A stretch of DNA of 64,000 bases from a virus. Made by a program: the position numbers and the translations under genes. The DNA lies in the IMG/VR virus record IMGVR_UViG_3300017963_000220, positions 1 through 64,000 of that record; one strand, 5' to 3'. The notes beneath the pieces were generated by a model. It was not told where the DNA came from. It saw nothing but the letters and a program-made list of their open reading frames with translations, and searched no databases. Positions 1 to 64,000 of the stretch are shown here, piece after piece. Position 1 is the first letter of the stretch. Each line of letters begins with the position of its first letter.

Positions 1-123
1 CCTGGAGCCCGGCCCTGGAGCCCGGCCCTGGAGCCCGGCCCTGGAGCCCGGCCCTGGAGCCCGGCCCTGGAGCCCGGCCCTGGAGCCCGGCCCTGGAGCC
101 CGGCCCTGGAGCCCGGCCCTGGA
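1..123. repeat. 13-bp tandem repeat (CCTGGAGCCCGGC), 9 full copies plus 6 nt, truncated by window start
   Basis: The only T of the unit recurs at 3,16,29...120 (period 13). Copies are perfect; unique sequence starts at 124. Confidence 0.95.
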
Positions 124-125
124 AT

Positions 126-190
126 AAGGTTTGATTGGTATCAGATCAAAGCTAACCCTTTGATTTCATGGTTCAATTCCATGGTAGCCT
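126..190 (+). ncRNA. tRNA-like element TLS0 (weak closing stem)
   Basis: Hairpin TTTGAT-N9-ATCAAA (130-150). T-arm CATGG-TTCAATT-CCATG (167-183). Lies 19 nt upstream of GGAGG (209-213). Confidence 0.35.
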
Positions 191-218
191 ATCGGTGAAA
201 CACATATTGGAGGAAAAC

Positions 219-539
219 ATGGCCAAGCAAGAGACAACAGAGACCGTCGAACACGTCGAATTCACCAGGGTAGACGCAGGCGTTTACGCTGTTCCCCTCG
301 GTCAGCTCGTCAAGGACGACGACGGCTGTCGAGGGCACCTAGTCGAGATCGTGTACGCTGACTACACAGGTTTTCATGCCTGTGGGGTCGTCGTGGACCT
401 TTCCGACGACGTGGGCGAGCCGCTGTATCGGGCAGTCCGGTATAACAACTGGCTCGGCGCTGACGAAGATGATGTCAGCACGGCATACTACGACTCGTTG
501 GAGGACGCGGCGAGAGCCACCTATCCCGACGCAGCGTAG
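219..539 (+). CDS. hypothetical early protein
   Basis: ORF 168..539 trimmed to ATG219, 5 nt after GGAGG (209-213). Confidence 0.55.
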   Translation: MAKQETTETVEHVEFTRVDAGVYAVPLGQLVKDDDGCRGHLVEIVYADYTGFHACGVVVDLSDDVGEPLYRAVRYNNWLGADEDDVSTAYYDSLEDAARATYPDAA

Positions 540-554
540 TCGGTCTACATTCAA

Positions 555-618
555 GTCACGGCTCAAGGCGAGATCGCCCCGAAAGGGCGGCAGGTGGGTT
601 CGATTCCCACGCGTGGCG
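555..618 (+). ncRNA. tRNA-like element TLS1
   Basis: Closing stem GTCACG(555-560)/CGTGGC(612-617). Hairpin CGCCC-cgaaa-GGGCG (575-589). T-arm GTGGG-TTCGATT-CCCAC (594-610). Confidence 0.55.
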
Positions 619-639
619 CTAAGGTGAAATGGAGGACAA

Positions 640-1062
640 ATGAATAGTCAAGCATTGAACGCTGTTCTGGAATCTATGGAAGAACGGTGTGAATGGTGTG
701 GCAGTAAACACGTGTCGTTTGAGGCTTTGACAGGGGATACTTTGTGTACCTGCTGCCAGGGTTTAGCGACATGGCTTGTTGAGTCACTAGATGATGAGGC
801 ACTATTTTGTGGGCCTAATTCTCCTAGTGTATCGGCTTGTAGGGTCTTGGCAGAAGCCTTCCGTAGTTTGAATAAGGCTACTGGGTACCTGTCGAAGGAA
901 CTAAAAGCCCTGCTCGATGAGGAGTGTGACGGGGGTTTTGGGGAATTCGATCCTCATATGCCGCGCATAGCCCAGATTCACGCCGAGTACATGGATTCAA
1001 CATGGGATATCGTCCACGTAGACTGGCAAACTAAGACGGTCACATGGGGGCGTGTCTACTAG
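640..1062 (+). CDS. hypothetical Cys-rich (zinc-ribbon-like) protein
   Basis: GGAGG at 631-635. Contains CEWCG...CTCC cysteine pairs. Confidence 0.6.
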   Translation: MNSQALNAVLESMEERCEWCGSKHVSFEALTGDTLCTCCQGLATWLVESLDDEALFCGPNSPSVSACRVLAEAFRSLNKATGYLSKELKALLDEECDGGFGEFDPHMPRIAQIHAEYMDSTWDIVHVDWQTKTVTWGRVY

Positions 1063-1123
1063 ACTCGAATGGTAACCCCACGGGGGCAACCCCGTGGGGT
1101 GGGGGTCCGATTCCCTCACGAGT
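1063..1123 (+). ncRNA. tRNA-like element TLS2
   Basis: Closing stem ACTCG(1063-67)/CGAGT(1119-23). Perfect 10-bp hairpin with GCAA tetraloop (1076-1099). T-arm GGGGG-TCCGATT-CCCTC (1101-1117). Confidence 0.55.
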
Positions 1124-1146
1124 AATCGGTGAATAGGAGGATGCAA

Positions 1147-1473
1147 ATGAAAAAGCGTCACAAGGAGAATGATTACGAGATAATCGTCCGTGAGCGTGAG
1201 GTGGCAACCCTCGATGAGGAGCTACCTGATGATCTCGTCGATACCTTGAGAAAGGTTATCATCGAAGCAGTAACGTCTCACCCGGATTTCCAACCGGATG
1301 ACGACGAGATCTTGGAGACGCTCAAGGAGCACATGGAAGACGCCATCCAAGGCGCGTTTTCCGAGGCTATTGACGACACAGCAAAAGCTCTCTTTATCAA
1401 GAGAGGGCGTGTGGCGGATATGGCGCAAGGTGTCCTAACGGATGTCGTCGAGGATATGACGACGTACTGGTAG
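1147..1473 (+). CDS. hypothetical acidic protein
   Basis: ORF 1129..1473 trimmed to ATG1147, 6 nt after AGGAGG (1135-1140). Confidence 0.55.
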   Translation: MKKRHKENDYEIIVREREVATLDEELPDDLVDTLRKVIIEAVTSHPDFQPDDDEILETLKEHMEDAIQGAFSEAIDDTAKALFIKRGRVADMAQGVLTDVVEDMTTYW

Positions 1474-1492
1474 CAGTTTCCCTTACAGCGTG

Positions 1493-1556
1493 GCCACGGC
1501 TCGAGGCGAGATCGGCTCGAAAGGTCGGCAGGTGGGTTCGATTCCCACGCGTGGCT
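1493..1556 (+). ncRNA. tRNA-like element TLS3 (paralog of TLS1)
   Basis: GCCACG(1493-98)/CGTGGC(1550-55). Hairpin CGGCT-cgaaa-GGTCG (1513-27) keeps pairing relative to TLS1 through G-U wobbles. T-arm 1532-1548. Confidence 0.55.
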
Positions 1557-1580
1557 CTAAGGTGAAATGGAGGTAGAGAA

Positions 1581-1814
1581 ATGCCTTATCCCAAGCAGGT
1601 AAGGATGGTTTTCAGTGGTAATTTAGATATTGGGCTAATACTCGAGCAACTCAGGTACGCTGGTTGTTTGACGTATGACGCCGATTCTGAGGAGGGCAGA
1701 CTAACTTTAGTGGTCAATCCCCCTCGGGGTGTCAATATCAAAAGGTGGGCTAGTCAGACGGCAGAGCGACCTAAGTCGTTTGGTGTGGTTACTGAGATTA
1801 TCACTAATCTATGA
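1581..1814 (+). CDS. hypothetical protein
   Basis: ORF-track entry with GGAGG upstream (1569-1573). Confidence 0.5.
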   Translation: MPYPKQVRMVFSGNLDIGLILEQLRYAGCLTYDADSEEGRLTLVVNPPRGVNIKRWASQTAERPKSFGVVTEIITNL

Positions 1815-1817
1815 TTT

Positions 1818-1876
1818 GATCTGATGGAGATCACGGGGGGCCAGCAATGGCCCCCCGTGGGAGGTTCGATTCCTCT
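1818..1876 (+). ncRNA. tRNA-like element TLS4 (no clear closing stem)
   Basis: GATC-N7-GATC hairpin (1818-32). 12-bp hairpin with GCAA loop (1832-1859). T-arm GGAGG-TTCGATT-CCTCT (1860-1876). Confidence 0.45.
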
Positions 1877-1901
1877 ACAAGTCGCCGAAAGGAGGTAGCA
1901 T

Positions 1902-2168
1902 ATGGCTATCGTAAGAGACAAGAGGGTTGTGGAAACCAAAGATGACGGCATGAGCTTCAAGGCGTGGATGAGTATTATCAACGCCTTGGTAGGCAGGTTC
2001 TACGGCTGTTCGCTGTATGATCTCCCGGACATGATGTTTCGGGACGCATACGACGGTGGTGATTCACCGCTCGATTTCTTCAATGAGTACGTAGCAGAGG
2101 AGATCGAGTCCTCGGGCTTTGGCGATATCGTTGAGAATGTCGTATACAAGCCCAAGGAGGCAGCGTGA
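1902..2168 (+). CDS. hypothetical protein
   Basis: AAAGGAGG lies 6 nt upstream of the ATG. Confidence 0.6.
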   Translation: MAIVRDKRVVETKDDGMSFKAWMSIINALVGRFYGCSLYDLPDMMFRDAYDGGDSPLDFFNEYVAEEIESSGFGDIVENVVYKPKEAA

Positions 2169-2386
2169 TGGCTTGGCTAACAGTGGTTCCGGCCTATGGC
2201 CGAGATTACAAGTCGGCTAAGGCAGCCAAGGTGGATTGGGAGTCGGGAAAAGACTTTCAGATCGCCGACATCTCCAGCCCGGACAACGGCAGATACGTGT
2301 CAAAGAACGATCTCGAGGGGTCGAATATTGACACCGTAAAGGTCAGGTTCGGCAAGCTGGCGAAGGTTACCACGATCAAGGTCTAG
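2165..2386 (+). CDS. hypothetical protein
   Basis: GTGATG overlap with the upstream stop, suggesting translational coupling. Confidence 0.5.
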   Translation: MMAWLTVVPAYGRDYKSAKAAKVDWESGKDFQIADISSPDNGRYVSKNDLEGSNIDTVKVRFGKLAKVTTIKV

Positions 2387-2510
2387 TCCCCAATGGGGGA
2401 TGGCGCAAAAAACGGCTTAGGCTTCCGGGTCTAGTTCGGGGTCAGTATGACCCAAGGGCCTGTGCGCTCTCCTCCTTTCACCGAGGACTAGGCCCGAGAG
2501 TTTGAGCAGG

Positions 2511-2564
2511 GGCGGTGATGATCTGAAAAGGATCATATCAGGTTCGTGACCTGACCGTCCCGCC
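2511..2564 (+). ncRNA. tRNA-like element TLS5 (divergent T-arm)
   Basis: GGCGG(2511-15)/CCGCC(2560-64). GATC-N7-GATC hairpin (2518-2536). CAGGT-tcgtg-ACCTG (2539-53). Confidence 0.4.
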
Positions 2565-2580
2565 GGGAAAGGAGGGACAA

Positions 2581-2979
2581 ATGGAAATCAAGTCCTTCGA
2601 CAGCATGGAGGAGATGTTCGAGGAGCTGGATAACCAGCGAAAAGCCGCCGATGATCGTGTGGAGCCGTGGCAGAGGAAACTCAGACCGGGCGATTACGCG
2701 GTTAGGTGGTTTGAGGGCATTACCATCTACTCGGAAATCCTTCGACCGTCCTCTGAGGACAGAGCCTTATATAAACAGCCGCATATGAAGCATTTCAGGC
2801 TTACGCGGTCGTATTCGGTCGTCTGTCCAGAGGGGGAGATTGGTGACGTTCACGTCAGCACTTTCCATCACCTCTGTGACGCGAAACAGTGGGAACGAGC
2901 GGTTGAAAAGGGATTTCCGAGCGAGATGCAGGACGTATACTACGTCGTTCGTGGTGAATATCCTCCACATTCCTGTTAG
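2581..2979 (+). CDS. hypothetical protein
   Basis: AAAGGAGGG upstream of the ATG. Confidence 0.6.
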   Translation: MEIKSFDSMEEMFEELDNQRKAADDRVEPWQRKLRPGDYAVRWFEGITIYSEILRPSSEDRALYKQPHMKHFRLTRSYSVVCPEGEIGDVHVSTFHHLCDAKQWERAVEKGFPSEMQDVYYVVRGEYPPHSC

Positions 2980-3007
2980 ACAAAGCATGTATCATAGCTC
3001 TGGTGAG

Positions 3008-3038
3008 ACCCTACGGGGTAGCCGGGTCCGATTCCCGG
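3008..3038 (+). ncRNA. tRNA-like element TLS6 (hairpin plus T-arm only)
   Basis: ACCC-UACG-GGGT hairpin with a UNCG-type loop (3008-19). T-arm CCGGG-TCCGATT-CCCGG (3022-38). Confidence 0.4.
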
Positions 3039-3081
3039 CTGTGATGTGTCAGGGCGCACAGAAGCGCGAAAGGAGACTGAA

Positions 3082-3639
3082 ATGAAGCTGAAGATGGGTA
3101 GTAAGAAGGCAAAGAAGTCCAAGGCTAAAAAGCCTGAGGCTAAGAAGAAGCCAGAGGTTCAGCGGCGGAAGTCGAAGCGAGCAACGGCCCAAGGGCCGCT
3201 CTTTGAGCGGGCTCGAAAGGTTGATGACGCTCTCCAGGCAGCTATTGACTTGGTTACCTCGGTAGCCAATGAGATGGACACTTGGAGCGCCGCTGATGGC
3301 AACGCTTTACGCGAAGTCGCGAATTCTCCGGATTCTTCCATGTTCTGGGATCACACTATGCGTGAACTGGGGCGTGAGGTCTCGGGAACGGCTCTGTTGA
3401 AAGACGCAGCCACACAGGCTATCAAGCTGACGAATCAGTTGGTTTGGTACCAGTGGGCCTTCACCGCCGTGGCAGCGTATGACGCGGCGAAAGCGGCTCA
3501 GGCGGCGAAAGCGGCTCAGAAGCCCAAGAAGGCTCAGAAGCCCAAGAAGGCAAAGAAAGCCAAGGCCGGAAAGCCCTCCAAGAAAAAGCAACCCAAAAAG
3601 GCATCAAAACTCAACCTGAAGAAGAAAAAGAAAAAGTGA
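3082..3639 (+). CDS. Lys/Ala-rich basic protein with histone-H1-like tails
   Basis: ORF 3046.. trimmed to ATG3082 after AAAGGAG. N-terminus MKLKMGSKKAKKSKAKK. C-terminus is AKAAQ/KPKK repeats ending KKKKKK. Confidence 0.6.
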   Translation: MKLKMGSKKAKKSKAKKPEAKKKPEVQRRKSKRATAQGPLFERARKVDDALQAAIDLVTSVANEMDTWSAADGNALREVANSPDSSMFWDHTMRELGREVSGTALLKDAATQAIKLTNQLVWYQWAFTAVAAYDAAKAAQAAKAAQKPKKAQKPKKAKKAKAGKPSKKKQPKKASKLNLKKKKKK

Positions 3640-3648
3640 GTCCTGACA

Positions 3649-3697
3649 GCGTGTAGGGTGCAAGGCCCAATGGAGAGGTTCGATTCCTCTCCCACGC
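3649..3697 (+). ncRNA. tRNA-like element TLS7
   Basis: GCGTG(3649-53)/CACGC(3693-97). Small GCAA-loop hairpin. 7-bp T-arm GGAGAGG-TTCGATT-CCTCTCC (3672-92). Confidence 0.5.
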
Positions 3698-3742
3698 GCC
3701 GAGCCCCAATGGTGGGGCATTTACAAGTAGTAGGAGGAGAAT

Positions 3743-4207
3743 ATGGCCCGTAGGAAGAAGAACAAGAACTCCAAGAAGCAAGCTCCGCCCCCTCCCCCGC
3801 CTGAAGAGGTAGAGGAGGAAGAAGCAGAGGAAGAGGAGGAAGCTGAAGAGGAGGACGAGGAAGAGGCCGAAGACGAAGACGACGAAGCAGAAGAAGAGGA
3901 GGAAGAGGAGGAAGAAGAGCCTCCGCCCCCTCGGAAGAAGCATCGTGGGAAAGTCTGGATCGATGAGCTTCATCTCATCCACCACGACGGAGCACTCTAT
4001 CTCTCTACCGATCCCCTGGCGTTCATCAAGGAATCGCTGGGCGATGTGGAGCCAGCAGAGCTGAATGATCAGCTCGAGGAGTTCAAGGTCGCGAGGCTCG
4101 TGCAATGGGACGAGCTAGAGATCGAGGACGGGGACGAGCTGGAATTCGCAGATATCACTGATGTCTGTGATATCCAGTTCTCCGACTGGGATCTCTCCTG
4201 GAAGTAA
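3743..4207 (+). CDS. polyacidic protein (~55-residue Glu/Asp tract)
   Basis: AGGAGGAG upstream. N-terminus MARRKKNKNSKK, then a PPPPPP-EEVEEEE...EEEE-PPPP tract. Confidence 0.6.
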   Translation: MARRKKNKNSKKQAPPPPPPEEVEEEEAEEEEEAEEEDEEEAEDEDDEAEEEEEEEEEEPPPPRKKHRGKVWIDELHLIHHDGALYLSTDPLAFIKESLGDVEPAELNDQLEEFKVARLVQWDELEIEDGDELEFADITDVCDIQFSDWDLSWK

Positions 4208-4226
4208 GCACCTTATTCCCCCCACA

Positions 4227-4268
4227 GGGGGTGGGGTGATCGAAGTCAGATCACCCCACCCCCATTTT
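4227..4268 (+). terminator. rho-independent terminator built on a GATC-N7-GATC hairpin
   Basis: 15-bp stem GGGGGTGGGGTGATC / GATCACCCCACCCCC, 7-nt loop, then ATTTT. Confidence 0.7.
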
Positions 4269-4317
4269 AGCAGTGTTGGGTATTCAGGCCCATAGAGGTT
4301 CGATTCCTCTAAACGCT
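4269..4317 (+). ncRNA. tRNA-like element TLS8
   Basis: T-arm TAGAGG-TTCGATT-CCTCTA (4293-4311). Imperfect closing stem AGC..GTT/AACGCT. Follows the terminator at 4227-4268. Confidence 0.4.
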
Positions 4318-4332
4318 AGAAAGGAGGACAGC

Positions 4333-4731
4333 ATGTCCGATATCAAAATAAGCCCTAAACATGGGCTGAATCCGTCTGTAACGGTGTGTTTCTTCTGTGG
4401 CAAGAGCGTCGGCGTGGCGATCTGTGGTCACCTGAAAGGTGATCAGGAAGCCCCACGCACAATGATGTCTTATCCAGAGGAAGCCTGTGACGAGTGTAAG
4501 GATTGGATGACGAAGGGTATTTACCTGGTAGGCATCGATCCTGAGCGCTCCGACCCTAAGAAGGGTCTGAACGGTTTCTACCGCTCAGGGCAGTGTACTG
4601 TTGTCAGTGAAGAGGCGTTTCGTCGGTTGTTCGACGGAGGAGCTGAAGCCGTGAAGTTCGGCTTGAAGCATCGTTGGACCTTCATTGATGGGACTATGTT
4701 GGCCCAGATAATAGACGCATCGACAGACTAA
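4333..4731 (+). CDS. hypothetical zinc-ribbon protein
   Basis: ORF 4273.. trimmed to ATG4333 after AAAGGAGG. Contains CFFCG and CDEC pairs. Confidence 0.6.
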   Translation: MSDIKISPKHGLNPSVTVCFFCGKSVGVAICGHLKGDQEAPRTMMSYPEEACDECKDWMTKGIYLVGIDPERSDPKKGLNGFYRSGQCTVVSEEAFRRLFDGGAEAVKFGLKHRWTFIDGTMLAQIIDASTD

Positions 4732-4738
4732 CGTAATA

Positions 4739-4830
4739 GACCACGAGAGCGGACTAACCAACCGCTCATGGGAGCACACAATTTCAGGAGTCGTTGTGTG
4801 ATCGCTGGTTCAAATCCAGCCGTGGTCACC
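4739..4830 (+). ncRNA. tRNA-like element TLS9 (four-arm cloverleaf-like, non-canonical)
   Basis: 7-bp acceptor GACCACG(4739-45)/CGTGGTC(4821-27) followed by A-CC. D-like arm AGCGG-N9-CCGCT. 7-bp stem with 12-nt loop (4775-4800). T-arm GCTGG-TTCAAAT-CCAGC. Confidence 0.6.
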
Positions 4831-4844
4831 GAAAGGAGGGTGTG

Positions 4845-5327
4845 ATGGGCATCCATAATAAAAAGACTAACCGGGAGTTGTTGGAGTTGTACTTCGACAC
4901 GGCGGCACAGCTCGTCGAGGTACAAAAGGATCTGGACGTAATAATCCAAGAATTCCAAGAGCGTGGAATAGCACAGATTGACCTAACAGCTCCGAAAATC
5001 TTTGTGGGCAACAACGGTAAAGGTTCTTTGGTGTCTGAGGATACCGAGGCAGAGGTAGCTTGGAAAGAGCTACAGGACGCTCGAAAGCACCGATCCAAAA
5101 AGACCCTCAAGAATGGGAAGAATGGGCAACCTACATTCCGTGGTCGTGGAGATATCTCGAAGAACATCTACGATCTACTTAGCTCAGGCAGAGCTACAGG
5201 AAAGGAACTAGCCGCGACCCTCGAGCTTACCCCGAAACAGGTGAGCAATTCTTTGTCGCTACTCAAGCGGCGGGGCTTGGTGGAGAAGACGCCAGGCTTT
5301 GACAGAGTGTGGCAAGTTACTGAATGA
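4845..5327 (+). CDS. putative winged-helix DNA-binding protein
   Basis: ORF 4794.. trimmed to ATG4845 after AAAGGAGGG. C-terminus GKELAATLELTPKQVSNSLSLLKRRGLVEK looks MarR-like. Confidence 0.5.
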   Translation: MGIHNKKTNRELLELYFDTAAQLVEVQKDLDVIIQEFQERGIAQIDLTAPKIFVGNNGKGSLVSEDTEAEVAWKELQDARKHRSKKTLKNGKNGQPTFRGRGDISKNIYDLLSSGRATGKELAATLELTPKQVSNSLSLLKRRGLVEKTPGFDRVWQVTE

Positions 5328-5333
5328 GTGAAC

Positions 5334-5392
5334 GCCCTGGGTGATCCTACTCAGATCACTGTGAGCCAGGTTCGGACCTGGCCAGGGCACCA
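5334..5392 (+). ncRNA. tRNA-like element TLS10 (D-armless mini-tRNA shape with encoded ACCA)
   Basis: 7-bp acceptor GCCCTGG(5334-40)/CCAGGGC(5382-88). Anticodon-arm-like GTGATC-ctactca-GATCAC (5341-59). CCAGG-ttcgga-CCTGG (5366-81). Then A-CCA (5389-92). Confidence 0.65.
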
Positions 5393-5407
5393 TGAAAGGA
5401 GGGTATA

Positions 5408-5728
5408 ATGGCCCTTAGAGTGACGAATGTGGAGCACTTCCACAAGGTTCTGGAAGAGTTGGCTGAACAACCAGATTTCGACCAGCTACACAAGGCGTTC
5501 GAGAAGCAGGTGAAATACCTTCACCATTACAACCCAAAAATGTTCGATGTCGAGGTAGGCTACGACATGGCAAAATGGAGCTTCTCGATCTACTGGGTGA
5601 AGAAGGGTAAGAACGAAGTCTATATGAATGGCGGTCTTATCTACCACCCAGGTGCCCGTGAGGCTGACCGTTCGTTGTCGGTTGAGCTAAACTATGACAG
5701 TGAGCCGCATTGGAGTGTACACACATGA
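5408..5728 (+). CDS. hypothetical protein
   Basis: AAAGGAGGG upstream. Confidence 0.6.
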   Translation: MALRVTNVEHFHKVLEELAEQPDFDQLHKAFEKQVKYLHHYNPKMFDVEVGYDMAKWSFSIYWVKKGKNEVYMNGGLIYHPGAREADRSLSVELNYDSEPHWSVHT

Positions 5729-6009
5729 AGATCAAAGTGGGGACATACACAGCCGCCAAAGGTGAGAACTACGGCATGAACGCTTTGTACGTTCAAGCCG
5801 GAAGTCTGACGGTCTGGTTTAGCTACGATACTATCATAGCATTCCAAGATGGAGTGGAAGACCGCGTGGGTTTATCAAACCCAGCGGGGAGCACTACGGC
5901 AAAGCATCTTGGTCTGGTGTGTCCAGAGTATCGCCTGGCTCAAGACGATTTCGACAAAGCTCTACACGCCGCTTTTGACAAGCATGGTGTGTGGATAGAA
6001 AAGGATTGA
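5725..6009 (+). CDS. hypothetical protein
   Basis: ATGA overlap with the upstream stop (ATG5725 / TGA5726-28). Confidence 0.5.
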   Translation: MKIKVGTYTAAKGENYGMNALYVQAGSLTVWFSYDTIIAFQDGVEDRVGLSNPAGSTTAKHLGLVCPEYRLAQDDFDKALHAAFDKHGVWIEKD

Positions 6010-6012
6010 GTC

Positions 6013-6252
6013 ATGACGTATGGTCAGACGAGAAACATTCGTCTACTTGAGGATCGAACAAAGGAGATGGAATCTCACCTCGAGTTTCTCGAAGAGCAGA
6101 TTGAAGACTATGAAAGCTTGGTCTTCAAGCTGGCTAATTTCTATGACGTTCCACCAGACTTCAAGGCGGAAACCTATGGGCTGAACGCAGATGAGGCTGA
6201 GTACCTCTACTGTGTTCTAAACCCCGATCCTGAAATAGATGAGGAGGATTGA
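6013..6252 (+). CDS. hypothetical acidic protein
   Basis: Starts 3 nt after the previous stop. Confidence 0.5.
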   Translation: MTYGQTRNIRLLEDRTKEMESHLEFLEEQIEDYESLVFKLANFYDVPPDFKAETYGLNADEAEYLYCVLNPDPEIDEED

Positions 6253-6257
6253 AAGCA

Positions 6258-6304
6258 AGCGTAGCCAGAAGGTGGCTAGGCGGGTTCGACTCCCGCCTAC
6301 GCTA
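6258..6304 (+). ncRNA. tRNA-like element TLS11 (minimal)
   Basis: 7-bp acceptor AGCGTAG(6258-64)/CTACGCT(6297-6303). Short hairpin CCA-gaagg-TGG. T-arm GCGGG-TTCGACT-CCCGC (6280-96). Confidence 0.6.
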
Positions 6305-6319
6305 TAGATAGGAGGCCAA

Positions 6320-8053
6320 ATGGTACATATCAGAAGGCAGTCTGTATGGTGTTACATCGATATGGAACGAAGTAACCCTCGGGCAGTCAAATGGCTCCAT
6401 ATGGTCCTGACTATCTCTACACAAGCCTATGTTAGAGGCAAGCTAGAGTTCTACAAACTCCGGCTTTTCGATCTACGAAGAAAGCGCTTTCCCGCTGGGC
6501 TACTAGGCACAGCGTATAGGCGTTTGAAACGTAAAGGGTATGATGTACAGGTCATAGATGACCGACCTGATCCACCTAAGATCAAACCACTACCTAAGAG
6601 CTGCTCACACCTATATGACTACCAGAAGGCCGCCGTAAGGGCGTGTCTGAAGCGTAGACATGGCATCGTAAGGATCGCCACAGGTGGGGGTAAAACTGAA
6701 GTAGCGGTGGGCCTGGCAAGTCGGGTGAATTGTCCGACACTGTTTCTGGTCGATGAGCGCTCTCTGGTACAGCAAGCTCGAGAGCGTTGGGCCAAGATAA
6801 CAGGTAAGCCAGCCGGTATCATAGGAGAGGGCAGGTTTGAGCCTAACATGGAGTTCACAGTAGCCACGCTACAGACACTCCAACGACGGCTCAAGCGAGC
6901 AGATCCAGCGCTAGTCGCGTATCTACTCGAGGTAGGTTGTCTGATAGTAGACGAGGCGCACGTATTGGGCGCTAAGACCTACTACCGGACAGTCATGTCT
7001 ATCCCCAACGCATACTATCGTATTGGTCTATCAGCCACCCCCACGGGGCGGTCAGACCAGCGAGACGCTTATGTGATTGGGGCAATGGGACCTATCATCT
7101 ACAAAGCTACCATCGAAAAGTTGGTGGAACAGAAGAAGCTAGCAAAGGCTCTGGTGTTATTCTACCGATATCCTGGAGCGCTCAACCTGGAGGACTACTC
7201 AGCCAAGTGGCATCACTTGTACCTGATGGGTATGGTGAGAGAGGCCGCCAGGAATCGAGCTATCATCAGGATTTGCAAGATTACACCGAGGCCGATTCTG
7301 GTCTTCTTTGACAGGAAGGCACACGGGTGGATACTCAAGGATCTACTCGAGGAACAAGGCTACAATGTAGAAATAGTCTATGGCATCCATAAGGGAGAAG
7401 AACGACTCAAGCTGGCCCGTCAACTCGGGTCTGGCGAACTAGACGTATTGTTGGCATCAAAGGTTTTCAACAAGGGGGTGGACATCCCTGAGATTCGGTC
7501 GGCTGTGAACGCGGCTGGTTACAAAGCGGCGATCACATCCATGCAAAAGCTGGGACGACCAATGAGAGTCTCTGACGGTAAGGTGCAATTTGTGTACTGG
7601 GATACCGTTGATGACCACCATCCTACACTACTCCGACACTCGAGGTATCGAGCAAGGATCTATAAAAGAGAAGGTCTCGAGCTACGGCTTGTAGACTCTC
7701 TGAAAGAGGCCGTCGAAATACTGGGTGAGGTGGGCATGATTTACAAGGTTCCTTGGTACGCGCCAAGGGACTGGCTGGATCTAACCTACGAGGAGTTTGC
7801 AAATGGGTTGGGAACCGTGGTTGAGGACACAGGAGGAGAGGACAATGGCAGACGAGAAGAGGACATATCTCATCTCTCTAACGGATCGGGAATGCGCAGC
7901 GGTGCAAGAATTGGTCAGATACAGCCTCGATTCTCTCGCTGGGGTGGACAAAAACGACACCGTGGTAGAGAAATGGCGGAAGACCATCTTAGCCGTACAA
8001 GCAAAAGTCGACAACCCAAAGGTGGGGCTCGTTCAGGCGTCAGAAGCTCTTAG
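6320..8053 (+). CDS. SF2 DEAH-box DNA helicase
   Basis: Motif I ATGGGKTEVA, motif II IVDEAH, motif III LSATP, motif VI QKLGRPMR. TAGGAGG upstream. The last ~70 aa overlap the next gene out of frame. Confidence 0.85.
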   Translation: MVHIRRQSVWCYIDMERSNPRAVKWLHMVLTISTQAYVRGKLEFYKLRLFDLRRKRFPAGLLGTAYRRLKRKGYDVQVIDDRPDPPKIKPLPKSCSHLYDYQKAAVRACLKRRHGIVRIATGGGKTEVAVGLASRVNCPTLFLVDERSLVQQARERWAKITGKPAGIIGEGRFEPNMEFTVATLQTLQRRLKRADPALVAYLLEVGCLIVDEAHVLGAKTYYRTVMSIPNAYYRIGLSATPTGRSDQRDAYVIGAMGPIIYKATIEKLVEQKKLAKALVLFYRYPGALNLEDYSAKWHHLYLMGMVREAARNRAIIRICKITPRPILVFFDRKAHGWILKDLLEEQGYNVEIVYGIHKGEERLKLARQLGSGELDVLLASKVFNKGVDIPEIRSAVNAAGYKAAITSMQKLGRPMRVSDGKVQFVYWDTVDDHHPTLLRHSRYRARIYKREGLELRLVDSLKEAVEILGEVGMIYKVPWYAPRDWLDLTYEEFANGLGTVVEDTGGEDNGRREEDISHLSNGSGMRSGARIGQIQPRFSRWGGQKRHRGREMAEDHLSRTSKSRQPKGGARSGVRSS

Positions 8054-8183
8054 ACGCTCGTTACGGGCCTCAGACCATCTGGGCTTTTCCCGCGATTCTG
8101 AGGAGCTTAGGTGTCCAGAGTGCGGCCTCGAACGACATGAATCGCTTGAGGTCAAATGTCCTAATTGTGGCTACGTGGAGTAA
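7845..8183 (+). CDS. hypothetical protein with C-terminal zinc ribbon
   Basis: ORF 7797.. trimmed to ATG7845 after GGAGGAGAGG. Contains CPECG...CPNCG. Confidence 0.5.
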   Translation: MADEKRTYLISLTDRECAAVQELVRYSLDSLAGVDKNDTVVEKWRKTILAVQAKVDNPKVGLVQASEALRRSLRASDHLGFSRDSEELRCPECGLERHESLEVKCPNCGYVE

Positions 8184-8191
8184 GTAGCTGT

Positions 8192-8256
8192 AGCCCTGGG
8201 TCGCTGGTAGTGGTACAGCGCACTGTGAGCTGGGTTCGGCCCCAGTCAGGGCTCCG
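8192..8256 (+). ncRNA. tRNA-like element TLS12
   Basis: AGCCCTG(8192-98)/CAGGGCT(8247-53). Hairpin CGCTG-N9-CAGCG (8202-20). CTGGG-ttcggc-CCCAG (8230-45). Confidence 0.6.
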
Positions 8257-8270
8257 AAAGGAGGGCTAGT

Positions 8271-8489
8271 ATGGAAGCAGCCCAGTGTAAGCTTATGGCA
8301 CAGTTTATATCGTCATTCTTCTGTCTTCTAACGAAGAACGATGGCAGGAGTATTGAGTATGTAATTACGTACTTTCGCGACGAATTTGTTCCAGATAAGC
8401 ATAAGGCGTTGTGGGATAACACATTTCTGGCGGTTTGTGATTCCGAAGGTGTGGAGTTCTATCCTAGGAGGGTAGAAAATGGCAAGTAA
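8271..8489 (+). CDS. hypothetical protein
   Basis: AAAGGAGGG upstream. Confidence 0.5.
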   Translation: MEAAQCKLMAQFISSFFCLLTKNDGRSIEYVITYFRDEFVPDKHKALWDNTFLAVCDSEGVEFYPRRVENGK

Positions 8490-8679
8490 CAAACCTGAGG
8501 CTATCAGGGAGTGGGCTATACAGGCTCTTTCCAGATCGCTGATATCTCCAGAAGAGCACGTGAAGCTTTTGAAAGCCGCTAAGGAAGTGATCCAAGATGG
8601 TGGCTTCAGGGGTGATGTGTGTGACAGATGGAGGAGCATGGGTTACGGCTCTGACAAGATCGAGGATTTCTATCCGTAG
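8479..8679 (+). CDS. hypothetical protein
   Basis: 11-nt overlap with the upstream ORF; AGGAGGG at 8465-8471. Confidence 0.45.
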   Translation: MASNKPEAIREWAIQALSRSLISPEEHVKLLKAAKEVIQDGGFRGDVCDRWRSMGYGSDKIEDFYP

Positions 8680-8684
8680 ACGTT

Positions 8685-8744
8685 AGCCCTGGGTGATCTG
8701 AGCAAGATCACTGTGAGCTGGGTTCGGCCCCAGTCAGGGCTCCG
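8685..8744 (+). ncRNA. tRNA-like element TLS13 (paralog of TLS10 and TLS12)
   Basis: AGCCCTG(8685-91)/CAGGGCT(8735-41). GATC-N7-GATC arm (8693-8711). Same tgtga linker and T-arm as TLS12. Confidence 0.65.
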
Positions 8745-8756
8745 AAAGGAGGAACA

Positions 8757-8984
8757 ATGCCCAAATATGTTTCCGTATCCTTCTACAAGGATGGGAAAAT
8801 GAGGACATATTCGAGATGTATGTTGAAGCAGGACGCTCAGGAAGTTGTAAAACAATTTATCCGAGATGGTGTTTCTGCTGGTACAGCCGAATTATCTCCA
8901 GCGAGGATACGTGAGCCCGACGAGTGGTCTTATGTATCCTTTCACAGGCGAGGCGGCAGAGGTGGTCCAGTACCATTTCCGTAA
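8757..8984 (+). CDS. hypothetical protein
   Basis: AAAGGAGG upstream. Confidence 0.5.
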   Translation: MPKYVSVSFYKDGKMRTYSRCMLKQDAQEVVKQFIRDGVSAGTAELSPARIREPDEWSYVSFHRRGGRGGPVPFP

Positions 8985-9118
8985 CCGACTCCCCCTCCCC
9001 CGTACCCCCTCCCCCACCCTAGACTACCCCCCTAAAGGGGGGTAGCTCTAGGGTGTGTGGGTGGAGGAGCAAAGATATACCCGAAAGTTTTTTATAAAAA
9101 ATTTTTCTAAGAGATAAC

Positions 9119-9142
9119 CTCTAGGATAGGGTATAGGGGGTG
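9119..9142 (+). promoter_or_regulatory. conserved CTAGGATAGG-type motif, copy 1
   Basis: CTCTAGGATAGGGTATAGGGGG, upstream of the dnaB-like gene. Confidence 0.4.
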
Positions 9143-9211
9143 ACTGGAGATTCCAGAATGATCTAAGCAAGATCATTAGAAAGGAGGGAAAACCTGCAAG
9201 AAAAGTATGGT

Positions 9212-10807
9212 TTGAATTCTGAGTTTCTCCTGAGACTATTGAGTCTAACGTTATCAGATCACGGCTTCGGGCTAAGAGTGGTCGAGGCACTCGATCCGGA
9301 CCTGATTACTTATGAAGCTCTCGGATTGGTTTTTTCTGTTTTACAGGGATATGCAAGAAAAGAGGGGTCTATACCAGACCGAGCCACTTTTCAGCAACTT
9401 TTATTACAGAGACATCATTCTGGAGCTGTATCAGGCTCGGTGTATAAAAAGGCAAGAAAGGCTTACAAAAGAGCCTTTCGGGAAGAGCCCCTATCCAGGG
9501 AGGACGCTAAGGTCGTCTTGACGGACGCAATCCTTGACGTAGAAACATTGGCGGCGCTAGATGACGGCTATAAGCTGTACAAAGACCGCAAATATGATGA
9601 TGTCTACTCGAGGATGGAGGACGCTCAAGCTCGGACAAGGCTTTTAGACCTGGGGTCGTTGGGAGCATCATTCCGAAGGGAAAAAGATGAGTACATCGAG
9701 GAGCTGAGATCTGGGGAATCCAAAGTTGATCGGATTCCGATTGGCGTGGACGTGTTTGATAAGTGCATCAAAGGCGGACTAGGCCGAGGTGAGCTGGGTT
9801 GTGTCCTGGCTCCTGAGAAAGACGGTAAATCCATGGCACTAAATCACATCGCCGCGACAGCGGTGTTGTGTGGGCTGAAGGTAGTCTATATTTCAGCGGA
9901 GTTAGGCAAGACTATACTCCGACATCGGTACACAGCTAATCTGACTGGGCTCACGGTAGACGCGTTGGAAGAGGGAGGCGATAAAATCGCTGACCTAGCA
10001 GACGAACGCCTAGAACGAATCTTCGACCGGACGGGAGGGGATTGTGTGTTCAAGGTGTTTCCATCGAAAGCCGCAACGGTAAGGGACATAGAAGCGTATC
10101 TACGAGACCTTCAGCGCCTCTGGGGCTATAAGCCGGATGTGTTGATAGTCGACTACGCAGATGAGTTAGCTTCTGGGGCTCGTAACCTTGACAGTTCGTC
10201 AACGTACTTGACTCTAGGGCAAATCTATTCCGAGCTAAGGGCTTTGGGGGCTCCCCCCGAAGACTCGAGCGGTGTAAAAGGCGGTTTCAACTGTGCAGTT
10301 TGGACCGCCTCACAAGTCCAGCGTAACGCCATTGGGAACGAGGTATTGGAGTTCAAGGATGTAGCGGACTCCATCCTCAAGGTAGCAAAGGTTGACCTCA
10401 TGGTCAGTCTTTGTCGTAACGAGGAGGAGCGTGAGGTTGACGTGGTACGTTTGTACGTATCGGCCTGTAGGTACGCTAAGTTCCCACAGGAAGTGGGACC
10501 TTTCGCTCGGGACTACGCACATGGGCGGCTTGTCTTATTTGACAGGAACGCCCGAAGGTTTGAGGAAGGGACATGGCAACAGCAAAGAAAACAAAGGCTA
10601 CGAAAAAGACAACCACCAAATCAACAGCCAAGAAGAAAGTCGGAACCAAGGCAATCGCTAAGGAACCCGTCAAGGAACCAGTTGTGGCTCCCGAAACCGA
10701 GTTGGCCAGTACCAAGGTCGACAAAGGTGATAACGGAGCCTCCAACAAACCCATCAGCAAGGATACTTTCCATCGCGATGGGGGCTGGAAGTCCTACGAA
10801 CTGGTAG
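9212..10807 (+). CDS. DnaB-family replicative helicase
   Basis: Walker A LAPEKDGKSMAL, Walker B VLIVDYADE, DnaB-like N-terminal domain. Start uncertain (TTG9212 or CTG9194). The ~80-aa basic tail overlaps the next gene. Confidence 0.7.
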   Translation: MNSEFLLRLLSLTLSDHGFGLRVVEALDPDLITYEALGLVFSVLQGYARKEGSIPDRATFQQLLLQRHHSGAVSGSVYKKARKAYKRAFREEPLSREDAKVVLTDAILDVETLAALDDGYKLYKDRKYDDVYSRMEDAQARTRLLDLGSLGASFRREKDEYIEELRSGESKVDRIPIGVDVFDKCIKGGLGRGELGCVLAPEKDGKSMALNHIAATAVLCGLKVVYISAELGKTILRHRYTANLTGLTVDALEEGGDKIADLADERLERIFDRTGGDCVFKVFPSKAATVRDIEAYLRDLQRLWGYKPDVLIVDYADELASGARNLDSSSTYLTLGQIYSELRALGAPPEDSSGVKGGFNCAVWTASQVQRNAIGNEVLEFKDVADSILKVAKVDLMVSLCRNEEEREVDVVRLYVSACRYAKFPQEVGPFARDYAHGRLVLFDRNARRFEEGTWQQQRKQRLRKRQPPNQQPRRKSEPRQSLRNPSRNQLWLPKPSWPVPRSTKVITEPPTNPSARILSIAMGAGSPTNW

Positions 10808-11175
10808 CCGACGCAACACGTAGGTTCAAGAATCCGATGGGTCGTGACGTGACAGTCAAGGCCGAGCTTCGGATTCCGGACGGACGTAGCTTCCTTCGGG
10901 TAGCAGTCGGAAGGACCGATGATCGGAGTCCAATTGGGCTATCACGACAAGTATTCTTCGAGGATCTCCCCTTCGCCATTGAGGCACTCATCGACGTGTA
11001 CGAAGCCGGTAAGGAAAAGTACATTGAGCTTGAGACTGGGCGGATTCGCCGCAGCATCGAACGCGGACTCGACGAGGTGGAGTCTGTAGTCTCCCATAAT
11101 CGGGAGGACTGGTCAGGCAAGCTGATGACTATCAAAAAGGATATGTTGGGTCAACTTCCTGATGTGGAGTCATGA
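10573..11175 (+). CDS. hypothetical protein with Lys/Thr-rich N-terminus
   Basis: GAGGAAGGG upstream. N-terminus MATAKKTKATKKTTTKSTAKKK. Confidence 0.55.
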   Translation: MATAKKTKATKKTTTKSTAKKKVGTKAIAKEPVKEPVVAPETELASTKVDKGDNGASNKPISKDTFHRDGGWKSYELVADATRRFKNPMGRDVTVKAELRIPDGRSFLRVAVGRTDDRSPIGLSRQVFFEDLPFAIEALIDVYEAGKEKYIELETGRIRRSIERGLDEVESVVSHNREDWSGKLMTIKKDMLGQLPDVES

Positions 11176-12011
11176 CGGAGAGCTATCTTCGTAAAAAGTG
11201 TCCGTTCTGTTACAAGAACGTAGGCTCTGTGGGTTCACGAGAGAACGTCGCTATTGACCTTGGCAAAGGTGTGTACTTCTGTTGGCGCTGTGGGGCGTCA
11301 GGACGATTGAACAAATGGGCAGCTAAACAGCTAGATGTTCCAGAGTCCTATGGCTACGTTAGTGATCTGGATCAGATCATGTCAGACGAGCCTGTGAGGA
11401 AGGTATCGCAGTCCTCCTATCCGGAGGGCTATGTACCCCTCTACCCCTGGCGAGAAGTCAAGAGGAGTATAGTCCTACGACGGTACGTCAAGTACCTGAC
11501 TAAAAGGCATGTGACGCCCAAGCTCATGTCACAGTTCAAGCTTGGCGTTGTTCTGGACCCACCTAAAGAGCACTGGTATATGAGGGGTAACCTCATCTAT
11601 CCAGTACTTGACGGTGATAGAAAAGGCTATATCCGTAGACGCATAGACCGTGACGGTTACTTCAACTCACGTGGGCTTGGCCGGGAGGACGCTTTCTATA
11701 ACGGGCGTATTCTCAAGAAGGCAAAGCGTGTGTACGTGGTGGAAGGGCCTCATGATGTGTTGTCGATGGGTCTAGCTGGTTTGGGTACACTGGGAACCAG
11801 TGTTACAGACAAGCAACTCATACGTCTAGCTCACTTTCCTGGTGAGGTCATCTGGACCATGGACGGTGACGCCTGGAGGGTGTCAATGGTTCTGGCAAGA
11901 AGACTTCTTCTCCGAGGTAAACACTCGGGTTGGGTTAGAGTACCCCCTGGGCGCGACCCCGGTAAGCTGGGATTTGAGAAGGTAGCTTCACTCGACGTGC
12001 GCTATCTGTAG
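11172..12011 (+). CDS. DNA primase (zinc finger plus TOPRIM)
   Basis: CPFC...CWRCG zinc finger. TOPRIM VYVVEGPHDVLS and MDGDAW. ATGA overlap with the upstream gene. Confidence 0.75.
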   Translation: MTESYLRKKCPFCYKNVGSVGSRENVAIDLGKGVYFCWRCGASGRLNKWAAKQLDVPESYGYVSDLDQIMSDEPVRKVSQSSYPEGYVPLYPWREVKRSIVLRRYVKYLTKRHVTPKLMSQFKLGVVLDPPKEHWYMRGNLIYPVLDGDRKGYIRRRIDRDGYFNSRGLGREDAFYNGRILKKAKRVYVVEGPHDVLSMGLAGLGTLGTSVTDKQLIRLAHFPGEVIWTMDGDAWRVSMVLARRLLLRGKHSGWVRVPPGRDPGKLGFEKVASLDVRYL

Positions 12012-12087
12012 TGATAGCTAGGCTACAGATTGTGTGGGGATGTACTACAGACACCTACACGAAATTTTTCAACTAACCCACTACTAT

Positions 12088-12108
12088 CCAGATAGGTAGT
12101 AGTGGGTA
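12088..12108 (+). promoter_or_regulatory. conserved GGATAGG-type motif, copy 2
   Basis: CCAGATAGGTAGTAGTGGGTA, upstream of the polyacidic gene and polA. Confidence 0.4.
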
Positions 12109-12172
12109 GAGGGAATAACCCCTCATGTGTGTGACGTAGGATGGTCAGTAAAACTGACAAGGAGGGCTGCAA

Positions 12173-12862
12173 ATGCCGAAGAAGAAGAACGCGAAGTCGG
12201 AAGCTGCACAGGTCGCTGAGGAATCGGCGGCTCTCTATGAGGCCCTGATGGGACAGTACGAGGGGCTTTATGAGACTGGCGGGAAGGTCGCAGACCATCG
12301 AGTGGTCTTGACTACCCAGAGCGCCACGTCTCGCGCTTTCCAACTCCTGATTTCTGACTTGACCGCCGAAGAGGTAGTCGCCTGTCTCTCCGCCATCGGA
12401 GTCAACCTCGCAGAGGAGGACGAAGAGGAGGAAGAGGAAGAGGCTGAGGCCGAAGAGGAGGAAGAGGAGGACGAAGAGGAGGAAGAGGAAGAAGAAGAGG
12501 AAGAAGAAGAGGCAGAGGACGACGACGAGGAAGAGGACGAGGAAGAAGAAGAGGACGAGGAGGACGACGACGAGGAGGAAGAAGAAGAGGAAGAAGAGGA
12601 CGAGGAGGAAGAGGACGACGAGGAAGAAGAGGAAGAGGACGACGAGGCAGAGATCGAACTCAAGGCTGGGACCTTGAAGAAGATCAAGAAAGCCAAGTCC
12701 GCTGACGCAGTGGCCAAGATGGTTTTGGCCGATATCGACATCGATGATGAAGATCTGTTGACGGCTGTCCTCGTCGAGCTTCGTGACGGAAAGGTGGCCC
12801 CCGCGCTCAAGGGTAAGAAAGAGGGCGGGCTCAAGAAGGTCGCCAAGAAGGCACTGAAGTAA
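12173..12862 (+). CDS. polyacidic protein (~110 consecutive Glu/Asp/Ala)
   Basis: AAGGAGGG upstream. N-terminus MPKKKNAKSE. The E/D run spans ~12415-12650. Followed by a strong terminator. Confidence 0.65.
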   Translation: MPKKKNAKSEAAQVAEESAALYEALMGQYEGLYETGGKVADHRVVLTTQSATSRAFQLLISDLTAEEVVACLSAIGVNLAEEDEEEEEEEAEAEEEEEEDEEEEEEEEEEEEEAEDDDEEEDEEEEEDEEDDDEEEEEEEEEDEEEEDDEEEEEEDDEAEIELKAGTLKKIKKAKSADAVAKMVLADIDIDDEDLLTAVLVELRDGKVAPALKGKKEGGLKKVAKKALK

Positions 12863-12879
12863 GCCTCACCTCCTACGTC

Positions 12880-12928
12880 GGGTACCCCCCAGGCTGGAGG
12901 AATCTGGCCTGGGGGGTACCCTTTTTTA
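12880..12928 (+). terminator. rho-independent terminator
   Basis: 15-bp stem GGGTACCCCCCAGGC / GCCTGGGGGGTACCC followed by TTTTTTATT. Confidence 0.85.
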
Positions 12929-15490
12929 TTGCCTGGAGGGTCACAAGATGGGGATATTAGAAACGTGCGTATAAGGTTCAAATCGAAATGTCGTAAGTGT
13001 CCGCTCCACATAGGCGCGGTAACAAAGTGCATTGGTGGTGAGGGTGTAAGTGACCTACGTGGTGAGGGCCTCTTACTCGTTGGCGAGGCTCCAGGTGAGG
13101 TTGAGGACTACAAGGGGAGACCCTTTGTAGGACCGACAGGAGCAGAGCTTCGTAAGATGGTGAACAGGGTGGTAGATGATCGTATTCCGATCAGATACAC
13201 CAACGCTGTACGCTGTTATCCGGGCAACAATGATGTGAGCCTCGGCGTAGGTCCATGTCGTGAATACCTGTTAGAGGAGATCGCCCAGGTCAATCCGGGG
13301 CGTATCATAGCCTTGGGTAGGCACGCTGTTCAGTCATTGACAGGCTATCGTCTCCCTATCAGTGAGGTTGTAGAGGGTTGGACAAAGAGCACACAGTTTG
13401 GTGTGAAAGTACCGACTCAGTTCGCCTATCATCCGGCGGCTCCACTACACAACAAGTCACTACGGAAGTTCTGGCTTGAGACAACAAAGCGCATGATCCA
13501 GAAGCCACCGCCAGATACCTGGCGGGCGCTCGAGGACGTCAAGATCATCAAGGTTCAGACGGTCAAGAAGGCTCTGGCAGTCTTGGCCGAGGCTATGGAA
13601 CAGGATTATGTAGCTTACGATACAGAGTACAACGACAAGACGAATCGACTCTTGTGTGCATCGTTCTGTTGGGACGTAAACAAGGCTTATGTCTTCAACG
13701 ATATTGTGATGGGCCATTCGTCGATAATAGCAGCCATAGAGCGGCTATTTCAGACGGTCAAGATGGTGGCTCACAACTGGAAGTTTGACGCTTGGGTATC
13801 TGTCAAGGCTCTGGGCATAGATCCAGAGGTCATTCTCCACCCTGGTAGGTGGTGGATTGACACCTCGACGCTGAGAAAGCTCTACCATCCAGAACAGGAC
13901 AGTAACTTGGAGATAGCTGAGTGGCAGGTCGGTATGGGTGGTGGTAAAGAGGAGCTGTTCGAGCTACTCGGGCGAAGTCATAAGGGGCCTTCCTATGAGA
14001 AGGCTTACAATGACTATCCAGACGTAGTGATGCGCTATTGTGGGAACGACGGGATAGGCTGTTATAGGCTTCTGGTTCGGTACTCACAGGGGCTCAAGAG
14101 AGAGGGACTGGCACCATTGTGGAATGATATCTTTGGGCCTCTTGGAGGTCTCCTGTTTCACATGGAATACGTCGGTCTTCAGGTGGACACAGAGGCAATG
14201 GACGCCTTGGACGCTAGGTTACGCGGTTCACTCGAGCGGGAGTTGATCGCTATAAGATCATCCAAAGTAGTCAAGCGTGTAGCAAAGAATTGGGACTTTG
14301 ACGCGACGGCTGACGATTTCAATCCGAAGTCAGCCCACCACATGAGAGAGCTACTCTTCATGAATGAGGAGGGGCTCCGACTAGCACCACGAGGAACAAC
14401 ACCAGGCGGTTTACCGTCAGCGAACAAACACGTAGTAGCAGCCTATAAGAACGACAATCCTGTGATGGGTCACATCTCGGAGTTCAACAGGCTCAAACAC
14501 AAGCACAGTACATATGTCGAGGGCTGGCGTAAGCGCCTCAGCCAGGAGGACAGGATTCACTGTTCCATTCGACAGGACGCCGCGAGGACACAGCGCGTAC
14601 AGGCAAGAGATCCTAACCTCATGACGATCCCTAACAGGGGTTGGGAGGAGGATTTGGCCATACGACGTATGTGTATAGCACATGATCCTGACGATGAGTT
14701 ACTACTCGAGGTGGACTTCTCTCAAGCTGAACTGAGAGAGGCCGCAGACCTGTCCAACGACCCAGCGATGATGGAAGTCTTTCTGAACAGGCTAGACATC
14801 CATAGGAAGACCGCCTCGGAGATTATGGGCGTATCCATGGATGAGGTTGACAAGCTTCAGCGTACCAAGGCGAAGCCTATCAACTTCGGCACGATATTCC
14901 TTCAGTCTTGGAAGGGTCTACAGGAGAACGCCGAGAAGGAATATGGAGTTCATCTCACTGATGATGAGGCAAAGATGTGGCGTAAGGGTTTCTTCAAAAC
15001 CTATCGCGGCTATCAGGTCTGGACCTTCGGTGAGCTGGCTCGAGCGCGTAAGCGTGGATGTGCGTACATCTACCGTAACGGAAAACCATTCGCCCGACGC
15101 TGGCTGTTCAACCTAGGAGAACAGTGGGATAAGGGCAAGCGTGGTCACGCGGAGCGCCAGGTGGTCAACACTCCCATTCAGGGTGGGGCCTCGCTCAAGC
15201 TACTCCACGCTGGCGTGATTCTGAGACGGATGCTTTACAAAGGTGACCTCCCTGGTGTCACTCGAATCGTCTTACCTGTTCACGACTCACTCATCTTTAC
15301 GGTCAGGCGCAAGATGGTCAAGAAAGCCTTCAGGAAGATTGGTAAGGTGATGATCAGTGAACCCACCATCCGGGTACCTATTGAGGTGGAGGGCAAAGCT
15401 GGTCCGAATCTGGCTGACATGAAGCTTGTAGGTGTGATGTCCGCGCTCGACAAGAACAAGCCTAAGAAGGTGAGGATAGCAGTTGTATGA
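12929..15490 (+). CDS. DNA polymerase I family: family-4 UDG-like domain, 3'-5' exonuclease, PolA
   Basis: UDG4 motif GEAPGEVEDYKGRPFVGPTG. Exo motifs YDTEY, NWKFD, YCGNDG. Pol motif A DFSQAELR, B KPINFG, C PVHDS. Start uncertain (TTG12929 or GTG12968). Confidence 0.9.
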   Translation: MPGGSQDGDIRNVRIRFKSKCRKCPLHIGAVTKCIGGEGVSDLRGEGLLLVGEAPGEVEDYKGRPFVGPTGAELRKMVNRVVDDRIPIRYTNAVRCYPGNNDVSLGVGPCREYLLEEIAQVNPGRIIALGRHAVQSLTGYRLPISEVVEGWTKSTQFGVKVPTQFAYHPAAPLHNKSLRKFWLETTKRMIQKPPPDTWRALEDVKIIKVQTVKKALAVLAEAMEQDYVAYDTEYNDKTNRLLCASFCWDVNKAYVFNDIVMGHSSIIAAIERLFQTVKMVAHNWKFDAWVSVKALGIDPEVILHPGRWWIDTSTLRKLYHPEQDSNLEIAEWQVGMGGGKEELFELLGRSHKGPSYEKAYNDYPDVVMRYCGNDGIGCYRLLVRYSQGLKREGLAPLWNDIFGPLGGLLFHMEYVGLQVDTEAMDALDARLRGSLERELIAIRSSKVVKRVAKNWDFDATADDFNPKSAHHMRELLFMNEEGLRLAPRGTTPGGLPSANKHVVAAYKNDNPVMGHISEFNRLKHKHSTYVEGWRKRLSQEDRIHCSIRQDAARTQRVQARDPNLMTIPNRGWEEDLAIRRMCIAHDPDDELLLEVDFSQAELREAADLSNDPAMMEVFLNRLDIHRKTASEIMGVSMDEVDKLQRTKAKPINFGTIFLQSWKGLQENAEKEYGVHLTDDEAKMWRKGFFKTYRGYQVWTFGELARARKRGCAYIYRNGKPFARRWLFNLGEQWDKGKRGHAERQVVNTPIQGGASLKLLHAGVILRRMLYKGDLPGVTRIVLPVHDSLIFTVRRKMVKKAFRKIGKVMISEPTIRVPIEVEGKAGPNLADMKLVGVMSALDKNKPKKVRIAVV

Positions 15491-15831
15491 AACTCAAGGT
15501 CAAGAAACCGAAGAAGGTGAAGCTGAAGCTCACTTCTGAGAAGTCCAAGGGCAAATACTATATGTTGTGGTGGGATCATTACAAGGTATCGCCTAGCTTC
15601 TATCTCATCCCAGCGAAGCGTGTGAGCCCTCGACTCTTGAAGGTACTTCAGCGAGCACACAATAACTTCATTGATACTGAGCGTGGTTACATACCAGATG
15701 ATACTCATCAGATCAGGATGGGGTTGAGCAGATGGTTGGTTCCATATCGAGTGATGGAACATCAGCTCATGTTCGCTCCAGAACTGAAGGTAAACCTACT
15801 TGGTGTCTTTTACACGGGGCAATTAGGATGA
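15487..15831 (+). CDS. hypothetical protein with MKLKVKK leader
   Basis: ATGA overlap with the polA stop. N-terminus MKLKVKKPKKVKLKL. Confidence 0.5.
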   Translation: MKLKVKKPKKVKLKLTSEKSKGKYYMLWWDHYKVSPSFYLIPAKRVSPRLLKVLQRAHNNFIDTERGYIPDDTHQIRMGLSRWLVPYRVMEHQLMFAPELKVNLLGVFYTGQLG

Positions 15832-16031
15832 GATTAGTACAGAAACATTATCCTGGCTATGAGCCAGCTAACGCGGAACACGTCGAGCGTATGGAGAAGT
15901 TCATGAGTGGGGCAGAAACTAAGGAGGAACTCGCCACAGCTTCGGTCCTATATATCTTTGACATGACCTACGCTCGTCAGGACATCGCAACGGTGGTAAG
16001 CGCAATTGAGCGGGAGCGTGGGTGGCGGTGA
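15828..16031 (+). CDS. hypothetical protein
   Basis: ORF 15732.. trimmed to ATG15828, which forms an ATGA overlap. Confidence 0.4.
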   Translation: MRLVQKHYPGYEPANAEHVERMEKFMSGAETKEELATASVLYIFDMTYARQDIATVVSAIERERGWR

Positions 16032-16624
16032 AACTCAAGGTCAAGAAGAAGCGAAAGCCCAAGCCAAAGAAATCCTTCTGGGAGCAACTTCAGGATTTTC
16101 CTTCTGAGGAAGCTACACAGGACGCGCTCAGAGCGATTCCGGATGACATGGCTGAGGCTCTTCAGCTTGAGCCAGCATTATTTCTTGTAGCCACGACGCG
16201 TCTAGCTGGTCTCATGAGCCACTGGTCTACTCGAATGGCCTACGCCAAGGGTAGATTCTCAGCAGCGAAACACGCTCGAGAGATTGGGCTCGAGGCGATG
16301 AAGTCTGACAACCGTCAGATACTCAAGCGCCTGTATGAGAAAGTTACAGAGCCTATGATAGGCGAGAGGGCAAAAGCCAGTGAGGAGTACGCCAGGCTGT
16401 GTCTAGCCGAGGTTGAGGCTGAGACTGACTACATACGCATCAAGGGTTTGGTGGATACGATAGCCACCAAGCGGGAGTCTCTCCGGATCATTTCCTTTTA
16501 TCTCAAGCCTGAGATGGATATAGCATCCGGTTCATATACCGTACCTGATCTGAATCAGATTACCCAGCCATCTGTCCTACAGTCCCTTTTGGAGCAGAAC
16601 CAGGAAAAAATGAAGAAAAAATGA
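16028..16624 (+). CDS. hypothetical protein with KLKVKKKRK leader
   Basis: GTGA overlap with the upstream stop. N-terminus VKLKVKKKRKPKPKK. Confidence 0.5.
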   Translation: MKLKVKKKRKPKPKKSFWEQLQDFPSEEATQDALRAIPDDMAEALQLEPALFLVATTRLAGLMSHWSTRMAYAKGRFSAAKHAREIGLEAMKSDNRQILKRLYEKVTEPMIGERAKASEEYARLCLAEVEAETDYIRIKGLVDTIATKRESLRIISFYLKPEMDIASGSYTVPDLNQITQPSVLQSLLEQNQEKMKKK

Positions 16625-16647
16625 AGAAAATTACCTAACAGGAACAT

Positions 16648-16669
16648 CCTAGGATAGGTAGTATGGGTA
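16648..16669 (+). promoter_or_regulatory. conserved CTAGGATAGG-type motif, copy 3
   Basis: CCTAGGATAGGTAGTATGGGTA, merging into the SD of 16681. Confidence 0.45.
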
Positions 16670-16680
16670 AGGAGGGTCGC

Positions 16681-17556
16681 GTGAAACTAACCGTAGGCAA
16701 GAAGAAAAAGAAACCACTCAAGAAAAAGTCTAAGCTCCTAGGGGAGCGGGAGAGTAAGCGAGTCAAGAAACGAAAGAAAAAGAAGGCAGACGCCAACGCT
16801 TTCGTTCAGCCCACGGCGAAGGCCGCCAAGAAACGCCTTGAAGAGGAAGGCGCAGGTGAGCTGTGGAAACCTCGTGATGGTCTCAATACCATCGTGATGT
16901 TACCATCGACGAGAGCCATGGGCATCTCAGGGGACTTTCCCTGGATCGAGACACGTTCACACTTCATTGGTGGGGAACAAGCCATGACCGCCCTCGGGAT
17001 TGAGCGTCCAGACGACTTCCCGATGGCTGTGGGCTGTGCAAAACACCATGAGAAGCGTACATGTGGCTGGTGTGAGTTTCAACAGAAGCTCCGACAATCC
17101 AGGCACGCTCGAGACAAGAAATTGTCTCGAGCCCTCTTCAATACGCTTTCCTGTTTCGCCAACATCGTCGATATGCGGCAACCGAAGGTGGTACGCCAAT
17201 GGCGTTTCGGACGTCGTGTGGAGACCGAGCTTCTGGTGGCTCTGGAGTCGGGCATCAACTTCGTGGACCCAGACGATCTGATGAAGATCAACATTCGGAG
17301 GATCAAAACTGGTAAGCAAGACTGGAATGTGGAATACAAAGTCAATGTACTCCAACACAAGACAGTCGGGCCTATCAAGACAGTCTGGAAGAAAAACATG
17401 GAGGATCTCTCCAAGTTTATCAATCCTGTTCAGTCTCCCAGTGAATACCAGGAGACCATGGATTTACTCCTAGCCGCCGCTGAGGCTGAGGGAGAGGATG
17501 TGGACTTGGAGGCAGACTACGACGATGACGACGACGATGATGACGTCGACTTCTAG
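16681..17556 (+). CDS. hypothetical protein, basic head and poly-Asp tail
   Basis: ORF 16663.. trimmed to GTG16681 after TAAGGAGGG. Ends DYDDDDDDDDVDF. Confidence 0.55.
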   Translation: MKLTVGKKKKKPLKKKSKLLGERESKRVKKRKKKKADANAFVQPTAKAAKKRLEEEGAGELWKPRDGLNTIVMLPSTRAMGISGDFPWIETRSHFIGGEQAMTALGIERPDDFPMAVGCAKHHEKRTCGWCEFQQKLRQSRHARDKKLSRALFNTLSCFANIVDMRQPKVVRQWRFGRRVETELLVALESGINFVDPDDLMKINIRRIKTGKQDWNVEYKVNVLQHKTVGPIKTVWKKNMEDLSKFINPVQSPSEYQETMDLLLAAAEAEGEDVDLEADYDDDDDDDDVDF

Positions 17557-17569
17557 GAGGACAGCTCCG

Positions 17570-17857
17570 TTGAACCGGAAGTTTTTGGTCTGGAAATATC
17601 TCGTGAGCTGTGGCTTCAGTCACAGGAAAGCAAGAGATATTTGGAACAAGGAAATCTACCCCAAGATAACCAATGACTGGAACGCGCAAGATATCATCCG
17701 AGCCATCAAAGATGGCTGGGACCAACAGGAACTTGAAGACATGAAAGGGTCGCAAGATGAAACTCAAAGGACTGAAGAAAGCGAAAAAGGGTGGGAAGAG
17801 CAAGAAGAAGACCGCCAAGATCGAGTCGATTCCGCCCGAGAACATCCTCATCTGTGA
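17570..17857 (+). CDS. hypothetical protein
   Basis: TTG17570 lies 9 nt after TAGGAGG (17554-60). The acidic tail overlaps the next gene by 101 nt. Confidence 0.4.
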   Translation: MNRKFLVWKYLVSCGFSHRKARDIWNKEIYPKITNDWNAQDIIRAIKDGWDQQELEDMKGSQDETQRTEESEKGWEEQEEDRQDRVDSAREHPHL

Positions 17858-19070
17858 GGCTACCGGCAACAAGGTACGCTTCAACAAAGAGGACGCTCTC
17901 AAGGCGTGTATCGCTGGTGAGCGTCGAGTGTTTTCCTCACGTGAGGTGGCGGCGGGTCACAAGGAGATCGAGGACGCAAAGGGTGTTCGTCACGTTCACC
18001 GAAATTGTATCTTCGCTGATCCGAACAAGAACGTTCGACGCTTCTCCATCAAGGCGGCTGAGTTCCTGGACCTGATGGAATCCATCAAGGAAGAGGGCAT
18101 TCTTCAGCCTCTTCTCGTCCATCGGAACGCGGATCACCTTCCGGCCTTGTACGAGCTTCGAGCTGGCTTCCGTCGGTTCGAGGTGGCCAAGAAGATCGAC
18201 CTGGAGCACATTCCTATCGTGATTCTGGACGATGAGGTCAACCCCAAGGTCGCTGGTATCCTCGAGAATCTCCGTGAGGATATGAAGCCCATCGAGATGG
18301 CTACGGCAATCAAGGCTATCATGGATGAGGGTATCATCGACAAGAAGACCGGGAAGAAGATGAAGTTGTCTCAGCGCAAGGTCGCTAAGATGATCGGTGT
18401 CTCCCAGTCTCGTGTCTCTGATCTCCTCGGCTTGGTGGGTGACCTTCATACGAAGGTATCCCGCGCCGTCACCGATGGTGAGCTTCCCGTGAGCAAGGCC
18501 GCGCTGTTGAAACAGCTTCCGCCGAAGGCCCAGGTCAAGGGCCTCAAACTCGCCTCGGATCTCGACGTGAAGGATCTCCGCAAGTACGTTCAGGACACTC
18601 GTGAGTCGCTCGGACTTCCGCCGCCCGCTCATCAGGCGAAGCCCGCGAAGACCCAGATGAAGGGCAGGAAGTTCAAGGTTCGTCCGGTGGGTGAGCTGTT
18701 CGACGCCTGTCTCGCCGCTGAGAAAGCCTACTTCAAGGGTAAGGGCAAGAAGTCGGTCACAAAGAAGACCGTCGTCGCTGTCCTTCAGTGGCTCGGTGGG
18801 ATGATCGAGAAGCCGACCGACGATCCCGTGGACCCCGTGGAGTTTCAGCGGAAGGTTGAGGAGGAGGCCGAGCGGAAGAAGCAGGAGCGTCTCGAGAACC
18901 TGAAGAAGGGCCGCGAGGCTCGGAAGGCCAAGATCGCGAAGAAGAAGAAGGGTGGCGGAAAGAAAGCCGCCAAGGGCAAGAAGAAGCCACCCGCCAAAGG
19001 GAAGGCGAAAACCAACAAGGCCAAGCTCCCCAAGGTGAAGACCAAGAAGAAGGCCAAGGGTAAGAAATAG
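17757..19070 (+). CDS. ParB-like protein (ParB N-domain plus HTH) with Lys-rich termini
   Basis: EGILQPLLV and LRAGFRRFEVAK (ParB/Srx box). HTH LSQRKVAKMIGVSQSRVSDL. N-terminus MKLKGLKKAKK. Confidence 0.7.
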   Translation: MKLKGLKKAKKGGKSKKKTAKIESIPPENILICEATGNKVRFNKEDALKACIAGERRVFSSREVAAGHKEIEDAKGVRHVHRNCIFADPNKNVRRFSIKAAEFLDLMESIKEEGILQPLLVHRNADHLPALYELRAGFRRFEVAKKIDLEHIPIVILDDEVNPKVAGILENLREDMKPIEMATAIKAIMDEGIIDKKTGKKMKLSQRKVAKMIGVSQSRVSDLLGLVGDLHTKVSRAVTDGELPVSKAALLKQLPPKAQVKGLKLASDLDVKDLRKYVQDTRESLGLPPPAHQAKPAKTQMKGRKFKVRPVGELFDACLAAEKAYFKGKGKKSVTKKTVVAVLQWLGGMIEKPTDDPVDPVEFQRKVEEEAERKKQERLENLKKGREARKAKIAKKKKGGGKKAAKGKKKPPAKGKAKTNKAKLPKVKTKKKAKGKK

Positions 19071-19073
19071 GTC

Positions 19074-19370
19074 ATGCCCGTCAGGGTACCTAAGTCGGAC
19101 CTTTGGCGGGCTATCAGGGCGATGTGTTTTGAGTGTAGAGGAGGCATGACTCGACTCGATTGTAGGGGTCGAGTCTGTCCCTTCTACTTTGTATTGAAGG
19201 CGGCGAAGCTTGATCCGATACTCTGGTGGAAACATCCCTACACATTATGGGAAGCCATGTCGCAGGCAGCACATCGTCAAATGATGGAAGAAGCTACTCA
19301 AAAGAAAAAGGTCCGAATCAAGGTCAAGAAACGACGTAGGAAAAAACGCAAAGTGAAGCTGGTGATCTGA
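19074..19370 (+). CDS. hypothetical Cys-rich protein with basic tail
   Basis: CFECRGG...CRGRVCPFY. Ends KKKVRIKVKKRRRKKRKVKLVI. Confidence 0.5.
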   Translation: MPVRVPKSDLWRAIRAMCFECRGGMTRLDCRGRVCPFYFVLKAAKLDPILWWKHPYTLWEAMSQAAHRQMMEEATQKKKVRIKVKKRRRKKRKVKLVI

Positions 19371-19649
19371 ACCAGATCATTTAGGGCTCTGGGGCTGTGC
19401 AAATCGTTCCTTTGGGTATCGGCCATAATACCCCTCCTTTCATCGAAACAGGGTGGTTCTAATAGCACAGTAGACAGAGAAAGCTGACGAGTGGGTGGGA
19501 GGTCAGCCTTAGGTTATCAGCTACGGCATAGTTATAAGAGGGTTCCCACTAGGGTACGGAGAGTGGGCCGCTGTGGGTCTTCCAGACACACAGCGCGTAG
19601 AGGCAGGACCAGGATGAGGGCGCTGTATCTACCAATTGAAAGGGTCGCG

Positions 19650-20771
19650 ATGGCTAAGGCACAACTGAGTAACACGGATAAGGTCCGTGAGATTCTCAAC
19701 AAAAGCTACGGAGCTGATGTCACCTATCTCATGGCTGATGTCAGCGACGCAGCTGATACCGCTATAGACACAGGTCTGACAGCCTTCGACTATGGGCTCC
19801 TCGGGATCGGTGGGATTCCCCGAGGGCACTTCTTTGAGCTATCAGGGGAGGAGAAGGCTGGAAAGACTACGATGGTTCTACACATGATAGCCGCTTGTCA
19901 GCGTGAGGGCATGGTTCCTCTCGTCATCGATTCAAAGGGCGCTGTCACGACTGATGTGGCTCGCGCCCAGCGGATAGGTGTGGACGCTGACAAGTGTGTT
20001 CTGGTTCCTGTAGACTCCTCGGATGAGGTACTCCAGCGGACGCGGGAGGCTCTAGGCAAATTACAGAAGGAAGACATCGAGGTGGCTTTCTTCTGGGACG
20101 ACATGGGGCTGACTCCTAGTGACGCTGAGATGGCACCTAAGAAGGATAAGAAGACCAAGAAAGAGATCGTCAAGGTGGGCTCGAAGGCTTCCTCTATATG
20201 GAGGTTTTGTCGGTCACTAGCTGGGGCATGTTACAAAGTAGGAGCCCCGATGGTAGTCGTGAATCAGCTCACCGCGAAGATAACGACAGACTGGACAGCA
20301 CAGTACGCTGAGAAGGAACAGACCGCTGGGGGTGGGGGTTTGAAGTACACAGCCCGTATCCGAGCGGAGCTTAGAAAAGGCAAGAAGATCAAGAAGGGTG
20401 GGAACAAGGTGGCTCAGGTCGTCTACGCTCAGACGATAGCGAACGCTTTCTTTCCACCGTTCAAGCGAGTGCAACTCTATCTCGACTTTCGATCTGGGTA
20501 CAATTCTACACTCTCTACACTCCTCAACGCCGAAAAGGCAGGAGTGGTGACAAAGAATCGAGGACTCTTCAAGATGAAGGGAGCCCCACGGGGAACCAAA
20601 GGGGCAAAGCCTGAGGACCTCGATGAAGAGACGTTGTGGGCCATAGAGGCTAGGCTCTGGCCTTGGATGGAAGGTGATTATGAAGCTGAAGACGAAGGCA
20701 GCGAAGAAGACCTCGACGAAGACGAAGAGGCCGAAGAAGACTTCGCCACAGCCTATATCGAAGACGAATAA
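19650..20771 (+). CDS. RecA/RadA-family recombinase
   Basis: ORF 19491.. trimmed to ATG19650. Walker A GEEKAGKTT. Acidic tail. Confidence 0.7.
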   Translation: MAKAQLSNTDKVREILNKSYGADVTYLMADVSDAADTAIDTGLTAFDYGLLGIGGIPRGHFFELSGEEKAGKTTMVLHMIAACQREGMVPLVIDSKGAVTTDVARAQRIGVDADKCVLVPVDSSDEVLQRTREALGKLQKEDIEVAFFWDDMGLTPSDAEMAPKKDKKTKKEIVKVGSKASSIWRFCRSLAGACYKVGAPMVVVNQLTAKITTDWTAQYAEKEQTAGGGGLKYTARIRAELRKGKKIKKGGNKVAQVVYAQTIANAFFPPFKRVQLYLDFRSGYNSTLSTLLNAEKAGVVTKNRGLFKMKGAPRGTKGAKPEDLDEETLWAIEARLWPWMEGDYEAEDEGSEEDLDEDEEAEEDFATAYIEDE

Positions 20772-21981
20772 TCGCTCAGGTCGCTGTGCAATAGCGGCTG
20801 ACTGTCACATCGGTCCTCGAGCTATAGCGGTGGGGACTATCTGGGAACAGAGCCTTGTAGCGAAGCGAATGTTGTGGACGTTCTACGAATTTATGATCTG
20901 GTGTGAGGAGCACAATATCAAGACACCGATCATCGCTGGAGATTTCTTCGACACTCGATTGATTCCACCGAAGTTGGTGGGAGATATCAATGCACAGCTT
21001 CGTCAGTACGCCAACAGGGGTATACGTCCTATCTTCGTCAATGGGAATCACGAAGAGGACAAGTGGAACGGTTCGGCATTACAATACCTCAATGAGGTTC
21101 ACTGTAAGATTGTCAGAGAGCCTAGCGTGATTATGACAGTCGAGGGCACAACAGCTTTGGCTGTTCCGTTCGTTTACGGTCTCAGCGCTGAGGAAGCTTT
21201 GGACAAGGCTCTGGAGGAACTCTCGCTTCACTATGCACCAGATTCGGTGAGGCTACTGGTCGGACACTTCGGTCTGTATAGTGACGGGGCAGCTTTGTGG
21301 GAACAAAACGATAGGCTGTCACTCCACGTCAATCACGTCAAGAAACGCCTAGCTGGAACCAACATTCGTGTTGTAGCTGTAGGGCACTACCACAATCGTT
21401 CACACTACGAGTTTGATGATCTTGATCTGTATCAGATCGGCTCCCTCAGTCCTCGGAACTTTGGCGAGTCCGGTGCTGCCTACGGTAACATACTCGAGGT
21501 GGATGGTCTCGCTAACAGTGACGAAATAGGGGCTACTCATTACCTGGGGGCCTGTGCAGGTGTCCGGTATGTAGCTCACCCTGACCAGTTTCGTGGTCAT
21601 TTCATCAAGGAACTGGAGCTAGAACCCGTCAAACGTTGTTGGTACATAGCACGTGACGCTCTTCAGTCCTTTCCGATTTCTGTTCCCGTGGTCTCTAAAC
21701 CAAAGGAGATCATGGAGGTTCAGAGCGGAGCGTTTACCTCAGCGAGGTATGATAAGCAGCACGAGAAGCCGTACTACGATGGCGACGAGATCGGCCCTCG
21801 GGGTATCTCGTCTCAGCGAGCTGTACAGCATTTTGTTCAGAGGAAGATGACCACGGGTGAGTTCAAGGGACCTATTCCTGGTCTAGCTACTGAGGCTGTG
21901 AGCCGCACAAAAGGAACTGAGGGTAACTCGGTTGTGACGGCTCCCAGGCTAGAGAATCCGGTACCATGGAAATTGCATTGA
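20680..21981 (+). CDS. Mre11/SbcD-family nuclease
   Basis: Phosphoesterase motifs DCHIG, GDFFD, GNHE, GHFG, GHYH. MKLKTKAAKK leader overlaps the recA-like tail. Confidence 0.8.
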   Translation: MKLKTKAAKKTSTKTKRPKKTSPQPISKTNNRSGRCAIAADCHIGPRAIAVGTIWEQSLVAKRMLWTFYEFMIWCEEHNIKTPIIAGDFFDTRLIPPKLVGDINAQLRQYANRGIRPIFVNGNHEEDKWNGSALQYLNEVHCKIVREPSVIMTVEGTTALAVPFVYGLSAEEALDKALEELSLHYAPDSVRLLVGHFGLYSDGAALWEQNDRLSLHVNHVKKRLAGTNIRVVAVGHYHNRSHYEFDDLDLYQIGSLSPRNFGESGAAYGNILEVDGLANSDEIGATHYLGACAGVRYVAHPDQFRGHFIKELELEPVKRCWYIARDALQSFPISVPVVSKPKEIMEVQSGAFTSARYDKQHEKPYYDGDEIGPRGISSQRAVQHFVQRKMTTGEFKGPIPGLATEAVSRTKGTEGNSVVTAPRLENPVPWKLH

Positions 21982-23588
21982 TGAACTTTGGGAATCATGA
22001 AAGCTCACATATCGTCATTCCTGATGTGGGGATGACCTTGATTGTGGGTGAGAATGGTTCAGGGAAGTCCATGATTGGTGAGGCGATTACCTGGTGCCTC
22101 TGGGGAGAGACAATACGAACCACGCGCCGGGGTTGGTCACCAGCCAGTCCCGGCGCGTCCGTTTCTTTGCTTTTAGGAGAGCGTGTCTATGACAGAAAGC
22201 TCAATAAAAGTGGTGGGAGATTCACCATCGACGGCAAGGGAACCACGCGTGACAACAATACGGAGGTCCGAAGACTCCTCGGGTCGGCAAAGTTATACCT
22301 TTCAACTCGAGTATTCCACCGTTCTCTTCTTGTCAAATTCTCCAACGCCACAGACAGTGAACGCAAAGCTATTATTGAATATCTCCTTGGAGCCTCTGAG
22401 TTTGACGTGTGGCTCCAACAAACCAAAGAAGAGCAACGTGAACTTGGACCAGAGTTCATCAGACTGACACGTCAGGTCAACAAGCTAAGGTCTCAGATAG
22501 CATTCCATGATGGTCAGCTCGCGGCTTTTGAAGCTCCTAAGAAACCTAAGAAGAGTAAGGCTGTCAAAGAGGCAGAGAAGTTTCTCAAGGCGTACAAGCC
22601 TATCGAGGTTCCGCTGGAGCCCCCACCGGAAGCCTATGAAAAGGCAAGAACCCACAAGGATTCCTCGAAGTGGGAGCTACGAACAGTTGAGAAGGAAATG
22701 CAACGCTGTGGTCAGCTCATGGAAGAGGGTAAATGTCCTACGTGTGGCCGAGCGACGAAGAAGGTCATGGAGAGTCAGCTCGTTGAGTTGACAGCCAAGC
22801 GCATAGCAATAAAGCTGGTCTATGAAAAGGCGTGTGAGACTTTCGACCGTGAAGGGAAAGCCTACGCCAAGCTTGTCGACGCTCATGGCCAGCTACGTAA
22901 AGAGGCCCATGAGCAACGCCAACAAAAGGCTCGAGCTGAGTATGTCCTAGAGGCTTACGAGCTGGAGCTTGATGAATATAAGCAAGTCAAGCGTAGCTTC
23001 AAGAAAGCCAAGCGTGAGGCTGAGAAGAATCTTGGAAAACTGGTAAAGAAAAAGCGCACACTCATGACACGTTGGGTAAGTCTCGAGTCCAGAATGAGAC
23101 GGCTGGGTGATCTGATGAAGATCTATGGTCCTCGTGGGGCAAGAGTTGACTTACTTCGAGAGGCGTTTGAGGTGTTGGGCGAGGTAGCTACAAATGTCGC
23201 GAGAGAACTCTATAAACAGCGCGTCGAAATCGAAGTCAGACCATCTGATGACCTCGAGCGATTTACACTCAGGGTCACCATCCCGGATGGCCGAGATATA
23301 TCATATAGAGGCTTGTCGGAAGGCGAGAGAAGCCTTGTTGACTTTAGCTTACTCAAAGCTCTTGCAGCCGTACCGAGGACCTCTACTGGAGCGGAAAGAC
23401 TACCCCTCTGTTACGACGACATCTTCGATGCTATCGACGAAGGTAACCGTGACAGGGTTTCAACCTTCATTCGTAATGAAGCGCGTACCCAAGGCGTGAT
23501 TGTCTTTTCACACGACGACACATTGCTAGACGTATTCACAGACGCTACCTGTTACAAGGTAGTCGACGGAAAGGTTGAGAAAGTATGA
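21966..23588 (+). CDS. Rad50/SbcC-family ATPase
   Basis: Walker A GENGSGKS, CPTCG zinc hook within a coiled coil, signature LSEGERSL, Walker B LCYDDIFD. Confidence 0.8.
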   Translation: MEIALMNFGNHESSHIVIPDVGMTLIVGENGSGKSMIGEAITWCLWGETIRTTRRGWSPASPGASVSLLLGERVYDRKLNKSGGRFTIDGKGTTRDNNTEVRRLLGSAKLYLSTRVFHRSLLVKFSNATDSERKAIIEYLLGASEFDVWLQQTKEEQRELGPEFIRLTRQVNKLRSQIAFHDGQLAAFEAPKKPKKSKAVKEAEKFLKAYKPIEVPLEPPPEAYEKARTHKDSSKWELRTVEKEMQRCGQLMEEGKCPTCGRATKKVMESQLVELTAKRIAIKLVYEKACETFDREGKAYAKLVDAHGQLRKEAHEQRQQKARAEYVLEAYELELDEYKQVKRSFKKAKREAEKNLGKLVKKKRTLMTRWVSLESRMRRLGDLMKIYGPRGARVDLLREAFEVLGEVATNVARELYKQRVEIEVRPSDDLERFTLRVTIPDGRDISYRGLSEGERSLVDFSLLKALAAVPRTSTGAERLPLCYDDIFDAIDEGNRDRVSTFIRNEARTQGVIVFSHDDTLLDVFTDATCYKVVDGKVEKV

Positions 23589-23992
23589 GCAGGAGACTTC
23601 ATACAGAGCTACTGATTCAGGTCGCTACAGACCTAGCTCTGGAACACATTCGAGGACAATTCAACACAGAGCAGAACCAGGACAACCTTATCAAGACCGT
23701 TGGCCCACTGGATATGCAGGTAGGGGCTGGTGTGTCTGACCTTGAGGTGTCCTTTCCTGGTGGAGTGACGACCCTTCGTTTTCTCGCCATCATGGACGTG
23801 GACGCCCCGGATGGTGTGCAAGTTCTGTTGAATGGCGCGACGACGGACCCACTGGTGGTCAAGCCCGGTACGGGTACTGGTTTGACTGGTGAGCTTGTGG
23901 TCACCACCACTGCCACTTCGCTTCACCTGACAAACCCATCTTCGACGACGGATGTCAATCTGTCGCTGTTGATGGGTTTTGCCAACACTTGA
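23585..23992 (+). CDS. hypothetical protein
   Basis: ATGA overlap with the upstream gene. Confidence 0.5.
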   Translation: MSRRLHTELLIQVATDLALEHIRGQFNTEQNQDNLIKTVGPLDMQVGAGVSDLEVSFPGGVTTLRFLAIMDVDAPDGVQVLLNGATTDPLVVKPGTGTGLTGELVVTTTATSLHLTNPSSTTDVNLSLLMGFANT

Positions 23993-24626
23993 TGAGGTAG
24001 ACGTGGCGACATCAGTAGGTATTGACCCTGGTGTTTTACACTTGGGTCTGGCCGCAAAAACCGATGATGACAGCGTTCTAGTTCAAGAGCTGTCGTTCCC
24101 TAAAGAGGGAATAGATGGTGTCGTTGGCGACTATCTGCGTTGTACAGCTTTGTGTGATGACCTGTATGATTGGCTTCTAGCTTGTATTCGTCCGATGGCG
24201 ACCAGGCTAAGGGTAAACACCAAGAGGGGAAAGCAACTGGTGAACAGTCCAATCATTACAGTGGAGGGACCAGCGCTGGCGCGAGGTGGGACACGCACCG
24301 TGCAGGTAGGTTTTCTACACATGGCTATTTACACCGCGCTCTGTAGATTACGGAGCCTGACCCTGGTGGTTTGTCCCCCAATGGTCCTGAAGAAGCGTGT
24401 CACTGGAAAGGGAAACGCTTCCAAGGAAGCTATGATGGAGGGCATCCTCAAACGTTGGTTTTCGGGGGATATTCCGAGCTTCGGGAACCAAAACATTTAC
24501 GAAGCTTACGCACTTGCACGGTTGGGTGAAGAGGTGGTTTTAGGTGTACCACCTTCATGGATGCAGGGTAAAGTACAGGTATACACCATTTCGGAAGGTT
24601 CGATTCATGACATCACAATCAGATGA
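23979..24626 (+). CDS. RuvC-like Holliday-junction resolvase (tentative)
   Basis: N-terminal VGIDPGVLHLGLA (RuvC-fold GIDPG). Sits after the recombination genes. Start uncertain. Confidence 0.5.
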   Translation: MPTLDEVDVATSVGIDPGVLHLGLAAKTDDDSVLVQELSFPKEGIDGVVGDYLRCTALCDDLYDWLLACIRPMATRLRVNTKRGKQLVNSPIITVEGPALARGGTRTVQVGFLHMAIYTALCRLRSLTLVVCPPMVLKKRVTGKGNASKEAMMEGILKRWFSGDIPSFGNQNIYEAYALARLGEEVVLGVPPSWMQGKVQVYTISEGSIHDITIR

Positions 24627-24963
24627 GGAGCGGCGGAAGACAGAACGTAACCGTCGCAAGAGAGAAAGGAAGAGACAACAAAGAGACACCAAACGTCTGA
24701 GAAAGCTCTCTGAAGAGGAGAAACGGAAGATCCGAATCAGATCAAAACTGGCTGTTGAAGAGAGCTTGGACCGTCTCTTCCGGACGTTGACCAAAAGCCT
24801 ACCAGTGGCGCACATACGGAGTGACATCCCTGAGAGTACCCGTGTTTTGATTCATCCTCGGCTACAGAAGTATGCCCGAGGCTATTGGAGAAAGAAGGTA
24901 CTCCAACTCATCGCTGAGAGTAAGCGAAAAGCTCCGTCCATACTTCGGCGGGGTGCAGCATGA
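24607..24963 (+). CDS. Arg/Lys-rich hypothetical protein
   Basis: ORF 24544.. trimmed to ATG24607. Contains ERRKTERNRRKRERKRQQRDTKRLRK. Confidence 0.45.
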   Translation: MTSQSDEERRKTERNRRKRERKRQQRDTKRLRKLSEEEKRKIRIRSKLAVEESLDRLFRTLTKSLPVAHIRSDIPESTRVLIHPRLQKYARGYWRKKVLQLIAESKRKAPSILRRGAA

Positions 24964-25316
24964 CTGAGATGAAACTTAGTCTGGCGGGATTCGTGGTTAT
25001 GATTCTTGCCCTGGACCTTGTTCTGAAGTGGCGGAATCGCCATGGGGCTTTAGAAGATGTAACAGACTGGAAAGGGCTTATACCTCTGCCAGCGCTAGCT
25101 GTGTTGGGAGGTCTCTCCTCACTCGTTTGTGGATGGGTGGGGTGGGGGCTTCTCATCACAGCTGGTTTGGCTTCTGCCGATACTATCAAGGTGGTGGCGT
25201 CTCCTGGAGTGGGCTGGGAACGAGCGATCGTTATCAGATCAACCATGATATTCCAGGCAGCTACTATCGCGATGGGTATCCGAGCCGCTGTTCAGCTTAG
25301 TATGAGCTTAGTCTGA
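24960..25316 (+). CDS. small membrane protein (3-4 predicted TM segments)
   Basis: Hydrophobic stretches LAGFVVMILALDLVL and LAVLGGLSSLVCGWVGWGLLITAGLA. ATGA overlap. Confidence 0.55.
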   Translation: MTEMKLSLAGFVVMILALDLVLKWRNRHGALEDVTDWKGLIPLPALAVLGGLSSLVCGWVGWGLLITAGLASADTIKVVASPGVGWERAIVIRSTMIFQAATIAMGIRAAVQLSMSLV

Positions 25317-25330
25317 TAAAGGAGGGCCGC

Positions 25331-25693
25331 TTGTCGTTTTATGGGAAGGTAGTACACAAAGGACATTTCGACGCAGCACATTGTCTGGAGGGCTTTGGTA
25401 AGTGTTCCAACCTTCATGGGCACACCTATACAGTTGAGATAGAGATAAGCGGTCCTGTAATGGAGAACGGTGTCATAGCCGACTTCCGTGACGTCAAGGA
25501 TTGCTACATGTGTCTCGATCACAAAAATCTCAATGAAGTTTTGGGCGTTTTACCTACAGCCGAGAACACCGCGATCTTTATACTCGAAACTCTGCACGCA
25601 AAGTTTGACCTCAAGCCTGGGACAAAACATGACCGCGAGTATAGGGTCCGTCTCTGGGAGGGCAAGAACAACTATGTGGAGTTTGAGCTGTGA
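25331..25693 (+). CDS. queD: 6-carboxy-5,6,7,8-tetrahydropterin synthase
   Basis: PTPS motif CSNLHGHTYTVEI. TTG start after TAAAGGAGGG. Confidence 0.85.
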   Translation: MSFYGKVVHKGHFDAAHCLEGFGKCSNLHGHTYTVEIEISGPVMENGVIADFRDVKDCYMCLDHKNLNEVLGVLPTAENTAIFILETLHAKFDLKPGTKHDREYRVRLWEGKNNYVEFEL

Positions 25694-26685
25694 CGCGAGT
25701 GTTCCTGGCTGATGAAGCCTCTCCAGTGGTGACAAGGTACAAGAACATAGGAGACATAGACTTCTCTGTGAGACTTCTCTTGACATGCACAGGTTCGGCG
25801 CGGTCTCGAGCGCGTATTATGGCTCGAGCCTGTGACGCTCTACAGCCTCAGAGTCTCTTTGTGGATTCTGGCGCTTTTGTGTTACGCAGCGCTTTCTACA
25901 AACATGGTAAGCTCCCGTCTGTTTCAGAGGCCGAGGAGATCATCAGGAATCATCTGGGCTCTTGTGTTTGGCTGGTAGAGCATAAATATCCTCTCGAAGC
26001 CGTAGCCGAGTTGGACTTGCCTGATATCTATGGCGAGGACATCAATGAGCGCTGGCGAGAGAAATATTTCTACCCATTCCAGGAGCAGACTGGTGTACCT
26101 GTTGTTCTAGCGGTACACGGGAGTGTCAAATGGGAGGCTGTCATAGAGAATCCCCGGCTCAAGTATCTGGGGATGTCGGCGGCGATGAACAAGAAAACTA
26201 TTGCTGCTAGCTATGGCTCCTATGAGGGTTACGTCAAGTTCATGAGAAACATCGCTGAAATTTGCTACCTGGCTGGCGTGAAGTTTCACGGCTACGCTGT
26301 GACGCGCTCGAGTCTCTTGAGGAGGGTACCATACTACTCCTGTGATAGTGTTACCTGGCAACAGGCTTTACACTTCGGCGGAGCTATGGCGTTCGACGAG
26401 TCATCAGGGAACCTGGTACGTGTGGACGCTGGGAAGTCTCTCGTCAAGAACAAGGGAGCAAAGAAGCTAGCTATGAATATCGTCAAGATTCAGAGTCATG
26501 GGTCACGGCTCAGACCTCTGGATGTCATTGGACGAGAGAAGATAAAAGGTCGCCCTCGGGCTGACCATCATGCAATATTCCATGATCAAGCCCGAGTCTT
26601 TTCCCAGATGGAGACCTACTTCACCAAGTTCTGGAAGCTCAAGGGCTTTGACTGGGAACAGCAACTCGAGGACCACGGACGATGA
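25690..26685 (+). CDS. dpdA: DpdA-like DNA-guanine transglycosylase (TGT superfamily)
   Basis: LFVDSGAF resembles the TGT DSGGF catalytic-Asp motif. Located between queD and queE. Size ~330 aa. Confidence 0.6.
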   Translation: MTRVFLADEASPVVTRYKNIGDIDFSVRLLLTCTGSARSRARIMARACDALQPQSLFVDSGAFVLRSAFYKHGKLPSVSEAEEIIRNHLGSCVWLVEHKYPLEAVAELDLPDIYGEDINERWREKYFYPFQEQTGVPVVLAVHGSVKWEAVIENPRLKYLGMSAAMNKKTIAASYGSYEGYVKFMRNIAEICYLAGVKFHGYAVTRSSLLRRVPYYSCDSVTWQQALHFGGAMAFDESSGNLVRVDAGKSLVKNKGAKKLAMNIVKIQSHGSRLRPLDVIGREKIKGRPRADHHAIFHDQARVFSQMETYFTKFWKLKGFDWEQQLEDHGR

Positions 26686-27503
26686 AGGTACAGAAGAAGA
26701 AAAAGACGAAAAAGAAAAAGCTGAAATTGAAGCTGCCCGAGCGGGTCAGACTAAAAGCTGGCCAGTTTGTGGAGCTACCAGGTGGTCTCATCATAGGCGA
26801 GGTTCCGCTCGAGAAGATTGAGCATCGAAAGGTTCGCTTTCGACGTATGGATTCATTACAGCTTGGCGCTCTCAAGGAATCCATTGAGCGTCTGGGTGTG
26901 AAGGACCCTGCCTTGGTGGTTCCCAACAAGAAGGGTGGCTTTGACCTTGTGGATGGTCACCATCGCGAGGACGAGATCTCTGCTCAAGGTGGAGAGTCTA
27001 TTCCTGTGGTGGTACTCACCGACAAGGAAGGTGAGCTAGTGACAGCCAAAGAGGCTGACCTGGCTATGCACCGCTTCAACATTTCAGCTCATACAGATGG
27101 AGAGAACTTTCTTCAGGTACTCCATGAGATGCACGGATCAGGTATCTCCATCGAAGACATCGCGAAGGCCACAGCCAAAGACGTCGCCTCCATTTCTGAG
27201 ATGGTCGAAGCTTTTACAGCAGACCTCGAAGAAGACGATGACGATGAGGACGACACCAGAGGCGGGGCCGGTTCAGGTGGGAGTCGTTATGACTCGGCTA
27301 CTGCTTTCGGCGCGGCTGAGAATGACGAACCAACACATGAATCCTCACGTGGGATTCCCTTGATTTTGCAGCTACCAGGGACAGATGATGTCCGAGAGCT
27401 GTTGAGTAGGGCTGTAGAACTGTTCAAATCTTCCTCTACCTCTGAGGCGGTAGTGGAAGCCTTGCGTGTAGTCGTTGGAAGAAACGACGAAGGAGAAGAG
27501 TAA
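26682..27503 (+). CDS. ParB N-terminal-domain protein (DpdB-like position)
   Basis: GVKDPALVV...FDLVDGHHR (ParB/Srx domain). ATGA-coupled to the dpdA-like gene. N-terminus MKVQKKKKTKKKKLKLKL. Confidence 0.6.
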   Translation: MKVQKKKKTKKKKLKLKLPERVRLKAGQFVELPGGLIIGEVPLEKIEHRKVRFRRMDSLQLGALKESIERLGVKDPALVVPNKKGGFDLVDGHHREDEISAQGGESIPVVVLTDKEGELVTAKEADLAMHRFNISAHTDGENFLQVLHEMHGSGISIEDIAKATAKDVASISEMVEAFTADLEEDDDDEDDTRGGAGSGGSRYDSATAFGAAENDEPTHESSRGIPLILQLPGTDDVRELLSRAVELFKSSSTSEAVVEALRVVVGRNDEGEE

Positions 27504-27887
27504 ATGTCAGACGATCTCATGAGAACCGTTCTCACACAACTTCTGGGCGAGACCGAGCATCCCTATCCGGACATGAGGCCCCTCGCGAGAGGACTCACCA
27601 ACGCCGCTCAGATTCAATTCGGTAACGAGGTGAGCACAGGCGCGGACATCAATGTGGATACCGATGGTGATCCACGAGCGGTCATCGTCTTCAACGAGAC
27701 TGATCCTACGCTCGCTGTCAAGCTCTACGGCATGGCTGGCGAGTACGCGATGAAGCTCACCGACGCTCCCGCGCTGACTTTCAGCGATGACGTGATCGAG
27801 CTGAAGTCCGGTGGCTTCGAGATCGGCACAGATGCAGACATGAATCCGGCGGGCGGTGAAGTCCTTCGGTGGGCCGCGATCATCTGA
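27504..27887 (+). CDS. hypothetical protein inside the deazaguanine cluster
   Basis: Starts 1 nt after the upstream stop. No motif recognised. Confidence 0.5.
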   Translation: MSDDLMRTVLTQLLGETEHPYPDMRPLARGLTNAAQIQFGNEVSTGADINVDTDGDPRAVIVFNETDPTLAVKLYGMAGEYAMKLTDAPALTFSDDVIELKSGGFEIGTDADMNPAGGEVLRWAAII

Positions 27888-27901
27888 TCGGAATCCGATC
27901 A
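27885..27901. repeat. GATC-N7-GATC inverted repeat (compensated variant)
   Basis: TGATCGGAATCCGATCA. The inner arms change from CTGA/TCAG to CGGA/TCCG but remain complementary. Confidence 0.9.
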
Positions 27902-27958
27902 ACCAACGCCATGGCTGTGGGGCTCTTCTAGCCCCCAGCCTGGGCCGCACTTTTTATA

Positions 27959-28657
27959 ATGAAACCATACACTTACCCGATAAGCGAGATGGTGGAGACA
28001 TGGCAGGGTGAAGGACCACACACTGGTTATCCTGTAATACTCGTCCGTTTCGCTGGGTGTAACCTGAATTGTACCTGGTGTGACCAGCCTGACGCGAAAG
28101 CGTTTGGTGATTCTCCACGGTATACTCTGAGGCAGTTTGATATCAAACTGAGGGGACATTCTTACGCCAATATCCTACTGACTGGTGGCGAGCCTACGCA
28201 ACATCTGGATCGTGACATTGTAGAGGTATTGACAAACTATCAGGCCGATTTCAGCAAGCCAGGGCTGTTCACACCGAAGATTATCCTCGAGACGAATGGT
28301 ACTGTACCTGATCGAGAAGACCCTACACCGGAGAGGGGAATACCTAATCTGGCAGTGGTTGTCTCTCCCAAGTATGGTAGCCGAGATGATATACGTCTAC
28401 GGTGGTATGGTAACATGGTGTGGTTGAAGTATGTTGTACCAGGTGACTGGCCTGACCCGGATGCTATCGTAGATTCCGTAGAGAGTCTGTGTGTAGCTCC
28501 GAACATGGTATACTTTCAGCCTCAGAGTAGGCTTACTTCGCATGGAGAGTCCATGGCTATGTCTGTCACTGAGACATGGGCAGATGTTTACCGAGCCCGT
28601 ACAGGTTTTAGACCTAGACTCTCTCTACAAACTCACAAGTTCGTGAATATACCTTAG
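27959..28657 (+). CDS. queE: 7-carboxy-7-deazaguanine synthase (radical SAM)
   Basis: YPISEMVETWQGEG...VRFAGCNLNCTWCD matches the QueE N-terminus and CX3CX2C-type cluster. Confidence 0.85.
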   Translation: MKPYTYPISEMVETWQGEGPHTGYPVILVRFAGCNLNCTWCDQPDAKAFGDSPRYTLRQFDIKLRGHSYANILLTGGEPTQHLDRDIVEVLTNYQADFSKPGLFTPKIILETNGTVPDREDPTPERGIPNLAVVVSPKYGSRDDIRLRWYGNMVWLKYVVPGDWPDPDAIVDSVESLCVAPNMVYFQPQSRLTSHGESMAMSVTETWADVYRARTGFRPRLSLQTHKFVNIP

Positions 28658-28665
28658 GAGGCGAG

Positions 28666-29571
28666 ATGGCAAAAGCCGAGATTATTATCTCACAAGACCC
28701 ACATGGATCGTCTCCCGCTGGCGTAGCCAAACGAGAGCTTGATCTGTATTCGGTCGGAAGTAAACCCATCATTTTCACGAACTCATCTGATGGCAACATC
28801 GGCGTGAGTAAGTGGGAGTGGACGCTTGTGGAGCGCCCACCAGGGTCGTCGGCTAGCTTGGCTGACGCCGACACAGATACGGCAGAGCTTGAAGCTGATG
28901 TGTACGGTAGATATGTTGTGTCTCTTCGCGTGAATGACTTGGGTGATGACACCATGGGGTTCTCTGTAACCGTTGCTGGTGTCTCGTATCCCTCGTTGGG
29001 TTCTCTGGTGAGCGGTGATGAACTGGGTGACTGGGACTTACCTGCCTTTCATGAGGAGACCTACGCGAATTGGACGGACTTCTATGGTCCACTCAATCCC
29101 TTTGGCGCACAGCGAGAGCTGTTCCGGATTCTGAAACAGATGAGAGAGAACCTGAGCGGTGGGGTGGCTGATGGTGTCATTCGCTTCCCATTGTCGGGGG
29201 CTCTCACACAACGTACTGACCTGAGTACCTGGACAGACGCAGCTTACATCAAAGCTTTTGATATGAGTGACATCGCTCACGTCAACGCTTACTTTGGGGC
29301 GACGGCTGTTCGAGAGGGTGTGGCAGGCACAGTAAACATACGGCTCTACGACGTGACGAACGCGGTAGCTATCACAGGTAGCACGCTCACAGGTTATGGG
29401 GCCTCCCCAGAAGACAAAGAAACATCTGCTCTGACTGTTGGCGGCTCGGCGGGTAACCTCCGTAATGACGCTGACACAAACTACAAGGTTCAGATTCAGA
29501 TCACAGGCGGTACACCATCGACAGACTTCGTTAGTATGTACGATGCCTGGCTAAGATTGGTGTTGGTGTAA
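28666..29571 (+). CDS. hypothetical protein with PKD/Ig-like N-terminal segment
   Basis: AGGAGG upstream. WEWTLVERPPGSSASL...GRYVVSLRVND resembles a PKD-type repeat. Confidence 0.55.
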   Translation: MAKAEIIISQDPHGSSPAGVAKRELDLYSVGSKPIIFTNSSDGNIGVSKWEWTLVERPPGSSASLADADTDTAELEADVYGRYVVSLRVNDLGDDTMGFSVTVAGVSYPSLGSLVSGDELGDWDLPAFHEETYANWTDFYGPLNPFGAQRELFRILKQMRENLSGGVADGVIRFPLSGALTQRTDLSTWTDAAYIKAFDMSDIAHVNAYFGATAVREGVAGTVNIRLYDVTNAVAITGSTLTGYGASPEDKETSALTVGGSAGNLRNDADTNYKVQIQITGGTPSTDFVSMYDAWLRLVLV

Positions 29572-29572
29572 C

Positions 29573-30373
29573 ATGGAAGACGTTCACGAGGAAGCCGATG
29601 ACCGAGGCATACCTATCAAGGTAGGTGTGGAGAATGTTCGTCATACTGTCTTGGTTCTTGGGCGTGATGGGGATCTCCGTGAATGCTTTGCGAGTGTTGA
29701 TGTCCAGGTGGAACTTGAACACGACGTTCGAGGTATTCACATGAGTAGAATCCTGCGTTGGTTGACGGATTGGAATCCTCTACCAGTGTATGGTGGGCTG
29801 ACTTTGGACGCCGCGACAAAACTAAGACAGGTAATGGGTGGAGGCGCAGTGGACATTGTGTCTCGTTTTCCTTTACCAGTTGTCAGGCGAACACCATCTG
29901 AACATCTCAGAACATCTCAATTCTATGATGCTGTAGTTCAACAGTCCTGGTCTGGGGCTCCATCGGAGCTGACCTATCGTTCATCTCTGACGGTTCCTGT
30001 GTTTACTGTCTGCCCTTGTAGCTTGTCGATGTGTGAGGGGATAGCCGCTCATACTCAGCGCTGTTACATAACTGCTACTGTAACACAGAACTGGGAACAC
30101 CTATGGGAGCGCTACATCCCACTCGAGGACGTTTACGATTGTCTCGCGAAGTGTGGGTCTGCCCCTGTCTTCTCGACACTGAAACGTCCAGATGAGATGA
30201 GCGTGGTCCAAGGTGGCTTCGCCAATCCAAAGTTTGTTGAAGACGTGGTACGTGATGCCGTGATCGAACTCAGATCACGGCTGAAGTTTTCGCGTTTAGA
30301 GGTACGAGCCCACAGTCAGGAAAGTATTCATCCCCACAATGTTGTGGCGTGCGCTACAGAGGTTTCAGAATGA
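29573..30373 (+). CDS. folE2: GTP cyclohydrolase I type 2
   Basis: RGIHMSRI (FolE2 GTHMSRF-like) and VCPCS motifs. Confidence 0.7.
   Translation: MEDVHEEADDRGIPIKVGVENVRHTVLVLGRDGDLRECFASVDVQVELEHDVRGIHMSRILRWLTDWNPLPVYGGLTLDAATKLRQVMGGGAVDIVSRFPLPVVRRTPSEHLRTSQFYDAVVQQSWSGAPSELTYRSSLTVPVFTVCPCSLSMCEGIAAHTQRCYITATVTQNWEHLWERYIPLEDVYDCLAKCGSAPVFSTLKRPDEMSVVQGGFANPKFVEDVVRDAVIELRSRLKFSRLEVRAHSQESIHPHNVVACATEVSE
30259..30279. repeat. GATC-N7-GATC inverted repeat inside folE2
   Basis: CGTGATC-gaactca-GATCACG. It encodes AVIELRSR. Confidence 0.9.
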
Positions 30374-31173
30374 CCAAGAAGTTGAAACTGAAACTGAAGG
30401 TGAAGAAGAAGCGGAAGTCAAAGAAGGCAAAGGACAAAGAGGTACTCGAGAAGCTACCTAAGGTCAAGGTCACATTCGAGTACAATCCTAAGTCACGAAG
30501 ACGGATACCTCTTGACGTGGTGGAACGCATGTTTGAGCTGTACTGTCAGGAGTATCCTGTTCGCGCCATCGCTGAGGAGACAGGTGCAGCAGTCCCGACC
30601 GTTACGAAGTATATCAATGAGGGAGATCCTGAGCGCCAGGTGGAACCGTTACGGGACCGCCGGGCTCGAGTCCTACAGGCGCTCTTCGCTCAGAATGAAG
30701 AGGCGTTGAATAAGCGCATGTCCCATCATACCAAACTGAACTCCGCTGGTTTTGGTCAAGCGGCGGCGCGGATTATCAGACGATACCAAGCTGCCGAAGC
30801 TCTCGATGACGCTACGCTCCTCTCCGACAAAGAGCGGGCGTTGTATGAGCGCATAGCTCTCGAGCCTGACCTGGCTGACGTATCGACGTTCCATCGGAAT
30901 TCTATGGATCTCATGCGCCTATCCTTGGGACTGAGAGACACAGCTCCAGTGAATATCAACGTGAGTCAGAATCAAGAGCAAACTCAAGACCAGGGCGCTG
31001 ACATTTCTGTGAAAGACCAGGGTGACATCGAGATAGTCTACGAACACATCCAAGCATTGTCTCGTGCTGGCGAGAAGGACGAGAAGATAGTAGCGAACAC
31101 CGTCAAGAGAGCCAGCTTGCGCACCGAAGGTACACTTGAGAACGAGGACCCACATACACCTACACAGAAATAA
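30370..31173 (+). CDS. putative HTH protein with KLKLKLKVKKKRK leader
   Basis: ORF 30349.. trimmed to the ATGA overlap at 30370. HTH-like VRAIAEETGAAVPTVTKYI. Confidence 0.5.
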   Translation: MTKKLKLKLKVKKKRKSKKAKDKEVLEKLPKVKVTFEYNPKSRRRIPLDVVERMFELYCQEYPVRAIAEETGAAVPTVTKYINEGDPERQVEPLRDRRARVLQALFAQNEEALNKRMSHHTKLNSAGFGQAAARIIRRYQAAEALDDATLLSDKERALYERIALEPDLADVSTFHRNSMDLMRLSLGLRDTAPVNINVSQNQEQTQDQGADISVKDQGDIEIVYEHIQALSRAGEKDEKIVANTVKRASLRTEGTLENEDPHTPTQK

Positions 31174-31190
31174 TTACCAACCATACACAG

Positions 31191-31212
31191 CCTCGGATAG
31201 GTTATGTGTGGA
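31191..31212 (+). promoter_or_regulatory. conserved GGATAGG-type motif, copy 4
   Basis: CCTCGGATAGGTTATGTGTGGA, upstream of 31224. Confidence 0.4.
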
Positions 31213-31223
31213 AGGGAGGGAAT

Positions 31224-31598
31224 GTGAAACTCAAAATCAAGTACAAGAAGAAGAAGAAAAGCCAGACGGCAGGCTACTTCGACGTGATCCATCCTCCAAA
31301 GGAGGAAAATATTACTACTCCTGAAGCCAAAAAGGCTGTAAAGGAGGCATGGGCTAGGATTGAGGAGAAGAGGAAGGCTAAAGCTGACCATGGTGTCTAC
31401 ACTATCGTGGAAGCTCCGTGTCCGTTGTGTGGTATTCTTCACAGACTCAACGCACTCATCAAACATCATGGTGAGGCCCACACAATCTGTATGGATTGTG
31501 CGTTGAGTAAAGACCTTCGTGACAAGCTGAAAAAGAAGGGTTGGTTACCTAGTCAAAGCAAAAGGAAGGTGAAGCGTGTCAAAATCAAATCTGTATAG
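31224..31598 (+). CDS. hypothetical Cys-rich protein with KLKIKYKKKKK leader
   Basis: GTG31224 after GGGAGGG. Contains CPLCG...CMDC. Confidence 0.5.
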   Translation: MKLKIKYKKKKKSQTAGYFDVIHPPKEENITTPEAKKAVKEAWARIEEKRKAKADHGVYTIVEAPCPLCGILHRLNALIKHHGEAHTICMDCALSKDLRDKLKKKGWLPSQSKRKVKRVKIKSV

Positions 31599-31893
31599 GG
31601 CTCTCGAGGCCCTGTTAGGTTTGGGCTGGTATCCGATTGATCGCAATCAGATCAAAGGTGAGGTCATTCACAGTGTCACTGGGGACGTGACCAGTAGCTC
31701 TCGCCCGGATGAATTCTGGGCTAGACGGTCAACCCCTCGAGTGGGTGGCTTTGACATAATTCGCCGTTGTAAGGCTCAGCATGGTTGTTATCCAGAGGAT
31801 ATAGAGGAGGAAGGGCTAGCCCCGGTGCTGGCACCTAGGTGTGAGTATGGTGATATTCGTGTTGATGATCCTTGGCTGGCTATTGGTGATTGA
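31576..31893 (+). CDS. hypothetical protein
   Basis: ORF-track entry; 23-nt overlap with the upstream gene. Confidence 0.4.
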   Translation: MSKSNLYRALEALLGLGWYPIDRNQIKGEVIHSVTGDVTSSSRPDEFWARRSTPRVGGFDIIRRCKAQHGCYPEDIEEEGLAPVLAPRCEYGDIRVDDPWLAIGD

Positions 31894-31914
31894 CCTGGTA
31901 GAAAGGGAGGTTCT

Positions 31915-32232
31915 ATGGAACTCTTACTCGAAAGCCTCAAAACGGCAATCGAAAATGGAGGACCAGCCCTCATAGTAGCGGCTGTCCTCATGATCTTGGT
32001 GACTCTGTTCACGAAGATGTTCGGCAAGTATGTTCCGCCTTATTGGCGGCCACTCGCCACGTCTGTTGTGGGTGTAGTCACTGTAACAGCGACAGCGCTG
32101 ATGGCAGGCGTGGATTGGTACTGGGGTATCGCCTCGGGAATCCTTGTCGGAACATCGGCTGGCGGTCAATGGTCCCTTTGGGGCAAATACATCGCCAAAG
32201 CGCTGAAGCTCAAAGACCATGGGCCGCTTTGA
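31915..32232 (+). CDS. membrane protein (holin-like size and topology)
   Basis: AAAGGGAGG upstream. Hydrophobic segments ALIVAAVLMILVTLF, VVGVVTVTATALMAG and GIASGILVG. Confidence 0.5.
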   Translation: MELLLESLKTAIENGGPALIVAAVLMILVTLFTKMFGKYVPPYWRPLATSVVGVVTVTATALMAGVDWYWGIASGILVGTSAGGQWSLWGKYIAKALKLKDHGPL

Positions 32233-32485
32233 CCCGCCTCGGCGGGATATACTAGGTGCATTGTTCGCTGTCTTCGGTATTGTGACCACCATCTTTGTGG
32301 TGTTGGTCATGATACACTTTGGCGAGCTGATGGGATGCCATGGTAGATCCAACAAAGATCACCCCAGAATTGATCCGCGAACCACAGATGATTGCATGGG
32401 ATCGGTGGCTGAGAGACATTCACGACGACATTTCAACGTTTTCGGACAACGCATCTCGCCTCGAGCGAGCGCGGGAGATTCGTGA
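32219..32485 (+). CDS. possible small membrane protein
   Basis: N-terminal TM-like ILGALFAVFGIVTTIFVVLVMIHF. The 3' half overlaps ORF 32340..32801, so its extent is doubtful. Confidence 0.3.
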   Translation: MGRFDPPRRDILGALFAVFGIVTTIFVVLVMIHFGELMGCHGRSNKDHPRIDPRTTDDCMGSVAERHSRRHFNVFGQRISPRASAGDS

Positions 32486-32801
32486 CGAGTTGTCTGAGAG
32501 TTACTCATCTCTATTCATCGATGTAGATATCTATCAGCTAGGCAAACGCCTGGTCGATAGCGTCATTCGTGGTTGGTTCAATCAACCCGTCGGAGTTCTC
32601 TGTGCTGGCATCACAGACTGTGACGCTCAGTGTGAGAACGCTCAGAAATGTGCTGTCTACGAGATTTGGGCCAGGATGTACCCTGGCTCGAATCTCAAGG
32701 ACAGTAGAATACGCATGTGTTCATATCTCATGATCTTCGTTCCGGAGTTCAGTGAGAGAACAGCTAAACGCTTAGGCATACACCAAGAGGAGGCTTTCTG
32801 A
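32340..32801 (+). CDS. hypothetical protein
   Basis: ORF-track entry; weak RBS; start uncertain. Confidence 0.45.
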   Translation: MVDPTKITPELIREPQMIAWDRWLRDIHDDISTFSDNASRLERAREIRDELSESYSSLFIDVDIYQLGKRLVDSVIRGWFNQPVGVLCAGITDCDAQCENAQKCAVYEIWARMYPGSNLKDSRIRMCSYLMIFVPEFSERTAKRLGIHQEEAF

Positions 32802-33535
32802 TGAGGCTTACTCGTGACAACACTTTTCGATTCATGGACAAAGCTGCACTCAAGGAAGTCGATGAAAACTACATAAAGGTTCTCATTGATCGTGGTCAGA
32901 TCAACTGTACGGATTGTGTTGGTCTGACCAAGTTCGTTGAGGACTGGCTATTTCTCCCACAAAATCTCAAGTTTCTGGTTGACGATTCATTTTTGCTCAT
33001 TACAATTCTTACGTTTCTTTTGGATCGTGGTCGACGAATAAATGTAGGTAACACACCTAGACTCAAGCCCCTACCTATACAAGAGGCACCATTGGGTCTC
33101 ACTCAAGTACCACGTCTGGTAGCTGAACAATTTAGACACGAAACTACCGCTGATGTGCAGATGTTACCTTTGTTTCCTGATGAGGACAGGCCGCGCCATG
33201 AGGTAGCTGTCATGTTTTCAGAGTCAGAGTATGATCCCAGCGTATATGGGCCTAGTCCTCCTGACGTGTCCTACAGGCGAGCCGTGACAAGCTATTTCAG
33301 GGTGGGTACAAGCCCTCATGGCTATTTGTTACAAGGACAAATAGCTTTGCACCGGGATATGGTCTTCGATATGGCTCGAGAGCTTTATGATGTCGTATAC
33401 CGAGAGTGGTTCACGAGGCTTGGTGACCTTCCACGTCCTATGGCTACTGCTCGTGTGTATGTGTGGGATTGGATCGAGATGGATCAAGATATAACCAGAG
33501 GCTCTAACATACTTACCATAGCAGTGGCGATGTAG
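32801..33535 (+). CDS. hypothetical protein
   Basis: TGATG junction with the upstream gene. Confidence 0.55.
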   Translation: MRLTRDNTFRFMDKAALKEVDENYIKVLIDRGQINCTDCVGLTKFVEDWLFLPQNLKFLVDDSFLLITILTFLLDRGRRINVGNTPRLKPLPIQEAPLGLTQVPRLVAEQFRHETTADVQMLPLFPDEDRPRHEVAVMFSESEYDPSVYGPSPPDVSYRRAVTSYFRVGTSPHGYLLQGQIALHRDMVFDMARELYDVVYREWFTRLGDLPRPMATARVYVWDWIEMDQDITRGSNILTIAVAM

Positions 33536-33543
33536 GGGGAGAC

Positions 33544-33786
33544 ATGGAAAACAAACCAGAAAACTTCATCTCAGAGTACATCAGCGAAGAGCAGCTCGAG
33601 CTGTTCCCAGAAGAAAAACCACCGCTTTGTACCGAGTGTGGCGACCCAGCGAAGATTCTTTACTGGTTCGATCCGCAAGTTGTGGACGAAACGGACGGAG
33701 AATCGACGTGGGAGTATCTCGGTAGGGCTTATTACTGTGAGGACTGTTCACGAGGTTTGAACATCCTTCCGGAGGCAACGTTGTGA
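33544..33786 (+). CDS. hypothetical zinc-ribbon protein
   Basis: CTECGD...CEDCS. GGGGGAG upstream. Confidence 0.5.
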   Translation: MENKPENFISEYISEEQLELFPEEKPPLCTECGDPAKILYWFDPQVVDETDGESTWEYLGRAYYCEDCSRGLNILPEATL

Positions 33787-33799
33787 TCGGAGTCAGATC

Positions 33800-34372
33800 A
33801 TGAAACTCAAGATTAGAAAGCGGAGGGGTGACGCTCACATAACGCAAGGTACACCTAAGGTTCCTCATTTCAAAACTATCGTCGCTGACCCACCCTGGAT
33901 GGAACGTGGCGGCGGAAAGATTCGTCGAGGAGCCGACAAACACTATCCACTACTCACAACACCGCAAATCATCCAGACAATGGCGACATCTGGCTACTGG
34001 AGACCACACCCCGATGGCTGTCATATGTATCTCTGGGTGACCAACAACTTTCTAAAAGATGGCATCTTTGTCATGGAAGCTCTTGGTTTCCGGTACATCA
34101 CGAATCGCGTCTGGGTGAAAGACCGCTTCGGGATAGGCTACTACTTCAGAGGGCAACATGAGATCGTCCTCTTTGGAACCTCGCTCTCAGGAAAAGCCAT
34201 CCCACCCAAGGTGAAAAACATGCCATCAATCTTCTACGCCGACAGAACGAAACACTCTCAGAAACCATCTCAGTTCTACAATGACGTAGAACTAATTTCT
34301 CAAGGACCATACCTCGAGATGTTTGCTCGCTGTCCTCGTGAAGGCTGGACCACATGGGGTAACGAGGTGTGA
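33800..34372 (+). CDS. MT-A70-family N6-adenine DNA methyltransferase
   Basis: Catalytic DPPW (IVADPPWMERGG). N-terminus MKLKIRKRR. No SD; the ATG abuts a GATC hairpin. Confidence 0.8.
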   Translation: MKLKIRKRRGDAHITQGTPKVPHFKTIVADPPWMERGGGKIRRGADKHYPLLTTPQIIQTMATSGYWRPHPDGCHMYLWVTNNFLKDGIFVMEALGFRYITNRVWVKDRFGIGYYFRGQHEIVLFGTSLSGKAIPPKVKNMPSIFYADRTKHSQKPSQFYNDVELISQGPYLEMFARCPREGWTTWGNEV

Positions 34373-34373
34373 G

Positions 34374-34796
34374 ATGATCCGAGTCAGATCAGTCATCCTC
34401 CTCACCGATGCTCTTCGAACCTGGCGAGAAGTGAAAGAAGAAACCTGGCCAGGGGAGCTAGAAGTCAAACCCTACCCTAGAGGGAGGAAGCTTTTCGTCA
34501 TATTGAGAGCATCAGCTAGAGACGACGACGATACATCCATAGGTGAAGAAGTCTACGAAGCAACGTTCAAAATGGAACCGATAGGTACGTCTACATCTCG
34601 CTCCGGGTATGACCGTTGGTTGGTATATGTAGATGAGTGGGAGGGCAAACTAAAGTCAGCTCCATCAGCTTCAGATACGTATATGAGACCAGACCAAGAC
34701 AAGGTACGCAGATTACTTAGGAGGTGGATTACTCAATTTGAGTGGTATCTATCGTTCCCTAGTAAGATCAGATGTCTAAAAACGTCTCTCTCTTAG
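34374..34796 (+). CDS. hypothetical protein
   Basis: ORF 34323.. trimmed to ATG34374, 1 nt after the methylase stop. Confidence 0.45.
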   Translation: MIRVRSVILLTDALRTWREVKEETWPGELEVKPYPRGRKLFVILRASARDDDDTSIGEEVYEATFKMEPIGTSTSRSGYDRWLVYVDEWEGKLKSAPSASDTYMRPDQDKVRRLLRRWITQFEWYLSFPSKIRCLKTSLS

Positions 34797-34848
34797 AGAG
34801 GCCAGAATGTGATCCTATTCAGATCACTCAGAAAGGCTAGTAGCCCCA

Positions 34849-35298
34849 ATGACCAAACCCAAAGATTCATCCCAAATTTCGCCCAAAAACCCCAAGCGTC
34901 TCACTCTCGTCTACCTGGCGTCCAATCGAGCCCTCATTGGGCAACTGGACAAAGCGAAGTCAGACGACTATGGCATAGTCCTGAACGCTGTGGCTGAGGT
35001 TGTGGACCAGTCCGCTATACTTCCCAACGGAAGTGTGGCCAAGCAGACGTTCCTCATCGGTATTGGGATGAACATGGGACCTATCAAAGAGGTCTCAGTC
35101 CAGACAGCAACAACAACACATATTCTCGAGTGTTCACCAGAGAACCTGGGACCTGCCTGTTACGATAGGGTAGAAAGGTCCTACAGAGACTTCCTGGGCT
35201 TCGAGCAGCGTGACAAGGTGTCAAAGATCCAGCTACCTACCACCAAACAGGTGGCGGACGTAGCCGACCCGTCAGGCAAGCTCCACAGAGTCCAGTGA
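34849..35298 (+). CDS. hypothetical protein
   Basis: ORF-track entry; coding-like composition. Confidence 0.5.
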   Translation: MTKPKDSSQISPKNPKRLTLVYLASNRALIGQLDKAKSDDYGIVLNAVAEVVDQSAILPNGSVAKQTFLIGIGMNMGPIKEVSVQTATTTHILECSPENLGPACYDRVERSYRDFLGFEQRDKVSKIQLPTTKQVADVADPSGKLHRVQ

Positions 35299-35329
35299 TC
35301 TGAGACAGATCAAAACAAGGAGTAGTAAC

Positions 35330-35896
35330 ATGAGAACTCTACTTGCACTACTAGTAGCGCTGTCCGTCACAGTTACGGTGGGAGTGTGGGCTAACGAAGA
35401 AGACGCCAATATCACTCGGCAACGCCTAGCTGATAACATTCAGACGCTACAACCCAGGGTTCCGATGGAGAGAGCCTTAGACCTTGCAGCCCACTTCGCT
35501 GAGGCTGGCGAGGATCACTACTTTGACCCGAAGCTACTGATAGCAGTCTCATATAGGGAAACCAACTTTGACCCTGACTTTGAGACGCTACAACGCTTTG
35601 GGAAATCTCGGGGGGAGATAGGGCTGATGCAGTGTCATGGGGCCTGTCTTCGATTTCGCCCAGCGAAATGTAGTGAGGTACTCGAGGGAGCATGGTGTCA
35701 AATTCAGACTGGGACCAGGTACCTAGCGTATCTAAGGTCCAAATGTCCGGGACCACGCCGCAGGTGGTTGACAACCTACGCTACAGGGAGATGTCTTCCT
35801 CTACAATCGAGGAAGATGCACTACAGTGTGTGGAGGGCGTACTTGTACTACAAGAAGATAGGAGGAGAGAGATGGGTATTGAAAAAGAGTCGATGA
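35330..35896 (+). CDS. secreted lytic transglycosylase (SLT domain)
   Basis: Signal-like MRTLLALLVALSVTVTVGVWA. Catalytic SYRETNFDP. GEIGLMQ motif. Confidence 0.75.
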   Translation: MRTLLALLVALSVTVTVGVWANEEDANITRQRLADNIQTLQPRVPMERALDLAAHFAEAGEDHYFDPKLLIAVSYRETNFDPDFETLQRFGKSRGEIGLMQCHGACLRFRPAKCSEVLEGAWCQIQTGTRYLAYLRSKCPGPRRRWLTTYATGRCLPLQSRKMHYSVWRAYLYYKKIGGERWVLKKSR

Positions 35897-36084
35897 GTGA
35901 CCATGAGTTCTCAATGTTGCTCTCTCAGCGTTTGAGAGAACACGGGATATCCTCTGAAACCAAGGACTACAAGCTCCTCAAACGAGAGTTTGGGGCTGCT
36001 TACGACCCTGGTGACAATCCAGTGGATGTCTACTCTGATAGGCTCAGGCGCAAGCCTGGACCACAGACTTTCTTCCGTCTGTAG
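35872..36084 (+). CDS. hypothetical protein
   Basis: ORF 35692.. trimmed to ATG35872 after AGGAGGAGAG. Confidence 0.45.
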   Translation: MGIEKESMSDHEFSMLLSQRLREHGISSETKDYKLLKREFGAAYDPGDNPVDVYSDRLRRKPGPQTFFRL

Positions 36085-36308
36085 TGGGTCGTAACCCTGG
36101 GGGAAACCTATAACCAAAGGTGAATACACCACAGCACCATTCTATCCCAAGAAAACGAGACCATTGTTGTCTTGGTGATGGTGGGAAAAAATCCCTAAAA
36201 CACGGAAAACTGATTGAGGTTCTGCCGCCCCTCTTCACTGAGGCCAAACTCCCCAGGGTCAGGGGGAGAGGGGCGGCTCCTTTACTTCCTTACATAAGGA
36301 GGGCCGCA
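36085..36308 (+). promoter_or_regulatory. structured ~220-nt leader upstream of thyX
   Basis: Nested inverted repeats (36225-34 / 36267-76). CTCCTT (36277-82) is complementary to the SD AAGGAG (36296-301). Confidence 0.45.
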
Positions 36309-37118
36309 ATGAAAATAAGAGTAGTAAGTCCTCAGGCGTGGATGTTGACCACGCCTTACGACGCGAAGAAACAACTAGCCCTGTGTGCATACGCCGCTGG
36401 GCTTTCAAGAGGTAGACAAGATATCTACCAGGTACCAGCTCATGAGGGTGATGTCTACGTGGGGGCATCTGAGTCAACACGTCACAGGACGTTCGCTGAC
36501 GCTGAGGAGCTTATCAGGAAACTCCTCAGCTACAAGCCGCATCCACATGAGTCAGTGATCGAACACGGATCAGTTACATTCCTGTTTCAGTGTTCCCGAA
36601 TCGCTACCCACGAAATCGTGAGACATAGGCTGTGCGCCTTCACTCAAACATCAACACGCTACATCGAGGAGAAGGATGAGGTCACACTCATCAGACCTCC
36701 ACACATGCCTCGAGAACATGGGAAGGTATGGAACTTCCATGGTGACCTCGAAGAGTTGGGTAACAGTGCAGACCCATTGAACGCCATCACCCATATCGGT
36801 GACCCGGAGAACACTCCAGAGTGGATCTTTACAGCACTACACTCCTTTGTGGAGTACGCCATGATGAGGGACAAGGGTGTCAAGCGAGAGTCCGCTCGAT
36901 ACATACTCCCACATGCGCTGGCCTGTTACATCCAGATCACAGCCAACTTCCGACAGTGGCGTCACATGATACGCCTCCGGACCTCGAAGAAGGCCGCTCC
37001 TGAAATGCAAGAACTATTCAAGGCGGTACGCGCCGATCTGAATCAGATCAGCCCTGTACTCGTCGAGGATCTCGAGGAAGAAGAGTTCGTCATACCAGCA
37101 GGGTCAACGGTAGAGTAA
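36309..37118 (+). CDS. thyX: flavin-dependent thymidylate synthase
   Basis: ThyX signature VRHRLCAFTQTSTRY (RHR...S-x-RY). ORF 36120.. trimmed to ATG36309 after TAAGGAGGG. Confidence 0.9.
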   Translation: MKIRVVSPQAWMLTTPYDAKKQLALCAYAAGLSRGRQDIYQVPAHEGDVYVGASESTRHRTFADAEELIRKLLSYKPHPHESVIEHGSVTFLFQCSRIATHEIVRHRLCAFTQTSTRYIEEKDEVTLIRPPHMPREHGKVWNFHGDLEELGNSADPLNAITHIGDPENTPEWIFTALHSFVEYAMMRDKGVKRESARYILPHALACYIQITANFRQWRHMIRLRTSKKAAPEMQELFKAVRADLNQISPVLVEDLEEEEFVIPAGSTVE

Positions 37119-37119
37119 G

Positions 37120-37287
37120 ATGACTGAAGAAGAGAAGGCTTTGATACTGGAGCTGGCAGATGTATGTCTCGCTTTTCTCAAAGGTGATATCGCCAAGCTC
37201 CGGGGATTCAATGAACCATTGGCCAATGAGTTGAGCGCCAAGCAGAAATACATCGAGAGTCTCATGAGGAAGATACGTAATGGCTGA
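37120..37287 (+). CDS. small hypothetical protein (55 aa, below ORF-track cutoff)
   Basis: My own translation: MTEEEKALILELADVCLAF...RKIRNG. ATG lies 1 nt after the thyX stop. Confidence 0.4.
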   Translation: MTEEEKALILELADVCLAFLKGDIAKLRGFNEPLANELSAKQKYIESLMRKIRNG

Positions 37288-37447
37288 GCACAAGTGGGTT
37301 CAAAGGGGTACACACTGTATCTATAAGACTCACTGGCTCTGTCTGAACTGTGGCCGCAAACATTATGGTCTGAAGAGGCCAGATAAGGATGGGTGTCGTG
37401 TCAGACGATCTGAAACAGATCAAACAGATGCTCTGGGAGCTAAACTG
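37280..37447 (+). CDS. small zinc-ribbon ORF (55 aa, below ORF-track cutoff)
   Basis: My own translation: MAEHKWVQRGTHCIYKTHWLCLNCGRKHY.... Overlaps both neighbours. Confidence 0.3.
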
Positions 37448-37721
37448 TAAGCTCGAGGGGCTTTCACATAAAGACGACTTCGTATTCCAAAACGGTATCC
37501 TTGTGCCGAAGGAACATATCCTACAGAAGGGTGACCGTGACTGGACTGGGGGGATCGACTGGGCATTTCCCATGACCACAGCGGCTCATGAGGACAGACT
37601 CAAGAAAGAGAAGGAGCAGAAATGGAAAGCTATTACTACTTCAAAGGGGACGACGCGGAAGGTCCCACGAGATGTGTACGAGCGTATGATGCGTATGGAC
37701 TGGATCTTTGGGCGTGGGTGA
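37389..37721 (+). CDS. hypothetical protein
   Basis: ORF-track entry. Confidence 0.45.
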   Translation: MGVVSDDLKQIKQMLWELNCKLEGLSHKDDFVFQNGILVPKEHILQKGDRDWTGGIDWAFPMTTAAHEDRLKKEKEQKWKAITTSKGTTRKVPRDVYERMMRMDWIFGRG

Positions 37722-37957
37722 GAGCCTTAGTCCTGATGATCCTAGCCATCGTCCTCATGTTCATGTGGGGCTGCGCTGTGTGTACGTCCCAAGCCACCCG
37801 CTGTTCCGGGAACGTGACGGAGATCTGTGACAGCCGAGGGCACTGGCGTGTTCTCATGGACTGTGACGAGGTAGACGGTGACCAAGACTTCTCATGTCAG
37901 GAAACCGTCGTGGATGGTGAGGCAGCTCATACCTGTCTCCCAGGAGATGATCTATGA
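37717..37957 (+). CDS. putative exported Cys-rich protein or lipoprotein
   Basis: ORF 37622.. trimmed to the GTGA overlap at 37717. N-terminus VRALVLMILAIVLMFMWGC, then 7 more Cys. Confidence 0.4.
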
Positions 37958-38586
37958 GTGACAAGCTATCAGGTACGAAGGTCAAGGAGTTCTGGGAGTA
38001 TATGTCCCAGCATTACGATACCACGGTCCTTCAGAAGAACAGTGATCTGAGTAAGATCCTCAAGCTCAAGGACTTCTCGCTGGATGCCCTCAAGGAACTG
38101 GGGACGGAGATCTACGCCGTGGCGCTGTTCTTGGACAAGCTCAAGGTGATGGATGTGGGCAAGTTCATGAACAACTACGCCACAACCCTCGGGGACAGGA
38201 TCTACATCCCGTTCGAGCCAGGCAAGAAGAACAAGAACTACAGTCTCAAGAAACAGATGGTCATCTGTGTCCATGAGCATCAACACGTTCTACAGTTCCG
38301 TAAGGAGCCATTCGCTTTCGCTATCAGGTACCTGGCGGACAGGGCGCAGAGGGCTATGTTCGAGGCCGAGTGTTACAGGTGTAACATGGAGATCGAGTAC
38401 GCTCTCACTGGGACGATGCCCAAGGCCGAAGGCTACGCCAAGAGCCTCAAGAACTACGCCTGTACCGATGAGGACATCGCAGTGGTGGAGAAGGCTCTGA
38501 AGCTCTCCGCTCAAACCATCAAAGCTGGGGGCGTCACCACCAAGGCAAGTGGTGTGGCTCTCAAGTGGATGACGAAGAATCTTTAG
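37954..38586 (+). CDS. hypothetical protein with HExxH motif
   Basis: VICVHEHQHVLQF is a possible metallopeptidase motif. ATGA overlap. Confidence 0.45.
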   Translation: MSDKLSGTKVKEFWEYMSQHYDTTVLQKNSDLSKILKLKDFSLDALKELGTEIYAVALFLDKLKVMDVGKFMNNYATTLGDRIYIPFEPGKKNKNYSLKKQMVICVHEHQHVLQFRKEPFAFAIRYLADRAQRAMFEAECYRCNMEIEYALTGTMPKAEGYAKSLKNYACTDEDIAVVEKALKLSAQTIKAGGVTTKASGVALKWMTKNL

Positions 38587-38599
38587 AAAGGTGAGAAAC

Positions 38600-38932
38600 A
38601 TGAAGACACTGCACAATAGCGACGTGAGCCAAGCCAGGAAGAACGTCCCGGACATTCAAACCTTTGGTGACGCGGATATGTTCAAGCTGCTCTGTAAGGC
38701 CAGCTCTAAGTCCGAAGGGTGGATGAAGTCTACCAAGGCCATGGAGGTTCCGCCACGTGCTCCGTATGGGGGCTGTGTGGTACAGGTGACCACTCAACAG
38801 AAGAATCCCGACGGAAGCTACGTTGTAGCAGAAGCGGTGACCTTTATTCCTGGGGCTCGTATCTATGAGGATTTGGATGAGGAAGGTCAAGTCACAGGGA
38901 GGCATCTGGGCTTTCCTCTGAGCGAGAGCTGA
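38600..38932 (+). CDS. hypothetical protein
   Basis: ORF 38591.. trimmed to ATG38600. Confidence 0.5.
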   Translation: MKTLHNSDVSQARKNVPDIQTFGDADMFKLLCKASSKSEGWMKSTKAMEVPPRAPYGGCVVQVTTQQKNPDGSYVVAEAVTFIPGARIYEDLDEEGQVTGRHLGFPLSES

Positions 38933-39492
38933 TGATCATCTTGGCTGTACTCGAGGGCTACTCACGGAGCACCTCACCTGTTGACCTGAGCGACATGACG
39001 GAGGCGCTTTTGAAAGGCGAAGTCTATAAACGCCTGATAAAGAAAGCATGGCTTGGGAAACATCAGGTGAGGCGCTTCGTGGGATTTGTCCAAGAGAATG
39101 AATCAGAAGAGAATGTCCTATTGCTCGTAGGTAAGTCACTCGGCGGTAGGAACATCATTAGGGTGTTCAACCTGATCGATGTGAACGCCTACAAGGCAGT
39201 TGTATTGTTTACCATAGATGTCAACTGGCCAACGTGGAGAGACCTATCACCTAATCTGAATAAGATCAGTGTTGCTATGAACGACGACGCTGACATGGCT
39301 GTGAACGTATACCTGAGAACACCCAATAAGCGCCTACAAGCTGGCTGCCGGGTAGACAGGGCGTTCAACATACCTATCGTAGATCCTACGGTGACACATA
39401 GGAACATCATAGGAGCCAGGCCAGTGCGTGATAATCTCTACCACGCGGTCAAGTTCGCCATTGGGTGTCAAAACAAGAAGGGAACAGAATGA
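38932..39492 (+). CDS. possible alpha/beta hydrolase
   Basis: GxSxG-type VGKSLGG. TGATG junction. Confidence 0.4.
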   Translation: MIILAVLEGYSRSTSPVDLSDMTEALLKGEVYKRLIKKAWLGKHQVRRFVGFVQENESEENVLLLVGKSLGGRNIIRVFNLIDVNAYKAVVLFTIDVNWPTWRDLSPNLNKISVAMNDDADMAVNVYLRTPNKRLQAGCRVDRAFNIPIVDPTVTHRNIIGARPVRDNLYHAVKFAIGCQNKKGTE

Positions 39493-40107
39493 ATGTCTGC
39501 GACTACACTCACAAGATTTGTCACCTACCTCGTAGTGGCTGTATCAGTTGTTCTATTAGGGAGCGACTGCGAGCCAGAGAGGCTGAACGCCCTAGACGAG
39601 GGGCTCGAGGTAAGGGACGGGTACGAGGTAGAGCCCTACGTACTGCCCTGGTCCATTACCGTTACCACAGAGGTAGATGACCCAGATTTCGGCTTTGATC
39701 GGAATCTGATCACTGAAGCAGTCGATTGGTGGAACGACACCATTGACAGGGATGGTACAGATAGGACGTGGTTCACTGAAGAGCCAGTCACAGAGCAAAA
39801 CGGTGTTCTACATGTCACTGTAGGATTCACTGGTGGTACTGAGGAGGAGCCTGTAGGTGGCCTACTCGAGGCAGCCTATAGTGAGGGGTTCATTCTATAC
39901 GCTACCCTTATTGTCTCTTCGGATTTGACGTATCATGAAGACACTGTACTGGCAATTCTCAAACACGAGATGGGTCACGCCATGGGCCTGGCCGATGACC
40001 CTGGACCGCCAACTACCGTAGACCTCAATTCAGTCATGGGCAGCCCGTTGGTCATAGATGGGGACCTGACGGACCATGACTTTGAGCTACTGATTGGTAG
40101 ACAGTAG
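39493..40107 (+). CDS. exported zinc metalloprotease (HExxHxxGxxD, snapalysin/M7-like)
   Basis: LKHEMGHAMGLADD. Hydrophobic N-terminus VTYLVVAVSVVLLGSDC. Confidence 0.65.
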   Translation: MSATTLTRFVTYLVVAVSVVLLGSDCEPERLNALDEGLEVRDGYEVEPYVLPWSITVTTEVDDPDFGFDRNLITEAVDWWNDTIDRDGTDRTWFTEEPVTEQNGVLHVTVGFTGGTEEEPVGGLLEAAYSEGFILYATLIVSSDLTYHEDTVLAILKHEMGHAMGLADDPGPPTTVDLNSVMGSPLVIDGDLTDHDFELLIGRQ

Positions 40108-40125
40108 CAAGGAAGGGCCGATAAG

Positions 40126-40923
40126 ATGGGACCAAAAACACCAATACCAATAGATACGCATATGGAGACGCCGAGTCTGGACTTCCACTACTGGGAGGAC
40201 AAGCAGCGTGTTCCAGTGGACGGTGATGAGTTTACCTATCAAGGTAGACACTACCGCCGAGACAACGAACAGTGGGTGCAGGTTGACACAGAGGCTTCGA
40301 TGGAGGTCTACATGTCGCCTCAGCCCATGATCCCGTTCCACCAGTACAAGCAGCTCGAGGAGAAGCTCGAGAAGGTAGTCCACCAGAAGAGCGCTTACGC
40401 TCGAGAGTATGGCGCTCTGAAACGCGCTGCCCAACACAACCTAAAGCTCTTAGAAAGGCTTCAAAGCGGAGCTGACGGTGATCCTCCTGGGTATGGTTCT
40501 GGCTTCGTTACAGAGGCCACTCATCGGCATATTGTGGCGGAAAAGGACGAGGATATCCTCAAGCTCCGTGACGATGTGTCGAGGCTTCAAGACAATAACG
40601 TTGCCTACATCAACGTCCTCAAAGAGGTCATTATTGTGTTGGATCTTTCGACGCACACACCTATTGTTGACATCCCCAAGTTTGTGGCTGAGCTGAAGGA
40701 GCGGGCAGACGAGGGCGATAAGGTCTACAGCGCGGGTGATATCAAGAAGGTAGAGATCTTTGACAGATCAGCAGTCTACAACAATATCCAGAATCTCATC
40801 TCCTGGATCAGGAACGCTCGGAAGTCTAGACCTTCTCAAGGATTGCAAACACATGATGTTGGTGAGATCGTCATTCGGCTCAGGGATATCCAGGATAAGG
40901 TATCTCCGGGAGGTGAGTCATGA
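40126..40923 (+). CDS. hypothetical coiled-coil protein
   Basis: ORF-track entry. Confidence 0.5.
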   Translation: MGPKTPIPIDTHMETPSLDFHYWEDKQRVPVDGDEFTYQGRHYRRDNEQWVQVDTEASMEVYMSPQPMIPFHQYKQLEEKLEKVVHQKSAYAREYGALKRAAQHNLKLLERLQSGADGDPPGYGSGFVTEATHRHIVAEKDEDILKLRDDVSRLQDNNVAYINVLKEVIIVLDLSTHTPIVDIPKFVAELKERADEGDKVYSAGDIKKVEIFDRSAVYNNIQNLISWIRNARKSRPSQGLQTHDVGEIVIRLRDIQDKVSPGGES

Positions 40924-41123
40924 AGGTAGTCATACATCTCGGCAAACCATACTCCCCTCCGGGGACCAAGTGTCTCTACTGTGGGAAGCCAGCAACTAGA
41001 ACAATGACCGGTGTGGAAGGTTCTATCACTCGAGACGGTGTGAAGGAAGGCTTCAAAGAGACAGGCACTACTGTTCACCTCTGTGATGACCACGGGATCA
41101 TCGTGAAAGAGGTGCTACTATGA
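40920..41123 (+). CDS. hypothetical small protein
   Basis: ATGA overlap. Contains CLYCGK. Confidence 0.45.
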   Translation: MKVVIHLGKPYSPPGTKCLYCGKPATRTMTGVEGSITRDGVKEGFKETGTTVHLCDDHGIIVKEVLL

Positions 41124-41488
41124 CAAACTTCGCGTGTAAAGGCCCTCATATCGACAAGGTAGTGTCCACTTTAGTCAAGGCTGTACTCTTGATGCTAGAC
41201 GACCGGATGAAACACATCGAGGAAGGCTCGGTACTGTGGGGAAAGCTGCACAAGGTAGAGCTGGACATCATCGACCTGACCGGTAAGGAGTCTGTGCATA
41301 GGTATGGGCCTAGTTACTGGAACGAGCGCCTATACGAGGCGAGTCGTGGTAGTAGTATCGACGACTTCCAGAAAGTCATGATTGAAGCCGTCTACTCATT
41401 GGATGAGGCAGCATACTCCCAGTTGAAGGCGTCTATTGACGACATCTCTTGGGCTAAGAAGGTTCTAGCGGCGCGGGAGGGGAAGTGA
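41120..41488 (+). CDS. hypothetical protein
   Basis: ATGA overlap. Confidence 0.5.
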   Translation: MTNFACKGPHIDKVVSTLVKAVLLMLDDRMKHIEEGSVLWGKLHKVELDIIDLTGKESVHRYGPSYWNERLYEASRGSSIDDFQKVMIEAVYSLDEAAYSQLKASIDDISWAKKVLAAREGK

Positions 41489-42327
41489 TGCTCAAGACAC
41501 AAAAACTGACCAAGGAGTTCATGGAGGCTTGTGACCTTCGGATGTCAGAGACACCTACTATTGTGCTCGACTACAAAAAGCTCCGCGCTTTAGTGAAAGA
41601 GGAGTATGAAGAGTTTGACCATGCCATGGTCAAGCTGTCCGGTTACTTGACCATGAATAATGATGCCAAGGCTACATGGTGTGATGTCATTGACGCCCTG
41701 TGTGATCTTGTAGTGGTCGTTCATAACACGAGCAATGCCATGGGTGTGGACCTCGAGCCATTCTTTGATGAGGTCCACCGCGCCAATATGACTAAGGTAG
41801 GTGGGCCTAAGCGTGAGGACGGCAAACAGCTCAAGCCTAAAGGGTGGACACCTCCAGACCATCTGGCGATTCTGGATATGATCCAGTGTATTCATATAGA
41901 CGGGCAATACGCGATGGTCGTGGCTTCGCGACAGCCTGAATTGAGGAGATGCCACGCTGAGACGCTGAATGGTCAGCGCTGTGTGAAACCTATGGGACAC
42001 AACGAGAATCATGTGTACGAATCCTGCGAATGGTTCAAAGCTCCCAACACCAGTATCTTTGAAGAACTCGCTGCTAACACTGGGAAGCTCGTCACAGAGA
42101 AGAACCGAGCCTATGGTGATTCCGTGAGGAACTCAGCCAAGATCATGCAGCTTCTCTACCCCAACGGTATAGCGTTTGACCAGATACCTGGAGCGCTCGT
42201 GACAGTACGGATCATCGACAAGCTATCACGCATAGCTAACGACCCGAAGTACGGAGGCGAGGACCCAGCTCAGGACATCACCGGCTATGGGCTTCTCTTG
42301 CAAGAGCTGATCAAGAACGGGTTGTGA
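41485..42327 (+). CDS. MazG-like NTP pyrophosphohydrolase, two-domain (tentative)
   Basis: EEYEEFDHA...DALCDLVVV (MazG-type EExxE/D helices). C-terminal KNRAYGDS...IIDKLSRI module. Confidence 0.45.
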   Translation: MMLKTQKLTKEFMEACDLRMSETPTIVLDYKKLRALVKEEYEEFDHAMVKLSGYLTMNNDAKATWCDVIDALCDLVVVVHNTSNAMGVDLEPFFDEVHRANMTKVGGPKREDGKQLKPKGWTPPDHLAILDMIQCIHIDGQYAMVVASRQPELRRCHAETLNGQRCVKPMGHNENHVYESCEWFKAPNTSIFEELAANTGKLVTEKNRAYGDSVRNSAKIMQLLYPNGIAFDQIPGALVTVRIIDKLSRIANDPKYGGEDPAQDITGYGLLLQELIKNGL

Positions 42328-42328
42328 C

Positions 42329-42664
42329 ATGTTACTTGTAACAGTCACACCTATAGCCGAGAAAGAACTGAAAAAGCTGAAAAACCGTCGTGATTGGTAT
42401 AAATCGGTTTGTCATCATTGGGACCATGTGTTTTGGCAACGTCTAGCTGACTACACACAAATTGACCCTAGATGGTTGTATAGACGAGGTATCAAGTACC
42501 GATATCCACATGGTAGGCAAGGTGGTGTAGCTCCACCTTTGTCTATACCTGAGTTAGTGGTTGAGCTTATCACACCAGGTAATAAGGACAGACATGGTTT
42601 ACGCGATGACCTACCTTTGTTCACAGCAATAGGTTGGGTAGAGGGTGACTACTGTGGTCTATAG
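42329..42664 (+). CDS. hypothetical protein
   Basis: ORF-track entry. Confidence 0.45.
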   Translation: MLLVTVTPIAEKELKKLKNRRDWYKSVCHHWDHVFWQRLADYTQIDPRWLYRRGIKYRYPHGRQGGVAPPLSIPELVVELITPGNKDRHGLRDDLPLFTAIGWVEGDYCGL

Positions 42665-42680
42665 AACACCGGGGAGAGAA

Positions 42681-42953
42681 ATGGACAAGGAACTAAAGAT
42701 TCAGTTGAGTGCAAGAGAGTTGGTGATGTTGGCTTACAAAGCTTCTCCTCAAATGTTCGAGTCATTCAAACCTGACGACGTTAGTTGCACTCGTGTTGTC
42801 GAAAAGAAGACTTCTGTACAAATGTGTCTATTGACAGATCACATAGTAGTGGAAGTCCACCTGCTTCGTGAAGATCTTGGAGTGTTTGAAGGCACAAAAA
42901 GGGTAAAACCTACAGAAATACCGCCGCCAGGTGTCAAGCATTCTATTGGTTGA
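42681..42953 (+). CDS. hypothetical protein
   Basis: ORF 42645.. trimmed to ATG42681 after GGGGAGAG. Confidence 0.45.
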   Translation: MDKELKIQLSARELVMLAYKASPQMFESFKPDDVSCTRVVEKKTSVQMCLLTDHIVVEVHLLREDLGVFEGTKRVKPTEIPPPGVKHSIG

Positions 42954-42983
42954 TCTAACTCAGATCAAAGAAAGGGCTAAAAG

Positions 42984-43832
42984 ATGGGTAATCATAGGCA
43001 AGGTCAGACGACCAAGGAAGACCCCTACAACGACCTAACGGTACCAGGAGTACCACAACCACACTTGTCCACGAATGACGTGGCAATATTCGTTCCTGAG
43101 TACAACTCGCCGGGTAAGCGTGACGCTACTGGGGCGTTTCATCTTGGGGCTGCACAGTTCTGTGAGTTCTACAACTTGGATGACGAGAAGTGTGTCCACT
43201 TCATCGACAACACCATGTCACCAGCTCTCAGGGCAAGACAGCTACTCGCTAAGATGGGACGCTGTGTCTACAGGAACGAGGAAACCCAAGAAGACATGTA
43301 TCCGCAGGTATACGTCTTCTTCTGTCATGGATTTATCAACGGGATTCAGTTCGGTATCAAGTCGAACACACCAGGCAGGGTGTGGAACACCCAGATGAAA
43401 CACGACTGGAAGGAATTCGTCCGACTGATAGGCCGTCACGTTGCTCCCATCGTGTTACTGTACGCCTGTTCGACTGGCGATGATCCCGATGACGACCCAG
43501 ACACCGCGCCAGGCTCCGGGGATGACAGCTTCGGAGACCTGCTGAGAGATGATCTGTGTCAGATCGGTTGTTGGTTCAACCGCGTCGTGACACATACCAC
43601 AGCGAGGCACTCCTGGTACAATCCAGACATCAAGCTCATGGACGGTCTGGGCTCTCCGATAGGCGGGCAGGGCGGACTACAAGTAGCCGCCTCAGGTACC
43701 AAAGCCTATCGTGAGCTGGGGAAGATGCTGAAGGTAAAGCCTGGTAAATCAGACTATGGCTTCGCCTGGCGTTTCCCGTTTATGACCATAGCAGATATCC
43801 ACCAGGAGATCGCTATACGCCTCGCTGTTTAG
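42984..43832 (+). CDS. hypothetical protein with caspase-like His/Cys dyad pattern
   Basis: VYVFFCHG, then ~55 aa, then IVLLYACSTGDD. Each catalytic-type residue follows a hydrophobic strand. Confidence 0.4.
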   Translation: MGNHRQGQTTKEDPYNDLTVPGVPQPHLSTNDVAIFVPEYNSPGKRDATGAFHLGAAQFCEFYNLDDEKCVHFIDNTMSPALRARQLLAKMGRCVYRNEETQEDMYPQVYVFFCHGFINGIQFGIKSNTPGRVWNTQMKHDWKEFVRLIGRHVAPIVLLYACSTGDDPDDDPDTAPGSGDDSFGDLLRDDLCQIGCWFNRVVTHTTARHSWYNPDIKLMDGLGSPIGGQGGLQVAASGTKAYRELGKMLKVKPGKSDYGFAWRFPFMTIADIHQEIAIRLAV

Positions 43833-43845
43833 TGAAGGAGAGGAG

Positions 43846-44949
43846 ATGGCAGTTCAGATACGAAACCTTCGGATCGGTAAGAGTAGTGATGGGAACTACA
43901 CGTTCTACGACTACGCAAACATGATCTTCAAAGAGTTGTTCCGAGCAGGAAAGTGGGAGACGGACACCTACACGGCGAACAACACAGAGTATGAGAACAA
44001 CGTCGAGATCACCGCCTCCGACTTTGCGGTGAGCGACTCCACTCCGGGGATCGTAACAAGAGTCGCGGGAGGACTGACCGGGAAGGCGGGGAAGTACATT
44101 ACGCTTATGTCGTCGGTGAACGACATCAACAGAGGTGTGTTCTACATCGACTATGTGATCGACGATTACACAATGCGCGTCGAGAACCCTCCGCCCCCAG
44201 GATGGACGACGGAGACTGGCATCTCTGGTCGTCTATTCAGTGACGGTCGAACCGATCCCATAGCTGACAATAACTACGCCCGTTGCATCCCTCCGAGCGG
44301 TAATCAGGCTATCTCGTTTACGTCGAACAACGGCTACGGTCATTACCTCTATGCCTATCCTGACGGCTATCCAGGTGGAACTCACACAGGAGGGTTTACG
44401 ACTTTCGGGGTCGGATACACGGTCCACGAAATGCAAATGAACGCCTACTTCGACGGACCGAACGGATGGCTTCTCGGTAACATAGACTCCGTGCATTGGA
44501 TTCTATATGTCTTCGGTGAACTTGAGGGCGTTGGGGCGGGGGACACCTATCCAGGTTTCGTTTTGCAGTGTTCCGACCTCGACATTACGGGAGATGATCA
44601 GATTCGCGATCAACCTCTGAATATGTTGGACGAGTTACTGACGAATTGTGACTTTCAAATGGCCCTGTACAATAACGGGACACAGACTTTAGCCGTGAGT
44701 GGTCCGAATGTAGAGCAGCTTCAAAAGCGGAACTTCCAGGGGAAAGCGAAGCTAGAGAAGATTTGGGCCTACTCGGGAGCAACGGGATCTGGAGGTTATC
44801 CTCGCGGAAAGATCCCCCATATCCGGATGACCAATCGACATTGGGAGAAGTGGCGAGCTATGAGCAGTTCCTATGATTGGTTCCATCTCGCCGCTGGAAT
44901 TTGTCTACCTATGATGGGTGCCAATGACATCCTTCCGAGACCGAGATAA
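43846..44949 (+). CDS. hypothetical structural-module protein (paralog of the next ORF)
   Basis: AGGAGAGGAG upstream. Shares its N- and C-terminal motifs with 44962..46620. Confidence 0.6.
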   Translation: MAVQIRNLRIGKSSDGNYTFYDYANMIFKELFRAGKWETDTYTANNTEYENNVEITASDFAVSDSTPGIVTRVAGGLTGKAGKYITLMSSVNDINRGVFYIDYVIDDYTMRVENPPPPGWTTETGISGRLFSDGRTDPIADNNYARCIPPSGNQAISFTSNNGYGHYLYAYPDGYPGGTHTGGFTTFGVGYTVHEMQMNAYFDGPNGWLLGNIDSVHWILYVFGELEGVGAGDTYPGFVLQCSDLDITGDDQIRDQPLNMLDELLTNCDFQMALYNNGTQTLAVSGPNVEQLQKRNFQGKAKLEKIWAYSGATGSGGYPRGKIPHIRMTNRHWEKWRAMSSSYDWFHLAAGICLPMMGANDILPRPR

Positions 44950-44961
44950 GGAGCTGATGAA

Positions 44962-46620
44962 ATGTCACTGCACTACATACGAGACGCTCAAACACCGGCG
45001 GCAACGACTAACGGAAGTTATGACTACTCTCTGATGCTCGCGATCCCGCTTCTCTATCACGTCCTTCGTTGCATGGGCTGGACTCGCCTCTATGAGGGGA
45101 TGGGCTACAACAATGCTTATAACTATCCAGCCGACGCCGACATGGAGGAAGATGGGACTACAGACTGGACAGCGGTTGGAACAGCAACACTCGCGAAAGA
45201 TACAACAATAAAGTATCAAAGAAACCAATCGCTCAAGGTGACCTCAAATGCTTCTGGGGATGGTGTTGAAAGTGACACCTGGGACGCCCCCGCGGACACT
45301 GCGGCGACCTTCTACTTGAAACTTCGAGCGTACAACGACTCCGGGTCGAGCTGGGATGTTCAGGTCGACAACGGAGGGGGTTATGCTTCCGTCGGAAGTA
45401 TCCCAGACAATAGTGGGGTTTGGACCGAGTACGAGTTCAGCTATACTCGTAGCGCGACCGCAAATAACAAGTTCAAGGTGTTGGACGATAACAACACCCA
45501 GGGGATCATCTACCTCGACGACGTTCAGACATACCGACAGTGTTTCGAGCATAGCGCCTATGAGAACGGAACCGACGGCGACGTCGTGAACGGCGACGAG
45601 TTCGAGTCGAGTGGTTACACTTTTGACTCCGGAGATGTCGGACACTTCCTCTGCTTCTACGACCCAACGAATCCCGAAAACACTGGCGGATACAAGATCA
45701 CCTCGATCAACGCTGGGAATGCCGTTCTTGACCTCCGAGTTGGCGGGAGTGAGACGCTGACGAACACGACGTCACAAGACTTGGTGTGGAGGATCTACGA
45801 TCCAAATCTGTGCCCTGTCTTCTCGAACACTTCGGATGAAGATTACAGCGCGTTCCATCGTTCGCGGGTCTACCTCGAATCGCCGCATTCGTCGAAGTGG
45901 CGGCTTGGTCTTCAGGTTTACAAGACAAGCTATAATGTCCAAACATACGGTCTTATTTATGGCTCGCCGAATGACAATGTTCCTTACAACCGTGCAGGAT
46001 TCCCGACCTACGAAGGCGGACCAAGCACTGCTGATTTCACGTACCGCTACATACACACACCGAATTCGAGTAACACGAGGACTCCGCGAGTCTACGCGAT
46101 GATCGCGGGAGACGGATCATTTGTGAGCTTTGGAATGAGGCACAACGAGATTTCTACGTACCTCTATCCGTATTGTGTGGTTGGGTATTTCAGCGACGAC
46201 ACAGAATACACAGAGCAGGAGAGGTTCGCGTGGCTGGCTCCGGGGTCCGTCGCAGCGGAGAACGGAACACTCGATGTCGAGGGAGGATCAAGCTTTGGAA
46301 ACGGAAAGATCTGCACCGATTCAGACAAGGTTGTGGACTGCTCTCTCGCCGTACTCAATACACATTCGTACATAATGAACCAGGATACTGACAATAGAGC
46401 TAACCCGTTCTCCTCTGAAGAGTGGGTGGTCCCGGTTGTAGTTGTGCGTGACCCTGGGGGTGATGATTACAAGTACGGTGAAATCGAAATGGACCGGGAG
46501 AGTGGGTTCTTCTGGACCAGGGACAACATGAACCAGTATTCAACATTCGACTCGGAAACCTACTTCCATCTATGCAATGGACTTGTATGGCCATGGAATG
46601 GGTTCTCCGTGATAGCTTAG
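44962..46620 (+). CDS. hypothetical structural-module protein with inserted CBM-like segment
   Basis: C-terminus YFHLCNGLVWPWNG versus WFHLAAGICLPMMG in the upstream ORF. Confidence 0.6.
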   Translation: MSLHYIRDAQTPAATTNGSYDYSLMLAIPLLYHVLRCMGWTRLYEGMGYNNAYNYPADADMEEDGTTDWTAVGTATLAKDTTIKYQRNQSLKVTSNASGDGVESDTWDAPADTAATFYLKLRAYNDSGSSWDVQVDNGGGYASVGSIPDNSGVWTEYEFSYTRSATANNKFKVLDDNNTQGIIYLDDVQTYRQCFEHSAYENGTDGDVVNGDEFESSGYTFDSGDVGHFLCFYDPTNPENTGGYKITSINAGNAVLDLRVGGSETLTNTTSQDLVWRIYDPNLCPVFSNTSDEDYSAFHRSRVYLESPHSSKWRLGLQVYKTSYNVQTYGLIYGSPNDNVPYNRAGFPTYEGGPSTADFTYRYIHTPNSSNTRTPRVYAMIAGDGSFVSFGMRHNEISTYLYPYCVVGYFSDDTEYTEQERFAWLAPGSVAAENGTLDVEGGSSFGNGKICTDSDKVVDCSLAVLNTHSYIMNQDTDNRANPFSSEEWVVPVVVVRDPGGDDYKYGEIEMDRESGFFWTRDNMNQYSTFDSETYFHLCNGLVWPWNGFSVIA

Positions 46621-46629
46621 GAGGGAGCT

Positions 46630-46875
46630 GTGGAGCTTTGCTTCTATCAAAGAACAGCTAACGCGCCGAGACCAACACGAGACACTGAGGGAGCGATTAC
46701 ATCAACTGGTGTGCTCGGAGAGCTGGTGAGCGAGGAAAGTACCTACGTTACGGAGGATATCGTATCTACCTACAGTGACAGGACGGTCTCTGACCTTGCT
46801 GTTGGGGAGTTCATAACGGTGGAGCTTAGTTACGACGGTGATGTCATAGTCTGCGACCTGTATAGGGTGAGCTAG
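46630..46875 (+). CDS. hypothetical protein
   Basis: GTG start after GGAGGGAG. Confidence 0.4.
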   Translation: MELCFYQRTANAPRPTRDTEGAITSTGVLGELVSEESTYVTEDIVSTYSDRTVSDLAVGEFITVELSYDGDVIVCDLYRVS

Positions 46876-46876
46876 T

Positions 46877-47203
46877 ATGAGTGTATACACAGCTACACCG
46901 GATTATGGGTTGGCGACACCTTTAGACTTCGCCGGAGCAACTACTACACCTGATTACTCCTTAGTAACCCCGCTTCAACTAGACGCTTTAGAGGCTGATC
47001 CGCTCTACGACTTGTTATCCCCATATGGTGAGGGTGTTGCCATCCTGTTCCTGAACACGGTCTACGATACAGATCGTTCAGAATGGGTAACGTGGGCCAC
47101 AAATGGTGCCTATGACGACACTGGGACGTCCTATCCGTACTCTGTTGGGGATTGGAAGGCTGACTCTTACGCACACGTGGGCCGTTTCTACACGGCTGAG
47201 TAA
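46877..47203 (+). CDS. hypothetical protein
   Basis: ORF-track entry. Confidence 0.5.
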   Translation: MSVYTATPDYGLATPLDFAGATTTPDYSLVTPLQLDALEADPLYDLLSPYGEGVAILFLNTVYDTDRSEWVTWATNGAYDDTGTSYPYSVGDWKADSYAHVGRFYTAE

Positions 47204-47229
47204 TCTGAATCAGATCAAAGGGAGGAACG

Positions 47230-49128
47230 ATGAGTAGGAAAGCCCTCAATGCAGTACCGGAGGGCGCTCGAGCTAGGCCAGGTAACACAGGTCTAGCGGA
47301 CAGGGCCGCTTTCCGCAAGAACATCGGAGATTGGGCGCTACCGTCCTTGTGGGCCATGTCATTCAGACATCTCAAGGGTAGACCTATGCAGTTCTACTCG
47401 AAGAAAGATCCGTTCTTTCATCGCCCGTGGCAGGTAGCGCCTACTGACGACATGTCTCCTACTCTGGTGATCCAGAAGGGTCGTCAGATGGGTTTCACAG
47501 AAATATTCATCACCAGCATGGTCTACATGTCCACGCTGGTTCGATGTCGAACCATCTACACAATGCCTAAGGAACGTAAGGCTGAGGAGATAGCTCGTAC
47601 CAGGATTATGCCTGTAGGCGAGCCACATCATCCTGACGCCTTTCATGGTGAGGTACTCGACCGTCTTCAGAACGGTTGGAGATACGTCATGCACAAGGCT
47701 ATCTTTCCTAAGAGCGGCGGTGGTAGGTCTGAAATCCTCATCTCCGGGTCATTCAACGAAGACCTGGGTGAGTCTACCGCTGCTGATAGGGTATTCTTAG
47801 ACGAGTACGACAGAATGAAGCCTGGGGTTATCTCAGCCTTCCGTGAGTGCCTGTCCTCTTCTCGCCTAAAACACCTTCGGGTGTTCTCTACGCCAACGTT
47901 TCCCAAGGTAGGTGTTGATGGGCAATATAGGAACAGTGACAAACGCCATTGGACCTACAAGTGTCCTAAGTGTGGTCACTGGCAATTCCTGACGCGAGAG
48001 AATCTAGTCCAGCGGAAGGGTAACACGTCTCTCATTCAGAGACTCGAGGCGCACGATGAGTCAGCTAACGTCCCAGATGGGACCTTCGCGATAGCTTGTC
48101 TGAAGTGTGGTAATGACCTGGACCGTTGGAACGCAAAGTGTGAGTGGGTAGCTGAGACTGATCAGGGTGAGATCAGGGGATACAAGGCCAGTCAGCTAGA
48201 CTGCGTTTGGATCTCGGCTGACGACATAATGAGGAAACTCCGTGAGTACAAGCCTATCGGCAAATGGTTCAATTATGTACTGGCTGAAGGCTATCTCGGC
48301 GACGCTGGGAGACTTGCTGAAAACTTCATCTATCAACTCGTCCGTCCAGATCTCCATTTTCCCAACTACCAATCTTTCATCAAACAACATCCTGATGGCA
48401 AAGTAGTAATCGGTATTGACTGGGGTAAGACGAACTGGGCTATGGTCCTAGGGATCACTAATGACTACCAGCATCCTGTACTACTCGAGCCGTTCATGTT
48501 CTTGGATACCGATGATCCAGAAGACACAGTGAATGCCATGGTAGACCTGGCGAAGCGGTGGAAAGCTACAGTCGTGGTCGCTGACTACGGCTATGGCCAA
48601 GATCGCAATCCAAAGCTCTATCAGCGTCTCCCGTGTCAGTTCTGGTGTTGTCTCTACCCAACAGTCAACTCTGCGCAGTCTACCAGTGAGCCCCTCTTCG
48701 GCCCGTCAACCCTCGGGTCTACGATGAGGGCTTCACAGCATCCATACCCACTGGTGAAAATCGGTAGGGCTCCATCGATCAAGGAACGAATCATTGGGCT
48801 CTTTGCTCAACAACTGATAATCCCGAAGTTGAGCGCCTTGGAACAGAACCTCGACGTGTTAGATATGCACTTCAGAAATGTCGCCATCGTTCTACACGAG
48901 CTGGCTGACGGCACTAACATTGAGGTAGCTGAAACGACTGGACCAGACCATTATCTACACTGTTACAACTACGCGATGATCGCAATCAAGTGGCTGGTTA
49001 CTCATGACTTGAAGGTACTCGAGCTTGACCAGCCTAATTCAGTCAGAGACCCCCGTAAAGCAGGGGGGAGTATAGGCGTTCCAGCGTTCGATGACGTGGT
49101 GGATGCCCTAGACATTTTGGATTACTAG
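47230..49128 (+). CDS. terL: terminase large subunit (GpA-like)
   Basis: Walker A-like IQKGRQMGFTE, Walker B RVFLDEYD, CPKCGHW zinc motif. C-terminal nuclease-like VVIGIDWG...VVVADYGYG. Confidence 0.8.
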   Translation: MSRKALNAVPEGARARPGNTGLADRAAFRKNIGDWALPSLWAMSFRHLKGRPMQFYSKKDPFFHRPWQVAPTDDMSPTLVIQKGRQMGFTEIFITSMVYMSTLVRCRTIYTMPKERKAEEIARTRIMPVGEPHHPDAFHGEVLDRLQNGWRYVMHKAIFPKSGGGRSEILISGSFNEDLGESTAADRVFLDEYDRMKPGVISAFRECLSSSRLKHLRVFSTPTFPKVGVDGQYRNSDKRHWTYKCPKCGHWQFLTRENLVQRKGNTSLIQRLEAHDESANVPDGTFAIACLKCGNDLDRWNAKCEWVAETDQGEIRGYKASQLDCVWISADDIMRKLREYKPIGKWFNYVLAEGYLGDAGRLAENFIYQLVRPDLHFPNYQSFIKQHPDGKVVIGIDWGKTNWAMVLGITNDYQHPVLLEPFMFLDTDDPEDTVNAMVDLAKRWKATVVVADYGYGQDRNPKLYQRLPCQFWCCLYPTVNSAQSTSEPLFGPSTLGSTMRASQHPYPLVKIGRAPSIKERIIGLFAQQLIIPKLSALEQNLDVLDMHFRNVAIVLHELADGTNIEVAETTGPDHYLHCYNYAMIAIKWLVTHDLKVLELDQPNSVRDPRKAGGSIGVPAFDDVVDALDILDY

Positions 49129-49136
49129 GAGGTAAC

Positions 49137-50645
49137 ATGGGTTTCTTTGGAGATCTCGCGGGCGCTCTCTCCTCTGCGGTAGAGGGTGTGGGCGAACTCC
49201 GTAAAGCCTCTGTTATGGGTGACGACACAACTACTCTGAGAGGTAGGGGACCGGGCGTTGCTATGGTGACAGATCCGTTGGTCTGGTCTGTGGCTGGTAT
49301 CGCCTACAAGGAAAAGCCTTTCCCGGCATCCTACAGCGTTCTCAGATATCTGTGTAAGCGAGATACAGTCTTGTCAGCTATCATTCTGACGCGGCTACGT
49401 CAGATAAAGACCTTTGCTCGTATCCGAACTCATGAAGAGGTTGAGAGAACAAACACAACTGGCTTCCGTGTGAAGCTCAAGGCTGGTGCTGGTGAGCGGA
49501 CACCACAGGTGGAGCGTACTGAGGATGATCTGACTCAGTTCGTTTCTCGATGTGGTAGGGCAGACGTGACGCGCCGAGAGCGCTCGTTCGCCCACTTCCT
49601 ATGGAAGTACACCAAAGACCGTCTCGAGATAGACCAGGCTTGTGCAGAAAAGAGGAAAGCGCGTGATGGTACGCTGGTGGAATTCTACGCGATAGATGGG
49701 GCATCCATCAGAATCGTAGATCCCGCGAAGCGTAACACTGACGCCGCTTATGTACAGCTCTGGCAGAATAGGCCGGTCGCCAAGTTCAACGAGGAAGACC
49801 TGATGTTCTGTCCGGAGAACGTAACTACTGACATCTACTCCAACGGCTACGCAATCAGTGAGACTGAGATAGCTATAAAGAAGATCATGGCTCACCTGGG
49901 TATCGATGAGACGAACGCTCGTCAATTTCATCCAGGGTCGATGCCCAAGGGCTTCTTACAGGTCGTGAACGCCGATATCTCAGAGGAACAGATTCAGGTA
50001 CTCGAGGCCCGTTGGCGTAATCAGGTAGCCAACTACAGGGGCAAACACAAGCTTCCATTCATCCCCATCCCTCGGGGTGGGAGAATGGAGTTCATAGCTC
50101 TTCCCCAAGCGACCGACATCGAGCATGGGAACTTCTTAGACTATCTCGTGAACACACTCACATCCCTGTACGGGATGGACCCTGCTGAAATCAATTTTCC
50201 AAACCGCTCTGGCGGTATCGCTGGGGCTACTCCTGGGCTGATTCAATCATCACCAGAAGCTACACGTCTGACTGCCTCTCGAGACAAGGGCCTGAGAACA
50301 CTCTTGGCCTATCTCGAGGACTGTATCAATGATGAGATTATGCCTGACCTGGACCCAACGGGAGATTTTGAGTTCTCCTTTATAGGGTTCGACCGACAGA
50401 CCGACGGTGACCGTGCTGACTTGGAGAACAAGACGGTACGTTTCTATAAGACGGTCAATGAGATCCGTGAAGGGCATGGCCTCGAGCCTCGGGATGACGG
50501 AGATGTCATTCTGGACGCCACCTGGCTACAAGCTAAACAGGGGGCTGAGATGGCTCAGATGCAGGAACAGATGGGTGGAGAAGGTGGCGGCGGTGAAGAA
50601 GAAGGCTGGGGTGCTCCTGAAGAAGGTGAGGGTGATCTGTTTTAG
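49137..50645 (+). CDS. portal protein (positional call)
   Basis: ~500 aa immediately downstream of terL. Acidic Gly/Glu C-terminus. No motif verified. Confidence 0.55.
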   Translation: MGFFGDLAGALSSAVEGVGELRKASVMGDDTTTLRGRGPGVAMVTDPLVWSVAGIAYKEKPFPASYSVLRYLCKRDTVLSAIILTRLRQIKTFARIRTHEEVERTNTTGFRVKLKAGAGERTPQVERTEDDLTQFVSRCGRADVTRRERSFAHFLWKYTKDRLEIDQACAEKRKARDGTLVEFYAIDGASIRIVDPAKRNTDAAYVQLWQNRPVAKFNEEDLMFCPENVTTDIYSNGYAISETEIAIKKIMAHLGIDETNARQFHPGSMPKGFLQVVNADISEEQIQVLEARWRNQVANYRGKHKLPFIPIPRGGRMEFIALPQATDIEHGNFLDYLVNTLTSLYGMDPAEINFPNRSGGIAGATPGLIQSSPEATRLTASRDKGLRTLLAYLEDCINDEIMPDLDPTGDFEFSFIGFDRQTDGDRADLENKTVRFYKTVNEIREGHGLEPRDDGDVILDATWLQAKQGAEMAQMQEQMGGEGGGGEEEGWGAPEEGEGDLF

Positions 50646-50652
50646 ATCACCC
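50630..50652. repeat. GATC-N7-GATC inverted repeat (8-bp arms)
   Basis: GGGTGATC-tgtttta-GATCACCC. It spans the portal stop TAG. Confidence 0.9.
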
Positions 50653-50664
50653 TAGGAGGTATCA

Positions 50665-52137
50665 ATGTACGTAGACCGAGCGGGCAAAGACGAGCCCACT
50701 CTCAATACAGAAGAGGCCGAAGCCTACGTCAAGGCACTGATGAGGATGGCCGCTCGAGACTGTGTTCAACACAGCTACAAGTGGCGTCAGTACGTGCCAA
50801 ATACACCTGAAGGACCCTTTTGGTCTGGTGTATCCGATGACTTCAAGCGGAAGGTCGCCAAGGTTGCTGGCGACAAGATGTACGACAAGCTCACGGCGGC
50901 TATCGCTGTCAACAAGAACGTCAGGAAGGCAAAGGAAGCTATCACGCGCTCGCGCTGTGAGGACGCTGTTCGAGAAGCCTTACATGACGAGAAAGAACTG
51001 CATCACGAGGGCGCTGAATCAGGGGAGAGTTCAAAGCCTGAACCGGAGGAGAAGATGGAAGAGGCCAAAGGCACGGTACGTATTGACGTGGGTCATCCCA
51101 ATGTCAATGTCCCCTCTGTCACAGCAAAGGCTGAAGAGCTTTCTGAAGCTATGGGCGATTCCTTGGTGAAGGCTTTCGCGCCCAAACCCAACATGCACGA
51201 CTTCGTTCCCAAGACCAGAGAAGAACTCGAGCTGTACAAGTCTCATGGCATCGTTCCCAAGGGCTTCCTCGACCGTAAGATGGTCGCCCAGATCTGTCCT
51301 GGTCTCGCCGACGAGATGAAGAAGGCTCAGATGCCCCTCATTCGTGAGGAGCGTTTCCTCTCCGACATCGGGAAGCGTGTAGCTTTGGATGTTCACAGGA
51401 ACGCCGAAAAGTACGCTCAGGCCATTCTCGAGCACGCCCCAGAGATGATCGAGGAGTTCGCCAAGGCCGAGGACGCCCACGAGTACGACCTGTACAAGGC
51501 AGGAGACCTGACCATGGATCTCATCAAGGCTGGGAAGCCTGGTATGGTTCAGAAGAAGGTCAAGGTCACTCGTGGTGGTAAGACCTTCTACCAAATGCGT
51601 TGGGTCCGTGAAGGAGGAGAGAGTACAGAAGAGGCTCTGAAATCCAGAGAGGAGTCCGAGGGCGGATACGGTCTGAAACACCGTACCCAGACAGAGGGCG
51701 TTAGAGCTGTGGCAAAACAATACGGCTTGAACGCTGAGGTCTCTGTTCGTCTACACGACCAGTGGAAGCTGGGACGTAGCCCTGATGTTGCACGCTCCGT
51801 CTTACAAGACCATGGAGTGGAGGGCGTTCCATCCTCTGAGACAGTGAAAAAGGTTTGGCTTGCCTATAAGGCTGACGTGGAGGCTGACGTCAAATCGTAT
51901 GCAGAAGGAATGAAATCCAGGGAACGGAAACAGCGCCGAGCCTCGGGAGCCGAGGGTGAGAATTGGAGCGTGTCTGAGGCGAAAGCACGGCTAGCTGAGC
52001 TACACAAGGAAACCGCTAAGGCCCGTAAGGCTGGCGATAAGAAGGCGGCAGCACGCTTTCATCGTCAAGCTCGACGCGCTATGAGAATCATCCAGGCAGC
52101 TCGCGAGAAGTCTGGACGCGGCGCTCGTCGCGGCTGA
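50665..52137 (+). CDS. large virion-module protein
   Basis: TAGGAGG upstream. Contains KKVKVTRGGKTFYQMRWV. Confidence 0.6.
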   Translation: MYVDRAGKDEPTLNTEEAEAYVKALMRMAARDCVQHSYKWRQYVPNTPEGPFWSGVSDDFKRKVAKVAGDKMYDKLTAAIAVNKNVRKAKEAITRSRCEDAVREALHDEKELHHEGAESGESSKPEPEEKMEEAKGTVRIDVGHPNVNVPSVTAKAEELSEAMGDSLVKAFAPKPNMHDFVPKTREELELYKSHGIVPKGFLDRKMVAQICPGLADEMKKAQMPLIREERFLSDIGKRVALDVHRNAEKYAQAILEHAPEMIEEFAKAEDAHEYDLYKAGDLTMDLIKAGKPGMVQKKVKVTRGGKTFYQMRWVREGGESTEEALKSREESEGGYGLKHRTQTEGVRAVAKQYGLNAEVSVRLHDQWKLGRSPDVARSVLQDHGVEGVPSSETVKKVWLAYKADVEADVKSYAEGMKSRERKQRRASGAEGENWSVSEAKARLAELHKETAKARKAGDKKAAARFHRQARRAMRIIQAAREKSGRGARRG

Positions 52138-52150
52138 TCGGAATCAGATC

Positions 52151-54394
52151 ATGGGCAAGAAACGTGTACATGTCGACGTGGCCAAGGCTCTGGGTGTCAA
52201 GCTAGGGGTCAAATGGAATCGCGTCGACTTCACTCCTTACGACCTAGCCGCAGGTATGTCTGTCGAGATGGAACATCAAGGTGGAAAGACCGATGTAGTT
52301 GGGAAAGACGTAAACCTGGATACCGCAAAGATAGCTCTCGCCCATCTCAAAGAGGGTGGTGACTACTATAAGCGGCTGGCCAAGATGGAGAAGGATATGA
52401 AGAAAAGCGATCCTCTGTGCCGCTTCTGTGGCGACACGGCGACGAAATCTCTTACGATGAACAACGGAACGACGGTCAACGCCTGTGGAGCCTGTGCCCG
52501 GAAGCGTAAGCGGAAGGGTCAGGTCAAGGAGAATTGTGACCTGAAACGTTCAGAGGGTGATCTGACTCAGATCGATCCCATGGCAGACATCCACAGCTTC
52601 GTCGATATGGTCAAAGCCAAGAAGGGCAAAAAGACCAAGATGAAGAAACGCGTGAAGGTCACCCGTGGTGGTAAGACCTTCTATCAGATGCGCGAAGTCA
52701 ACGTCGAAGGTGAGGAGATTCAAGAAGCTAAGGGTAAGGCTCTGGGGCCTGTAGCAGATTTTACACAGATGCCTAAGAGTCACGCGGATCTCGTCAATAA
52801 GCTGACAGCCTACCTCAAGACGAACGAGTCGAAGCTTACGCTGGGCAGTCATCACGACCTTCCTGTTGGGCCGAAGGGTGGCTCCATGGGCTACTTCTAC
52901 GTGCGCACTGGCCGGTTTAGTGGGGGTAAACCTGTCTACGTTCTCAAGACACGAGCAACAGCTATGTTGGACTTTGAGGATGTGTCCTATTCTCTTGAGG
53001 GGCTTGCCAAGGATATAGCTGATCTTGTTTTTGATGAGCTAGATATCCTTACTCCTGAGCAGGAAAAGGAGGCGGCTTATAAGAAGGCGGTCAAGAACAT
53101 AGAAAACAAGTTCGGTGGTGCCATAGAAGCCCTAGAGCCTGGTGACAAGGTACAACATAAAGAGTCGGGTTACACTGTGACGCGTGGCTGGTATGGCAAA
53201 GGCGGCTTCAATCAAAAGGGTCAGGGACCTACAGCCTATCAGATATCACGTAAAGGTGATCGTAGTAGTACGTCAGTGTATTCTGCGAAAGACGCCTCGG
53301 AACATCTAGCCTCTCGTCTTTATCAAATTGACCATGACAAGCAACGGCATGAAGAAGCTACTCGACGCGCTCCTCCAGGTGGGTTCAAGCGTGGTATGCG
53401 TGTACAGAACGCTAAGGGAGAAACCGGCGTAGTTCAAAGTGGCTTGACGCCTCCAGGTAAGGGGCATGTCACAGGACGTATTCGTGTCAAGACACACGGC
53501 GGAAAGTATAACGCTGATCAGATCTGGGATGTCATTGATGATGGTGTGTCTGCCATTGGGGCGGAACTCGCTCCCAAGAAAGAGCTGACCACAGAACAAG
53601 AGGTCGAGGCATTCGTCAAGAAGGTTCACGAGAAGTTAGGAACCCCAAAGGTTCCCTCGAAGGGTCTCCCCGCGAAGCGTGCTGTGGCTGGTAAGGCTGG
53701 CGGTAAGAAGAAAACTAAAGGTGACCCTCTCAAGACGAAAGAAGCTGCCGAAGCCTATTTCTCTGGGAGTACACGGTCTGGTCCAAAGGAGTCGTACCCT
53801 TACTACCAGAAGAAGTCTCAGAAAAAGAGCAAAGCCGAAGCGAAGCCAGCTAAGGCCCCCAAGCCTAAGAAGGCCCCGAAGCCCCAGAAGGCTCCTAAGG
53901 CTAAAGCAGCTCCCAAATCAAAGGCTCAGAAGAAGACGACCACGCCGTCAGATATCACGTCGCTACCAGTTCATGCTGTCAGTGTAGGCGATACCGTCTC
54001 GTTTACACGGTTCGGTACAGAGATATCTGGCAAGATTACCAAGGTCTCCCGGAAAGGGAGTCAAGCTGTCTTGACCATTGGCGGTCAAGACTTCCCTATG
54101 ATGGGACACAGGAAGGTGAAAATCATGAAGTCAGATGATCCGACTCCGATCATTGGGGACAAGCCAGATCTCGTCGACTTCCTCAAGGCACACGCTTCGG
54201 CGTCCACTCGAGGCTGGGCGCGGAAGATGAAGCGTGAGGGTGGTGAGCATCCATTTACGTGGTGTTCCAACAAGGTCCGGGGTATTGGTTTCACTGATGA
54301 TCCCAACGCGTTCTGTGCAGCGGTCCATCTCGCCGCCTACGGTATGACACCGATGCAGCGGAAGAAGGCCAAAGAGTCGAAGGACGAGTCGTGA
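52151..54394 (+). CDS. large virion-module protein
   Basis: Contains KRVKVTRGGKTFYQMREV, AKPAKAPKPKKAPKPQKAPKAK repeats, and a C-terminal ~50-aa domain shared with the next ORF. Confidence 0.65.
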   Translation: MGKKRVHVDVAKALGVKLGVKWNRVDFTPYDLAAGMSVEMEHQGGKTDVVGKDVNLDTAKIALAHLKEGGDYYKRLAKMEKDMKKSDPLCRFCGDTATKSLTMNNGTTVNACGACARKRKRKGQVKENCDLKRSEGDLTQIDPMADIHSFVDMVKAKKGKKTKMKKRVKVTRGGKTFYQMREVNVEGEEIQEAKGKALGPVADFTQMPKSHADLVNKLTAYLKTNESKLTLGSHHDLPVGPKGGSMGYFYVRTGRFSGGKPVYVLKTRATAMLDFEDVSYSLEGLAKDIADLVFDELDILTPEQEKEAAYKKAVKNIENKFGGAIEALEPGDKVQHKESGYTVTRGWYGKGGFNQKGQGPTAYQISRKGDRSSTSVYSAKDASEHLASRLYQIDHDKQRHEEATRRAPPGGFKRGMRVQNAKGETGVVQSGLTPPGKGHVTGRIRVKTHGGKYNADQIWDVIDDGVSAIGAELAPKKELTTEQEVEAFVKKVHEKLGTPKVPSKGLPAKRAVAGKAGGKKKTKGDPLKTKEAAEAYFSGSTRSGPKESYPYYQKKSQKKSKAEAKPAKAPKPKKAPKPQKAPKAKAAPKSKAQKKTTTPSDITSLPVHAVSVGDTVSFTRFGTEISGKITKVSRKGSQAVLTIGGQDFPMMGHRKVKIMKSDDPTPIIGDKPDLVDFLKAHASASTRGWARKMKREGGEHPFTWCSNKVRGIGFTDDPNAFCAAVHLAAYGMTPMQRKKAKESKDES
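54135..54153. repeat. GATC-N7-GATC inverted repeat inside a virion gene
   Basis: ATGATC-cgactcc-GATCAT. It encodes DDPTPII. Confidence 0.9.
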
Positions 54395-54502
54395 GTCGAC
54401 ACGTATTCAAGAAGGCAAAAGCGTCTGATCCAGAGCTGGAGTTGAACCTTGACGAGGAGAACTCAGACTGGATCAGAACGCTACGCCGAAAACGGAGGGA
54501 CC

Positions 54503-57500
54503 GTGCCAAAGAAGGACCTGTCAAAGTACGTCAAGGTCAAGGTTCCGGTAACGAAGGGACCTAAGAAAGGTACATATACTACCGTCTATAAGAAGAAGGC
54601 CGAGCTAGAGAAGGAGAAGAAGCAAAAGAAGGCTCCTAAGGAGTCGAGCTTCTTCATGGACGTGGCTAAGTATCTCAAGATGGTAGATCTTCATGACGCT
54701 ATCTATGATGTTGCGGTCCACGCTCCGGCGGATATAGATATACCTTCTCGTCTAAGTGACCACGAGGCAGTGTTACTTTTAGACGAGACTACGTATCCTT
54801 CTTATATGCGTCACATGACACATATTCTTCGTCAGCTACGTGATAAGACTTACACATCCAAGGAACAGCTTGCCCATGAAAAGCTAGCGTTTAGTTGGAA
54901 GGTTGAGGCTGATAAGCTGCACACTAGGGCTTCACATGAGACACATAAGCGCTTGAACAAGCTCTTAGACAAGCTCTGGGATGCTGCTGAAGGTACCGAG
55001 GACGAAGAACCAGCGAAACCTCTCAGTGTCAAGGCTCCAAAGGAACCCAAAAAGTTCACAAAGGCTGGCATACGTAAGTACGCCAGAGAGCTATATACGT
55101 CTCTCACAGAGTTGCAAAAGCTCGCCAAGGATAGAAACAACCACATGAAGTCCATAACCTTGGAAGGTTCACTTGCCAAGGCTGTACTTCACGCCTATTC
55201 CTATGGTGGACCCAAGGGTAGGGTTCATCTGAAGGATGGCACTGTCATACGCTCTGAACACATTGGTAACCACACGGGTCGACGTAACGCTGATCGCCCT
55301 CCAGGTACCGTAATATGTGCATATTACGATGTTACTCCTCTGGAAAGTGCCAAGAAGTACCTTTCTGGTTACGCCGTTTTTCACATGGATGACGTGGAGA
55401 GCATAGAGGTGGATAACGTCACGTCTATGGACTACATGATGAGTCCTATGGGTATCGCTGGTGATATGGCTTCCTTCGCTGGTGGTTGCTACGTTGGTCA
55501 ACATCTCTTGGCGGACTGGTACGGCTCGGCTAATGGTCCAGCCTCCAAAGTCTTCGCCCATGCCTTGGAGCTGATGGGAGCTGTCCCTAAAGCCTACAGG
55601 TGGAATCGTGGTGAAGCCAAGTATGAGCCTGTGAGCAAAGCTATCAAGGGTAAAGGCGAGGCTACCTTTGACGCTGTGAGATACGCGAAGCAACGTTATC
55701 ACGTGACACAAGAACTCCTAGAGGGTAAGAGCAAAACCTGGACGATGTACCGGGGACTGAAGGGTGAAGTAGCTCAAGGTATCTCAGACCATTTCCTCGA
55801 ACATGGTGAGAACGCCTCTGTTGCTCTGAACTGTAGGACATTGGAGTCTTGGGCTACAGATAAAGGTGTGGCAAAAAACTTCGGCCAAACCGTATTGGTT
55901 GCTCAGGTTCCTAATGAAGCTGTGTTTGTGGACCCTCGAGTCTCCGCGATTATGACAGACTTTCGTGAGTCTGAAGCGCTTGTCGTGCAGATGAATAAGG
56001 ATAAGAAGAAGGGTAACCTTCCTCGCTTTGTAGTCGACGATTTGTTAGAGGAGAAGGAGACTTCCTGGGGTGATACCTACGCAGAGTATAGCGTGAAGCT
56101 TCGAGGTGAGAAGCCTCGGGTGCCTGTGGCGGAGCCTAAGAAGGTAACGATCAAGTCTTTGGAAGCTCGTCGTAAGGAACTTCAGAAGATAATGAAGAAG
56201 CAAGACGACATCATGGATAAGCTTCACGACAAACATGGCGATGATCATGCCGACTGGCCAGAAGAGGCTCAAGAAGCTTTCGAGGAGGCTGAAGACACCT
56301 GGTACGCAGCTGATGAGGAATCGAATCATCATTTCAATAAGATCTTCAAGATGCAGGAAGCTAACAAGAAGAAGAAGGCTACCAAGGCCGCTGCTAAGAA
56401 GAAGAAAGAGGAATCTAAAGCCTCTTCAGCAAATCTCAAGAAGCTTCAGAAGAAGATGAAGAGTCTTCGAGCCGATAAAATGGCGGCGGAAAAGATCATG
56501 AACAAGATTGAAAATAAGCATGGTAATCGGCCAGATGGATCTTATATAGGTAAGGACAAGTGGCCTAAAGCTGCTGTTGAAGCTCATAACGAAGCGGAAG
56601 CTGAGTGGTATGATCTTGATGATCAGGTAGCAGATTTAGCGGAAGAGATGTCTAAAATGAAACTCCAGTTGAAAGCCAAGAAAGGCATCACACACTTCTT
56701 CAAGAAGAGTGATCGGGGTAAGATCAGAAAGCGTATCGCCTATCAGCGTAATGGGAAGACCCATTACCGTTGGCAGTGGGTAAACGCTCCGACAGGAGAA
56801 ACCGCTCCAGTCCCAGGACAGGATGAGGACTACCGTACACATCTTGCCTATGTGTTCACCGAGGGGCGAGAAGCCTACACGAAGAACGTACTCGAGAAGG
56901 TCAAAGAGTTTCATGAGGAGCTACGAGCAAAAGGGAAACCTATTCCTGAAACCAGGGCTCAGGCTCAAGCGAAACGTACCGCTAAACGCCAGGCTGCTGT
57001 GTTACCTCGAGACATGGGACGTCTTTATTCTCTGGCTCCCATGGTTCGTCACAAGATCGCTCGAGAGACTGACGCTATAGCGAGCAAGAATCAGGGGAAG
57101 TGGCTTCGACCTGTGGGTGTGGATACTATGGGCTACTCTGTCAAGAAGGTAGGGAAGCGCGTGCATGTCCGCGACCGCTCAGGTCGAAGGCAACAGTCAT
57201 TCGCTACCATGGGCGAGGCCATAGAACACATTTACCAGGAGACCGGCCCTCGGGCTGAGGAGATAGCTCACCAAGAGCGTCGACAGGGCAAAAAGTCTAA
57301 GACCAAGCCTCTCAAGATTGAGAAGGTCAAGACCAAGGAGAAGCAGGATGTTCATGTGGAGCCCAGACGACGAGAAGATACGAAAAAGCGTAAAGTGGTC
57401 AGTACACGTGTCGCGTTGCGACGAATCAAAGAGGGCTCCTGGGGACAAGTGGGCGGCCATGATGTCTACAGGAACCTTAGTGGCGGGTACGAACTGCCGG

Positions 57501-57823
57501 GTGGCGTCAAAGCTAAGAATCTCGCTTCAGCCGTCAAACACATGTCGGAATTGAAGGTCAAGAAGCCTTCTAAAGAAGAGACGGCAAAGTCTGGGACCGC
57601 TGGGGCGATCTCAGTAGGATCACGAATCAGCTTTGGCCGTTTTGGTCAGACTGTTACAGGCAAGGTAACCAAGGTCACAAGGAAGGGTAGTCAGGTCATC
57701 GTGACCATCGGTGGTACTGACTATCCAATGGCATCACATAGGCGAGTGAAGTTCCTGAAAGGGGAGCGTACAGCTCGTCTGACATTCACGCCAGATGGAC
57801 AGCTAGTCCAGATTTGGCACTAG
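54503..57823 (+). CDS. very large virion-module protein with ADP-ribosyltransferase-like segment
   Basis: ORF 54449..57823. Start uncertain (TTG54449 or GTG54503 after ACGGAGGG). R-S-ExE pattern: MYRG, ESWAT, ESEAL. Confidence 0.6.
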   Translation: MPKKDLSKYVKVKVPVTKGPKKGTYTTVYKKKAELEKEKKQKKAPKESSFFMDVAKYLKMVDLHDAIYDVAVHAPADIDIPSRLSDHEAVLLLDETTYPSYMRHMTHILRQLRDKTYTSKEQLAHEKLAFSWKVEADKLHTRASHETHKRLNKLLDKLWDAAEGTEDEEPAKPLSVKAPKEPKKFTKAGIRKYARELYTSLTELQKLAKDRNNHMKSITLEGSLAKAVLHAYSYGGPKGRVHLKDGTVIRSEHIGNHTGRRNADRPPGTVICAYYDVTPLESAKKYLSGYAVFHMDDVESIEVDNVTSMDYMMSPMGIAGDMASFAGGCYVGQHLLADWYGSANGPASKVFAHALELMGAVPKAYRWNRGEAKYEPVSKAIKGKGEATFDAVRYAKQRYHVTQELLEGKSKTWTMYRGLKGEVAQGISDHFLEHGENASVALNCRTLESWATDKGVAKNFGQTVLVAQVPNEAVFVDPRVSAIMTDFRESEALVVQMNKDKKKGNLPRFVVDDLLEEKETSWGDTYAEYSVKLRGEKPRVPVAEPKKVTIKSLEARRKELQKIMKKQDDIMDKLHDKHGDDHADWPEEAQEAFEEAEDTWYAADEESNHHFNKIFKMQEANKKKKATKAAAKKKKEESKASSANLKKLQKKMKSLRADKMAAEKIMNKIENKHGNRPDGSYIGKDKWPKAAVEAHNEAEAEWYDLDDQVADLAEEMSKMKLQLKAKKGITHFFKKSDRGKIRKRIAYQRNGKTHYRWQWVNAPTGETAPVPGQDEDYRTHLAYVFTEGREAYTKNVLEKVKEFHEELRAKGKPIPETRAQAQAKRTAKRQAAVLPRDMGRLYSLAPMVRHKIARETDAIASKNQGKWLRPVGVDTMGYSVKKVGKRVHVRDRSGRRQQSFATMGEAIEHIYQETGPRAEEIAHQERRQGKKSKTKPLKIEKVKTKEKQDVHVEPRRREDTKKRKVVSTRVALRRIKEGSWGQVGGHDVYRNLSGGYELPGGVKAKNLASAVKHMSELKVKKPSKEETAKSGTAGAISVGSRISFGRFGQTVTGKVTKVTRKGSQVIVTIGGTDYPMASHRRVKFLKGERTARLTFTPDGQLVQIWH

Positions 57824-57835
57824 GAGGGCTGAGAG

Positions 57836-58111
57836 ATGGGTGAGTACGATGAGGTTGTGAAGAAACACCTGGGTCCAGGTCCGTACAAGACGGGCGAGTT
57901 GCGTCCTGGGAAGGCTCTTGAGGGTGGCGACGTTCGTCAGACCACAGAGAAGCCTCTCACCAAGCTCGAGCTTACGCAAGGACAGCTCGAGCGGATCAAG
58001 GATCACATGGCTGACGGTAAGAGCTACGAAGAGGCTGTGTCTCGCGTAGCAGGCGTTCCTGTCGAGGAGCTGGAGAAGGGTTCCTACATCATTCAGAGGA
58101 AACATGGTTGA
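57836..58111 (+). CDS. hypothetical protein
   Basis: AGGAGGGCTGAGAG upstream. Confidence 0.5.
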   Translation: MGEYDEVVKKHLGPGPYKTGELRPGKALEGGDVRQTTEKPLTKLELTQGQLERIKDHMADGKSYEEAVSRVAGVPVEELEKGSYIIQRKHG

Positions 58112-58781
58112 CTCATGTGTGCTGCTATTGAGCGGTGGTCTTGATTCGGCTGTCTGTCTGTACCAGCTACTTGAACAGGAGGTAGATGTCTACCCTTTGT
58201 TCGTTCACTATGGACAGGCAGCCGAACAAGAGGAGTACCAAGCAGTACTACGTCTTATTTCTCAGGCTAGGGAACGCTTTGACACTGAGGTGATCAATCT
58301 CCAACACGTATCCATGCAAATGATGGGTTCGTACCTGACTTTTGATCAACCAGTCTGGTATGACCTGGACGACCCTAAAATGCTGGATGGTGAGTACGTG
58401 AAGGTGTCCCCTACATATGTACCTGCTCGTAACACAATTTTGGCGCTGTTGGGGTTCCAGGTAGCCTACAAATACGACCTGGATGCTGTAGCGCTCGGTG
58501 TGAAGGTCGTCAACGAGGCCCTTTATCCTGATTGTGGTACTGAGTGGGCCGTCGCCATGCAACATATGTTCAATCTACACACATTGGGAGGTAGAAAAGA
58601 GGTTCGTCTCTTGACCCCCATCGCAACGGCTCGGCGTTTTGAAGTCCGGAAAATGGCCAAAGAGTACGGTGTACCAGAGGATCTCCTTATGAGTTGTCTT
58701 CTCCCTATAGATGGGGAACCTTGTGGTAGGTGCTCGGGCTGTCTGGAAGAAGAAGATGAAAACACCGAGAAAAAAGAGTGA
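58104..58781 (+). CDS. queC: 7-cyano-7-deazaguanine synthase
   Basis: PP-loop LLLSGGLDSAV. C-terminal Zn cluster CLLP...CGRCSGC. Confidence 0.85.
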   Translation: MVDSCVLLLSGGLDSAVCLYQLLEQEVDVYPLFVHYGQAAEQEEYQAVLRLISQARERFDTEVINLQHVSMQMMGSYLTFDQPVWYDLDDPKMLDGEYVKVSPTYVPARNTILALLGFQVAYKYDLDAVALGVKVVNEALYPDCGTEWAVAMQHMFNLHTLGGRKEVRLLTPIATARRFEVRKMAKEYGVPEDLLMSCLLPIDGEPCGRCSGCLEEEDENTEKKE

Positions 58782-58796
58782 TCTGAATCAGATCAC
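58778..58796. repeat. GATC-N7-GATC inverted repeat (near-perfect 19-bp palindrome)
   Basis: GTGATCTGAATCAGATCAC. It contains the queC stop TGA. Confidence 0.9.
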
Positions 58797-58824
58797 CTGA
58801 AAAAAGCTGTTTTTAGCAGAACTA

Positions 58825-58846
58825 CTAGGATAGGAGGGATAGTAGA
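58825..58846 (+). promoter_or_regulatory. conserved CTAGGATAGG-type motif, copy 5
   Basis: CTAGGATAGGAGGGATAGTAGA, upstream of the MuF-like gene. Confidence 0.4.
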
Positions 58847-58848
58847 GG

Positions 58849-59991
58849 ATGCCCCGAAATAGGAAGCCATTTCGCCATAAATGGCCCAAGGGTTGGCGTC
58901 CGAGAGTATTCCGTGGTGTTGATACTGGTGCTCCTAAGGAGTTTTTCCAGGGAGCGGTGAATTCTGTGGTTCGTGATAGGACTCCAGAGGTAAACACAGT
59001 GCTGGCTGTAGGTCAGTCCCTAGGTCATACCCACGCTATATTCAAGGCTCATCCTAACTGTTGTCCTTTATGCCAGGCCCATGATGGGCGTCGTCAACGA
59101 TTGGCGACTGTCCTGACGTGGAAGTATGCCCTACCACACCCCAATTGTTGGTGCAATTGGGAGACGGAGAAGGTGGTGAGAAAGGCTGACATGTTAGCGA
59201 ACGCTCCCTTACTGGACACTAGTAAGGAGCAGCGTATAGTACACATTTTCAACAAGGCTCATAGTAAACACTCCCATTTGGTCCTACGCCAGGGACCGTC
59301 TGGCAAGAAACGCTGGATGAAAGTTGGCGAAGGCGGACCTGGGGAGGCTCGAGTCAAGGCGGTAGCCGAGAGGAGGGCTCAAAAGGATGAGCCGATACGT
59401 GAAGCGCTCCGTAAAGAGCGTAAGGCAGAACTTGAAGCTAGTCTTCAGCGCCTCAAGGCGGAGGAAGCTAAAGGAAAAGCTCCTCAGAAGGCAGCTAAGA
59501 CAGAACAAAAGCCTAAGAAGAAGGCTGAGGAACCAAAGATAGAAGTTCACGAGGATGCCAAGAAAGAGCTGAACGAGTCTGTGGATGATCTGAGAAAGAT
59601 CGATCCTGGCCAGGAGGGTGAGGTTCGAGGTCACAAAGTTCAACGTCATCCCGACGGCAAAAGATTCAAGGTCGAAGGCGTCGTGGCTCATGGCTTCAAA
59701 GCTGCTGCGTTCATTATGATGGGTATTGAGCGCGTGTCGGCTAGCTATGGTCAAACAATGGGCGGGACGATAGGTCCCGGCGCTGAGATGGCTCAAGGTG
59801 GAGAAGGTACCCGTACTATTCAGCAGGCTGGAGCGAAGACAACAGGTGTCACCGCTCAGATGGCTGAGAAGGTACGCGCCTCACGCCAAGAGAAAGCAGC
59901 AAAGCGCCAGGCTAAGACCGACGAGAAGAAGAAAAAGAGTAAACCGAAACGGAAACGCTCGAAGAAAAAGAGCAAGGGCAAAGAGGGGTAG
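58849..59991 (+). CDS. MuF/SPP1 gp7-like head morphogenesis protein
   Basis: CPLCQAHDG...PHPNCWCNW motif. Basic C-terminus. Confidence 0.65.
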   Translation: MPRNRKPFRHKWPKGWRPRVFRGVDTGAPKEFFQGAVNSVVRDRTPEVNTVLAVGQSLGHTHAIFKAHPNCCPLCQAHDGRRQRLATVLTWKYALPHPNCWCNWETEKVVRKADMLANAPLLDTSKEQRIVHIFNKAHSKHSHLVLRQGPSGKKRWMKVGEGGPGEARVKAVAERRAQKDEPIREALRKERKAELEASLQRLKAEEAKGKAPQKAAKTEQKPKKKAEEPKIEVHEDAKKELNESVDDLRKIDPGQEGEVRGHKVQRHPDGKRFKVEGVVAHGFKAAAFIMMGIERVSASYGQTMGGTIGPGAEMAQGGEGTRTIQQAGAKTTGVTAQMAEKVRASRQEKAAKRQAKTDEKKKKSKPKRKRSKKKSKGKEG

Positions 59992-60900
59992 GTGGACATG
60001 GGCCGCGATGGTAATCCTCAAGTGTTCGTTGGGAGTGGTTATCCCGATCCCGTGAACCTTCGGCAGGGTATAGAGATACTCACCGATGTTTTCGGTAGAG
60101 AACCAGATATCCAAGGACCAGAGCATCCAGATTCACCTCCTTGGGTCTTGTCTGACCCCGAAGAGATCATGGATGACTTCCGCACTCTGGTGAAGTCTTC
60201 CGTGAATGTCTTTATCGCTGGTGGTGGTACAGGAGCCGCTCGGGTGACACGTCATTTCAGATCCCATAAGACTGCCAAGTTGTCGTCTACAGTCTGTGGT
60301 AGCTCTGATGGCTTTGTCTATCCTCTGATGGCGTGGTTGTGGGGGCTCGATGCCTACTATGGGCCGAATGTCGCTGAGGCGTTCGACTCAGAGGTGGCGT
60401 CAGCCGTTCGCTCTCATGACTCGCTCAGGTGCAGTGACACGTACTCTACGGTCATAGCCACGTGTTATGACTGTAGTGAAGACTATACGGTGTTACCTGT
60501 CTGTGCTGGCGTGTTACGCCAGTGTTCTAATGTCATCACTGGGGAGCTGATATCCAGGCTCGTTGAGGAGTCACATCTACTTTTGCTCGAGGACAACTAT
60601 CCAGCCTCTCCCATGGGGCTGATCGCTTTCTACGAAGACGTAACGGGTCTTTGGGATATTATCAGGGCGACGGCGGCAGGAGAGGGCGCTATAGGTGTTT
60701 GTACTATATACGATCACTTTGGTGTCTCTCCGATGGGAATACTCCGTAATGCCTTGGACCACATGAACTTCCCAGAGACCCCTGTCTTCTACGGTGTAAA
60801 CTTTGGTCATAGGGACGGGCCGCTCTCAGTGATCAAATTTGGATCAAAATGGTGCCTCTCCTACTTTGAAGAGGCTGGCCTTTTGGTTACGGTGGAGTAA
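59992..60900 (+). CDS. hypothetical virion-module protein
   Basis: GTG start after GAGGGGTAG. Ends at TAA 60898-60900. Confidence 0.55.
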   Translation: MDMGRDGNPQVFVGSGYPDPVNLRQGIEILTDVFGREPDIQGPEHPDSPPWVLSDPEEIMDDFRTLVKSSVNVFIAGGGTGAARVTRHFRSHKTAKLSSTVCGSSDGFVYPLMAWLWGLDAYYGPNVAEAFDSEVASAVRSHDSLRCSDTYSTVIATCYDCSEDYTVLPVCAGVLRQCSNVITGELISRLVEESHLLLLEDNYPASPMGLIAFYEDVTGLWDIIRATAAGEGAIGVCTIYDHFGVSPMGILRNALDHMNFPETPVFYGVNFGHRDGPLSVIKFGSKWCLSYFEEAGLLVTVE

Positions 60901-60906
60901 ACAGCG

Positions 60907-63900
60907 GTGAAGGTATACTACTTCAGAATGAGGAAGGCGAAGAAGCCATCAAAGATGCCTGGTCTCGTTCCTATGAGAGTCACCGTTGGAAAGCGTGGCT
61001 CGAGGACTCATTTAGTTCTCCGTGTCGGACCTTCCGGCAAGAAACGCTGGATGAATCCACAGGCACAGGACTTAGGACGGGATCACCCGGTCTTCGGACA
61101 TCCTGACGACTATCGCTCCTACTACGGCATAATTTACATAAAGGAAGAGGATGTGGAGAAAGCCTTCAGTTTCGCTGAGGCTGCACGTCTATCCCTACGC
61201 GCCTTCGCTGAATGGTTACTCGCCAACAAGCCCATGAAGGTTGGAACCGACCGCTTCAAAGACCCGGAGACGGGCAAGACGGAGTTCCGAGCTGTCATGG
61301 CGAAGCCTGAAGACATATCACTCGAGAAGTGTGATGGCTTAGGCGGGCAGGTCAATGAGAATGTCCTGGAGTACCTCAAGGGTAAGGTTGTAACCATGCT
61401 CTCTGAGGACTTCAGCGAGAGCCTGGAAGGTTTCAGTACGAAGGACTTCGACGAAGCAATAGCCAAGATGGTGGATAAGCTGACCGCTCGGTCGGCTGGA
61501 GCCATGTTTGGTTTCTACGAAGCTGAGAAGAACCGAGCCTATGGTGGACCCCAGGAGGGCGAGTCTGAGCAAGACTTCAAAGAGCGCTGGAAAAGTATAC
61601 GAAGAAACATCGCGAAGATGTTACGCTGGCACGCTAGGAGACTAGCGTTAGCCTACCGTGATGATCTGAGTGAGATCATTCCTTACCAGGCGCACCCGTT
61701 CACAGATGAGATGAGTGAAGGCCCAGAGCTACCAGCGACGGCTCGAGGTGAGTATTTCGCTTTGACACGTAAGGCAGCACAGGGCGATTTGATGATACCT
61801 ATCCGTAAGGGTAAGGTTCAACAGTCACTCTTCGGTAAGATTGACAGAAAGACAGGCAAAAGGTTCCTCACAAAGGAGGAGCTAGACACGTTGATAGCCG
61901 AGCTGATGGGCTCGCGAGTGAAAATATTCGATGAACAGTCAGGCAACGCTATAGTCTACCCAGTCCCCATCAAAGGTGACGTTCCGGGTAAGTACGCGAA
62001 GAATGTGTGGCAGTTTGGTCTAGTGGATGTAATTGTTCCTATCACCATGGGTATCATGAGGAGACATGGTGTTACCTCCCAAGAGCTTCAACGCTGTCTA
62101 GGCGCAGCTTTGGTGGGTATGTTGGAACGCCTGGGTCAGTATACAGCCGCGCCTGGTACTGAGAATTCAGGGCAGAAGTTCAAGGTCTATCAAGTCGATC
62201 CCGCCTTAGCTCTCATGGAGTACGTAGCCAAGTGGGCTGTACGTCATGTGGAGACGGAGGCAGTCAACATACGCGGTGAGCGTGAAGGTGATGAGTGGCG
62301 AGCCCGTATGACTGTAGGTCAGCGTTACGGTGGCCAACAGGGTGACTTCCGGCTCATGAGGGCAATATACGAGGAGGCCCAGCGGCGTAGTGTCGCTATG
62401 GGTATCTATGAAGAGCCTTCACCCCAATTTATGCACGAGGTTGGTAAGGAGTTCCGAGGTTCAATCGAACGCCTGGTCGACTTGTCAAAATGGGAGGATA
62501 AACCTGACGATGCCTGGGAAGAGTGGCTGAAGGAAAAGATTACTAAAGGTATCTACACCGTAGGCTATGATCCCCATGCCGGTGAGGACGACGAAGAGGA
62601 ACAAATTCACATTTCAACTGGTCAGATTTATCGAGACGCTCAAATTATGTCTCACATTGGCTCGCAGCGTCCTAAGACGGTAGGCCAGATTGGAGAGATG
62701 AGTCATCAGATTCGTCGCTATGAACGTGATGAACATGGCAACTTCGTCAGAGGCTTTCGAGACTTCTCCACTGGACATATCAATCCAGACCCCATGGGGC
62801 CACTGGTACTCATGGAGGAGTTCAAGAGAGACAAGGATGGCACCTTTCTCCGTGAGGAGACTGGAGTCACGCGGAAGAAGGAAGACCTCAAGGTTGGTAC
62901 AGTCTACCAGGCGCAGGACGGTACAGTCCGCGTCCGGACCTCGGAAGGTTCGGAGGAAACTGTCATAGCCAATCCGTACAATGTACATTGGCGTGAGACC
63001 AGAGGCGGCATGGTTGAGAAGACGGGTGACCTAGTACCTAATCCTGATTCCTTTACCTACGTTCGTGGTGGTACGTCTATTTCGGCTGCTCAGATTGAGA
63101 AGGCTGAGGTTCAGGCCAAGCTTCGGCTCGAGGCTTTGACTCGAGCCGCTGAGGCTGGCTGGCTCACAGCAGAAAAGGCGCGAGCTTTCGATATGTTGTA
63201 CTCTCGTGGTACAGCTTTGAGCCCTCATCAGGAATATTATGATGACACACGGCACATCAATAAGCTCGAGTCTGAGTACGCCAAGCTCAAGACGCTTTTG
63301 GAGCCACTGTCCCTCAAGTCTTACTATGATAAGCACTATAGAGCCGCCAAAGGCCACAAGCCGTCAAAGGATGAGACGTTTCAGAAGCCTAAGAAACTCT
63401 CACTCATCGAGCAGAACAAAGCCAAGCTGATAGCTCAGAACATCGCGGCTGGGAAGTCTGGTAGTGATCTGAGACGGATCAAAGCCCAGGCTGAAGCCGA
63501 GCACAAGGCTAACATTGAACGCTATATTGAGCTGGCTAGCGAACTCCGGGGGCTTTCTCCTACAGTTCATTTTCCTGATGCTGCTCCACCGTCTATGTGG
63601 ACCGAGGGTATGTTGAATTACCCTGGTGTACCTGTAGACGATTCTGGTCGACCGATGCGCGAGCTACTTCTGTCAGCGGAAAACTTCGCTGATGAGCCTG
63701 AGCGACATCTGGGTGGTAACTTGTCTTTTAGTATTGTGAAGCAGATAGGTAGGCCGCCTCCGCGTGTTCAGGAGACCAGTGTCAAGAAACGCCGCGCCAA
63801 TGAAAACTTTGACGTGGCTTTCCATATGGCTCTCTGCAAAGAGCTGGAGAGCCCACGGTATAAGCGTACCGTGGTGACGAGTATCGACGATCCAGAAGAC

Positions 63901-63999
63901 TTTGACAATCCTGACTTGCGCCGTGTAGCGAAGATATTCTTCGACACTGGTGACCTTCCACCTACTGTGGAGGTGGAACGTACCCATTTACCTGGGAAG
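60907..63999 (+). CDS. giant ORF, 5' partial (more than 1030 codons, runs off window end); absent from the ORF track
   Basis: I translated frame 1 line by line from 60901 to 64000 and found no stop. GTG60907 is 9 nt after GGAG; ATG60928 is an alternative start. Contains LVLRVGPSGKKRWM. Confidence 0.7.
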   Translation, partial: MKVYYFRMRKAKKPSKMPGLVPMRVTVGKRGSRTHLVLRVGPSGKKRWMNPQAQDLGRDHPVFGHPDDYRSYYGIIYIKEEDVEKAFSFAEAARLSLRAFAEWLLANKPMKVGTDRFKDPETGKTEFRAVMAKPEDISLEKCDGLGGQVNENVLEYLKGKVVTMLSEDFSESLEGFSTKDFDEAIAKMVDKLTARSAGAMFGFYEAEKNRAYGGPQEGESEQDFKERWKSIRRNIAKMLRWHARRLALAYRDDLSEIIPYQAHPFTDEMSEGPELPATARGEYFALTRKAAQGDLMIPIRKGKVQQSLFGKIDRKTGKRFLTKEELDTLIAELMGSRVKIFDEQSGNAIVYPVPIKGDVPGKYAKNVWQFGLVDVIVPITMGIMRRHGVTSQELQRCLGAALVGMLERLGQYTAAPGTENSGQKFKVYQVDPALALMEYVAKWAVRHVETEAVNIRGEREGDEWRARMTVGQRYGGQQGDFRLMRAIYEEAQRRSVAMGIYEEPSPQFMHEVGKEFRGSIERLVDLSKWEDKPDDAWEEWLKEKITKGIYTVGYDPHAGEDDEEEQIHISTGQIYRDAQIMSHIGSQRPKTVGQIGEMSHQIRRYERDEHGNFVRGFRDFSTGHINPDPMGPLVLMEEFKRDKDGTFLREETGVTRKKEDLKVGTVYQAQDGTVRVRTSEGSEETVIANPYNVHWRETRGGMVEKTGDLVPNPDSFTYVRGGTSISAAQIEKAEVQAKLRLEALTRAAEAGWLTAEKARAFDMLYSRGTALSPHQEYYDDTRHINKLESEYAKLKTLLEPLSLKSYYDKHYRAAKGHKPSKDETFQKPKKLSLIEQNKAKLIAQNIAAGKSGSDLRRIKAQAEAEHKANIERYIELASELRGLSPTVHFPDAAPPSMWTEGMLNYPGVPVDDSGRPMRELLLSAENFADEPERHLGGNLSFSIVKQIGRPPPRVQETSVKKRRANENFDVAFHMALCKELESPRYKRTVVTSIDDPEDFDNPDLRRVAKIFFDTGDLPPTVEVERTHLPGK

Positions 64000-64000
64000 C

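Follow-up and report, generated by a model that had tools for sequence, protein, structure and literature searches.

tRNA-like elements in the early region

All 14 intergenic gaps of >40 nt among the 19 early ORFs of this phage (positions 126-8756 of the window, the whole 64,000-nt stretch of DNA analysed) contain a + strand element, as claimed for the left 9 kb in the preliminary description, and these elements, as + strand RNA, mimic the acceptor/T-arm half of a tRNA. The mimicry is strongly supported by the 12-bp stack, the T-loop consensus, the NCCA/NCCG register, covariation, G-U pairs and the loss of signal on the reverse strand. We consider it somewhat probable that these cis-encoded tRNA-half mimics have the early polycistron processed by host RNase P and RNase Z into monocistronic mRNAs.

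The elements start at -3 to +18 nt relative to the upstream stop codon in 11/13 cases and end 5-12 nt before GGAG in 11/14, with the NCC tail often fused directly to the GAAAGGAGG ribosome-binding site. The motif GGTTCRANTCC was observed nine times in the window versus 0.28 expected, with eight of the nine copies on the + strand and every one of these intergenic (170-6293), while a strict descriptor returned ten + strand copies, all in the first 8.75 kb, against a chance expectation of 1.69 for the whole 64 kb and both strands. A + strand scan detected neither a sigma-70-like promoter nor a terminator in the gaps, and the early region (~126-8984) appears to be a single polycistron (~9 kb) with promoters upstream of a repeat array. 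There are no paralogs among the early proteins. The elements are given below with z-scores of folding and E-values of covariance models, of which R3 was seeded on the type B elements and iterated twice.

127..190, + strand: TLS1, an atypical copy; 5-bp acceptor AGGUU/AGCCU with a single bulged U, an internal hairpin, T arm 166-184 (UCAUGG-UUCAAUU-CCAUGG); z -1.55; missed by R3
555..617, + strand: TLS2, paralog of TLS4; acceptor GUCACG/CGUGGC, internal hairpin with CGAAA loop (580), T arm 594-610 with loop UUCGAUU; found by R3 at E=2e-6, in no training set
1063..1123, + strand: TLS3, directly after a UAG stop; acceptor ACUCG/CGAGU, AAUGGUAA linker, 11-bp GCAA hairpin (1086), T arm 1100-1118 (UCCGAUU); z -3.8
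1492..1556, + strand: TLS4; acceptor GGCCACG/CGUGGCU, internal CGAAA hairpin (1518), T arm 1532-1548; R2 E=0.016 prior to its entry into training
1812..1884, + strand: TLS5, cloverleaf-like four-way form; acceptor UGAUUUG/CAAGUCG overlapping the UGA stop, GAUC-N7-GAUC hairpin, 12-bp GCAA hairpin (1844), T arm 1860-1876, tail CCG fused to AAAGGAGG; z -4.5; R3 E=0.35
2509..2561, + strand: TLS6; acceptor GGGGCGG/CCGUCCC, hairpin GAUC-N7-GAUC, T-like arm 2538-2554 (loop UUCGUGA, a variant), GCCG tail; z -3.8; R3 E=1.1
2991..3045, + strand: TLS7; acceptor AUCAUAG/CUGUGAU, small hairpins, one of them with a UACG tetraloop (3012), T arm 3022-3038 (UCCGAUU); R3 partial match, E=0.5
3649..3697, + strand: TLS8; acceptor GCGUG/CACGC, 7-bp T stem 3672-3692 (UUCGAUU), tail GCCG; z -3.4; R3 E=0.11
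4272..4317, + strand: TLS9, a minimal copy of 46 nt; acceptor AGUGUU/AACGCU, GGGU...GCCC as a short hairpin, T arm 4293-4311; z -2.4
4739..4827, + strand: TLS10, cloverleaf-like, with two internal hairpins; acceptor GACCACG/CGUGGUC, all 7 pairs Watson-Crick, T arm 4804-4820 with loop UUCAAAU, ACCG tail running directly into AAAGGAGG; z -4.4
5334..5392 including tail (fold to 5388), + strand: TLS11, type B; acceptor GCCCUGG/CCAGGGC, hairpin GAUC-N7-GAUC, linker UGUGA, T-like arm 5366-5381 with 6-nt loop UUCGGA, ACCA at 5389-5392; z -3.1
6258..6303, + strand: TLS12, a minimal copy of 46 nt preceding the helicase gene; acceptor AGCGUAG/CUACGCU, hairpin of 5 bp, T arm 6280-6296 with loop UUCGACU; z -3.1; R3 E=0.002 (match at 6261), outside training set
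8193..8256 including tail (fold to 8252), + strand: TLS13, type B; acceptor GCCCUGG/UCAGGGC, D-arm-like hairpin GCGCUG-GUAGUGGUA-CAGCGC, UGUGA linker, T-like arm 8230-8245 with loop UUCGGC, UCCG tail running directly into AAAGGAGG
8686..8744 including tail (fold to 8740), + strand: TLS14, type B; like TLS13 except for its middle arm, GAUC-N7-GAUC, UCCG tail running directly into AAAGGAGG; z -2.8

The hairpin loops of the preliminary description (GCAA, UACG and CGAAA) were all found at their positions. Extra plain hairpins lie beside some elements, at 3054-3067, at 3703-3718 (separating TLS8 from its SD) and at 4227-4263 (a 37-nt palindromic hairpin upstream of TLS9). Three further features belong to the surroundings of the elements:

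1..122, + strand: 13-nt tandem repeat CCTGGAGCCCGGC, ~9.4 copies, 5' leader adjoining the first element upstream
2467..2482, + strand: CUCUCCUCCUUUCACC, anti-SD motif mimicking the 16S 3' end, within the long gap that precedes TLS6
8985..9075, + strand: long C-rich/G-rich hairpin, core CCCCCCUAAAGGGGGG at 9027-9042, closing the early region

The repeat unit includes GCCCTGG, the 5' acceptor strand of the type B elements; its copy number is not the same in another assembly (L006), where promoter-like repeats are located upstream of the array, and contig L001 has a CCCTGGCC(C) array at the equivalent position. The anti-SD mimic is complementary to GGUGAAAGGAGG-type SDs, and in L001 the same motif pairs with the SD after a TLS in the MFE fold. 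The closing hairpin is kept in L001, L003 and L045, and is followed by an AT-rich promoter-like stretch of the next operon.

Stack, T-loop and 3' tail

An uninterrupted stack of acceptor and T stem is possible in all window copies, with 12 bp in 11/14, as in tRNA, and 11 bp in 3/14, which bears out the acceptor-type stem plus T-arm first proposed; the 12-bp stack is also present in most of 39 distinct copies from 7 phages, and real phage tRNAs satisfy the same descriptor. The T-loop was originally described as tRNA-consensus throughout, and this held for 10/14 copies (UUCRANY closed by G53-C61), but not for the other four, which have the variant loops UUCGUGA (at 2543) or 6-nt UUCGGA/UUCGGC (at 5371, 8235 and 8723). 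A58 is absent from the three 6-nt loops, and the tRNA elbow may not form in any of these four copies. A full D arm was found in none, and many copies contain a linker with UGG or a small hairpin resembling a D arm, together with an encoded N-CC(A/G) 3' tail. Across relatives, NCC follows the stack in exact register in 20/39 copies (p=1.5e-16), with CCA in 11/39 (p=5e-12) and CCG in 8/39. Position -1 is mostly A (21/40 copies), and can often pair with N73 to give an 8-bp stem; bacterial RNase P prefers U at this position, which counts against processing of the elements.

Folding, covariation and strand

Unconstrained MFE folding gave the closing stem, one or two internal hairpins and the T hairpin in 14/14 elements, with z-scores of -0.8 to -4.5 (9/14 at or below -2.4). 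In the stack alignment, whose copies were chosen partly by complementarity and include paralogs that are not independent, 98.7% of cells are paired and compensatory changes occur at 11/12 stack positions, with a covariation score of 1.05 versus 0.21 in shuffles (0/500 reach 1.05) and ≤0.20 in slid controls. The Infernal alignment likewise had 96.8% of cells paired (score 0.66 versus 0.17), and for type B a plain MAFFT alignment analysed with RNAalifold gave the same 6+6 pairs, six with double changes. Since compensatory changes occur, the pairing is under selection. The C-G to G-U and U-G changes previously noted between paralogs are indeed present in the internal hairpin of TLS4 compared with TLS2.

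Model R3 recovered other subtypes outside its training set (window 555 and 6261, L009 303, L016 259 and copies in L001). Of its covariance-model hits 40/41 were on the + strand, with matches of the type B-seeded model to other subtypes within the 64-kb window on the + strand only. Consistent with the earlier impression that nothing similar lies beyond 8.75 kb, the final model, run there with filters off, gave only noise-level matches (E ≥ 0.54).

The elements are very unlikely to act at the level of DNA, for example as sites of protein binding, origin hairpins or cruciforms. This idea draws on the middle arms of four copies (GUGAUC...GAUCAC), which are instances of a genome-wide GATC-N7-GATC palindrome (45 copies versus 1.8 expected, at least 28 inside ORFs); accordingly, of the observation that 5334, 8193 and 8686 share acceptor, tgtga linker and T-arm but swap middle arms, the sharing stands, but the swapped GUGAUC...GAUCAC arms are copies of this palindrome. 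However, the acceptor and T stacks contain 29 G-U pairs, each of which turns into an A-C mismatch on the opposite strand, the asymmetric T-loop is on the coding strand in every copy, and model scores collapse from 60-64 to ≤13 bits on the reverse strand (a ~50-bit loss), in line with the earlier reading of the motif as other than a both-strand DNA site.

Comparison with tRNA genes

None of the 14 elements is a real tRNA. ARAGORN at default settings called no tRNA among them, nothing exceeded the Rfam threshold, and relaxed ARAGORN (-ps80) flagged 8/14 as low-score tRNAs. Conversely R3, built from these elements alone, matched probable tRNAs in phage tRNA clusters (E 0.03-0.09), "probable" as the clusters were defined by descriptor. 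The low-score calls, and the resemblance of the T arms and 3' acceptor strands to tRNA genes, would fit decayed tRNA genes or attP-like tRNA-gene fragments, an origin that we regard as very improbable in view of the default ARAGORN and Rfam results, the one-per-gap placement, in which strand and register are constant with respect to the stop codon and the SD, and a 5' acceptor strand that is present and covarying; across phages structure is kept while sequence turns over, and the proteins scanned include no integrase.

Related phages and exchange of elements

Related phages have the same layout, as does an unrelated 136-kb phage contig, and in L003 and L045 long hairpins occupy most equivalent gaps instead. 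The L009 ortholog of TLS13 (2252) has an acceptor G-U changed to G-C, and the T stem of the TLS14 ortholog (2816) differs by two compensatory double changes, while at the orthologous site upstream of the helicase gene L009 has a TLS of unrelated sequence compared with TLS12. A copy in L001 (12550-12655) is identical to TLS10 in acceptor and T stem, with T-loop UUCGAUU versus UUCAAAU. Near-identical whole-gap cassettes occur beside unrelated genes (six in L005; 555/1492 and 5334/8193/8686 in the window). Together with the exchange of one element for another at an orthologous site and early proteins without paralogs, this could indicate recombination or mobile cassettes that shuffle small early genes, like the PeSL cassettes of T4-type phages, with the fold incidental or ancestral. 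Such a role is unlikely, as most copies are alike in structure and not in sequence, and therefore poor substrates for homologous recombination, no promoter lies inside, and the compensatory changes reflect selection on pairing.

Proposed function

The most likely function of the elements is RNase P/RNase Z-type processing and stabilisation of the ~9-kb early polycistron. Acceptor/T-arm features are commonly considered important for RNase P, RNase Z and CCA-adding enzymes, and since these are the conserved features, cutting of the polycistron is the best-fitting explanation, favoured also by gaps without promoters or terminators. Each module occupies the space from the stop codon of one early gene to the ribosome-binding site of the next; host RNase P would cleave at its 5' edge, and RNase Z would cleave CCA-less and CCG copies after the discriminator, whereas CCA copies may alternatively be trimmed by exonucleases. 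The outcome would be monocistronic mRNAs with a very short leader starting at the SD and structured 3' ends.

The plain hairpins in equivalent gaps of L003 and L045 show that the job is feasible without tRNA mimicry, and fit a generic insulator or stabiliser as well. Such structures, acting without a tRNA enzyme, would block exonucleases (5'-3' or 3'-5') and the loading of Rho where the gaps are untranslated, and each SD would stay single-stranded regardless of the upstream coding sequence. The stable folds, the short fixed spacing to GGAG, the frequent NCC-GAAAGGAGG fusion and the extra plain hairpins beside TLS7, TLS8 and TLS9 are compatible with this role, which we consider a possible but less likely one: any hairpin would suffice, so that the T-loop sequence, the exact 12-bp stack and the NCCA/NCCG register, conserved despite wholly different stems, are left unexplained.

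The preliminary description also raised decoys or sponges, which gained no support in our analysis and seem unlikely. As part of the mRNA or freed as 45-90-nt RNAs, the elements would early on titrate host tRNA-binding factors (RNase P, CCA-adding enzyme, EF-Tu or tRNA-modifying enzymes) or tRNA-directed defence nucleases. The region with the fourteen copies is presumably transcribed first and most strongly, the part mimicked is the one recognised by many enzymes, and unrelated phage contigs carry stand-alone mini-elements built in the same way, about half without an adjoining gene start. However, the anticodon arm is absent, and the elements are therefore no bait for anticodon nucleases; strict one-per-gap placement fused to the SD is unneeded for a sponge, plain hairpins replace the elements in L003 and L045, and no phage-encoded tRNA-directed enzyme was present among ~46 proteins scanned.

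Processing by tRNA enzymes, the reading we prefer, has precedents in part. RNase III cuts SP82 early mRNA (Panganiban & Whiteley 1983, as cited in PMC4838370), and RNase P cuts phage RNAs and operon mRNAs (PMC11143913). In the literature on phage tRNA-like elements our search turned up no such early-operon layout, in agreement with the original statement that no such phage operon had been described, although close functional analogues, the RNase III sites of T7 and SP82, had gone unnamed there. TerL has 32-34% identity to that of SPO1-like Bacillus phages. The Bacillus phage SP82 is a relative of SPO1, and T7 early mRNA contains RNase III sites. With tRNA enzymes in place of RNase III, the elements described here would correspond to the RNase III sites in the early mRNAs of T7 and SP82.

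Placement of the tRNA-like elements in the early region

The left 9 kb of the window contains 19 small co-oriented ORFs and the helicase gene, and each of the 14 gaps of >40 nt in this region contained exactly one of the tRNA-like elements (TLS), in agreement with the preliminary description, which had placed such a fold in every real gap between early genes. The fit is tight, with the element starting between −3 and +18 nt from the preceding stop codon in 11/13 cases and ending 5–12 nt before the next GGAG in 11/14; the placement expected of punctuation, a tRNA-like fold directly between cistrons, was found at all 14 gaps, from stop codon to Shine-Dalgarno sequence (SD). Unconstrained folding gave a single architecture for all 14, in which a closing stem encloses one or two internal hairpins plus a T hairpin, the latter directly against the 3′ strand of that stem, with folding z-scores down to −4.5. 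The preliminary description was also correct on the tetraloops, on the G-U differences that separate the paralogs at 555 and 1492, and on what is shared by the copies at 5334, 8193 and 8686 (a subfamily termed type B, with acceptor GCCCUGG, a UGUGA linker and a 6-nt T-like loop). Paralogs exist among the gap cassettes but not among the early proteins of the window.

A search for promoters of the sigma-70-like type found none within any gap, while the four sites present in the region (6.3 expected) were all located in ORFs, and no + strand terminator consensus was found in the gaps. Promoter-like AT-rich repeats are present upstream of the tandem-repeat array with which the window opens, as read in L006, a permuted 95.7-kb contig of the same genome, and we infer that the early region is a single transcript.

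Resemblance to the acceptor/T-arm half of tRNA

The sequence GGTTCRANTCC was found nine times in the window (0.28 expected), with eight of these on the + strand in early gaps, and the T-loop sequence GGTCCGATTCC was present in two further gaps. A UUCRANY T-loop closed by G53-C61 is shared by 10/14 copies, the other four having variant loops (2543, 5371, 8235, 8723). Acceptor and T stem together form an uninterrupted stack of 12 bp in 11 copies and of 11 bp in three, and a 12-bp stack, split 7+5, 6+6 or 5+7, is also present in most of the 39 distinct copies obtained when relatives are included; tRNAs from phage tRNA clusters, used as positive control, fitted the same stack descriptor. A strict descriptor, requiring a T hairpin and an adjacent acceptor of ≥6 bp with a sum of 11–13 bp, matched 10 times on the + strand of the first 8.75 kb and once elsewhere, on the − strand, compared to 1.69 expected over the whole 64 kb, both strands included, from shuffled windows. 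The observation holds, and chance does not come near to explaining it.

The stack is directly followed by NCC in 20/39 distinct copies (p=1.5e-16), by CCA in 11/39 (p=5e-12) and by CCG in 8/39. In the window, one copy has an NCCA tail and five have NCCG:

5389–5392, + strand, ACCA tail
2562, + strand, NCCG tail, with two extra bases before the SD
3698, + strand, NCCG tail, with a hairpin between tail and SD
4828, + strand, NCCG tail, the G doubling as first base of GAAAGGAGG
8253, + strand, NCCG tail, the G doubling as first base of GAAAGGAGG
8741, + strand, NCCG tail, the G doubling as first base of GAAAGGAGG

At 1885, no discriminator base precedes CCG, which continues into AAAGGAGG. A linker containing UGG, or a mini hairpin, follows the 5′ acceptor strand in many copies, including D-loop-like examples (AAUGGUAA at 1068, and GCGCUG-GUAGUGGUA-CAGCGC at 8201), but with modest enrichment this likeness to a D arm is suggestive only. 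What the copies have conserved is particular to the acceptor/T-arm half of tRNA.

Canonical tRNA genes, with a D arm and an anticodon arm with 7-nt loop, were rejected, as ARAGORN called none at its default setting. The relaxed search that had been proposed gave a divided answer, with 8/14 elements called at -ps80 but on a background of 0.66 per kb, and none at -ps90. The best score against the Rfam tRNA clan was 20.5 bits, with a gathering score of 47, and two copies reached ~20 bits against tRNA-Sec (E≤10). Likewise, ARAGORN detected no tmRNA, the Rfam tmRNA matches covered 17 nt of the T arm with 12–17 bits, and G3-U70 was present in no copy. The window had no matches to any Rfam family at the gathering threshold and nothing relevant at E≤10, and the elements belong to neither tRNA, tmRNA nor any Rfam family. 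It is very improbable that they are decayed tRNA genes.

Covariation and strand specificity

Since MAFFT alignment of full-length copies gave ragged 5′ acceptor strands, we instead used a stack-only alignment, RNAalifold on the homogeneous type B, and iterated Infernal covariance models (R1–R3). In the stack-only alignment (39 distinct copies from seven phages, partly picked by complementarity and including non-independent paralogs), 98.7% of cells were paired, compensatory changes were found at 11/12 positions, and the covariation score was 1.05, versus 0.21 after shuffling (0/500 reaching 1.05) and ≤0.20 with slid partners. The other two routes are less biased. RNAalifold on a plain MAFFT alignment of type B predicted the same 6+6 pairs, with double changes at six. 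The Infernal model, seeded on ten type-B sequences and iterated twice, recovered untrained subtypes at window 555 (E=2e-6) and 6261 (E=0.002), at position 303 of L009 and 259 of L016 (both contigs of relatives), and several copies in the related phage L001; its alignment had 96.8% of cells paired and a covariation score of 0.66 versus 0.17. The covariation for which a covariance-model check had been suggested is supported by all three alignments.

With filters off, the nine best window matches were all annotated elements, 12/14 elements were detected at E≤10, and only noise-level matches were obtained beyond 8.75 kb, where inspection by eye had also found no such fold. Furthermore, 40/41 Infernal matches at E≤10 were on the + strand. 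Model scores fell by ~50 bits on the reverse strand, and this loss, together with 29 G-U pairs within the stacks, indicates a coding-strand signal, carried by RNA (or by a single strand). A role of the elements as DNA sites is barely credible.

Conservation in related phages

An exact-peptide search for the helicase in IMG/VR gave no match, and relatives were obtained by protein search and contig look-ups starting from the helicase, which led to six further phages. The search of related genomes for the same layout, as originally proposed, found it in L001, L005, L009, L015 and L016. L001 (87.8 kb, 62% helicase identity) contains 13 or more elements, likewise arranged, many then followed by NCCA-GUGAAAGGAG, and its 13400–13449 region holds an extra element found by the covariance model, in which the T-like loop is degenerate (AUCGUA) and the ACCA end is still present, so the loop sequence can evidently drift while stack and CCA stay. 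L005 contains six near-identical, ACCA-ended type-B cassettes and two other elements. Upstream of the helicase gene, L009 (81% identity) has a TLS of unrelated sequence with conserved SD and start region, and a further orthologous gap shows two compensatory double changes in the T stem. A function as recombination cassettes, which would not exclude other roles, is considered quite improbable.

L003 and L045 (45–50% identity) have kept only one or two TLSs, and most of their other early gaps contain a long perfect hairpin between GAUCGGAAUCGGAUC...GAUC (GATC) stems; this hairpin, perhaps the RNase III-type equivalent of the TLSs, is repeated in the following regions:

L003 6248–8590, long GATC-flanked hairpins
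L045 1–112, long GATC-flanked hairpin
L045 344–504, long GATC-flanked hairpin
L045 2634–2731, long GATC-flanked hairpin

No elements were found in more distant relatives.

Other sequence features of the early region

The 13-nt tandem repeat CCTGGAGCCCGGC (~9.4 copies, window 1–122; L006 3770–3805) is located between the promoter-like region and the first TLS. Its copy number varies between assemblies, its unit includes GCCCTGG, the type-B 5′ acceptor strand, and in L001 the equivalent place (~5350–5500) is taken by an CCCTGGCC(C) array.

A 17-bp palindrome, T-GATC-TGA-N-TCA-GATC-A (GATC-N7-GATC), is present genome-wide with 45 copies versus 1.8 expected, or about one per 1.4 kb (window 1818, 2520, 4238, 5343, 8695, 9160, 11364 ... 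63466), whereas plain GATC is not enriched (320 versus 338 expected). The two GATC sites are one helical turn apart, and as at least 28 copies are inside ORFs, this is a DNA-level site. In the early region the palindrome sits in the gaps, where four TLSs use it as their middle arm; L001, L003 and L005 are likewise dense in it, and distant relatives have none. Candidate binders are a wHTH protein (4845–5327) and ParB-like proteins (17757–19070, 26682–27503).

One early intergenic gap contains an anti-SD mimic resembling the 16S rRNA 3′ end (CUCUCCUCCUUUCACC, window 2467–2482), which is complementary to GGUGAAAGGAGG-type SDs, and similar motifs are found at L001 ~6170–6190 and at 3417–3520 of L120, a 136-kb contig. 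In the MFE fold of L001, the mimic pairs with an SD that comes after a TLS, and it may represent translational control that processing could relieve. Pairing of window 2467–2482 with the SD at 2567–2575 across TLS6, for processing-dependent translational activation, was unsupported by the MFE fold.

The early region is closed by a long C-rich/G-rich hairpin without U tract (window 8985–9075, CCCCCCUAAAGGGGGG core at 9027–9042), which forms the border with the DnaB-helicase operon and is conserved in all relatives:

L001 13560–13620, CCCCCCUAAAGGGGGG-core hairpin
L003 11697–11740, CCCCCCUAAAGGGGGG-core hairpin
L045 5940–5975, CCCCCCUAAAGGGGGG-core hairpin

Genome content and predicted host

The window is part of the genome of an uncultured tailed phage of ~96 kb, with nearly all large ORFs on the + strand. 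It encodes a PolA-UDG fusion, RecA, SF2 helicase, DnaB-like helicase, terminase and portal, as well as 7-deazaguanine synthesis genes, an MT-A70 methylase and ThyX. The genes for the radical-SAM protein (QueE-like), FolE2, QueC, the MT-A70 methyltransferase and ThyX lie at 27959–28657, 29573–30373, 58104–58781, 33800–34372 and 36120–37118. The first three suggest 7-deazaguanine modification, with the phage DNA as the probable target; a DpdA/TGT-like gene was not recognised among the proteins scanned. The large terminase subunit (TerL) is closest to that of SPO1-like Bacillus phages (32–34% identity), which together with the very long SDs (GAAAGGAGG) suggests a Bacillota-like host. A helicase profile search of genome contigs returned a single match, to an irrelevant MAG contig that gave no host, and comparison of the early region to GenBank phages by megablast detected none with nucleotide similarity.

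Proposed role in operon punctuation

RNase P, RNase Z and the CCA-adding enzyme are generally considered to recognise how long the acceptor/T stack is, the elbow made by the T-loop, and the 3′ RCCA. The RCCA base-pairs with the RNA of bacterial RNase P and has been described as a block to RNase Z, which CCG would not block. As the features conserved in the elements are those read by these enzymes, and precedents exist for RNase P and RNase III, we propose with moderate confidence, based on the sequence, that the elements most likely punctuate the ~9-kb early polycistron for RNase P/Z-type processing. Cuts at the elements would split this transcript, and a processed mRNA would have its 5′ end a few bases upstream of the SD and a stable fold as its 3′ end. 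The elements would thus work like, and seem best described as, a reduced tRNA mimic used for operon punctuation. Against this model stand the T loops of four copies, which are non-canonical, the absence of a D arm, and the A rather than U at position −1 in half of the copies. RNase P, RNase Z, CCA-adding enzyme and RNA ligase were not found among the ~46 phage proteins covered by a Pfam scan.

The main rival is generic insulation or stabilisation without involvement of tRNA enzymes, which we regard as rather unlikely, as a mere stabilising hairpin needs neither the stack length, the T-loop elbow nor RCCA. A decoy function is more doubtful again. The punctuation role favoured here is directly testable. 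Confirmed cleavage would make this the first known case of a phage operon organised by tRNA punctuation, which to our knowledge is otherwise found in mitochondria and copied in synthetic biology, and RNase P and RNase Z would join RNase III as host enzymes recruited by phages for early mRNAs. It would also provide a natural, minimal and highly diverse set of substrates for RNase P and RNase Z, in which ~40 covarying copies define what must stay: the 12-bp stack, the T-loop and NCC.

Similar elements in unrelated viral contigs

Pattern scans of IMG/VR detected many non-tRNA minihelices of 40–64 nt in unrelated contigs (L050, L065, L076, L097, L126, L135, L153, L166, L182–L298), consisting of an acceptor, a ~10-nt linker (often N-CUGGUG-N or a tiny hairpin with UGGU loop) and a T arm. 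Of the first 122 loose-pattern matches, 33 combined a perfect 12-bp stack with the absence of an ARAGORN call. These minihelices are not in Rfam, are mostly intergenic, and about half adjoin a same-strand gene end or start. The pattern of T-loop plus GTGAAAGGAG matched only the L001 phage and one att-like site in IMG/VR. The type-B core pattern gave 14 single matches, one of which, contig L176, has a type-B-like element. In L120 (IMGVR_UViG_3300023440_000001, 136 kb), three elements have the stop-TLS-SD arrangement among small co-oriented genes, and one of these scored E=6e-4 with R3:

4439–4484, stop-TLS-SD element
6116–6163, stop-TLS-SD element
7032–7098, stop-TLS-SD element

As L120 has no protein similarity to the window yet shares this layout, the design is not confined to the clade of the window. 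The same design in unrelated viral contigs and its absence from Rfam mean that a new RNA family can probably be defined, which could probably serve annotation of the early regions of uncultured phages. A wider and rather speculative reading is that reduced tRNA mimics (acceptor, mini D element and T arm, ~40–90 nt) are a widespread, uncatalogued class of phage RNA, used for punctuation of host-takeover operons in the ~90-kb clade and independently in at least one 136-kb phage, where RNase P/Z processing would both separate cistrons and release, in a burst, small tRNA-like RNAs acting on the tRNA-binding machinery of the host.

Comparison with known systems

The known arrangements of this kind are organellar tRNA punctuation and t-elements, and phage early operons punctuated by RNase III; the present layout appears to be unreported. 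Literature searches on tRNA-like elements in phages and on SP82/RNase III found no such operon and Rfam contained none, consistent with the initial impression that no phage early operon of this layout had been described. In mitochondrial tRNA punctuation and at plant mitochondrial t-elements, tRNA or tRNA-like folds between cistrons allow RNase P and RNase Z to release mRNAs. The elements share the location of such folds directly between cistrons of a long transcript and, like plant t-elements, are reduced to the acceptor/T-arm part. They differ by being in the genome of a prokaryotic virus, non-functional as tRNAs and fused to SDs, and their cleavage is a prediction.

The early mRNA of phage T7 has RNase III processing sites in its intercistronic gaps. 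For SP82, an SPO1-like Bacillus phage, Panganiban & Whiteley (1983), as cited in PMC4838370, reported that RNase III cuts intercistronic hairpins of the early mRNA. In both phages, structured elements in the gaps of an early polycistron yield monocistronic, stabilised mRNAs via a host endoribonuclease, as proposed here, and TerL places the window phage nearest the SPO1-like group which includes SP82. However, the enzymes implied here are RNase P and RNase Z rather than RNase III. The elements are three- or four-way junctions with a T-loop and closing and T stems of only 5–7 bp, and were rejected as RNase III-type long hairpins (~20 bp or more, mostly double-stranded), a description that would suit the long L003 and L045 hairpins.

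RNase P also cuts phage M3 RNA, the precursors of P1/P7 C4 antisense RNA and of tmRNA, and E. coli operon mRNAs in their intercistronic regions (PMC11143913). These substrates are likewise single acceptor/T-like mimics inside phage or operon transcripts, but they are isolated and weakly tRNA-like, whereas the 14 elements of the window form a systematic array, most of them with T-loop and 12-bp stack and one with NCCA.

With regard to overall shape, the elements resemble two other RNAs. Both the tRNA-like domain in tmRNA and the tRNA-like module found in Y RNAs from bacteria and phages (YrlA) lack an anticodon arm and have only a reduced D element next to acceptor and T arm, as the elements do. 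The only Rfam matches were T-arm-sized fragments of 11–17 bits, and the elements lack the mRNA-like tag region, G3-U70 and the Ro-binding stem, and are embedded in mRNA instead of being separate genes. The promoter-early/stem-loop (PeSL) cassettes located between small early genes of T4-type phages are similarly repeated intergenic cassettes beside unrelated small early genes, but those of the window are tRNA-like and without a promoter in the sigma-70-like search. Finally, in synthetic polycistronic tRNA-gRNA/mRNA designs, tRNA spacers let RNase P and RNase Z release the individual units; the logic is the same as that proposed here, but the phage would use natural, reduced mimics as its spacers.

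Follow-up and report, generated by a model that had tools for sequence, protein, structure and literature searches.

Across the 64,000-nt window, the whole stretch of phage DNA analysed here, GATC-N7-GATC recurs in 45 exact copies as the core of a 17-bp palindrome, T-GATC-(T/G)GA-N-TC(A/C)-GATC-A, which is kept at about one copy per 1.0-1.4 kb in the phages that carry it. The motif has the properties of a double-stranded site to be bound by a symmetric dimer rather than those of a selected hairpin. The array most likely provides docking sites, genome-wide, for a phage DNA-binding protein, plausibly the phage's ParB-type clamp.

Results

GATC occurs 320 times in the window and forms exactly 45 pairs at the N7 spacing, the number given in a preliminary description of this DNA; at every other spacing from N0 to N40 there were 0-5 pairs each. 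Of the 45 coordinates listed in that description 43 were exact and two were corrected (38043 to 38044 and 52569 to 52559). For chance alone, 320^2/64000 gives 1.6 pairs, and third-order Markov simulations (n = 200) averaged 1.7 pairs and never exceeded 6. Synonymous-codon shuffles (n = 200) retained 3.8 +/- 1.7 intragenic N7 pairs (maximum 9) vs. 28 observed, strongly supporting the earlier proposal that a DNA-level signal is kept against coding constraint. When inverted 4-mer pairs at any spacing were ranked, GATC-N7-GATC came first in the window by a wide margin, and no second dyad family was left there once it had been masked. GATC outside the N7 pairs was not enriched (approximately 230 vs. 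245 expected).

The T...A flanks noted previously were found on most copies, with T at -1 in 37/45, A at +1 in 39/45 and both in 31/45, and the reported TGAnTCA spacer bias was seen as (T/G)GA-N-TCA. Flank and spacer preferences were alike in intergenic, phase-0 and phase-2 copies and strongest in the absence of coding constraint, where T and A flanked 15/15 intergenic copies. The GATC cores are near all-or-none: one-mismatch sites numbered 35 vs. 36 expected, and the approximately five that resemble true variants fall within larger gaps of the array. Three of these had been reported (133-149, 16547 and 47202); two more good ones lie at 39253 and 49527. The compensating changes claimed earlier did not bear up: in 101 copies from four genomes, mirror positions paired no more often than marginal frequencies predict. 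This lack of covariation points to a double-stranded site for a symmetric dimer and away from a selected hairpin.

Motif copies, by position in the window:
1818-1832, gene boundary/intergenic, TGATCTGATGGAGATCA
2520-2534, intergenic
4238-4252, intergenic; centre of a 15-bp G+C-rich stem followed by TTTT, the sole terminator-looking copy
5343-5357, intergenic; first arm of the two-hairpin tRNA-like element 5334-5388
6569-6583, within helicase ORF 6320-8053, phase 0
8695-8709, intergenic; first arm of the tRNA-like element 8685-8741
9160-9174, intergenic, upstream of the DnaB-like gene
11364-11378, within primase-like ORF 11172-12011, phase 0; position common to L115 and L113
13178-13192, within PolA ORF, phase 0; position common to L115
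14245-14259, within PolA ORF, phase 2; position common to L115
17275-17289, within ORF 16663-17556, phase 0; ParB 480 bp downstream
19364-19378, gene end; spacer holds stop codon TGA
21424-21438, within SbcD/Mre11-like ORF, phase 0
23109-23123, within SbcC-like ORF, phase 0; position common to L113
24729-24743, within ORF 24544-24963, phase 2
25226-25240, within ORF 24960-25316, phase 2
27886-27900, gene boundary; TGA in TGATC is the stop of ORF 27504-27887
30262-30276, within FolE2 ORF, phase 2; long extended stem
31639-31653, within ORF 31576-31893, phase 0
32346-32360, within ORF 32340-32801, phase 0
32888-32902, within ORF 32801-33535, phase 0
33785-33799, fills the gap from stop TGA 33784-33786 to the MT-A70 ATG at 33800; its spacer GGAG serves as Shine-Dalgarno of the MT-A70 gene
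34376-34390, 4 bp past the MT-A70 stop; nominally within ORF 34323-34796, phase 2
34811-34825, intergenic
35297-35311, TGA in TGATC is the stop of ORF 34849-35298
36557-36571, within ThyX ORF, phase 2
37035-37049, within ThyX ORF, phase 0; position common to L019:6510
37407-37421, within ORF 37389-37721, phase 0
38044-38058, within ORF 37954-38586, phase 0
39697-39711, within ORF 39493-40107, phase 0
40755-40769, within ORF 40126-40923, phase 2
42952-42966, TGA in TGATC is the stop of ORF 42645-42953
43551-43565, within ORF 42984-43832, phase 0
48160-48174, within large terminase ORF, phase 0; TerL copies of relatives sit elsewhere
50634-50648, portal gene end; spacer holds stop TAG; predicted stem 11 bp
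52136-52150, fits exactly from stop TGA 52135-52137 to the next ATG at 52151
52559-52573, within ORF 52151-54394, phase 0
54137-54151, within ORF 52151-54394, phase 0; position common to L019:16346
56711-56725, within 1124-aa ORF, phase 0
57607-57621, within 1124-aa ORF, phase 2
58780-58794, best copy, perfect 19-bp palindrome GTGATCTGAATCAGATCAC (58778-58796); TGA is the QueC gene stop
59587-59601, within ORF 58849-59991, phase 0
60831-60845, within ORF 59992-60900, phase 2
61663-61677, within the large ORF from 60901 past the window end, phase 0
63466-63480, within the same large ORF, phase 0

One-core-mismatch variants:
133-149, TGATTGGTATCAGATCA, directly after a 13-bp tandem array
16546-16562, TGATCTGAATCAGATTA, within an otherwise 3-kb array gap
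39252-39268, TAATCTGAATAAGATCA
47201-47217, TAATCTGAATCAGATCA, gene boundary, within the longest gap (43551-48160)
49526-49542, TGATCTGACTCAGTTCG

All genes lie on one strand, so every copy is transcribed. Thirty copies are intragenic (21 in phase 0 and 9 in phase 2), as in the earlier estimate of about two thirds within ORFs in two frames, and the third reading phase is excluded because the T flank would create TGA. Intragenic copies are encoded through D-x-x-x-I and x-I-x-x-R/G-S codon strings; D[LPHQR]xxI peptides number 39 vs. 14 expected, with 20/39 realised as the motif, and the copies have roughly tripled the number of D-x-x-x-I peptides. The remaining 15/45 copies sit at gene boundaries, an approximately 5-fold enrichment given about 6% non-coding DNA. 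Boundaries are cheap positions and are preferred: there TGATC also supplies a stop codon, and GATC-ATG a start context. Sigma-70-like promoters were not enriched, and no copy stands in a fixed relation to any of them.

Spacing was far more even than expected by chance. Gaps in the window had a CV of 0.62 (P = 5e-4) and a minimum of 372 bp (P < 5e-5), and for seven loci pooled (140 gaps) the CV was 0.60 vs. 0.98 by chance, with 5 gaps below 300 bp vs. 30 expected. The array is kept with an exclusion zone of approximately 300 bp.

The array was present in every relative sharing the replication/ParB module (TerL 49-68% and ParB 46-63% identical). L019/L020, L025, L028/L029 and L113-L118 carry 12-23 copies per 17-22 kb; more distant TerL relatives (L026, L030-L032) lack the array, with 0-3 copies. 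The phages with the array form an uncultured group. Synonymous or near-synonymous change creates sites where a suitable peptide already exists, and their positions are common to close lineages and not to distant ones. What is conserved across the clade is the array and not a set of fixed positions.

Genes considered in connection with the array:
17757-19070, + strand, orphan ParB/Noc-family protein, candidate binder (ParB_N, HTH_ParB, lysine-rich tail)
4794-5327, + strand, winged-HTH (ArsR/MarR-like) protein, alternative candidate binder; motif copy after its stop
33800-34372, + strand, MT-A70 adenine methyltransferase; motif copy on each side
25690-26685, + strand, DpdA-like transglycosylase of a 7-deazaguanine module that co-occurs with the array
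26682-27503, + strand, HTH-less ParB_N (DpdB-like) protein of the same co-occurring module

Either of two ParB-like proteins had been proposed as the binder, and one of them, 17757-19070, is a genuine ParB/Noc-family protein with an HTH. It matches TIGR00180 above the cut-off, its ParB_N domain contains the motifs GFRRFEA and ENLREDM with the CTP-binding motifs intact, and a profile built from it matches Spo0J/ParB/Noc/KorB structures (E down to 7e-20; GxxRxxA and ENLxRE conserved). Residues Q217, S218, S221 and D222, taken to lie in the recognition helix, do not vary among homologues that are 43-87% identical. The second protein, 26682-27503, has the N-terminal domain only; lacking an HTH and adjoining the DpdA-like gene, it looks DpdB-like and not site-specific (PMC10164549). 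The ParB gene was found in every motif-bearing lineage whose region around ParB was covered. No ParA was found, nor a conserved canonical parS or any other dyad repeat in the window.

Discussion

Of the three readings offered in the preliminary description, a parS-like array for ParB survives best, and the copies are quite possibly, if still tentatively, loading sites for the orphan protein 17757-19070. That ParB reads the site we infer by elimination and from its co-occurrence with the array, a signal that phylogeny confounds; the Dpd/Que module and numerous further genes accompany the array no less well than ParB. Known ParB-family sites (16-bp parS, 13-bp KorB, 14-bp Noc) are close in size to the 17 bp of this phage. 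They number 1-70 per replicon and usually tolerate mismatches, whereas the present array, with its roughly 0.7-1 site per kb and its nearly absolute GATC cores, falls outside the known cases. Enzymes and methyl-readers typically demand cores this strict more than HTH operators do, which counts against ParB.

Any symmetric dimer would fit all of the DNA-level evidence (covariation, core, spacing, shuffles and flanks), and it is conceivable, though doubtful, that the copies are operators for another dimeric protein of phage or host acting as a global silencer or timer, for which the stoperator system of Cluster A mycobacteriophages and the Cluster O repeats described below are models. Candidates are the winged-HTH protein 4794-5327, whose gene ends 16 bp ahead of a motif copy, or an unannotated small protein: many ORFs have no family assignment, the domain scan covered all ORFs but about ten small ones, and further DNA-binding proteins besides the winged-HTH protein may exist. 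However, two thirds of the copies are intragenic, promoters show the lack of association described above, operators tied to transcription units are not expected to be evenly spaced, and the winged-HTH gene was not found in the compared parts of relatives. Among precedents, the array comes closest to the undeciphered 17-bp dyad repeats that Cluster O mycobacteriophages carry, for which the authors also infer a dimeric binder (PMC4351075).

Readings based on DNA modification fare less well against these data. The earlier suggestion that the motif is the target of the MT-A70 enzyme was not supported, since 80 viral contigs (845 kb) with 49-57% identical MT-A70 genes lack the array, holding only 11 N7 pairs, and its nearest homologues among isolates are adenine methylases of a generic phage type. 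It is unlikely that same-face GATC pairs, methylated or hemimethylated, instead mark newly replicated phage DNA for a GATC-reading protein of host or phage, whether like SeqA, like MutH or of another kind. The phage does encode its own adenine methylase, the GATC cores tolerate practically no change where neighbouring positions show preferences only, and N7 places both sites on one helix face, a spacing inside the range that SeqA binding assays have covered (PMC2691817). Yet SeqA contacts GATC alone, and the T/A flanks of all intergenic copies and their clear palindromic spacer go beyond that; single GATC is not enriched, the reading has to presuppose Dam or SeqA in the host, and the MT-A70 family shows no link to the array in the 80 other contigs. 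It is also quite improbable that the 7-deazaguanine machinery (DpdA-like transglycosylase plus HTH-less ParB_N/DpdB-like ATPase) recognises these sites or enters the DNA there, which would either cluster modified G at them (each consensus site has six GA steps) or start processive modification from them. A full preQ0 pathway accompanies the adjacent DpdA-like and ParB_N genes, the DpdA/ParB_N module recurs in two more lineages with the array and QueC in three, ParB-fold partners are known to activate DNA-modifying enzymes (PMC10164549, PMC13229309), and phage DpdA enzymes are reported to act on GA (PMC10484667). Modification targets, those of DpdA included, nevertheless explain neither enrichment nor even spacing; a whole preQ0 pathway suggests bulk modification and not approximately 65 sites in each genome, a domain that could read sequence is missing from the DpdB-like protein, and the known bacterial DpdA motif CxGCxG is unrelated to the palindrome (PMC10164549).

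Hairpins in RNA or single-stranded DNA that punctuate, stabilise or terminate transcripts would suit the transcription of all copies, the excess at gene boundaries, the long extended stems at a few copies (4238, 30262, 50634) and the two copies that form an arm of a tRNA-like element. As the general explanation proposed earlier they are very unlikely: stem extensions and spacer lack covariation, it is sequence and not pairing that is conserved, and a 5-bp stem on its own has little stability (25-nt folds, median -6.2 kcal/mol). Only one terminator-like match on the + strand, a weak one, overlaps a copy, a clear terminator (12880-12921) has no motif, Rfam and tRNA searches gave no match, and the tRNA-like sister of 8685-8741 (8197-8253) has a different arm without GATC. 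The noted anticodon-arm geometry arises only because a 5-bp arm happens to be combined with a 7-nt spacer. Targets of a site-specific nickase or recombination enzyme, modelled on the nick sites of T5-like or phiKMV-like phages, could offer regularly spaced entry points for recombination-dependent replication; the kilobase-scale spacing, the enzyme-like core specificity and the RecA and SbcCD-like genes agree with this. We consider it a very slim prospect, as known phage nick motifs are asymmetric and strand-specific, a palindrome cut on both strands 11 bp apart would fragment the genome, and no nuclease gene is linked to the array.

A symmetric dimer would set a recognition element into each of two neighbouring major grooves, the GATC centres within a copy being 11 bp apart. 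If the orphan ParB/Noc-family protein is the reader, the sites would act like many dispersed parS or KorB-operator sites at which nucleotide-gated clamps load and then slide over a limited stretch, and thanks to the even spacing the protein could coat the entire genome as it replicates. Such coverage may serve compaction or protection or, alternatively, may escort DNA-modifying enzymes, for instance the neighbouring methylase or the DpdA/DpdB-like pair.

A 17-bp palindrome with paired GATC cores

The window contains 320 GATC sites, and exactly 45 pairs of these are separated by seven nucleotides (N7), compared to 0-5 pairs at all remaining spacings between 0 and 40. Third-order Markov simulations averaged 1.7 copies of GATC-N7-GATC and never exceeded 6, and the excess is approximately 25-fold over chance. 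The spacing histogram thus confirmed the N7 signal noticed in the preliminary description; its count of 45 was exact and its coordinates were right, apart from two entries that should read 38044 and 52559. Chance or base composition as the source of the motif was ruled out by the Markov simulations together with the synonymous-codon controls described below. When inverted pairs of 4-, 5-, and 6-mers were compared at any spacing in the window, none came near GATC-N7-GATC, and none were left after the copies had been masked. The only over-represented dyad motif in the window is therefore a 17-bp palindrome with the consensus T-GATC-(T/G)-G-A-N-T-C-A-GATC-A (for example, TGATCTGAATCAGATCA).

The flank and spacer preferences were present in copies at gene boundaries and in copies of both codon phases, and they were strongest where there was no interference from coding (the T flank and the A flank were each found in 15 of 15 boundary copies). 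They are therefore part of the signal and not a codon bias. The cores are strict: 35 sites departed from the eight GATC positions at a single base (36 expected), and only about five of these (133, 16547, 39253, 47202, and 49527) had the right flanks and spacer. These few variants sit in larger gaps of the array. A CcrM/GANTC reading of the spacer was rejected, as a full GANTC occurred in 10 of the 45 copies, which equals the expectation for independent positions; GANTC overall was not enriched (264 vs. approximately 245). Mirror positions of the spacer and of eight flank positions, compared over 101 copies from four genomes, were complementary at the frequency expected from base composition, and the sole marginal covariation signal was at position -2. 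As the halves vary independently, the motif behaves like a duplex-DNA site made of two equivalent halves rather than like a hairpin maintained by pairing. The "compensating changes" previously pointed out at 27886 are anecdotal.

The phage and its relatives

All genes of the window phage segment lie on the + strand. Features referred to in the text are:

4794-5327, + strand: winged-HTH protein
12929-15490, + strand: PolA fused to a UDG-like domain
17757-19070, + strand: orphan ParB/Noc-family protein, the candidate binder (ParB)
25331-30373 and 58104-58781: 7-deazaguanine DNA-modification set, including an HTH-less ParB_N protein (DpdB-like)
33800-34372, + strand: MT-A70 adenine methyltransferase
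47230-49128, + strand: large terminase (TerL)
49137-50645, + strand: portal

The window also encodes helicases, RecA, SbcCD-like genes, and a complete 7-deazaguanine pathway (FolE2, QueD, QueE, and QueC) plus a DpdA-like gene. TerL is at most 34% identical to isolates, with the best matches in SPO1-like Bacillus phages; no close relative was found among isolates or in GenBank, and a host search by scanning genome contigs gave no match. The exact consensus 17-mer yielded only singletons across IMG/VR, apart from one related contig.

The array itself persists between lineages that share only about 50% protein identity. A relative of 87.4-87.8 kb (TerL 68% identical) carries 17 copies around TerL (21.8 kb) and 12 around ParB (21 kb), a lineage with 48% G+C carries 18 and 14 copies in its TerL and ParB regions, and an 87-kb lineage with 57-58% G+C (TerL 49%, ParB 46%) carries 20-23 copies per 21-22 kb. 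Some positions are common to the closer lineages, e.g. window 13178, 14245, 11364, 37035, and 54137; most are not shared. In more distant TerL relatives only 0-3 copies were detected, namely in locus L026 (TerL 53% identical, different genome layout) and loci L030-L032 (42-46%).

Several other features of these genomes were recorded. The family A DNA polymerase carries an N-terminal domain of the uracil-DNA-glycosylase superfamily, a fusion that is kept in the related loci L113-L115. Relatives have two or three QueC paralogues adjoining structural genes. Beyond the portal region, ORF 54449-57823 (1124 aa) has a DRAT-like ADP-ribosyltransferase domain, and an ORF of more than 1033 aa starting at 60901 runs off the window at 64000; relatives have genes of 1416-1866 aa at this position. 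A perfect 13-bp tandem repeat, CCTGGAGCCCGGC, is present in about nine copies at 1-123, directly followed by a one-mismatch copy of the motif, and may represent a genome end, an iteron array, or an assembly edge. Two genes contain Glu/Asp-rich low-complexity coding tracts of GAA/GAG/GAC repeats (3743-4207 and 12173-12862), which together with the hypersaline-sediment sample names of relatives hint at a halophilic host.

TTAA was surveyed in the window and in the related loci L020, L028, L029, and L114-L118. It is completely missing from the window (64 kb, 52% G+C; approximately 200 expected) and from five related loci; in the 48% G+C lineage it is depleted, with 13 and 26 copies. A possible cause is selection against a restriction site that, having no G, could not be shielded by 7-deazaguanine.

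Repeated intergenic elements were seen at 5334-5388, 8197-8253, and 8685-8741, and also at 557-635 and 1495-1573, just upstream of Shine-Dalgarno sites. They consist of a closing stem, two hairpins, and a T-loop-like sequence, GGTTCG(A/G). Neither ARAGORN nor Rfam called these elements, which may be tRNA-like processing signals.

The motif is written into coding sequence

Fifteen copies lie at gene boundaries, although non-coding DNA makes up only about 6%, and 30 are intragenic (21 in codon phase 0 and nine in phase 2). Phase 0 reads GAT-Cnn-nnn-nnG-ATC and encodes D-[LPHQR]-x-x-I. The third phase cannot occur, since the T flank would then produce TGA. This TGA serves as a real stop codon at 27886, 33785, 35297, 42952, 52136, and 58780, and at 33785 and 52136 the right arm directly adjoins the next ATG.

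A codon-preserving control had been proposed for the intragenic copies. In 200 within-gene shuffles of synonymous codons, 3.8 ± 1.7 copies were obtained (maximum 9), compared to 28 observed. D[LPHQR]xxI peptides numbered 39 against 14.2 ± 3.9 in residue shuffles, and 20 of the 39 were spelled as the motif. The motif is thus strong enough to have altered amino-acid sequences. Across nine ortholog sets, motif codons mostly aligned residue for residue with D-x-x-x-I or similar peptides. In the portal, the peptide DPAEIN corresponds to GAT-CCT-GTT-GAG-ATC in one lineage and to GAC-CCT-GCT-GAA-ATC in another, and at other sites the residues themselves have changed. Insertion of REP- or MITE-like mobile elements was also considered and rejected; only two of approximately 25 sites in these alignments fell within indels, showing that the copies are not insertions.

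The copies are evenly spaced

Gaps between copies in the window had a coefficient of variation (CV) of 0.62, compared to 0.98 for random placement (P = 5e-4), and the smallest gap, 372 bp, was reached by none of 20,000 random placements. For 140 pooled gaps from seven loci in four lineages the CV was 0.60, whereas none of 5,000 random sets fell below 0.76; five of these gaps were shorter than 300 bp, against 30 expected. Long genes carry their copies internally and short genes at their ends. Most simply read, selection acts on density and spacing, and a gene boundary is just the least costly position for a site; the useful reach of each site would then be several hundred bp to approximately 1 kb. 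The array suggests that some process operates over the full length of the DNA molecule and that its reach is about 1 kb.

Between 31639 and 38058 the motif is about twice as dense as elsewhere (11 copies in 6.4 kb); this stretch consists of small genes, including those for MT-A70, an SLT-domain protein, and ThyX.

An orphan ParB as the candidate reader

The protein encoded at 17757-19070 matched ParB_N (2e-12) and HTH_ParB (1.7e-9), and scored 72 bits on TIGR00180 against a cut-off of 58 bits. The motifs GFRRFEA (GxxRxxA) and ENLREDM (ENLxRE) are conserved in seven homologues, and the profile of the protein matches 6SDK, 1VZ0, 7OL9, and 8QA8, with Spo0J, ParB, Noc, and KorB structures recovered at E-values down to 7e-20. 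The protein ends in a lysine-rich tail. Its HTH is unlike the canonical one, yet Q217, S218, S221, and D222 are invariant in homologues of 43-87% identity. By these sequence matches it is a full ParB/Noc-type protein, with a predicted ParB-type NTP-binding fold and an HTH.

The preliminary description had suggested a parS-like array. What is expected of a ParB system was found in part: a ParB fold with an HTH, and on the same replicon a palindrome of 17 bp, close to the expected length of about 13-16 bp. Matches to canonical parS (TGTTNCACGTGNAACA) in the window were at chance level and none were conserved, and no ParA-type family was detected among the 76 ORFs scanned against Pfam (all but about 10 small ones), so the protein is an orphan ParB, if anything. 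The suggestion of a parS-like array is plausible. A single sequence at 38371-38386, TGTTACAGGTGTAACA, is one position off canonical parS (chance approximately 0.01-0.02 per window); it lies within an ORF, and the orthologous sequence of a related phage (L019) does not retain it.

ParB was found in all array-bearing lineages whose replication module was obtained. Homologues of DpdA and of ParB were both found only inside the array-bearing clade, so the co-occurrence of ParB is inseparable from phylogeny, and the phyletic pattern does not split ParB from Dpd. ParB is the best candidate reader, by elimination and co-occurrence only. In the 87.8-kb relative (L115, 10001-12357) the ParB gene is followed about 500 bp downstream by the MT-A70 gene, and one PHROG profile, phrog_21315, spans ParB_N and MT-A70 as a single protein, which indicates that the two are functionally coupled in some phages.

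Alternative explanations

MT-A70 had been put forward earlier as the enzyme targeting these sites. Among isolates, its closest homologues are generic adenine methylases from Stx2 and Vibrio phages, and 80 contigs with genes 49-57% identical to it (845 kb) held 11 N7 pairs in total; the array is not linked to this family, and we rejected it as an explanation. That the sites are a target for the Dpd machinery is a rival that offers no reason for their enrichment or even spacing. The second ParB-like protein (26682-27503) has the N-terminal fold only and directly follows the DpdA-like gene, the layout of DpdB with DpdA (PMC10164549) and of the HTH-less ParB activators of phage thymine dioxygenases (PMC13229309); judged from its domains, it is an unlikely sequence reader. 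A different dimeric regulator, either the winged-HTH protein (4794-5327) or an unannotated protein, would match the DNA evidence as well as ParB does. A methyl-reader of paired GATC would explain the data in part: it accounts for the strict cores and the spacing of one helical turn (PMC2691817), but leaves the selected flanks, the spacer, and the single spacing unexplained.

RNA hairpins that stabilize or process transcripts, another early proposal, are contradicted by the data. Besides the missing covariation, the predicted hairpins are weak (median -6.2 kcal/mol), T tracts on the + strand are almost absent, and the one clear terminator (12880-12921) is without the motif. In three 20-kb scans promoters were below shuffle expectation and a single weak + strand terminator-like element overlapped a copy. 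The "tRNA-like" arms gave no match to Rfam or to tRNA, and a sister tRNA-like element has a non-GATC arm. Nicking at the sites is unlikely, as a palindrome would have both strands broken.

Discussion

The 17-bp dyad repeat TGTTCGG-N3-CCGAACA of Cluster O mycobacteriophages, i.e. Corndog and its relatives, is the most similar phenomenon described so far (PMC4351075). Corndog has 34 invariant copies in approximately 70 kb and three with one mismatch; the repeats are genome-wide, intergenic as well as coding, not tied to promoters, and functionally unexplained, and the apparently lytic phage encodes an orphan ParB-like domain protein without ParA (PMC4351075). The authors inferred an unidentified dimeric binder (PMC4351075). 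Both systems have at least 30 copies of a single dyad of about 17 bp, palindromic with invariant arms and a variable centre, in coding and non-coding DNA. The sequence differs, however, and the phage lineages are unrelated. About one third of Cluster O copies are coding and they are denser at one genome end, whereas two thirds of the window copies are intragenic and evenly spaced, and the window has paired GATC cores and a measurable reshaping of protein sequence.

By analogy, the mechanistically closest systems would be ParB-family proteins with dispersed palindromic sites, such as KorB and Noc. The sites concerned are the OB sites of KorB (RK2), the NBS sites of Noc (B. subtilis chromosome), and parS. 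These systems share with the window a ParB fold with nucleotide-binding motifs and an HTH, a palindrome of similar length, and dispersed copies, and a sliding-clamp mechanism would make the distance between sites matter. The putative sites of the window differ in being 10-100 times denser, mostly intragenic, and built on GATC cores, and the recognition helix of the window ParB differs from that of canonical ParB. KorB acts on plasmid RK2 through dispersed palindromic sites (PMC11790492), and surveys of the ParB fold include many orphan ParBs from phages to which no site has been assigned (PMC12704722).

In Cluster A mycobacteriophages, the prophage repressor binds stoperators, asymmetric sites whose orientation follows transcription (PMC4351075). 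They resemble the array in having tens of copies of one short site enriched between genes, but the window site is symmetric, its halves having equal and independent preferences, and no repressor, integrase, or site orientation was evident in the window. Binding assays of SeqA on hemimethylated GATC pairs included N7 among the spacings used (PMC2691817), and such pairs likewise place two GATC on one face of the helix, separated by about one turn. SeqA has no sequence requirement other than GATC and accepts many spacings, in contrast to the one spacing and 17-bp context selected here, and no SeqA-like family was found in the ORFs scanned. We assign the array to no defined family; canonical parS, ParA, stoperator asymmetry, and RNA structure were each looked for and not found. 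Five properties set it apart from the systems described above: GATC cores, much higher density, mostly intragenic placement, measured regular spacing, and an imprint on proteins.

We tentatively propose that the genome-wide array consists of sites at which a symmetric dimer binds or loads, the likeliest candidate being the orphan ParB clamp, although we would not be surprised to see this overturned. A further and rather doubtful hypothesis is that this would be a lytic clade using an orphan ParB-type NTP-gated clamp with 0.7-1 loading site per kb. Loading sites written even into protein-coding sequence would enable the clamp to coat the entire genome, and the coat could shield the DNA or pass it to hypermodification enzymes (the DpdA/DpdB-like pair and the MT-A70 methylase). 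The G and A of GATC may bear 7-deaza or methyl groups in the major groove, and modified cores would then let the clamp tell new from finished DNA.

At least one phage group, Cluster O, was already known to carry dispersed dyad repeats, for which no explanation has been given; the present clade provides a much stronger and cleaner case. With one obvious candidate protein and a defined site of 17 bp, the proposal is testable in vitro without phage culture, and the motif is a practical marker of this phage clade in metagenomes. If true, whole-genome coating would put the ParB switch to a new use and, for the first time, explain what dispersed dyad repeats do in phages. If the ParB link fails, the sites still define a GATC-reading factor; if it holds, the clamp mechanism would be extended to whole-genome coverage in viruses, with a possible tie to DNA hypermodification.

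Follow-up and report, generated by a model that had tools for sequence, protein, structure and literature searches.

A basic leader peptide shared by unrelated DNA-handling proteins in an uncultivated tailed phage

About eleven unrelated DNA-handling phage proteins carry a common tag, in which Met-Lys-hydrophobic-Lys-hydrophobic is followed by a lysine run, and its most probable role is DNA tethering or assembly, not that of an mRNA signal. In the window (the whole stretch of 64,000 nucleotides that was analysed), MKLK forms the N-terminus of 7 of the 81 called proteins, where 0.03 would be expected, and 13 of the 81 have at least seven K/R within residues 2–20 (0.8 expected). The string RTGAAACTCAAR occurs five times against 0.04 expected, each time at a start for which the leader had been claimed (15487, 16028, 17757, 31224 and 33800), and RTGAARCTNAAR occurs nine times against 0.29 expected. 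None of 119 unrelated viral loci with an MKLK[VI]KKK coding string shows a second tag-type start. These numbers clearly demonstrate the existence and significance of the tag, so that the leader common to unrelated proteins proposed in a sequence-only reading is real and far above chance expectation. Comparing the carrier bodies with each other after removal of the leaders gave no significant similarity, except for the ParB_N domain common to the proteins at 17757 and 26682.

All ten N-termini listed in that reading were recovered as described, but two of them deviate from the MKLK leader attributed to all: 26682 (MKVQ) and 30370 (MTKK, or MKLKLKV with translation from the TTG at 30382). The looser basic heads at 3743, 10573 and 12173 are also present, as are the K/R-rich C-terminal tails of the proteins at 3082, 17757, 19146, 31224 and 58849. 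PolA, which had been counted among the proteins with basic termini, has a weak version at its head (start 12965, VRIRFKSK; MKIRFKSK in the closest relative).

Carriers of the tag

The tags, related terminal modules and acidic counterparts are given below together with the corresponding termini in related phage lineages (L numbers).

3082..3147, + strand: tag MKLKMGSKKAKKSKAKKPEAKK of a 185-aa very basic protein (family J) with no match in Pfam or PHROG; AAGGAG Shine-Dalgarno site upstream
3580..3636, + strand: basic C-terminal tail KKKQPKKASKLNLKKKKKK of the family J protein
3743..4207, + strand: second polyacidic protein, with MARRKKNKNSKK, then a poly-Pro stretch, then a ~45-residue E/D tract
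12173..12862, + strand: conserved polyacidic protein between primase and polA, 97 D/E per 229 residues, with basic termini
12965..12991, + strand: weak tag VRIRFKSKC, with which the UDG-PolA fusion polymerase begins; MKIRFKSKC with ATG in L131, the closest relative
15487..15531, + strand: tag MKLKVKKPKKVKLKL of a 114-aa protein (family A), the start overlapping the polA stop (ATGA); orthologue heads MKLKIKKAKKK, MKIKVSRRAK, MKILVKKKSK, MRIKVRKVDR and MKFKLRV
16028..16072, + strand: tag VKLKVKKKRKPKPKK of a 198-aa protein (family B); orthologue heads MKFKVKKKRK, MRVKVNKKKHKR, MKIKIARR, MRITIRRK and MRLKRRK
16681..16785, + strand: tag VKLTVGKKKKKPLKKKSK...KRVKKRKKKK of an SSB-like protein (family C; phrog_1867, and phrog_1192 for 4 of 6 family members); GTG start with an AAGGAGG Shine-Dalgarno site, ATG at the same position in orthologues
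17509..17553, + strand: acidic tip EADYDDDDDDDDVDF at the C-terminus of the SSB-like protein (AlphaFold model too poor to use, pLDDT 39), a candidate docking partner of basic tags; DDISF, DDIPF, DDVPF or DKVPF at the end in relatives
17757..17816, + strand: tag MKLKGLKKAKKGGKSKKKTA of a ParB-like protein (ParB_N + HTH_ParB; family D); orthologue heads MKLTVGKKGTKNSKK and MKLTVGSHKSAK
19023..19067, + strand: basic C-terminal tail KLPKVKTKKKAKGKK of the family D protein; KLPKPKSKKKK, RLPKPKPKIKSK and KKKVAIKLPKVVL in relatives
19302..19367, + strand: C-terminal double copy of the module, KKKVRIKVKKRRRKKRKVKLVI, in a small Cys-rich protein; FKVKVKRRKKKIRIKVRR in L007 and VVIKIKHRKRVVIKVKRRKK in L006, no module in the L010 orthologue
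20680..20739, + strand: tag MKLKTKAAKKTSTKTKRPKK of an Mre11/SbcD-like nuclease (family E), encoded within the 3' end of the recA-like gene; upstream M/VKILTK(M/Q)KQKK starts, overlooked by gene callers, in relatives, and MKLKAKAMTKK in L135
20703..20768, + strand: acidic C-terminal tail EEDLDEDEEAEEDFATAYIEDE of the RecA/UvsX-like recombinase, overlapping the Mre11 tag in another reading frame
26682..26735, + strand: tag MKVQKKKKTKKKKLKLKL of a DpdB-like ParB_N protein (family F) adjoining a DpdA-like transglycosylase; orthologue heads MKLHKKKSAKKKKLKVKL and (TTG)KLKTTKKNRKRKVRIKVK, and MKKAGKKKKKK in the L137 lineage
30370..30426, + strand: tag MTKKLKLKLKVKKKRKSKK of a 267-aa HTH-like protein (family G), or MKLKLKVKKKRK from the alternative TTG start at 30382; orthologue heads MKIKLKPKKKK and MKIKIKPRVKPK
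31224..31259, + strand: tag VKLKIKYKKKKK of a 124-aa protein (family H); orthologue heads VKLKVRFKKK and MKISIRKNKRVK
31557..31595, + strand: C-terminal module copy SKRKVKRVKIKSV of the same family H protein; KKKVKRVKVKLT and KSVTIKIKRK in relatives
33800..33826, + strand: tag MKLKIRKRR of an MT-A70 DNA methyltransferase (family I); orthologue heads MRVKLRKRYK and MKFKYRKTVKK, shrunk to MKIPKHFK in the closest relative

The carriers belong to a replication, recombination and DNA-modification module, and those with a known function all act on DNA (the SSB-like protein, the ParB-like and DpdB-like ParB proteins, Mre11/SbcD, the MT-A70 methylase, the HTH-like protein and, weakly, PolA); four others have no assigned function. 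The tag lies ahead of the recognised domains, whose first residue is 24 for MT-A70, 89 and 40 for ParB_N and 32 for SbcD, and the Mre11 start at 20680 is forced, as the next in-frame start (20830) is already past the DxH metal motif. Removing the tag lowers the pI of several carriers from ~9 to 5–6.5, which identifies the tag as the source of positive charge in those proteins. With regard to distribution, tags are confined to the DNA-metabolism module, whereas structural and metabolic proteins, including the same-module enzymes QueD, QueE, FolE2, QueC and a PRA-PH-domain protein, are free of them. Where a system has two subunits, the tag is on just one of them (Mre11 and not SbcC, DpdB and not DpdA). 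Other DNA enzymes without the tag are two helicases, the primase, the RecA-like protein and a protein that, on its GIDPG N-terminus and without library confirmation, is read as a RuvC-like candidate.

Conservation of the peptide and alternative explanations

In five related phage lineages with polymerases 45–86% identical, nine families keep the tag, the orthologues retaining M-[KR]-hydrophobic-x-hydrophobic followed by a basic run in which charge, but not sequence, is preserved. Nearly all tagged orthologues have a basic residue 2 and a hydrophobic residue 3, the exception being the family G leader of the window (MTKK from the ATG). Amino-acid changes are conservative (K/R; L/I/F/V) while synonymous codons vary, and the K-hydrophobic-K-hydrophobic plus polybasic module is also found at the conserved C-termini of some proteins. 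The retention of the peptide despite codon variation, together with the C-terminal copies, which cannot be initiation elements, argues for selection on the peptide and not on the mRNA, and for a function independent of the start codon. The suggestion of a common peptide-level element is thus supported, and this element is modular. Residue 3 is homogenised per genome (L in the window, I in L006/L007, F in L009; permutation p about 0.001–0.002, from few lineages with starts curated by hand). The more distant lineages L010, L133 and L134 have no tag, and L010 does not differ from tagged genomes in the genes surrounding polA.

If the tag were mainly translational, codons 2–5 (AAR, NUN, AAR, NUN) and a purine-rich unstructured 5' coding region would boost initiation and early elongation of translationally coupled or weak Shine-Dalgarno genes, and the lysines would be a by-product. 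RTG-AAA-CTC-AAR opens five genes, not six as previously counted (gene 16681 reads GTG-AAA-CTA-ACC), and the probability of at least five in seven, given MKLK and codon usage, is about 6e-5 to 0.01, a range set by the assumed AAA preference at codon 2. Codon 2 does prefer AAA (28% genome-wide), the predicted structure around the start is weaker in leader genes (-7.3 vs -11.9 kcal/mol, p 0.005), and 5 of 10 leader genes overlap or abut the upstream gene. Moreover, in E. coli K or N and then Y or I at codons 3–5, as well as KFS or KIH, raise protein yield, partly via the amino acids themselves (PMC6920384). However, the conservation claimed at the nucleotide level holds within this genome only: in an 82–86% identical relative RTGAAACTCAAR is kept in 1 of 8 leaders. 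Replacements of K by R use CGA, AGA or AGG codons, leader lysines follow genome usage (64 AAG and 17 AAA, i.e. 79% AAG vs 72%), basic runs of 10–30 residues go far beyond the length that a translational ramp needs, the module recurs at C-termini, and some tagged genes, e.g. 16681 and 3082, have strong Shine-Dalgarno sites. An mRNA-level initiation element as the main cause is therefore improbable, as the closest relative already does not keep AAA-CTC. The Met-Lys-hydrophobic cap may nevertheless contribute to early elongation; since it occupies codons 2–5, it probably also aids entry into the poly-lysine stretch.

We consider it very improbable that the tags are largely non-adaptive expansions at tolerant termini, arising by (GAA/AAG)n slippage that gives poly-Lys in one frame and poly-Glu in another. 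The coding strand is indeed strongly purine-rich, the RecA-like poly-Glu/Asp tail yields the Mre11 poly-Lys tag when read in a shifted frame, other frames of the polyacidic genes give poly-K/R, and acidic and basic tracts are both abundant, with tract lengths that differ among relatives. Yet position, protein family and cap motif are conserved in lineages with only 45–55% polymerase identity, the SSB-like poly-Asp tail uses GAY codons with no GAA/AAG repeat, and both the restriction to one module and the 119 unrelated loci speak against it. A sorting signal for one specific phage or host receptor, sending many clients to one place or fate, is likewise unlikely, though less so; the reader could be an adaptor, a chaperone, a ClpX-type unfoldase (Met-basic-hydrophobic N-termini), the scaffold of a replication compartment or condensate, or the prohead core. 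The stereotyped cap at the extreme terminus of about eleven families fits such a signal, as does the homogenised residue 3, a pattern expected if many signals co-evolve with one reader, and because so many families in a single lineage bear the tag, it was probably acquired there; an N-terminal peptide common to diverse phage proteins has a precedent in the T4 capsid targeting sequence (PMC3012670). Gene conversion could also homogenise residue 3, however, and no receptor candidate emerged; the polA region has equal gene content in L010. Sequences after the tags have no common cleavage motif, and an ADP-ribosyltransferase-domain protein adjoining the portal gene, likely packaged, is without the MKLK cap. 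The module also works from C-termini, its basic run varies freely in length and sequence, and the MT-A70 tag is lost in the closest relative.

A putative electrostatic tether

The reading we prefer, at a probability of about one half, is that of a modular terminal basic arm with a short amphipathic cap that would tether phage DNA enzymes to DNA or other polyanions. Binding to nucleic acid or another polyanion, already proposed from the sequence, would be the most economical explanation for a tag on DNA-acting proteins that is missing from metabolic enzymes of the same module. Precedents for tethering or assembly by terminal domains are the N-terminal domain of the phi29 terminal protein, which shows non-specific DNA binding and positions the replication machinery at the nucleoid (PMC4974454), and T4 gp32, whose residues 1–20 (N-terminal B domain) serve cooperative assembly while the C-terminal A domain, bearing acidic residues, recruits partner proteins (PMC11551737). 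On the other hand, plain DNA binding leaves the stereotyped extreme N-terminus unexplained, which counts against tethering, and likewise the per-genome homogenisation of residue 3; the untagged DNA enzymes and the four carriers of unassigned function also count against it.

The polyacidic protein at 12173..12862 is a candidate electrostatic partner of the tags. Mean tag charge and SSB tail acidity correlate across 7 genomes (rho 0.74, p 0.06), which is only suggestive of pairing with acidic tails. L010/L137, without the tag, still have the acidic tail of SSB and a polyacidic protein of great length (140 D/E per 280 residues in L010), showing that the acidic partners do not need it; the case for a strict one-to-one partnership is thereby weakened.

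A sub-clade of uncultivated tailed phage would have fitted many unrelated DNA-metabolism proteins with the module, at the N-terminus and in some cases at the C-terminus. The cap, Met-[Lys/Arg]-hydrophobic-x-hydrophobic, has the alternation of a short amphipathic strand and may contribute weak self-association or partner recognition, and the arm, a Lys/Arg-rich segment of 8–30 residues that is probably disordered judging from its composition, would raise the non-specific affinity for DNA or another polyanion. Possible further partners of the arm are the polyacidic proteins and the acidic tails at the C-termini of the SSB-like and RecA-like proteins. The arm would in this way keep enzymes of replication, recombination and DNA modification on the replicating phage genome, with one tagged subunit per complex.

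A common leader on unrelated proteins

Every N-terminus quoted in the sequence-only reading is present in the DNA as described. The string RTGAAACTCAAR occurs five times where 0.04 copies are expected, each time (5/5) at a claimed gene start, and the looser string RTGAARCTNAAR is present in nine copies (0.29 expected). With the 81 called proteins of the window as denominator, an MKLK N-terminus is found in seven (0.03 expected), and 13 have at least seven Lys or Arg among residues 2–20 (0.8 expected). The sharing of exact codons that had been claimed for six genes is real, but extends to five; the leaders of the DpdB-like protein (26682) and the HTH-like protein (30370) depart from MKLK. In the polymerase PolA the leader is weak: it reads VRIRFKSK, and MKIRFKSK in the nearest relative.

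When stripped of their leaders, the carriers do not resemble one another significantly except in the ParB_N domain common to two of them, and the Pfam/PHROG domains begin downstream of the leader. The start of the Mre11-like gene at 20680 is forced, because the next in-frame start lies past the DxH metal motif, and where 16028, 16681 and 31224 have a GTG start, their orthologues have an aligned ATG. As a collection-wide control, the MKLK[VI]KKK coding string was located in 2.9 million viral contigs at no fewer than 120 loci, most of which are AT-rich and match internally; among the loci listed, more than one tag-type gene start was seen in the known relative only, and a widespread viral motif was rejected on this basis. 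Literature searches on lysine-rich or polybasic N-terminal phage tags gave no description of such a feature.

The phage and its gene content

The window lies in a 95.7-kb metagenomic contig, and its source is an uncultivated tailed phage. All recognisable genes are on the + strand, mostly behind strong ribosome-binding sites of the AAGGAGG type, and the coding strand is purine-rich across the whole window (GC skew +0.04 to +0.16, AT skew +0.03 to +0.17); the last 3 kb (approximately 60.9–64 kb) is without a convincing + strand gene. A replication, recombination and nucleotide-metabolism module comprises an SNF2/DEAD helicase, a DnaB-like helicase, a primase, a UDG-PolA fusion, the SSB-like protein, ParB-like proteins, a RecA/UvsX-like recombinase, Mre11/SbcD-SbcC, MT-A70 and a ThyX homologue (judged by a Pfam Thy1 match). 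The large terminase and the portal are also encoded, and protein-primed replication genes were not recognised in the window. The polymerase gene (12965–15490) fuses a family 4 UDG to PolA, and in two related lineages it is split in two ORFs (L006, 5938–8809; L010, 10001–12540).

A megablast search of phage records gave no match, the best protein matches were weak (PolA 27%; TerL 34%, SPO1-like), and PolA identity to GTDB genomes did not exceed 32%. Given these weak matches and the absence of tRNA genes from the window, neither a close cultured relative nor the host could be identified. A metagenome scan returned two short contigs only, both already known from the other searches.

The window also holds a complete 7-deazaguanine DNA-modification set (25331–30373 and 58104–58781), from which the DNA of the phage is probably modified:
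25331–25693, + strand, QueD/PTPS
25690–26685, + strand, DpdA-like transglycosylase
26682–27503, + strand, DpdB-like ParB_N protein
27989–28657, + strand, radical-SAM QueE
29573–30373, + strand, FolE2
58104–58781, + strand, QueC

Downstream of the portal gene, a 1106-aa protein (54503–57823) with a DRAT-like ADP-ribosyltransferase domain (residues 408–495) and numerous internal Lys-rich stretches is possibly a polyvalent protein that is packaged and then ejected. GGATAGG is over-represented in the window (16 copies against 7 expected), and four intergenic copies (9124, 16652, 31195 and 58828) have a common TTACC...CTAGGATAGGT context about 25–30 nt upstream of gene starts; the element is thus a candidate for a promoter of the phage or for a regulator site.

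Conservation, codon usage and acidic proteins

Searches at the protein level, seeded by the polymerase and by the SSB-like and DpdA-like proteins, retrieved syntenic contigs of related phages, which fall into the following lineages:
L131/L135, a close relative, 82–86% identity
L001, L007/L136 and L009, three lineages, polymerase identity about 53–54%
L006/L132, SSB-like protein about 45% identical to that of the window
L010/L137, L133 and L134, three more distant lineages

The early region of L009 (1004–2017 and 4311–5574) encodes a Gad1 (anti-Gabija) homologue and HNH/AP2-domain genes. The leader is kept in nine protein families across the first five lineages. In family A, whose window member starts at 15487, it reads MKLKVKKPKK, MKLKIKKAKKK, MKIKVSRRAK, MKILVKKKSK, MRIKVRKVDR or MKFKLRV; in the SSB-like family MKLTVGKKKKK, MKLLLGKKKEK, MRLTVSTKKEK, MKIAVGEKQK, MKISIGKAKK or MKFKLNSKK; and in the Mre11 family MKLKTKAAKK, MKLKAKAMTKK or M/VKILTK(M/Q)KQKK, the last from starts that public gene calls in the relatives overlooked. 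Nearly all tagged orthologues have Lys or Arg as residue 2, Leu, Ile, Phe or Val as residue 3 and usually a hydrophobic residue 5; the exception to this cap is the HTH-like leader of the window, MTKK from the ATG at 30370. In the basic run that follows the cap, charge is conserved and sequence is not. The cap is absent from the three distant lineages, where plain poly-Lys heads persist on some proteins (e.g. MKKAGKKKKKK on the DpdB-like protein), so that, as far as these sequences indicate, basic arms seem to be the older trait of the group, to which a single sub-clade would have added the stereotyped cap.

The leaders also tend to agree within a genome. Across different families, the window mostly has Leu as residue 3, L006 and L007 have Ile, and L009 has Phe. 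When residues were shuffled among genomes within each family, the permutation p was about 0.001 for six genomes, 0.002 for four collapsed lineages and 0.05 for an alternative set of four; given so small a data set and hand-curated starts, concerted evolution is to be taken as a lead and not as proof. Gene conversion between leaders and co-evolution with a common reader both fit this pattern, which raises the question of whether the tag has a single reader.

The sequence-only reading had proposed a peptide tag, an mRNA-level initiation element, or both. Leader codons differ freely among the relatives (AAA/AAG, ATA/ATC, TTC/TTT, and CGA/AGA/AGG for Arg), and RTGAAACTCAAR is retained in only one of eight leaders of the closest relative, indicating that selection acts on the peptide. 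Moreover, the module recurs at C-termini: downstream of parB, a small Cys-rich protein has KKKVRIKVKKRRRKKRKVKLVI as its last residues, its orthologues have FKVKVKRRKKKIRIKVRR and VVIKIKHRKRVVIKVKRRKK, and the protein family of the carrier at 31224 has KRKVKRVKIKSV, KKKVKRVKVKLT or KSVTIKIKRK. Alternating Lys and hydrophobic residues beside a polybasic run are thus a recurring terminal module, and together with the codon data these copies remove a pure mRNA or initiation explanation. The Lys codons inside the runs follow genome usage (64 AAG against 17 AAA), which again speaks against an mRNA element as the main cause, and the peptide-level proposal is borne out by a cap that is kept across lineages while its codons vary.

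Several nucleotide-level features are nevertheless compatible with an accessory role in translation. AAA is over-used at codon 2 (genome-wide 28%), CTC is the most frequent Leu codon (28%), and AAA-CTC is common to five of the seven MKLK genes (p from 6e-5 to 0.01, by the codon-2 bias assumed). Predicted mRNA structure in the start region is weaker in leader genes (−7.3 against −11.9 kcal/mol, p 0.005), and half of these genes overlap or abut the upstream gene. In E. coli, a Lys-Ile, Lys-Tyr or Lys-Phe pair at codons 3–5 raises protein yield, partly via the amino acids (PMC6920384). By analogy with this yield effect, and considering the weak start structure and the codon bias, it is plausible that the cap aids early elongation, but not as the whole explanation.

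Acidic sequences occur in the same genomes. The SSB-like protein ends in EADYDDDDDDDDVDF (DDISF, DDIPF or DDVPF in relatives), a classic acidic SSB tip by its sequence, and so combines a basic N-terminus and an acidic C-terminus on one chain. Its similarity to SSB families is at the profile level: the window protein matches phrog_1867 (E 3e-5), and 4/6 family members match phrog_1192 (best E 8e-12). A profile search of the PDB found no sequence relative, only spurious designed-protein matches, and an AlphaFold model from a 2-sequence alignment was unusable (pLDDT 39). The RecA-like protein has an E/D-rich C-terminal tail, and the 3' end of its gene is overlapped for 92 nt (20680–20771) by the Mre11-like gene, the poly-Lys tag of the one and the poly-Glu/Asp tail of the other being two frames of the same purine-rich DNA. 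A polyacidic protein, in which 97 of 229 residues are D or E, lies between primase and polA and is conserved in all relatives; its family has two small folded regions divided by a huge Glu/Asp tract (up to 140 of 280 residues D/E) and basic termini. Members are:
12173–12862, window
3259–3921, L002, a contig of a related phage
9241–9891, L007
8955–9797, L010

Across seven genomes, mean tag charge and SSB-tail acidity gave rho 0.74 (p 0.06). The tag-less L010 keeps the acidic SSB tail and has a still longer polyacidic protein. A strict coupling of tag and polyacidic protein is weakened by the presence and greater acidity of this family in L010, and pairing of the tag with acidic tails or the polyacidic protein is therefore possible, not obligatory. 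Halophily as a reason for the charged tracts was ruled out (D+E 14.0%, K+R 14.2%, median pI 6.4).

Comparison with known systems and interpretation

By analogy, the closest precedents would be the phi29-type terminal protein, the domain plan of T4 gp32 and the T4 capsid targeting sequence (CTS). The N-terminal domain of phi29-type terminal proteins binds DNA non-specifically and puts the replication machinery on the nucleoid; as in the window, a basic N-terminal segment sits on a phage replication protein and resembles KKKRK-type signals without a eukaryotic host (PMC4974454). The phi29 domain, however, is a helical one of about 70 residues on one protein, whereas the tag has 9–35 low-complexity residues, a fixed Met-Lys-hydrophobic cap and about 11 different carriers. 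In T4 gp32, the N-terminal B domain drives cooperative assembly and the C-terminal A domain recruits partner proteins (PMC11551737). The SSB-like protein is likewise basic at its N-terminus, and its acidic C-terminal tip closes with an aromatic residue, a likeness of domain plan in a protein whose SSB assignment comes from PHROG families only; in T4 the basic region is restricted to the SSB, whereas here it is common to many enzymes.

The T4 CTS, a short conserved N-terminal peptide on diverse phage proteins, is the nearest precedent for one leader on many carriers (PMC3012670), and the tag is likewise short, conserved and N-terminal on otherwise unrelated phage proteins. CTS carriers, however, are virion-internal anti-restriction proteins loaded into the scaffolding core, whereas those of the window are annotated as replication and recombination enzymes (SSB, ParB, Mre11, MTase), an indirect argument against a place inside the virion. 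Unlike the tag, a CTS is not known to be polybasic, and the prohead protease cleaves it off. No shared cleavage motif follows the tags in the sequences compared, and the window gave no confident protease match, only a weak low-complexity match of the polyacidic protein; membership of the CTS class was rejected on these grounds.

Lys-rich disordered tails are also found at the E. coli Dps N-terminus, in actinobacterial HupB and as extensions of Deinococcus HU, and such arms of nucleoid proteins, like the basic arms of eukaryotic DNA-binding proteins, add non-specific DNA affinity, condensation or self-association. These too are short Lys-rich terminal arms, but they are family-specific tails on single proteins, whereas the tag is stereotyped over many families of one genome and homogenised within it. 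NLS-type K-(K/R)-x-(K/R) clusters are present in the tags (e.g. KKKRK at 16028 and 30370); import through importin was rejected since the genome is that of a tailed phage, as judged by its portal, a large terminase related to SPO1-like ones, GGAGG Shine-Dalgarno sites and overlapping ATGA junctions. A Sec, Tat or lipoprotein signal peptide was likewise rejected, because two isolated hydrophobic residues followed by poly-Lys provide no h-region (at least about 7 residues).

With a probability of roughly 0.5, we read the tag as a basic arm, portable between proteins and bearing a short amphipathic cap, that would anchor proteins acting on DNA to DNA itself or to other polyanions. Contacts with acidic tails would possibly reinforce the tethering, which would concentrate the tagged proteins on the replicating phage genome. 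That the tag is instead a specific sorting or recognition signal is rather unlikely; a common reader would fit the uniform residue 3, and the basic run keeps its charge and not its sequence. A mainly translational device is improbable. The short ramp described in E. coli, with the motif K|N-Y|I, also places Lys and then a hydrophobic residue just after the start codon and acts at both peptide and nucleotide level (PMC6920384), but it concerns codons 3–5 alone and leaves the long basic run and the C-terminal copies unexplained; the K-hydrophobic pairs of the leaders (KL, KI, KF, KV, KY) stand at codons 2–3 and 4–5, a partial match to its register and residues, and the module, being conserved at C-termini, is not tied to the start codon. 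Non-adaptive expansion of purine repeats, in a genome whose coding strand is purine-rich throughout and whose leaders appear to be under selection as peptides, is very improbable.

A more elaborate reading, which we regard as unlikely, takes the tag for a linear client-recruitment code. The tag, the giant polyacidic proteins (12173–12862 and 3743–4207) and the acidic tails on the SSB-like and RecA-like proteins would jointly form a complex coacervate, an electrostatic condensate for replication, on the genome of the phage; every tag-bearing protein would be concentrated in it, and the lineage-specific residue 3 would have co-evolved with a common reader. If true, cytoplasmic enzymes of a phage would share a sorting signal that can be moved from protein to protein, a kind of signal for which the literature searches gave no description.

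Basic DNA-tethering tails and NLS-like nucleoid targeting in phages are already known; what is unusual here is a single stereotyped tag over some eleven families, with signs of concerted evolution. If the tethering reading is true, this phage lineage keeps its DNA enzymes on its own DNA by one short portable peptide and not by protein-specific interfaces. It would then offer a simple model of replication and recombination factories that have neither membranes nor a protein shell, a tag that could be transferred to other proteins to direct them to DNA or phage factories in bacteria, and a natural test case for charge-driven assembly of poly-Lys tags with poly-Glu/Asp proteins. Even a mundane explanation would leave an unusually clear case of one terminal module on many unrelated families in a single viral lineage.
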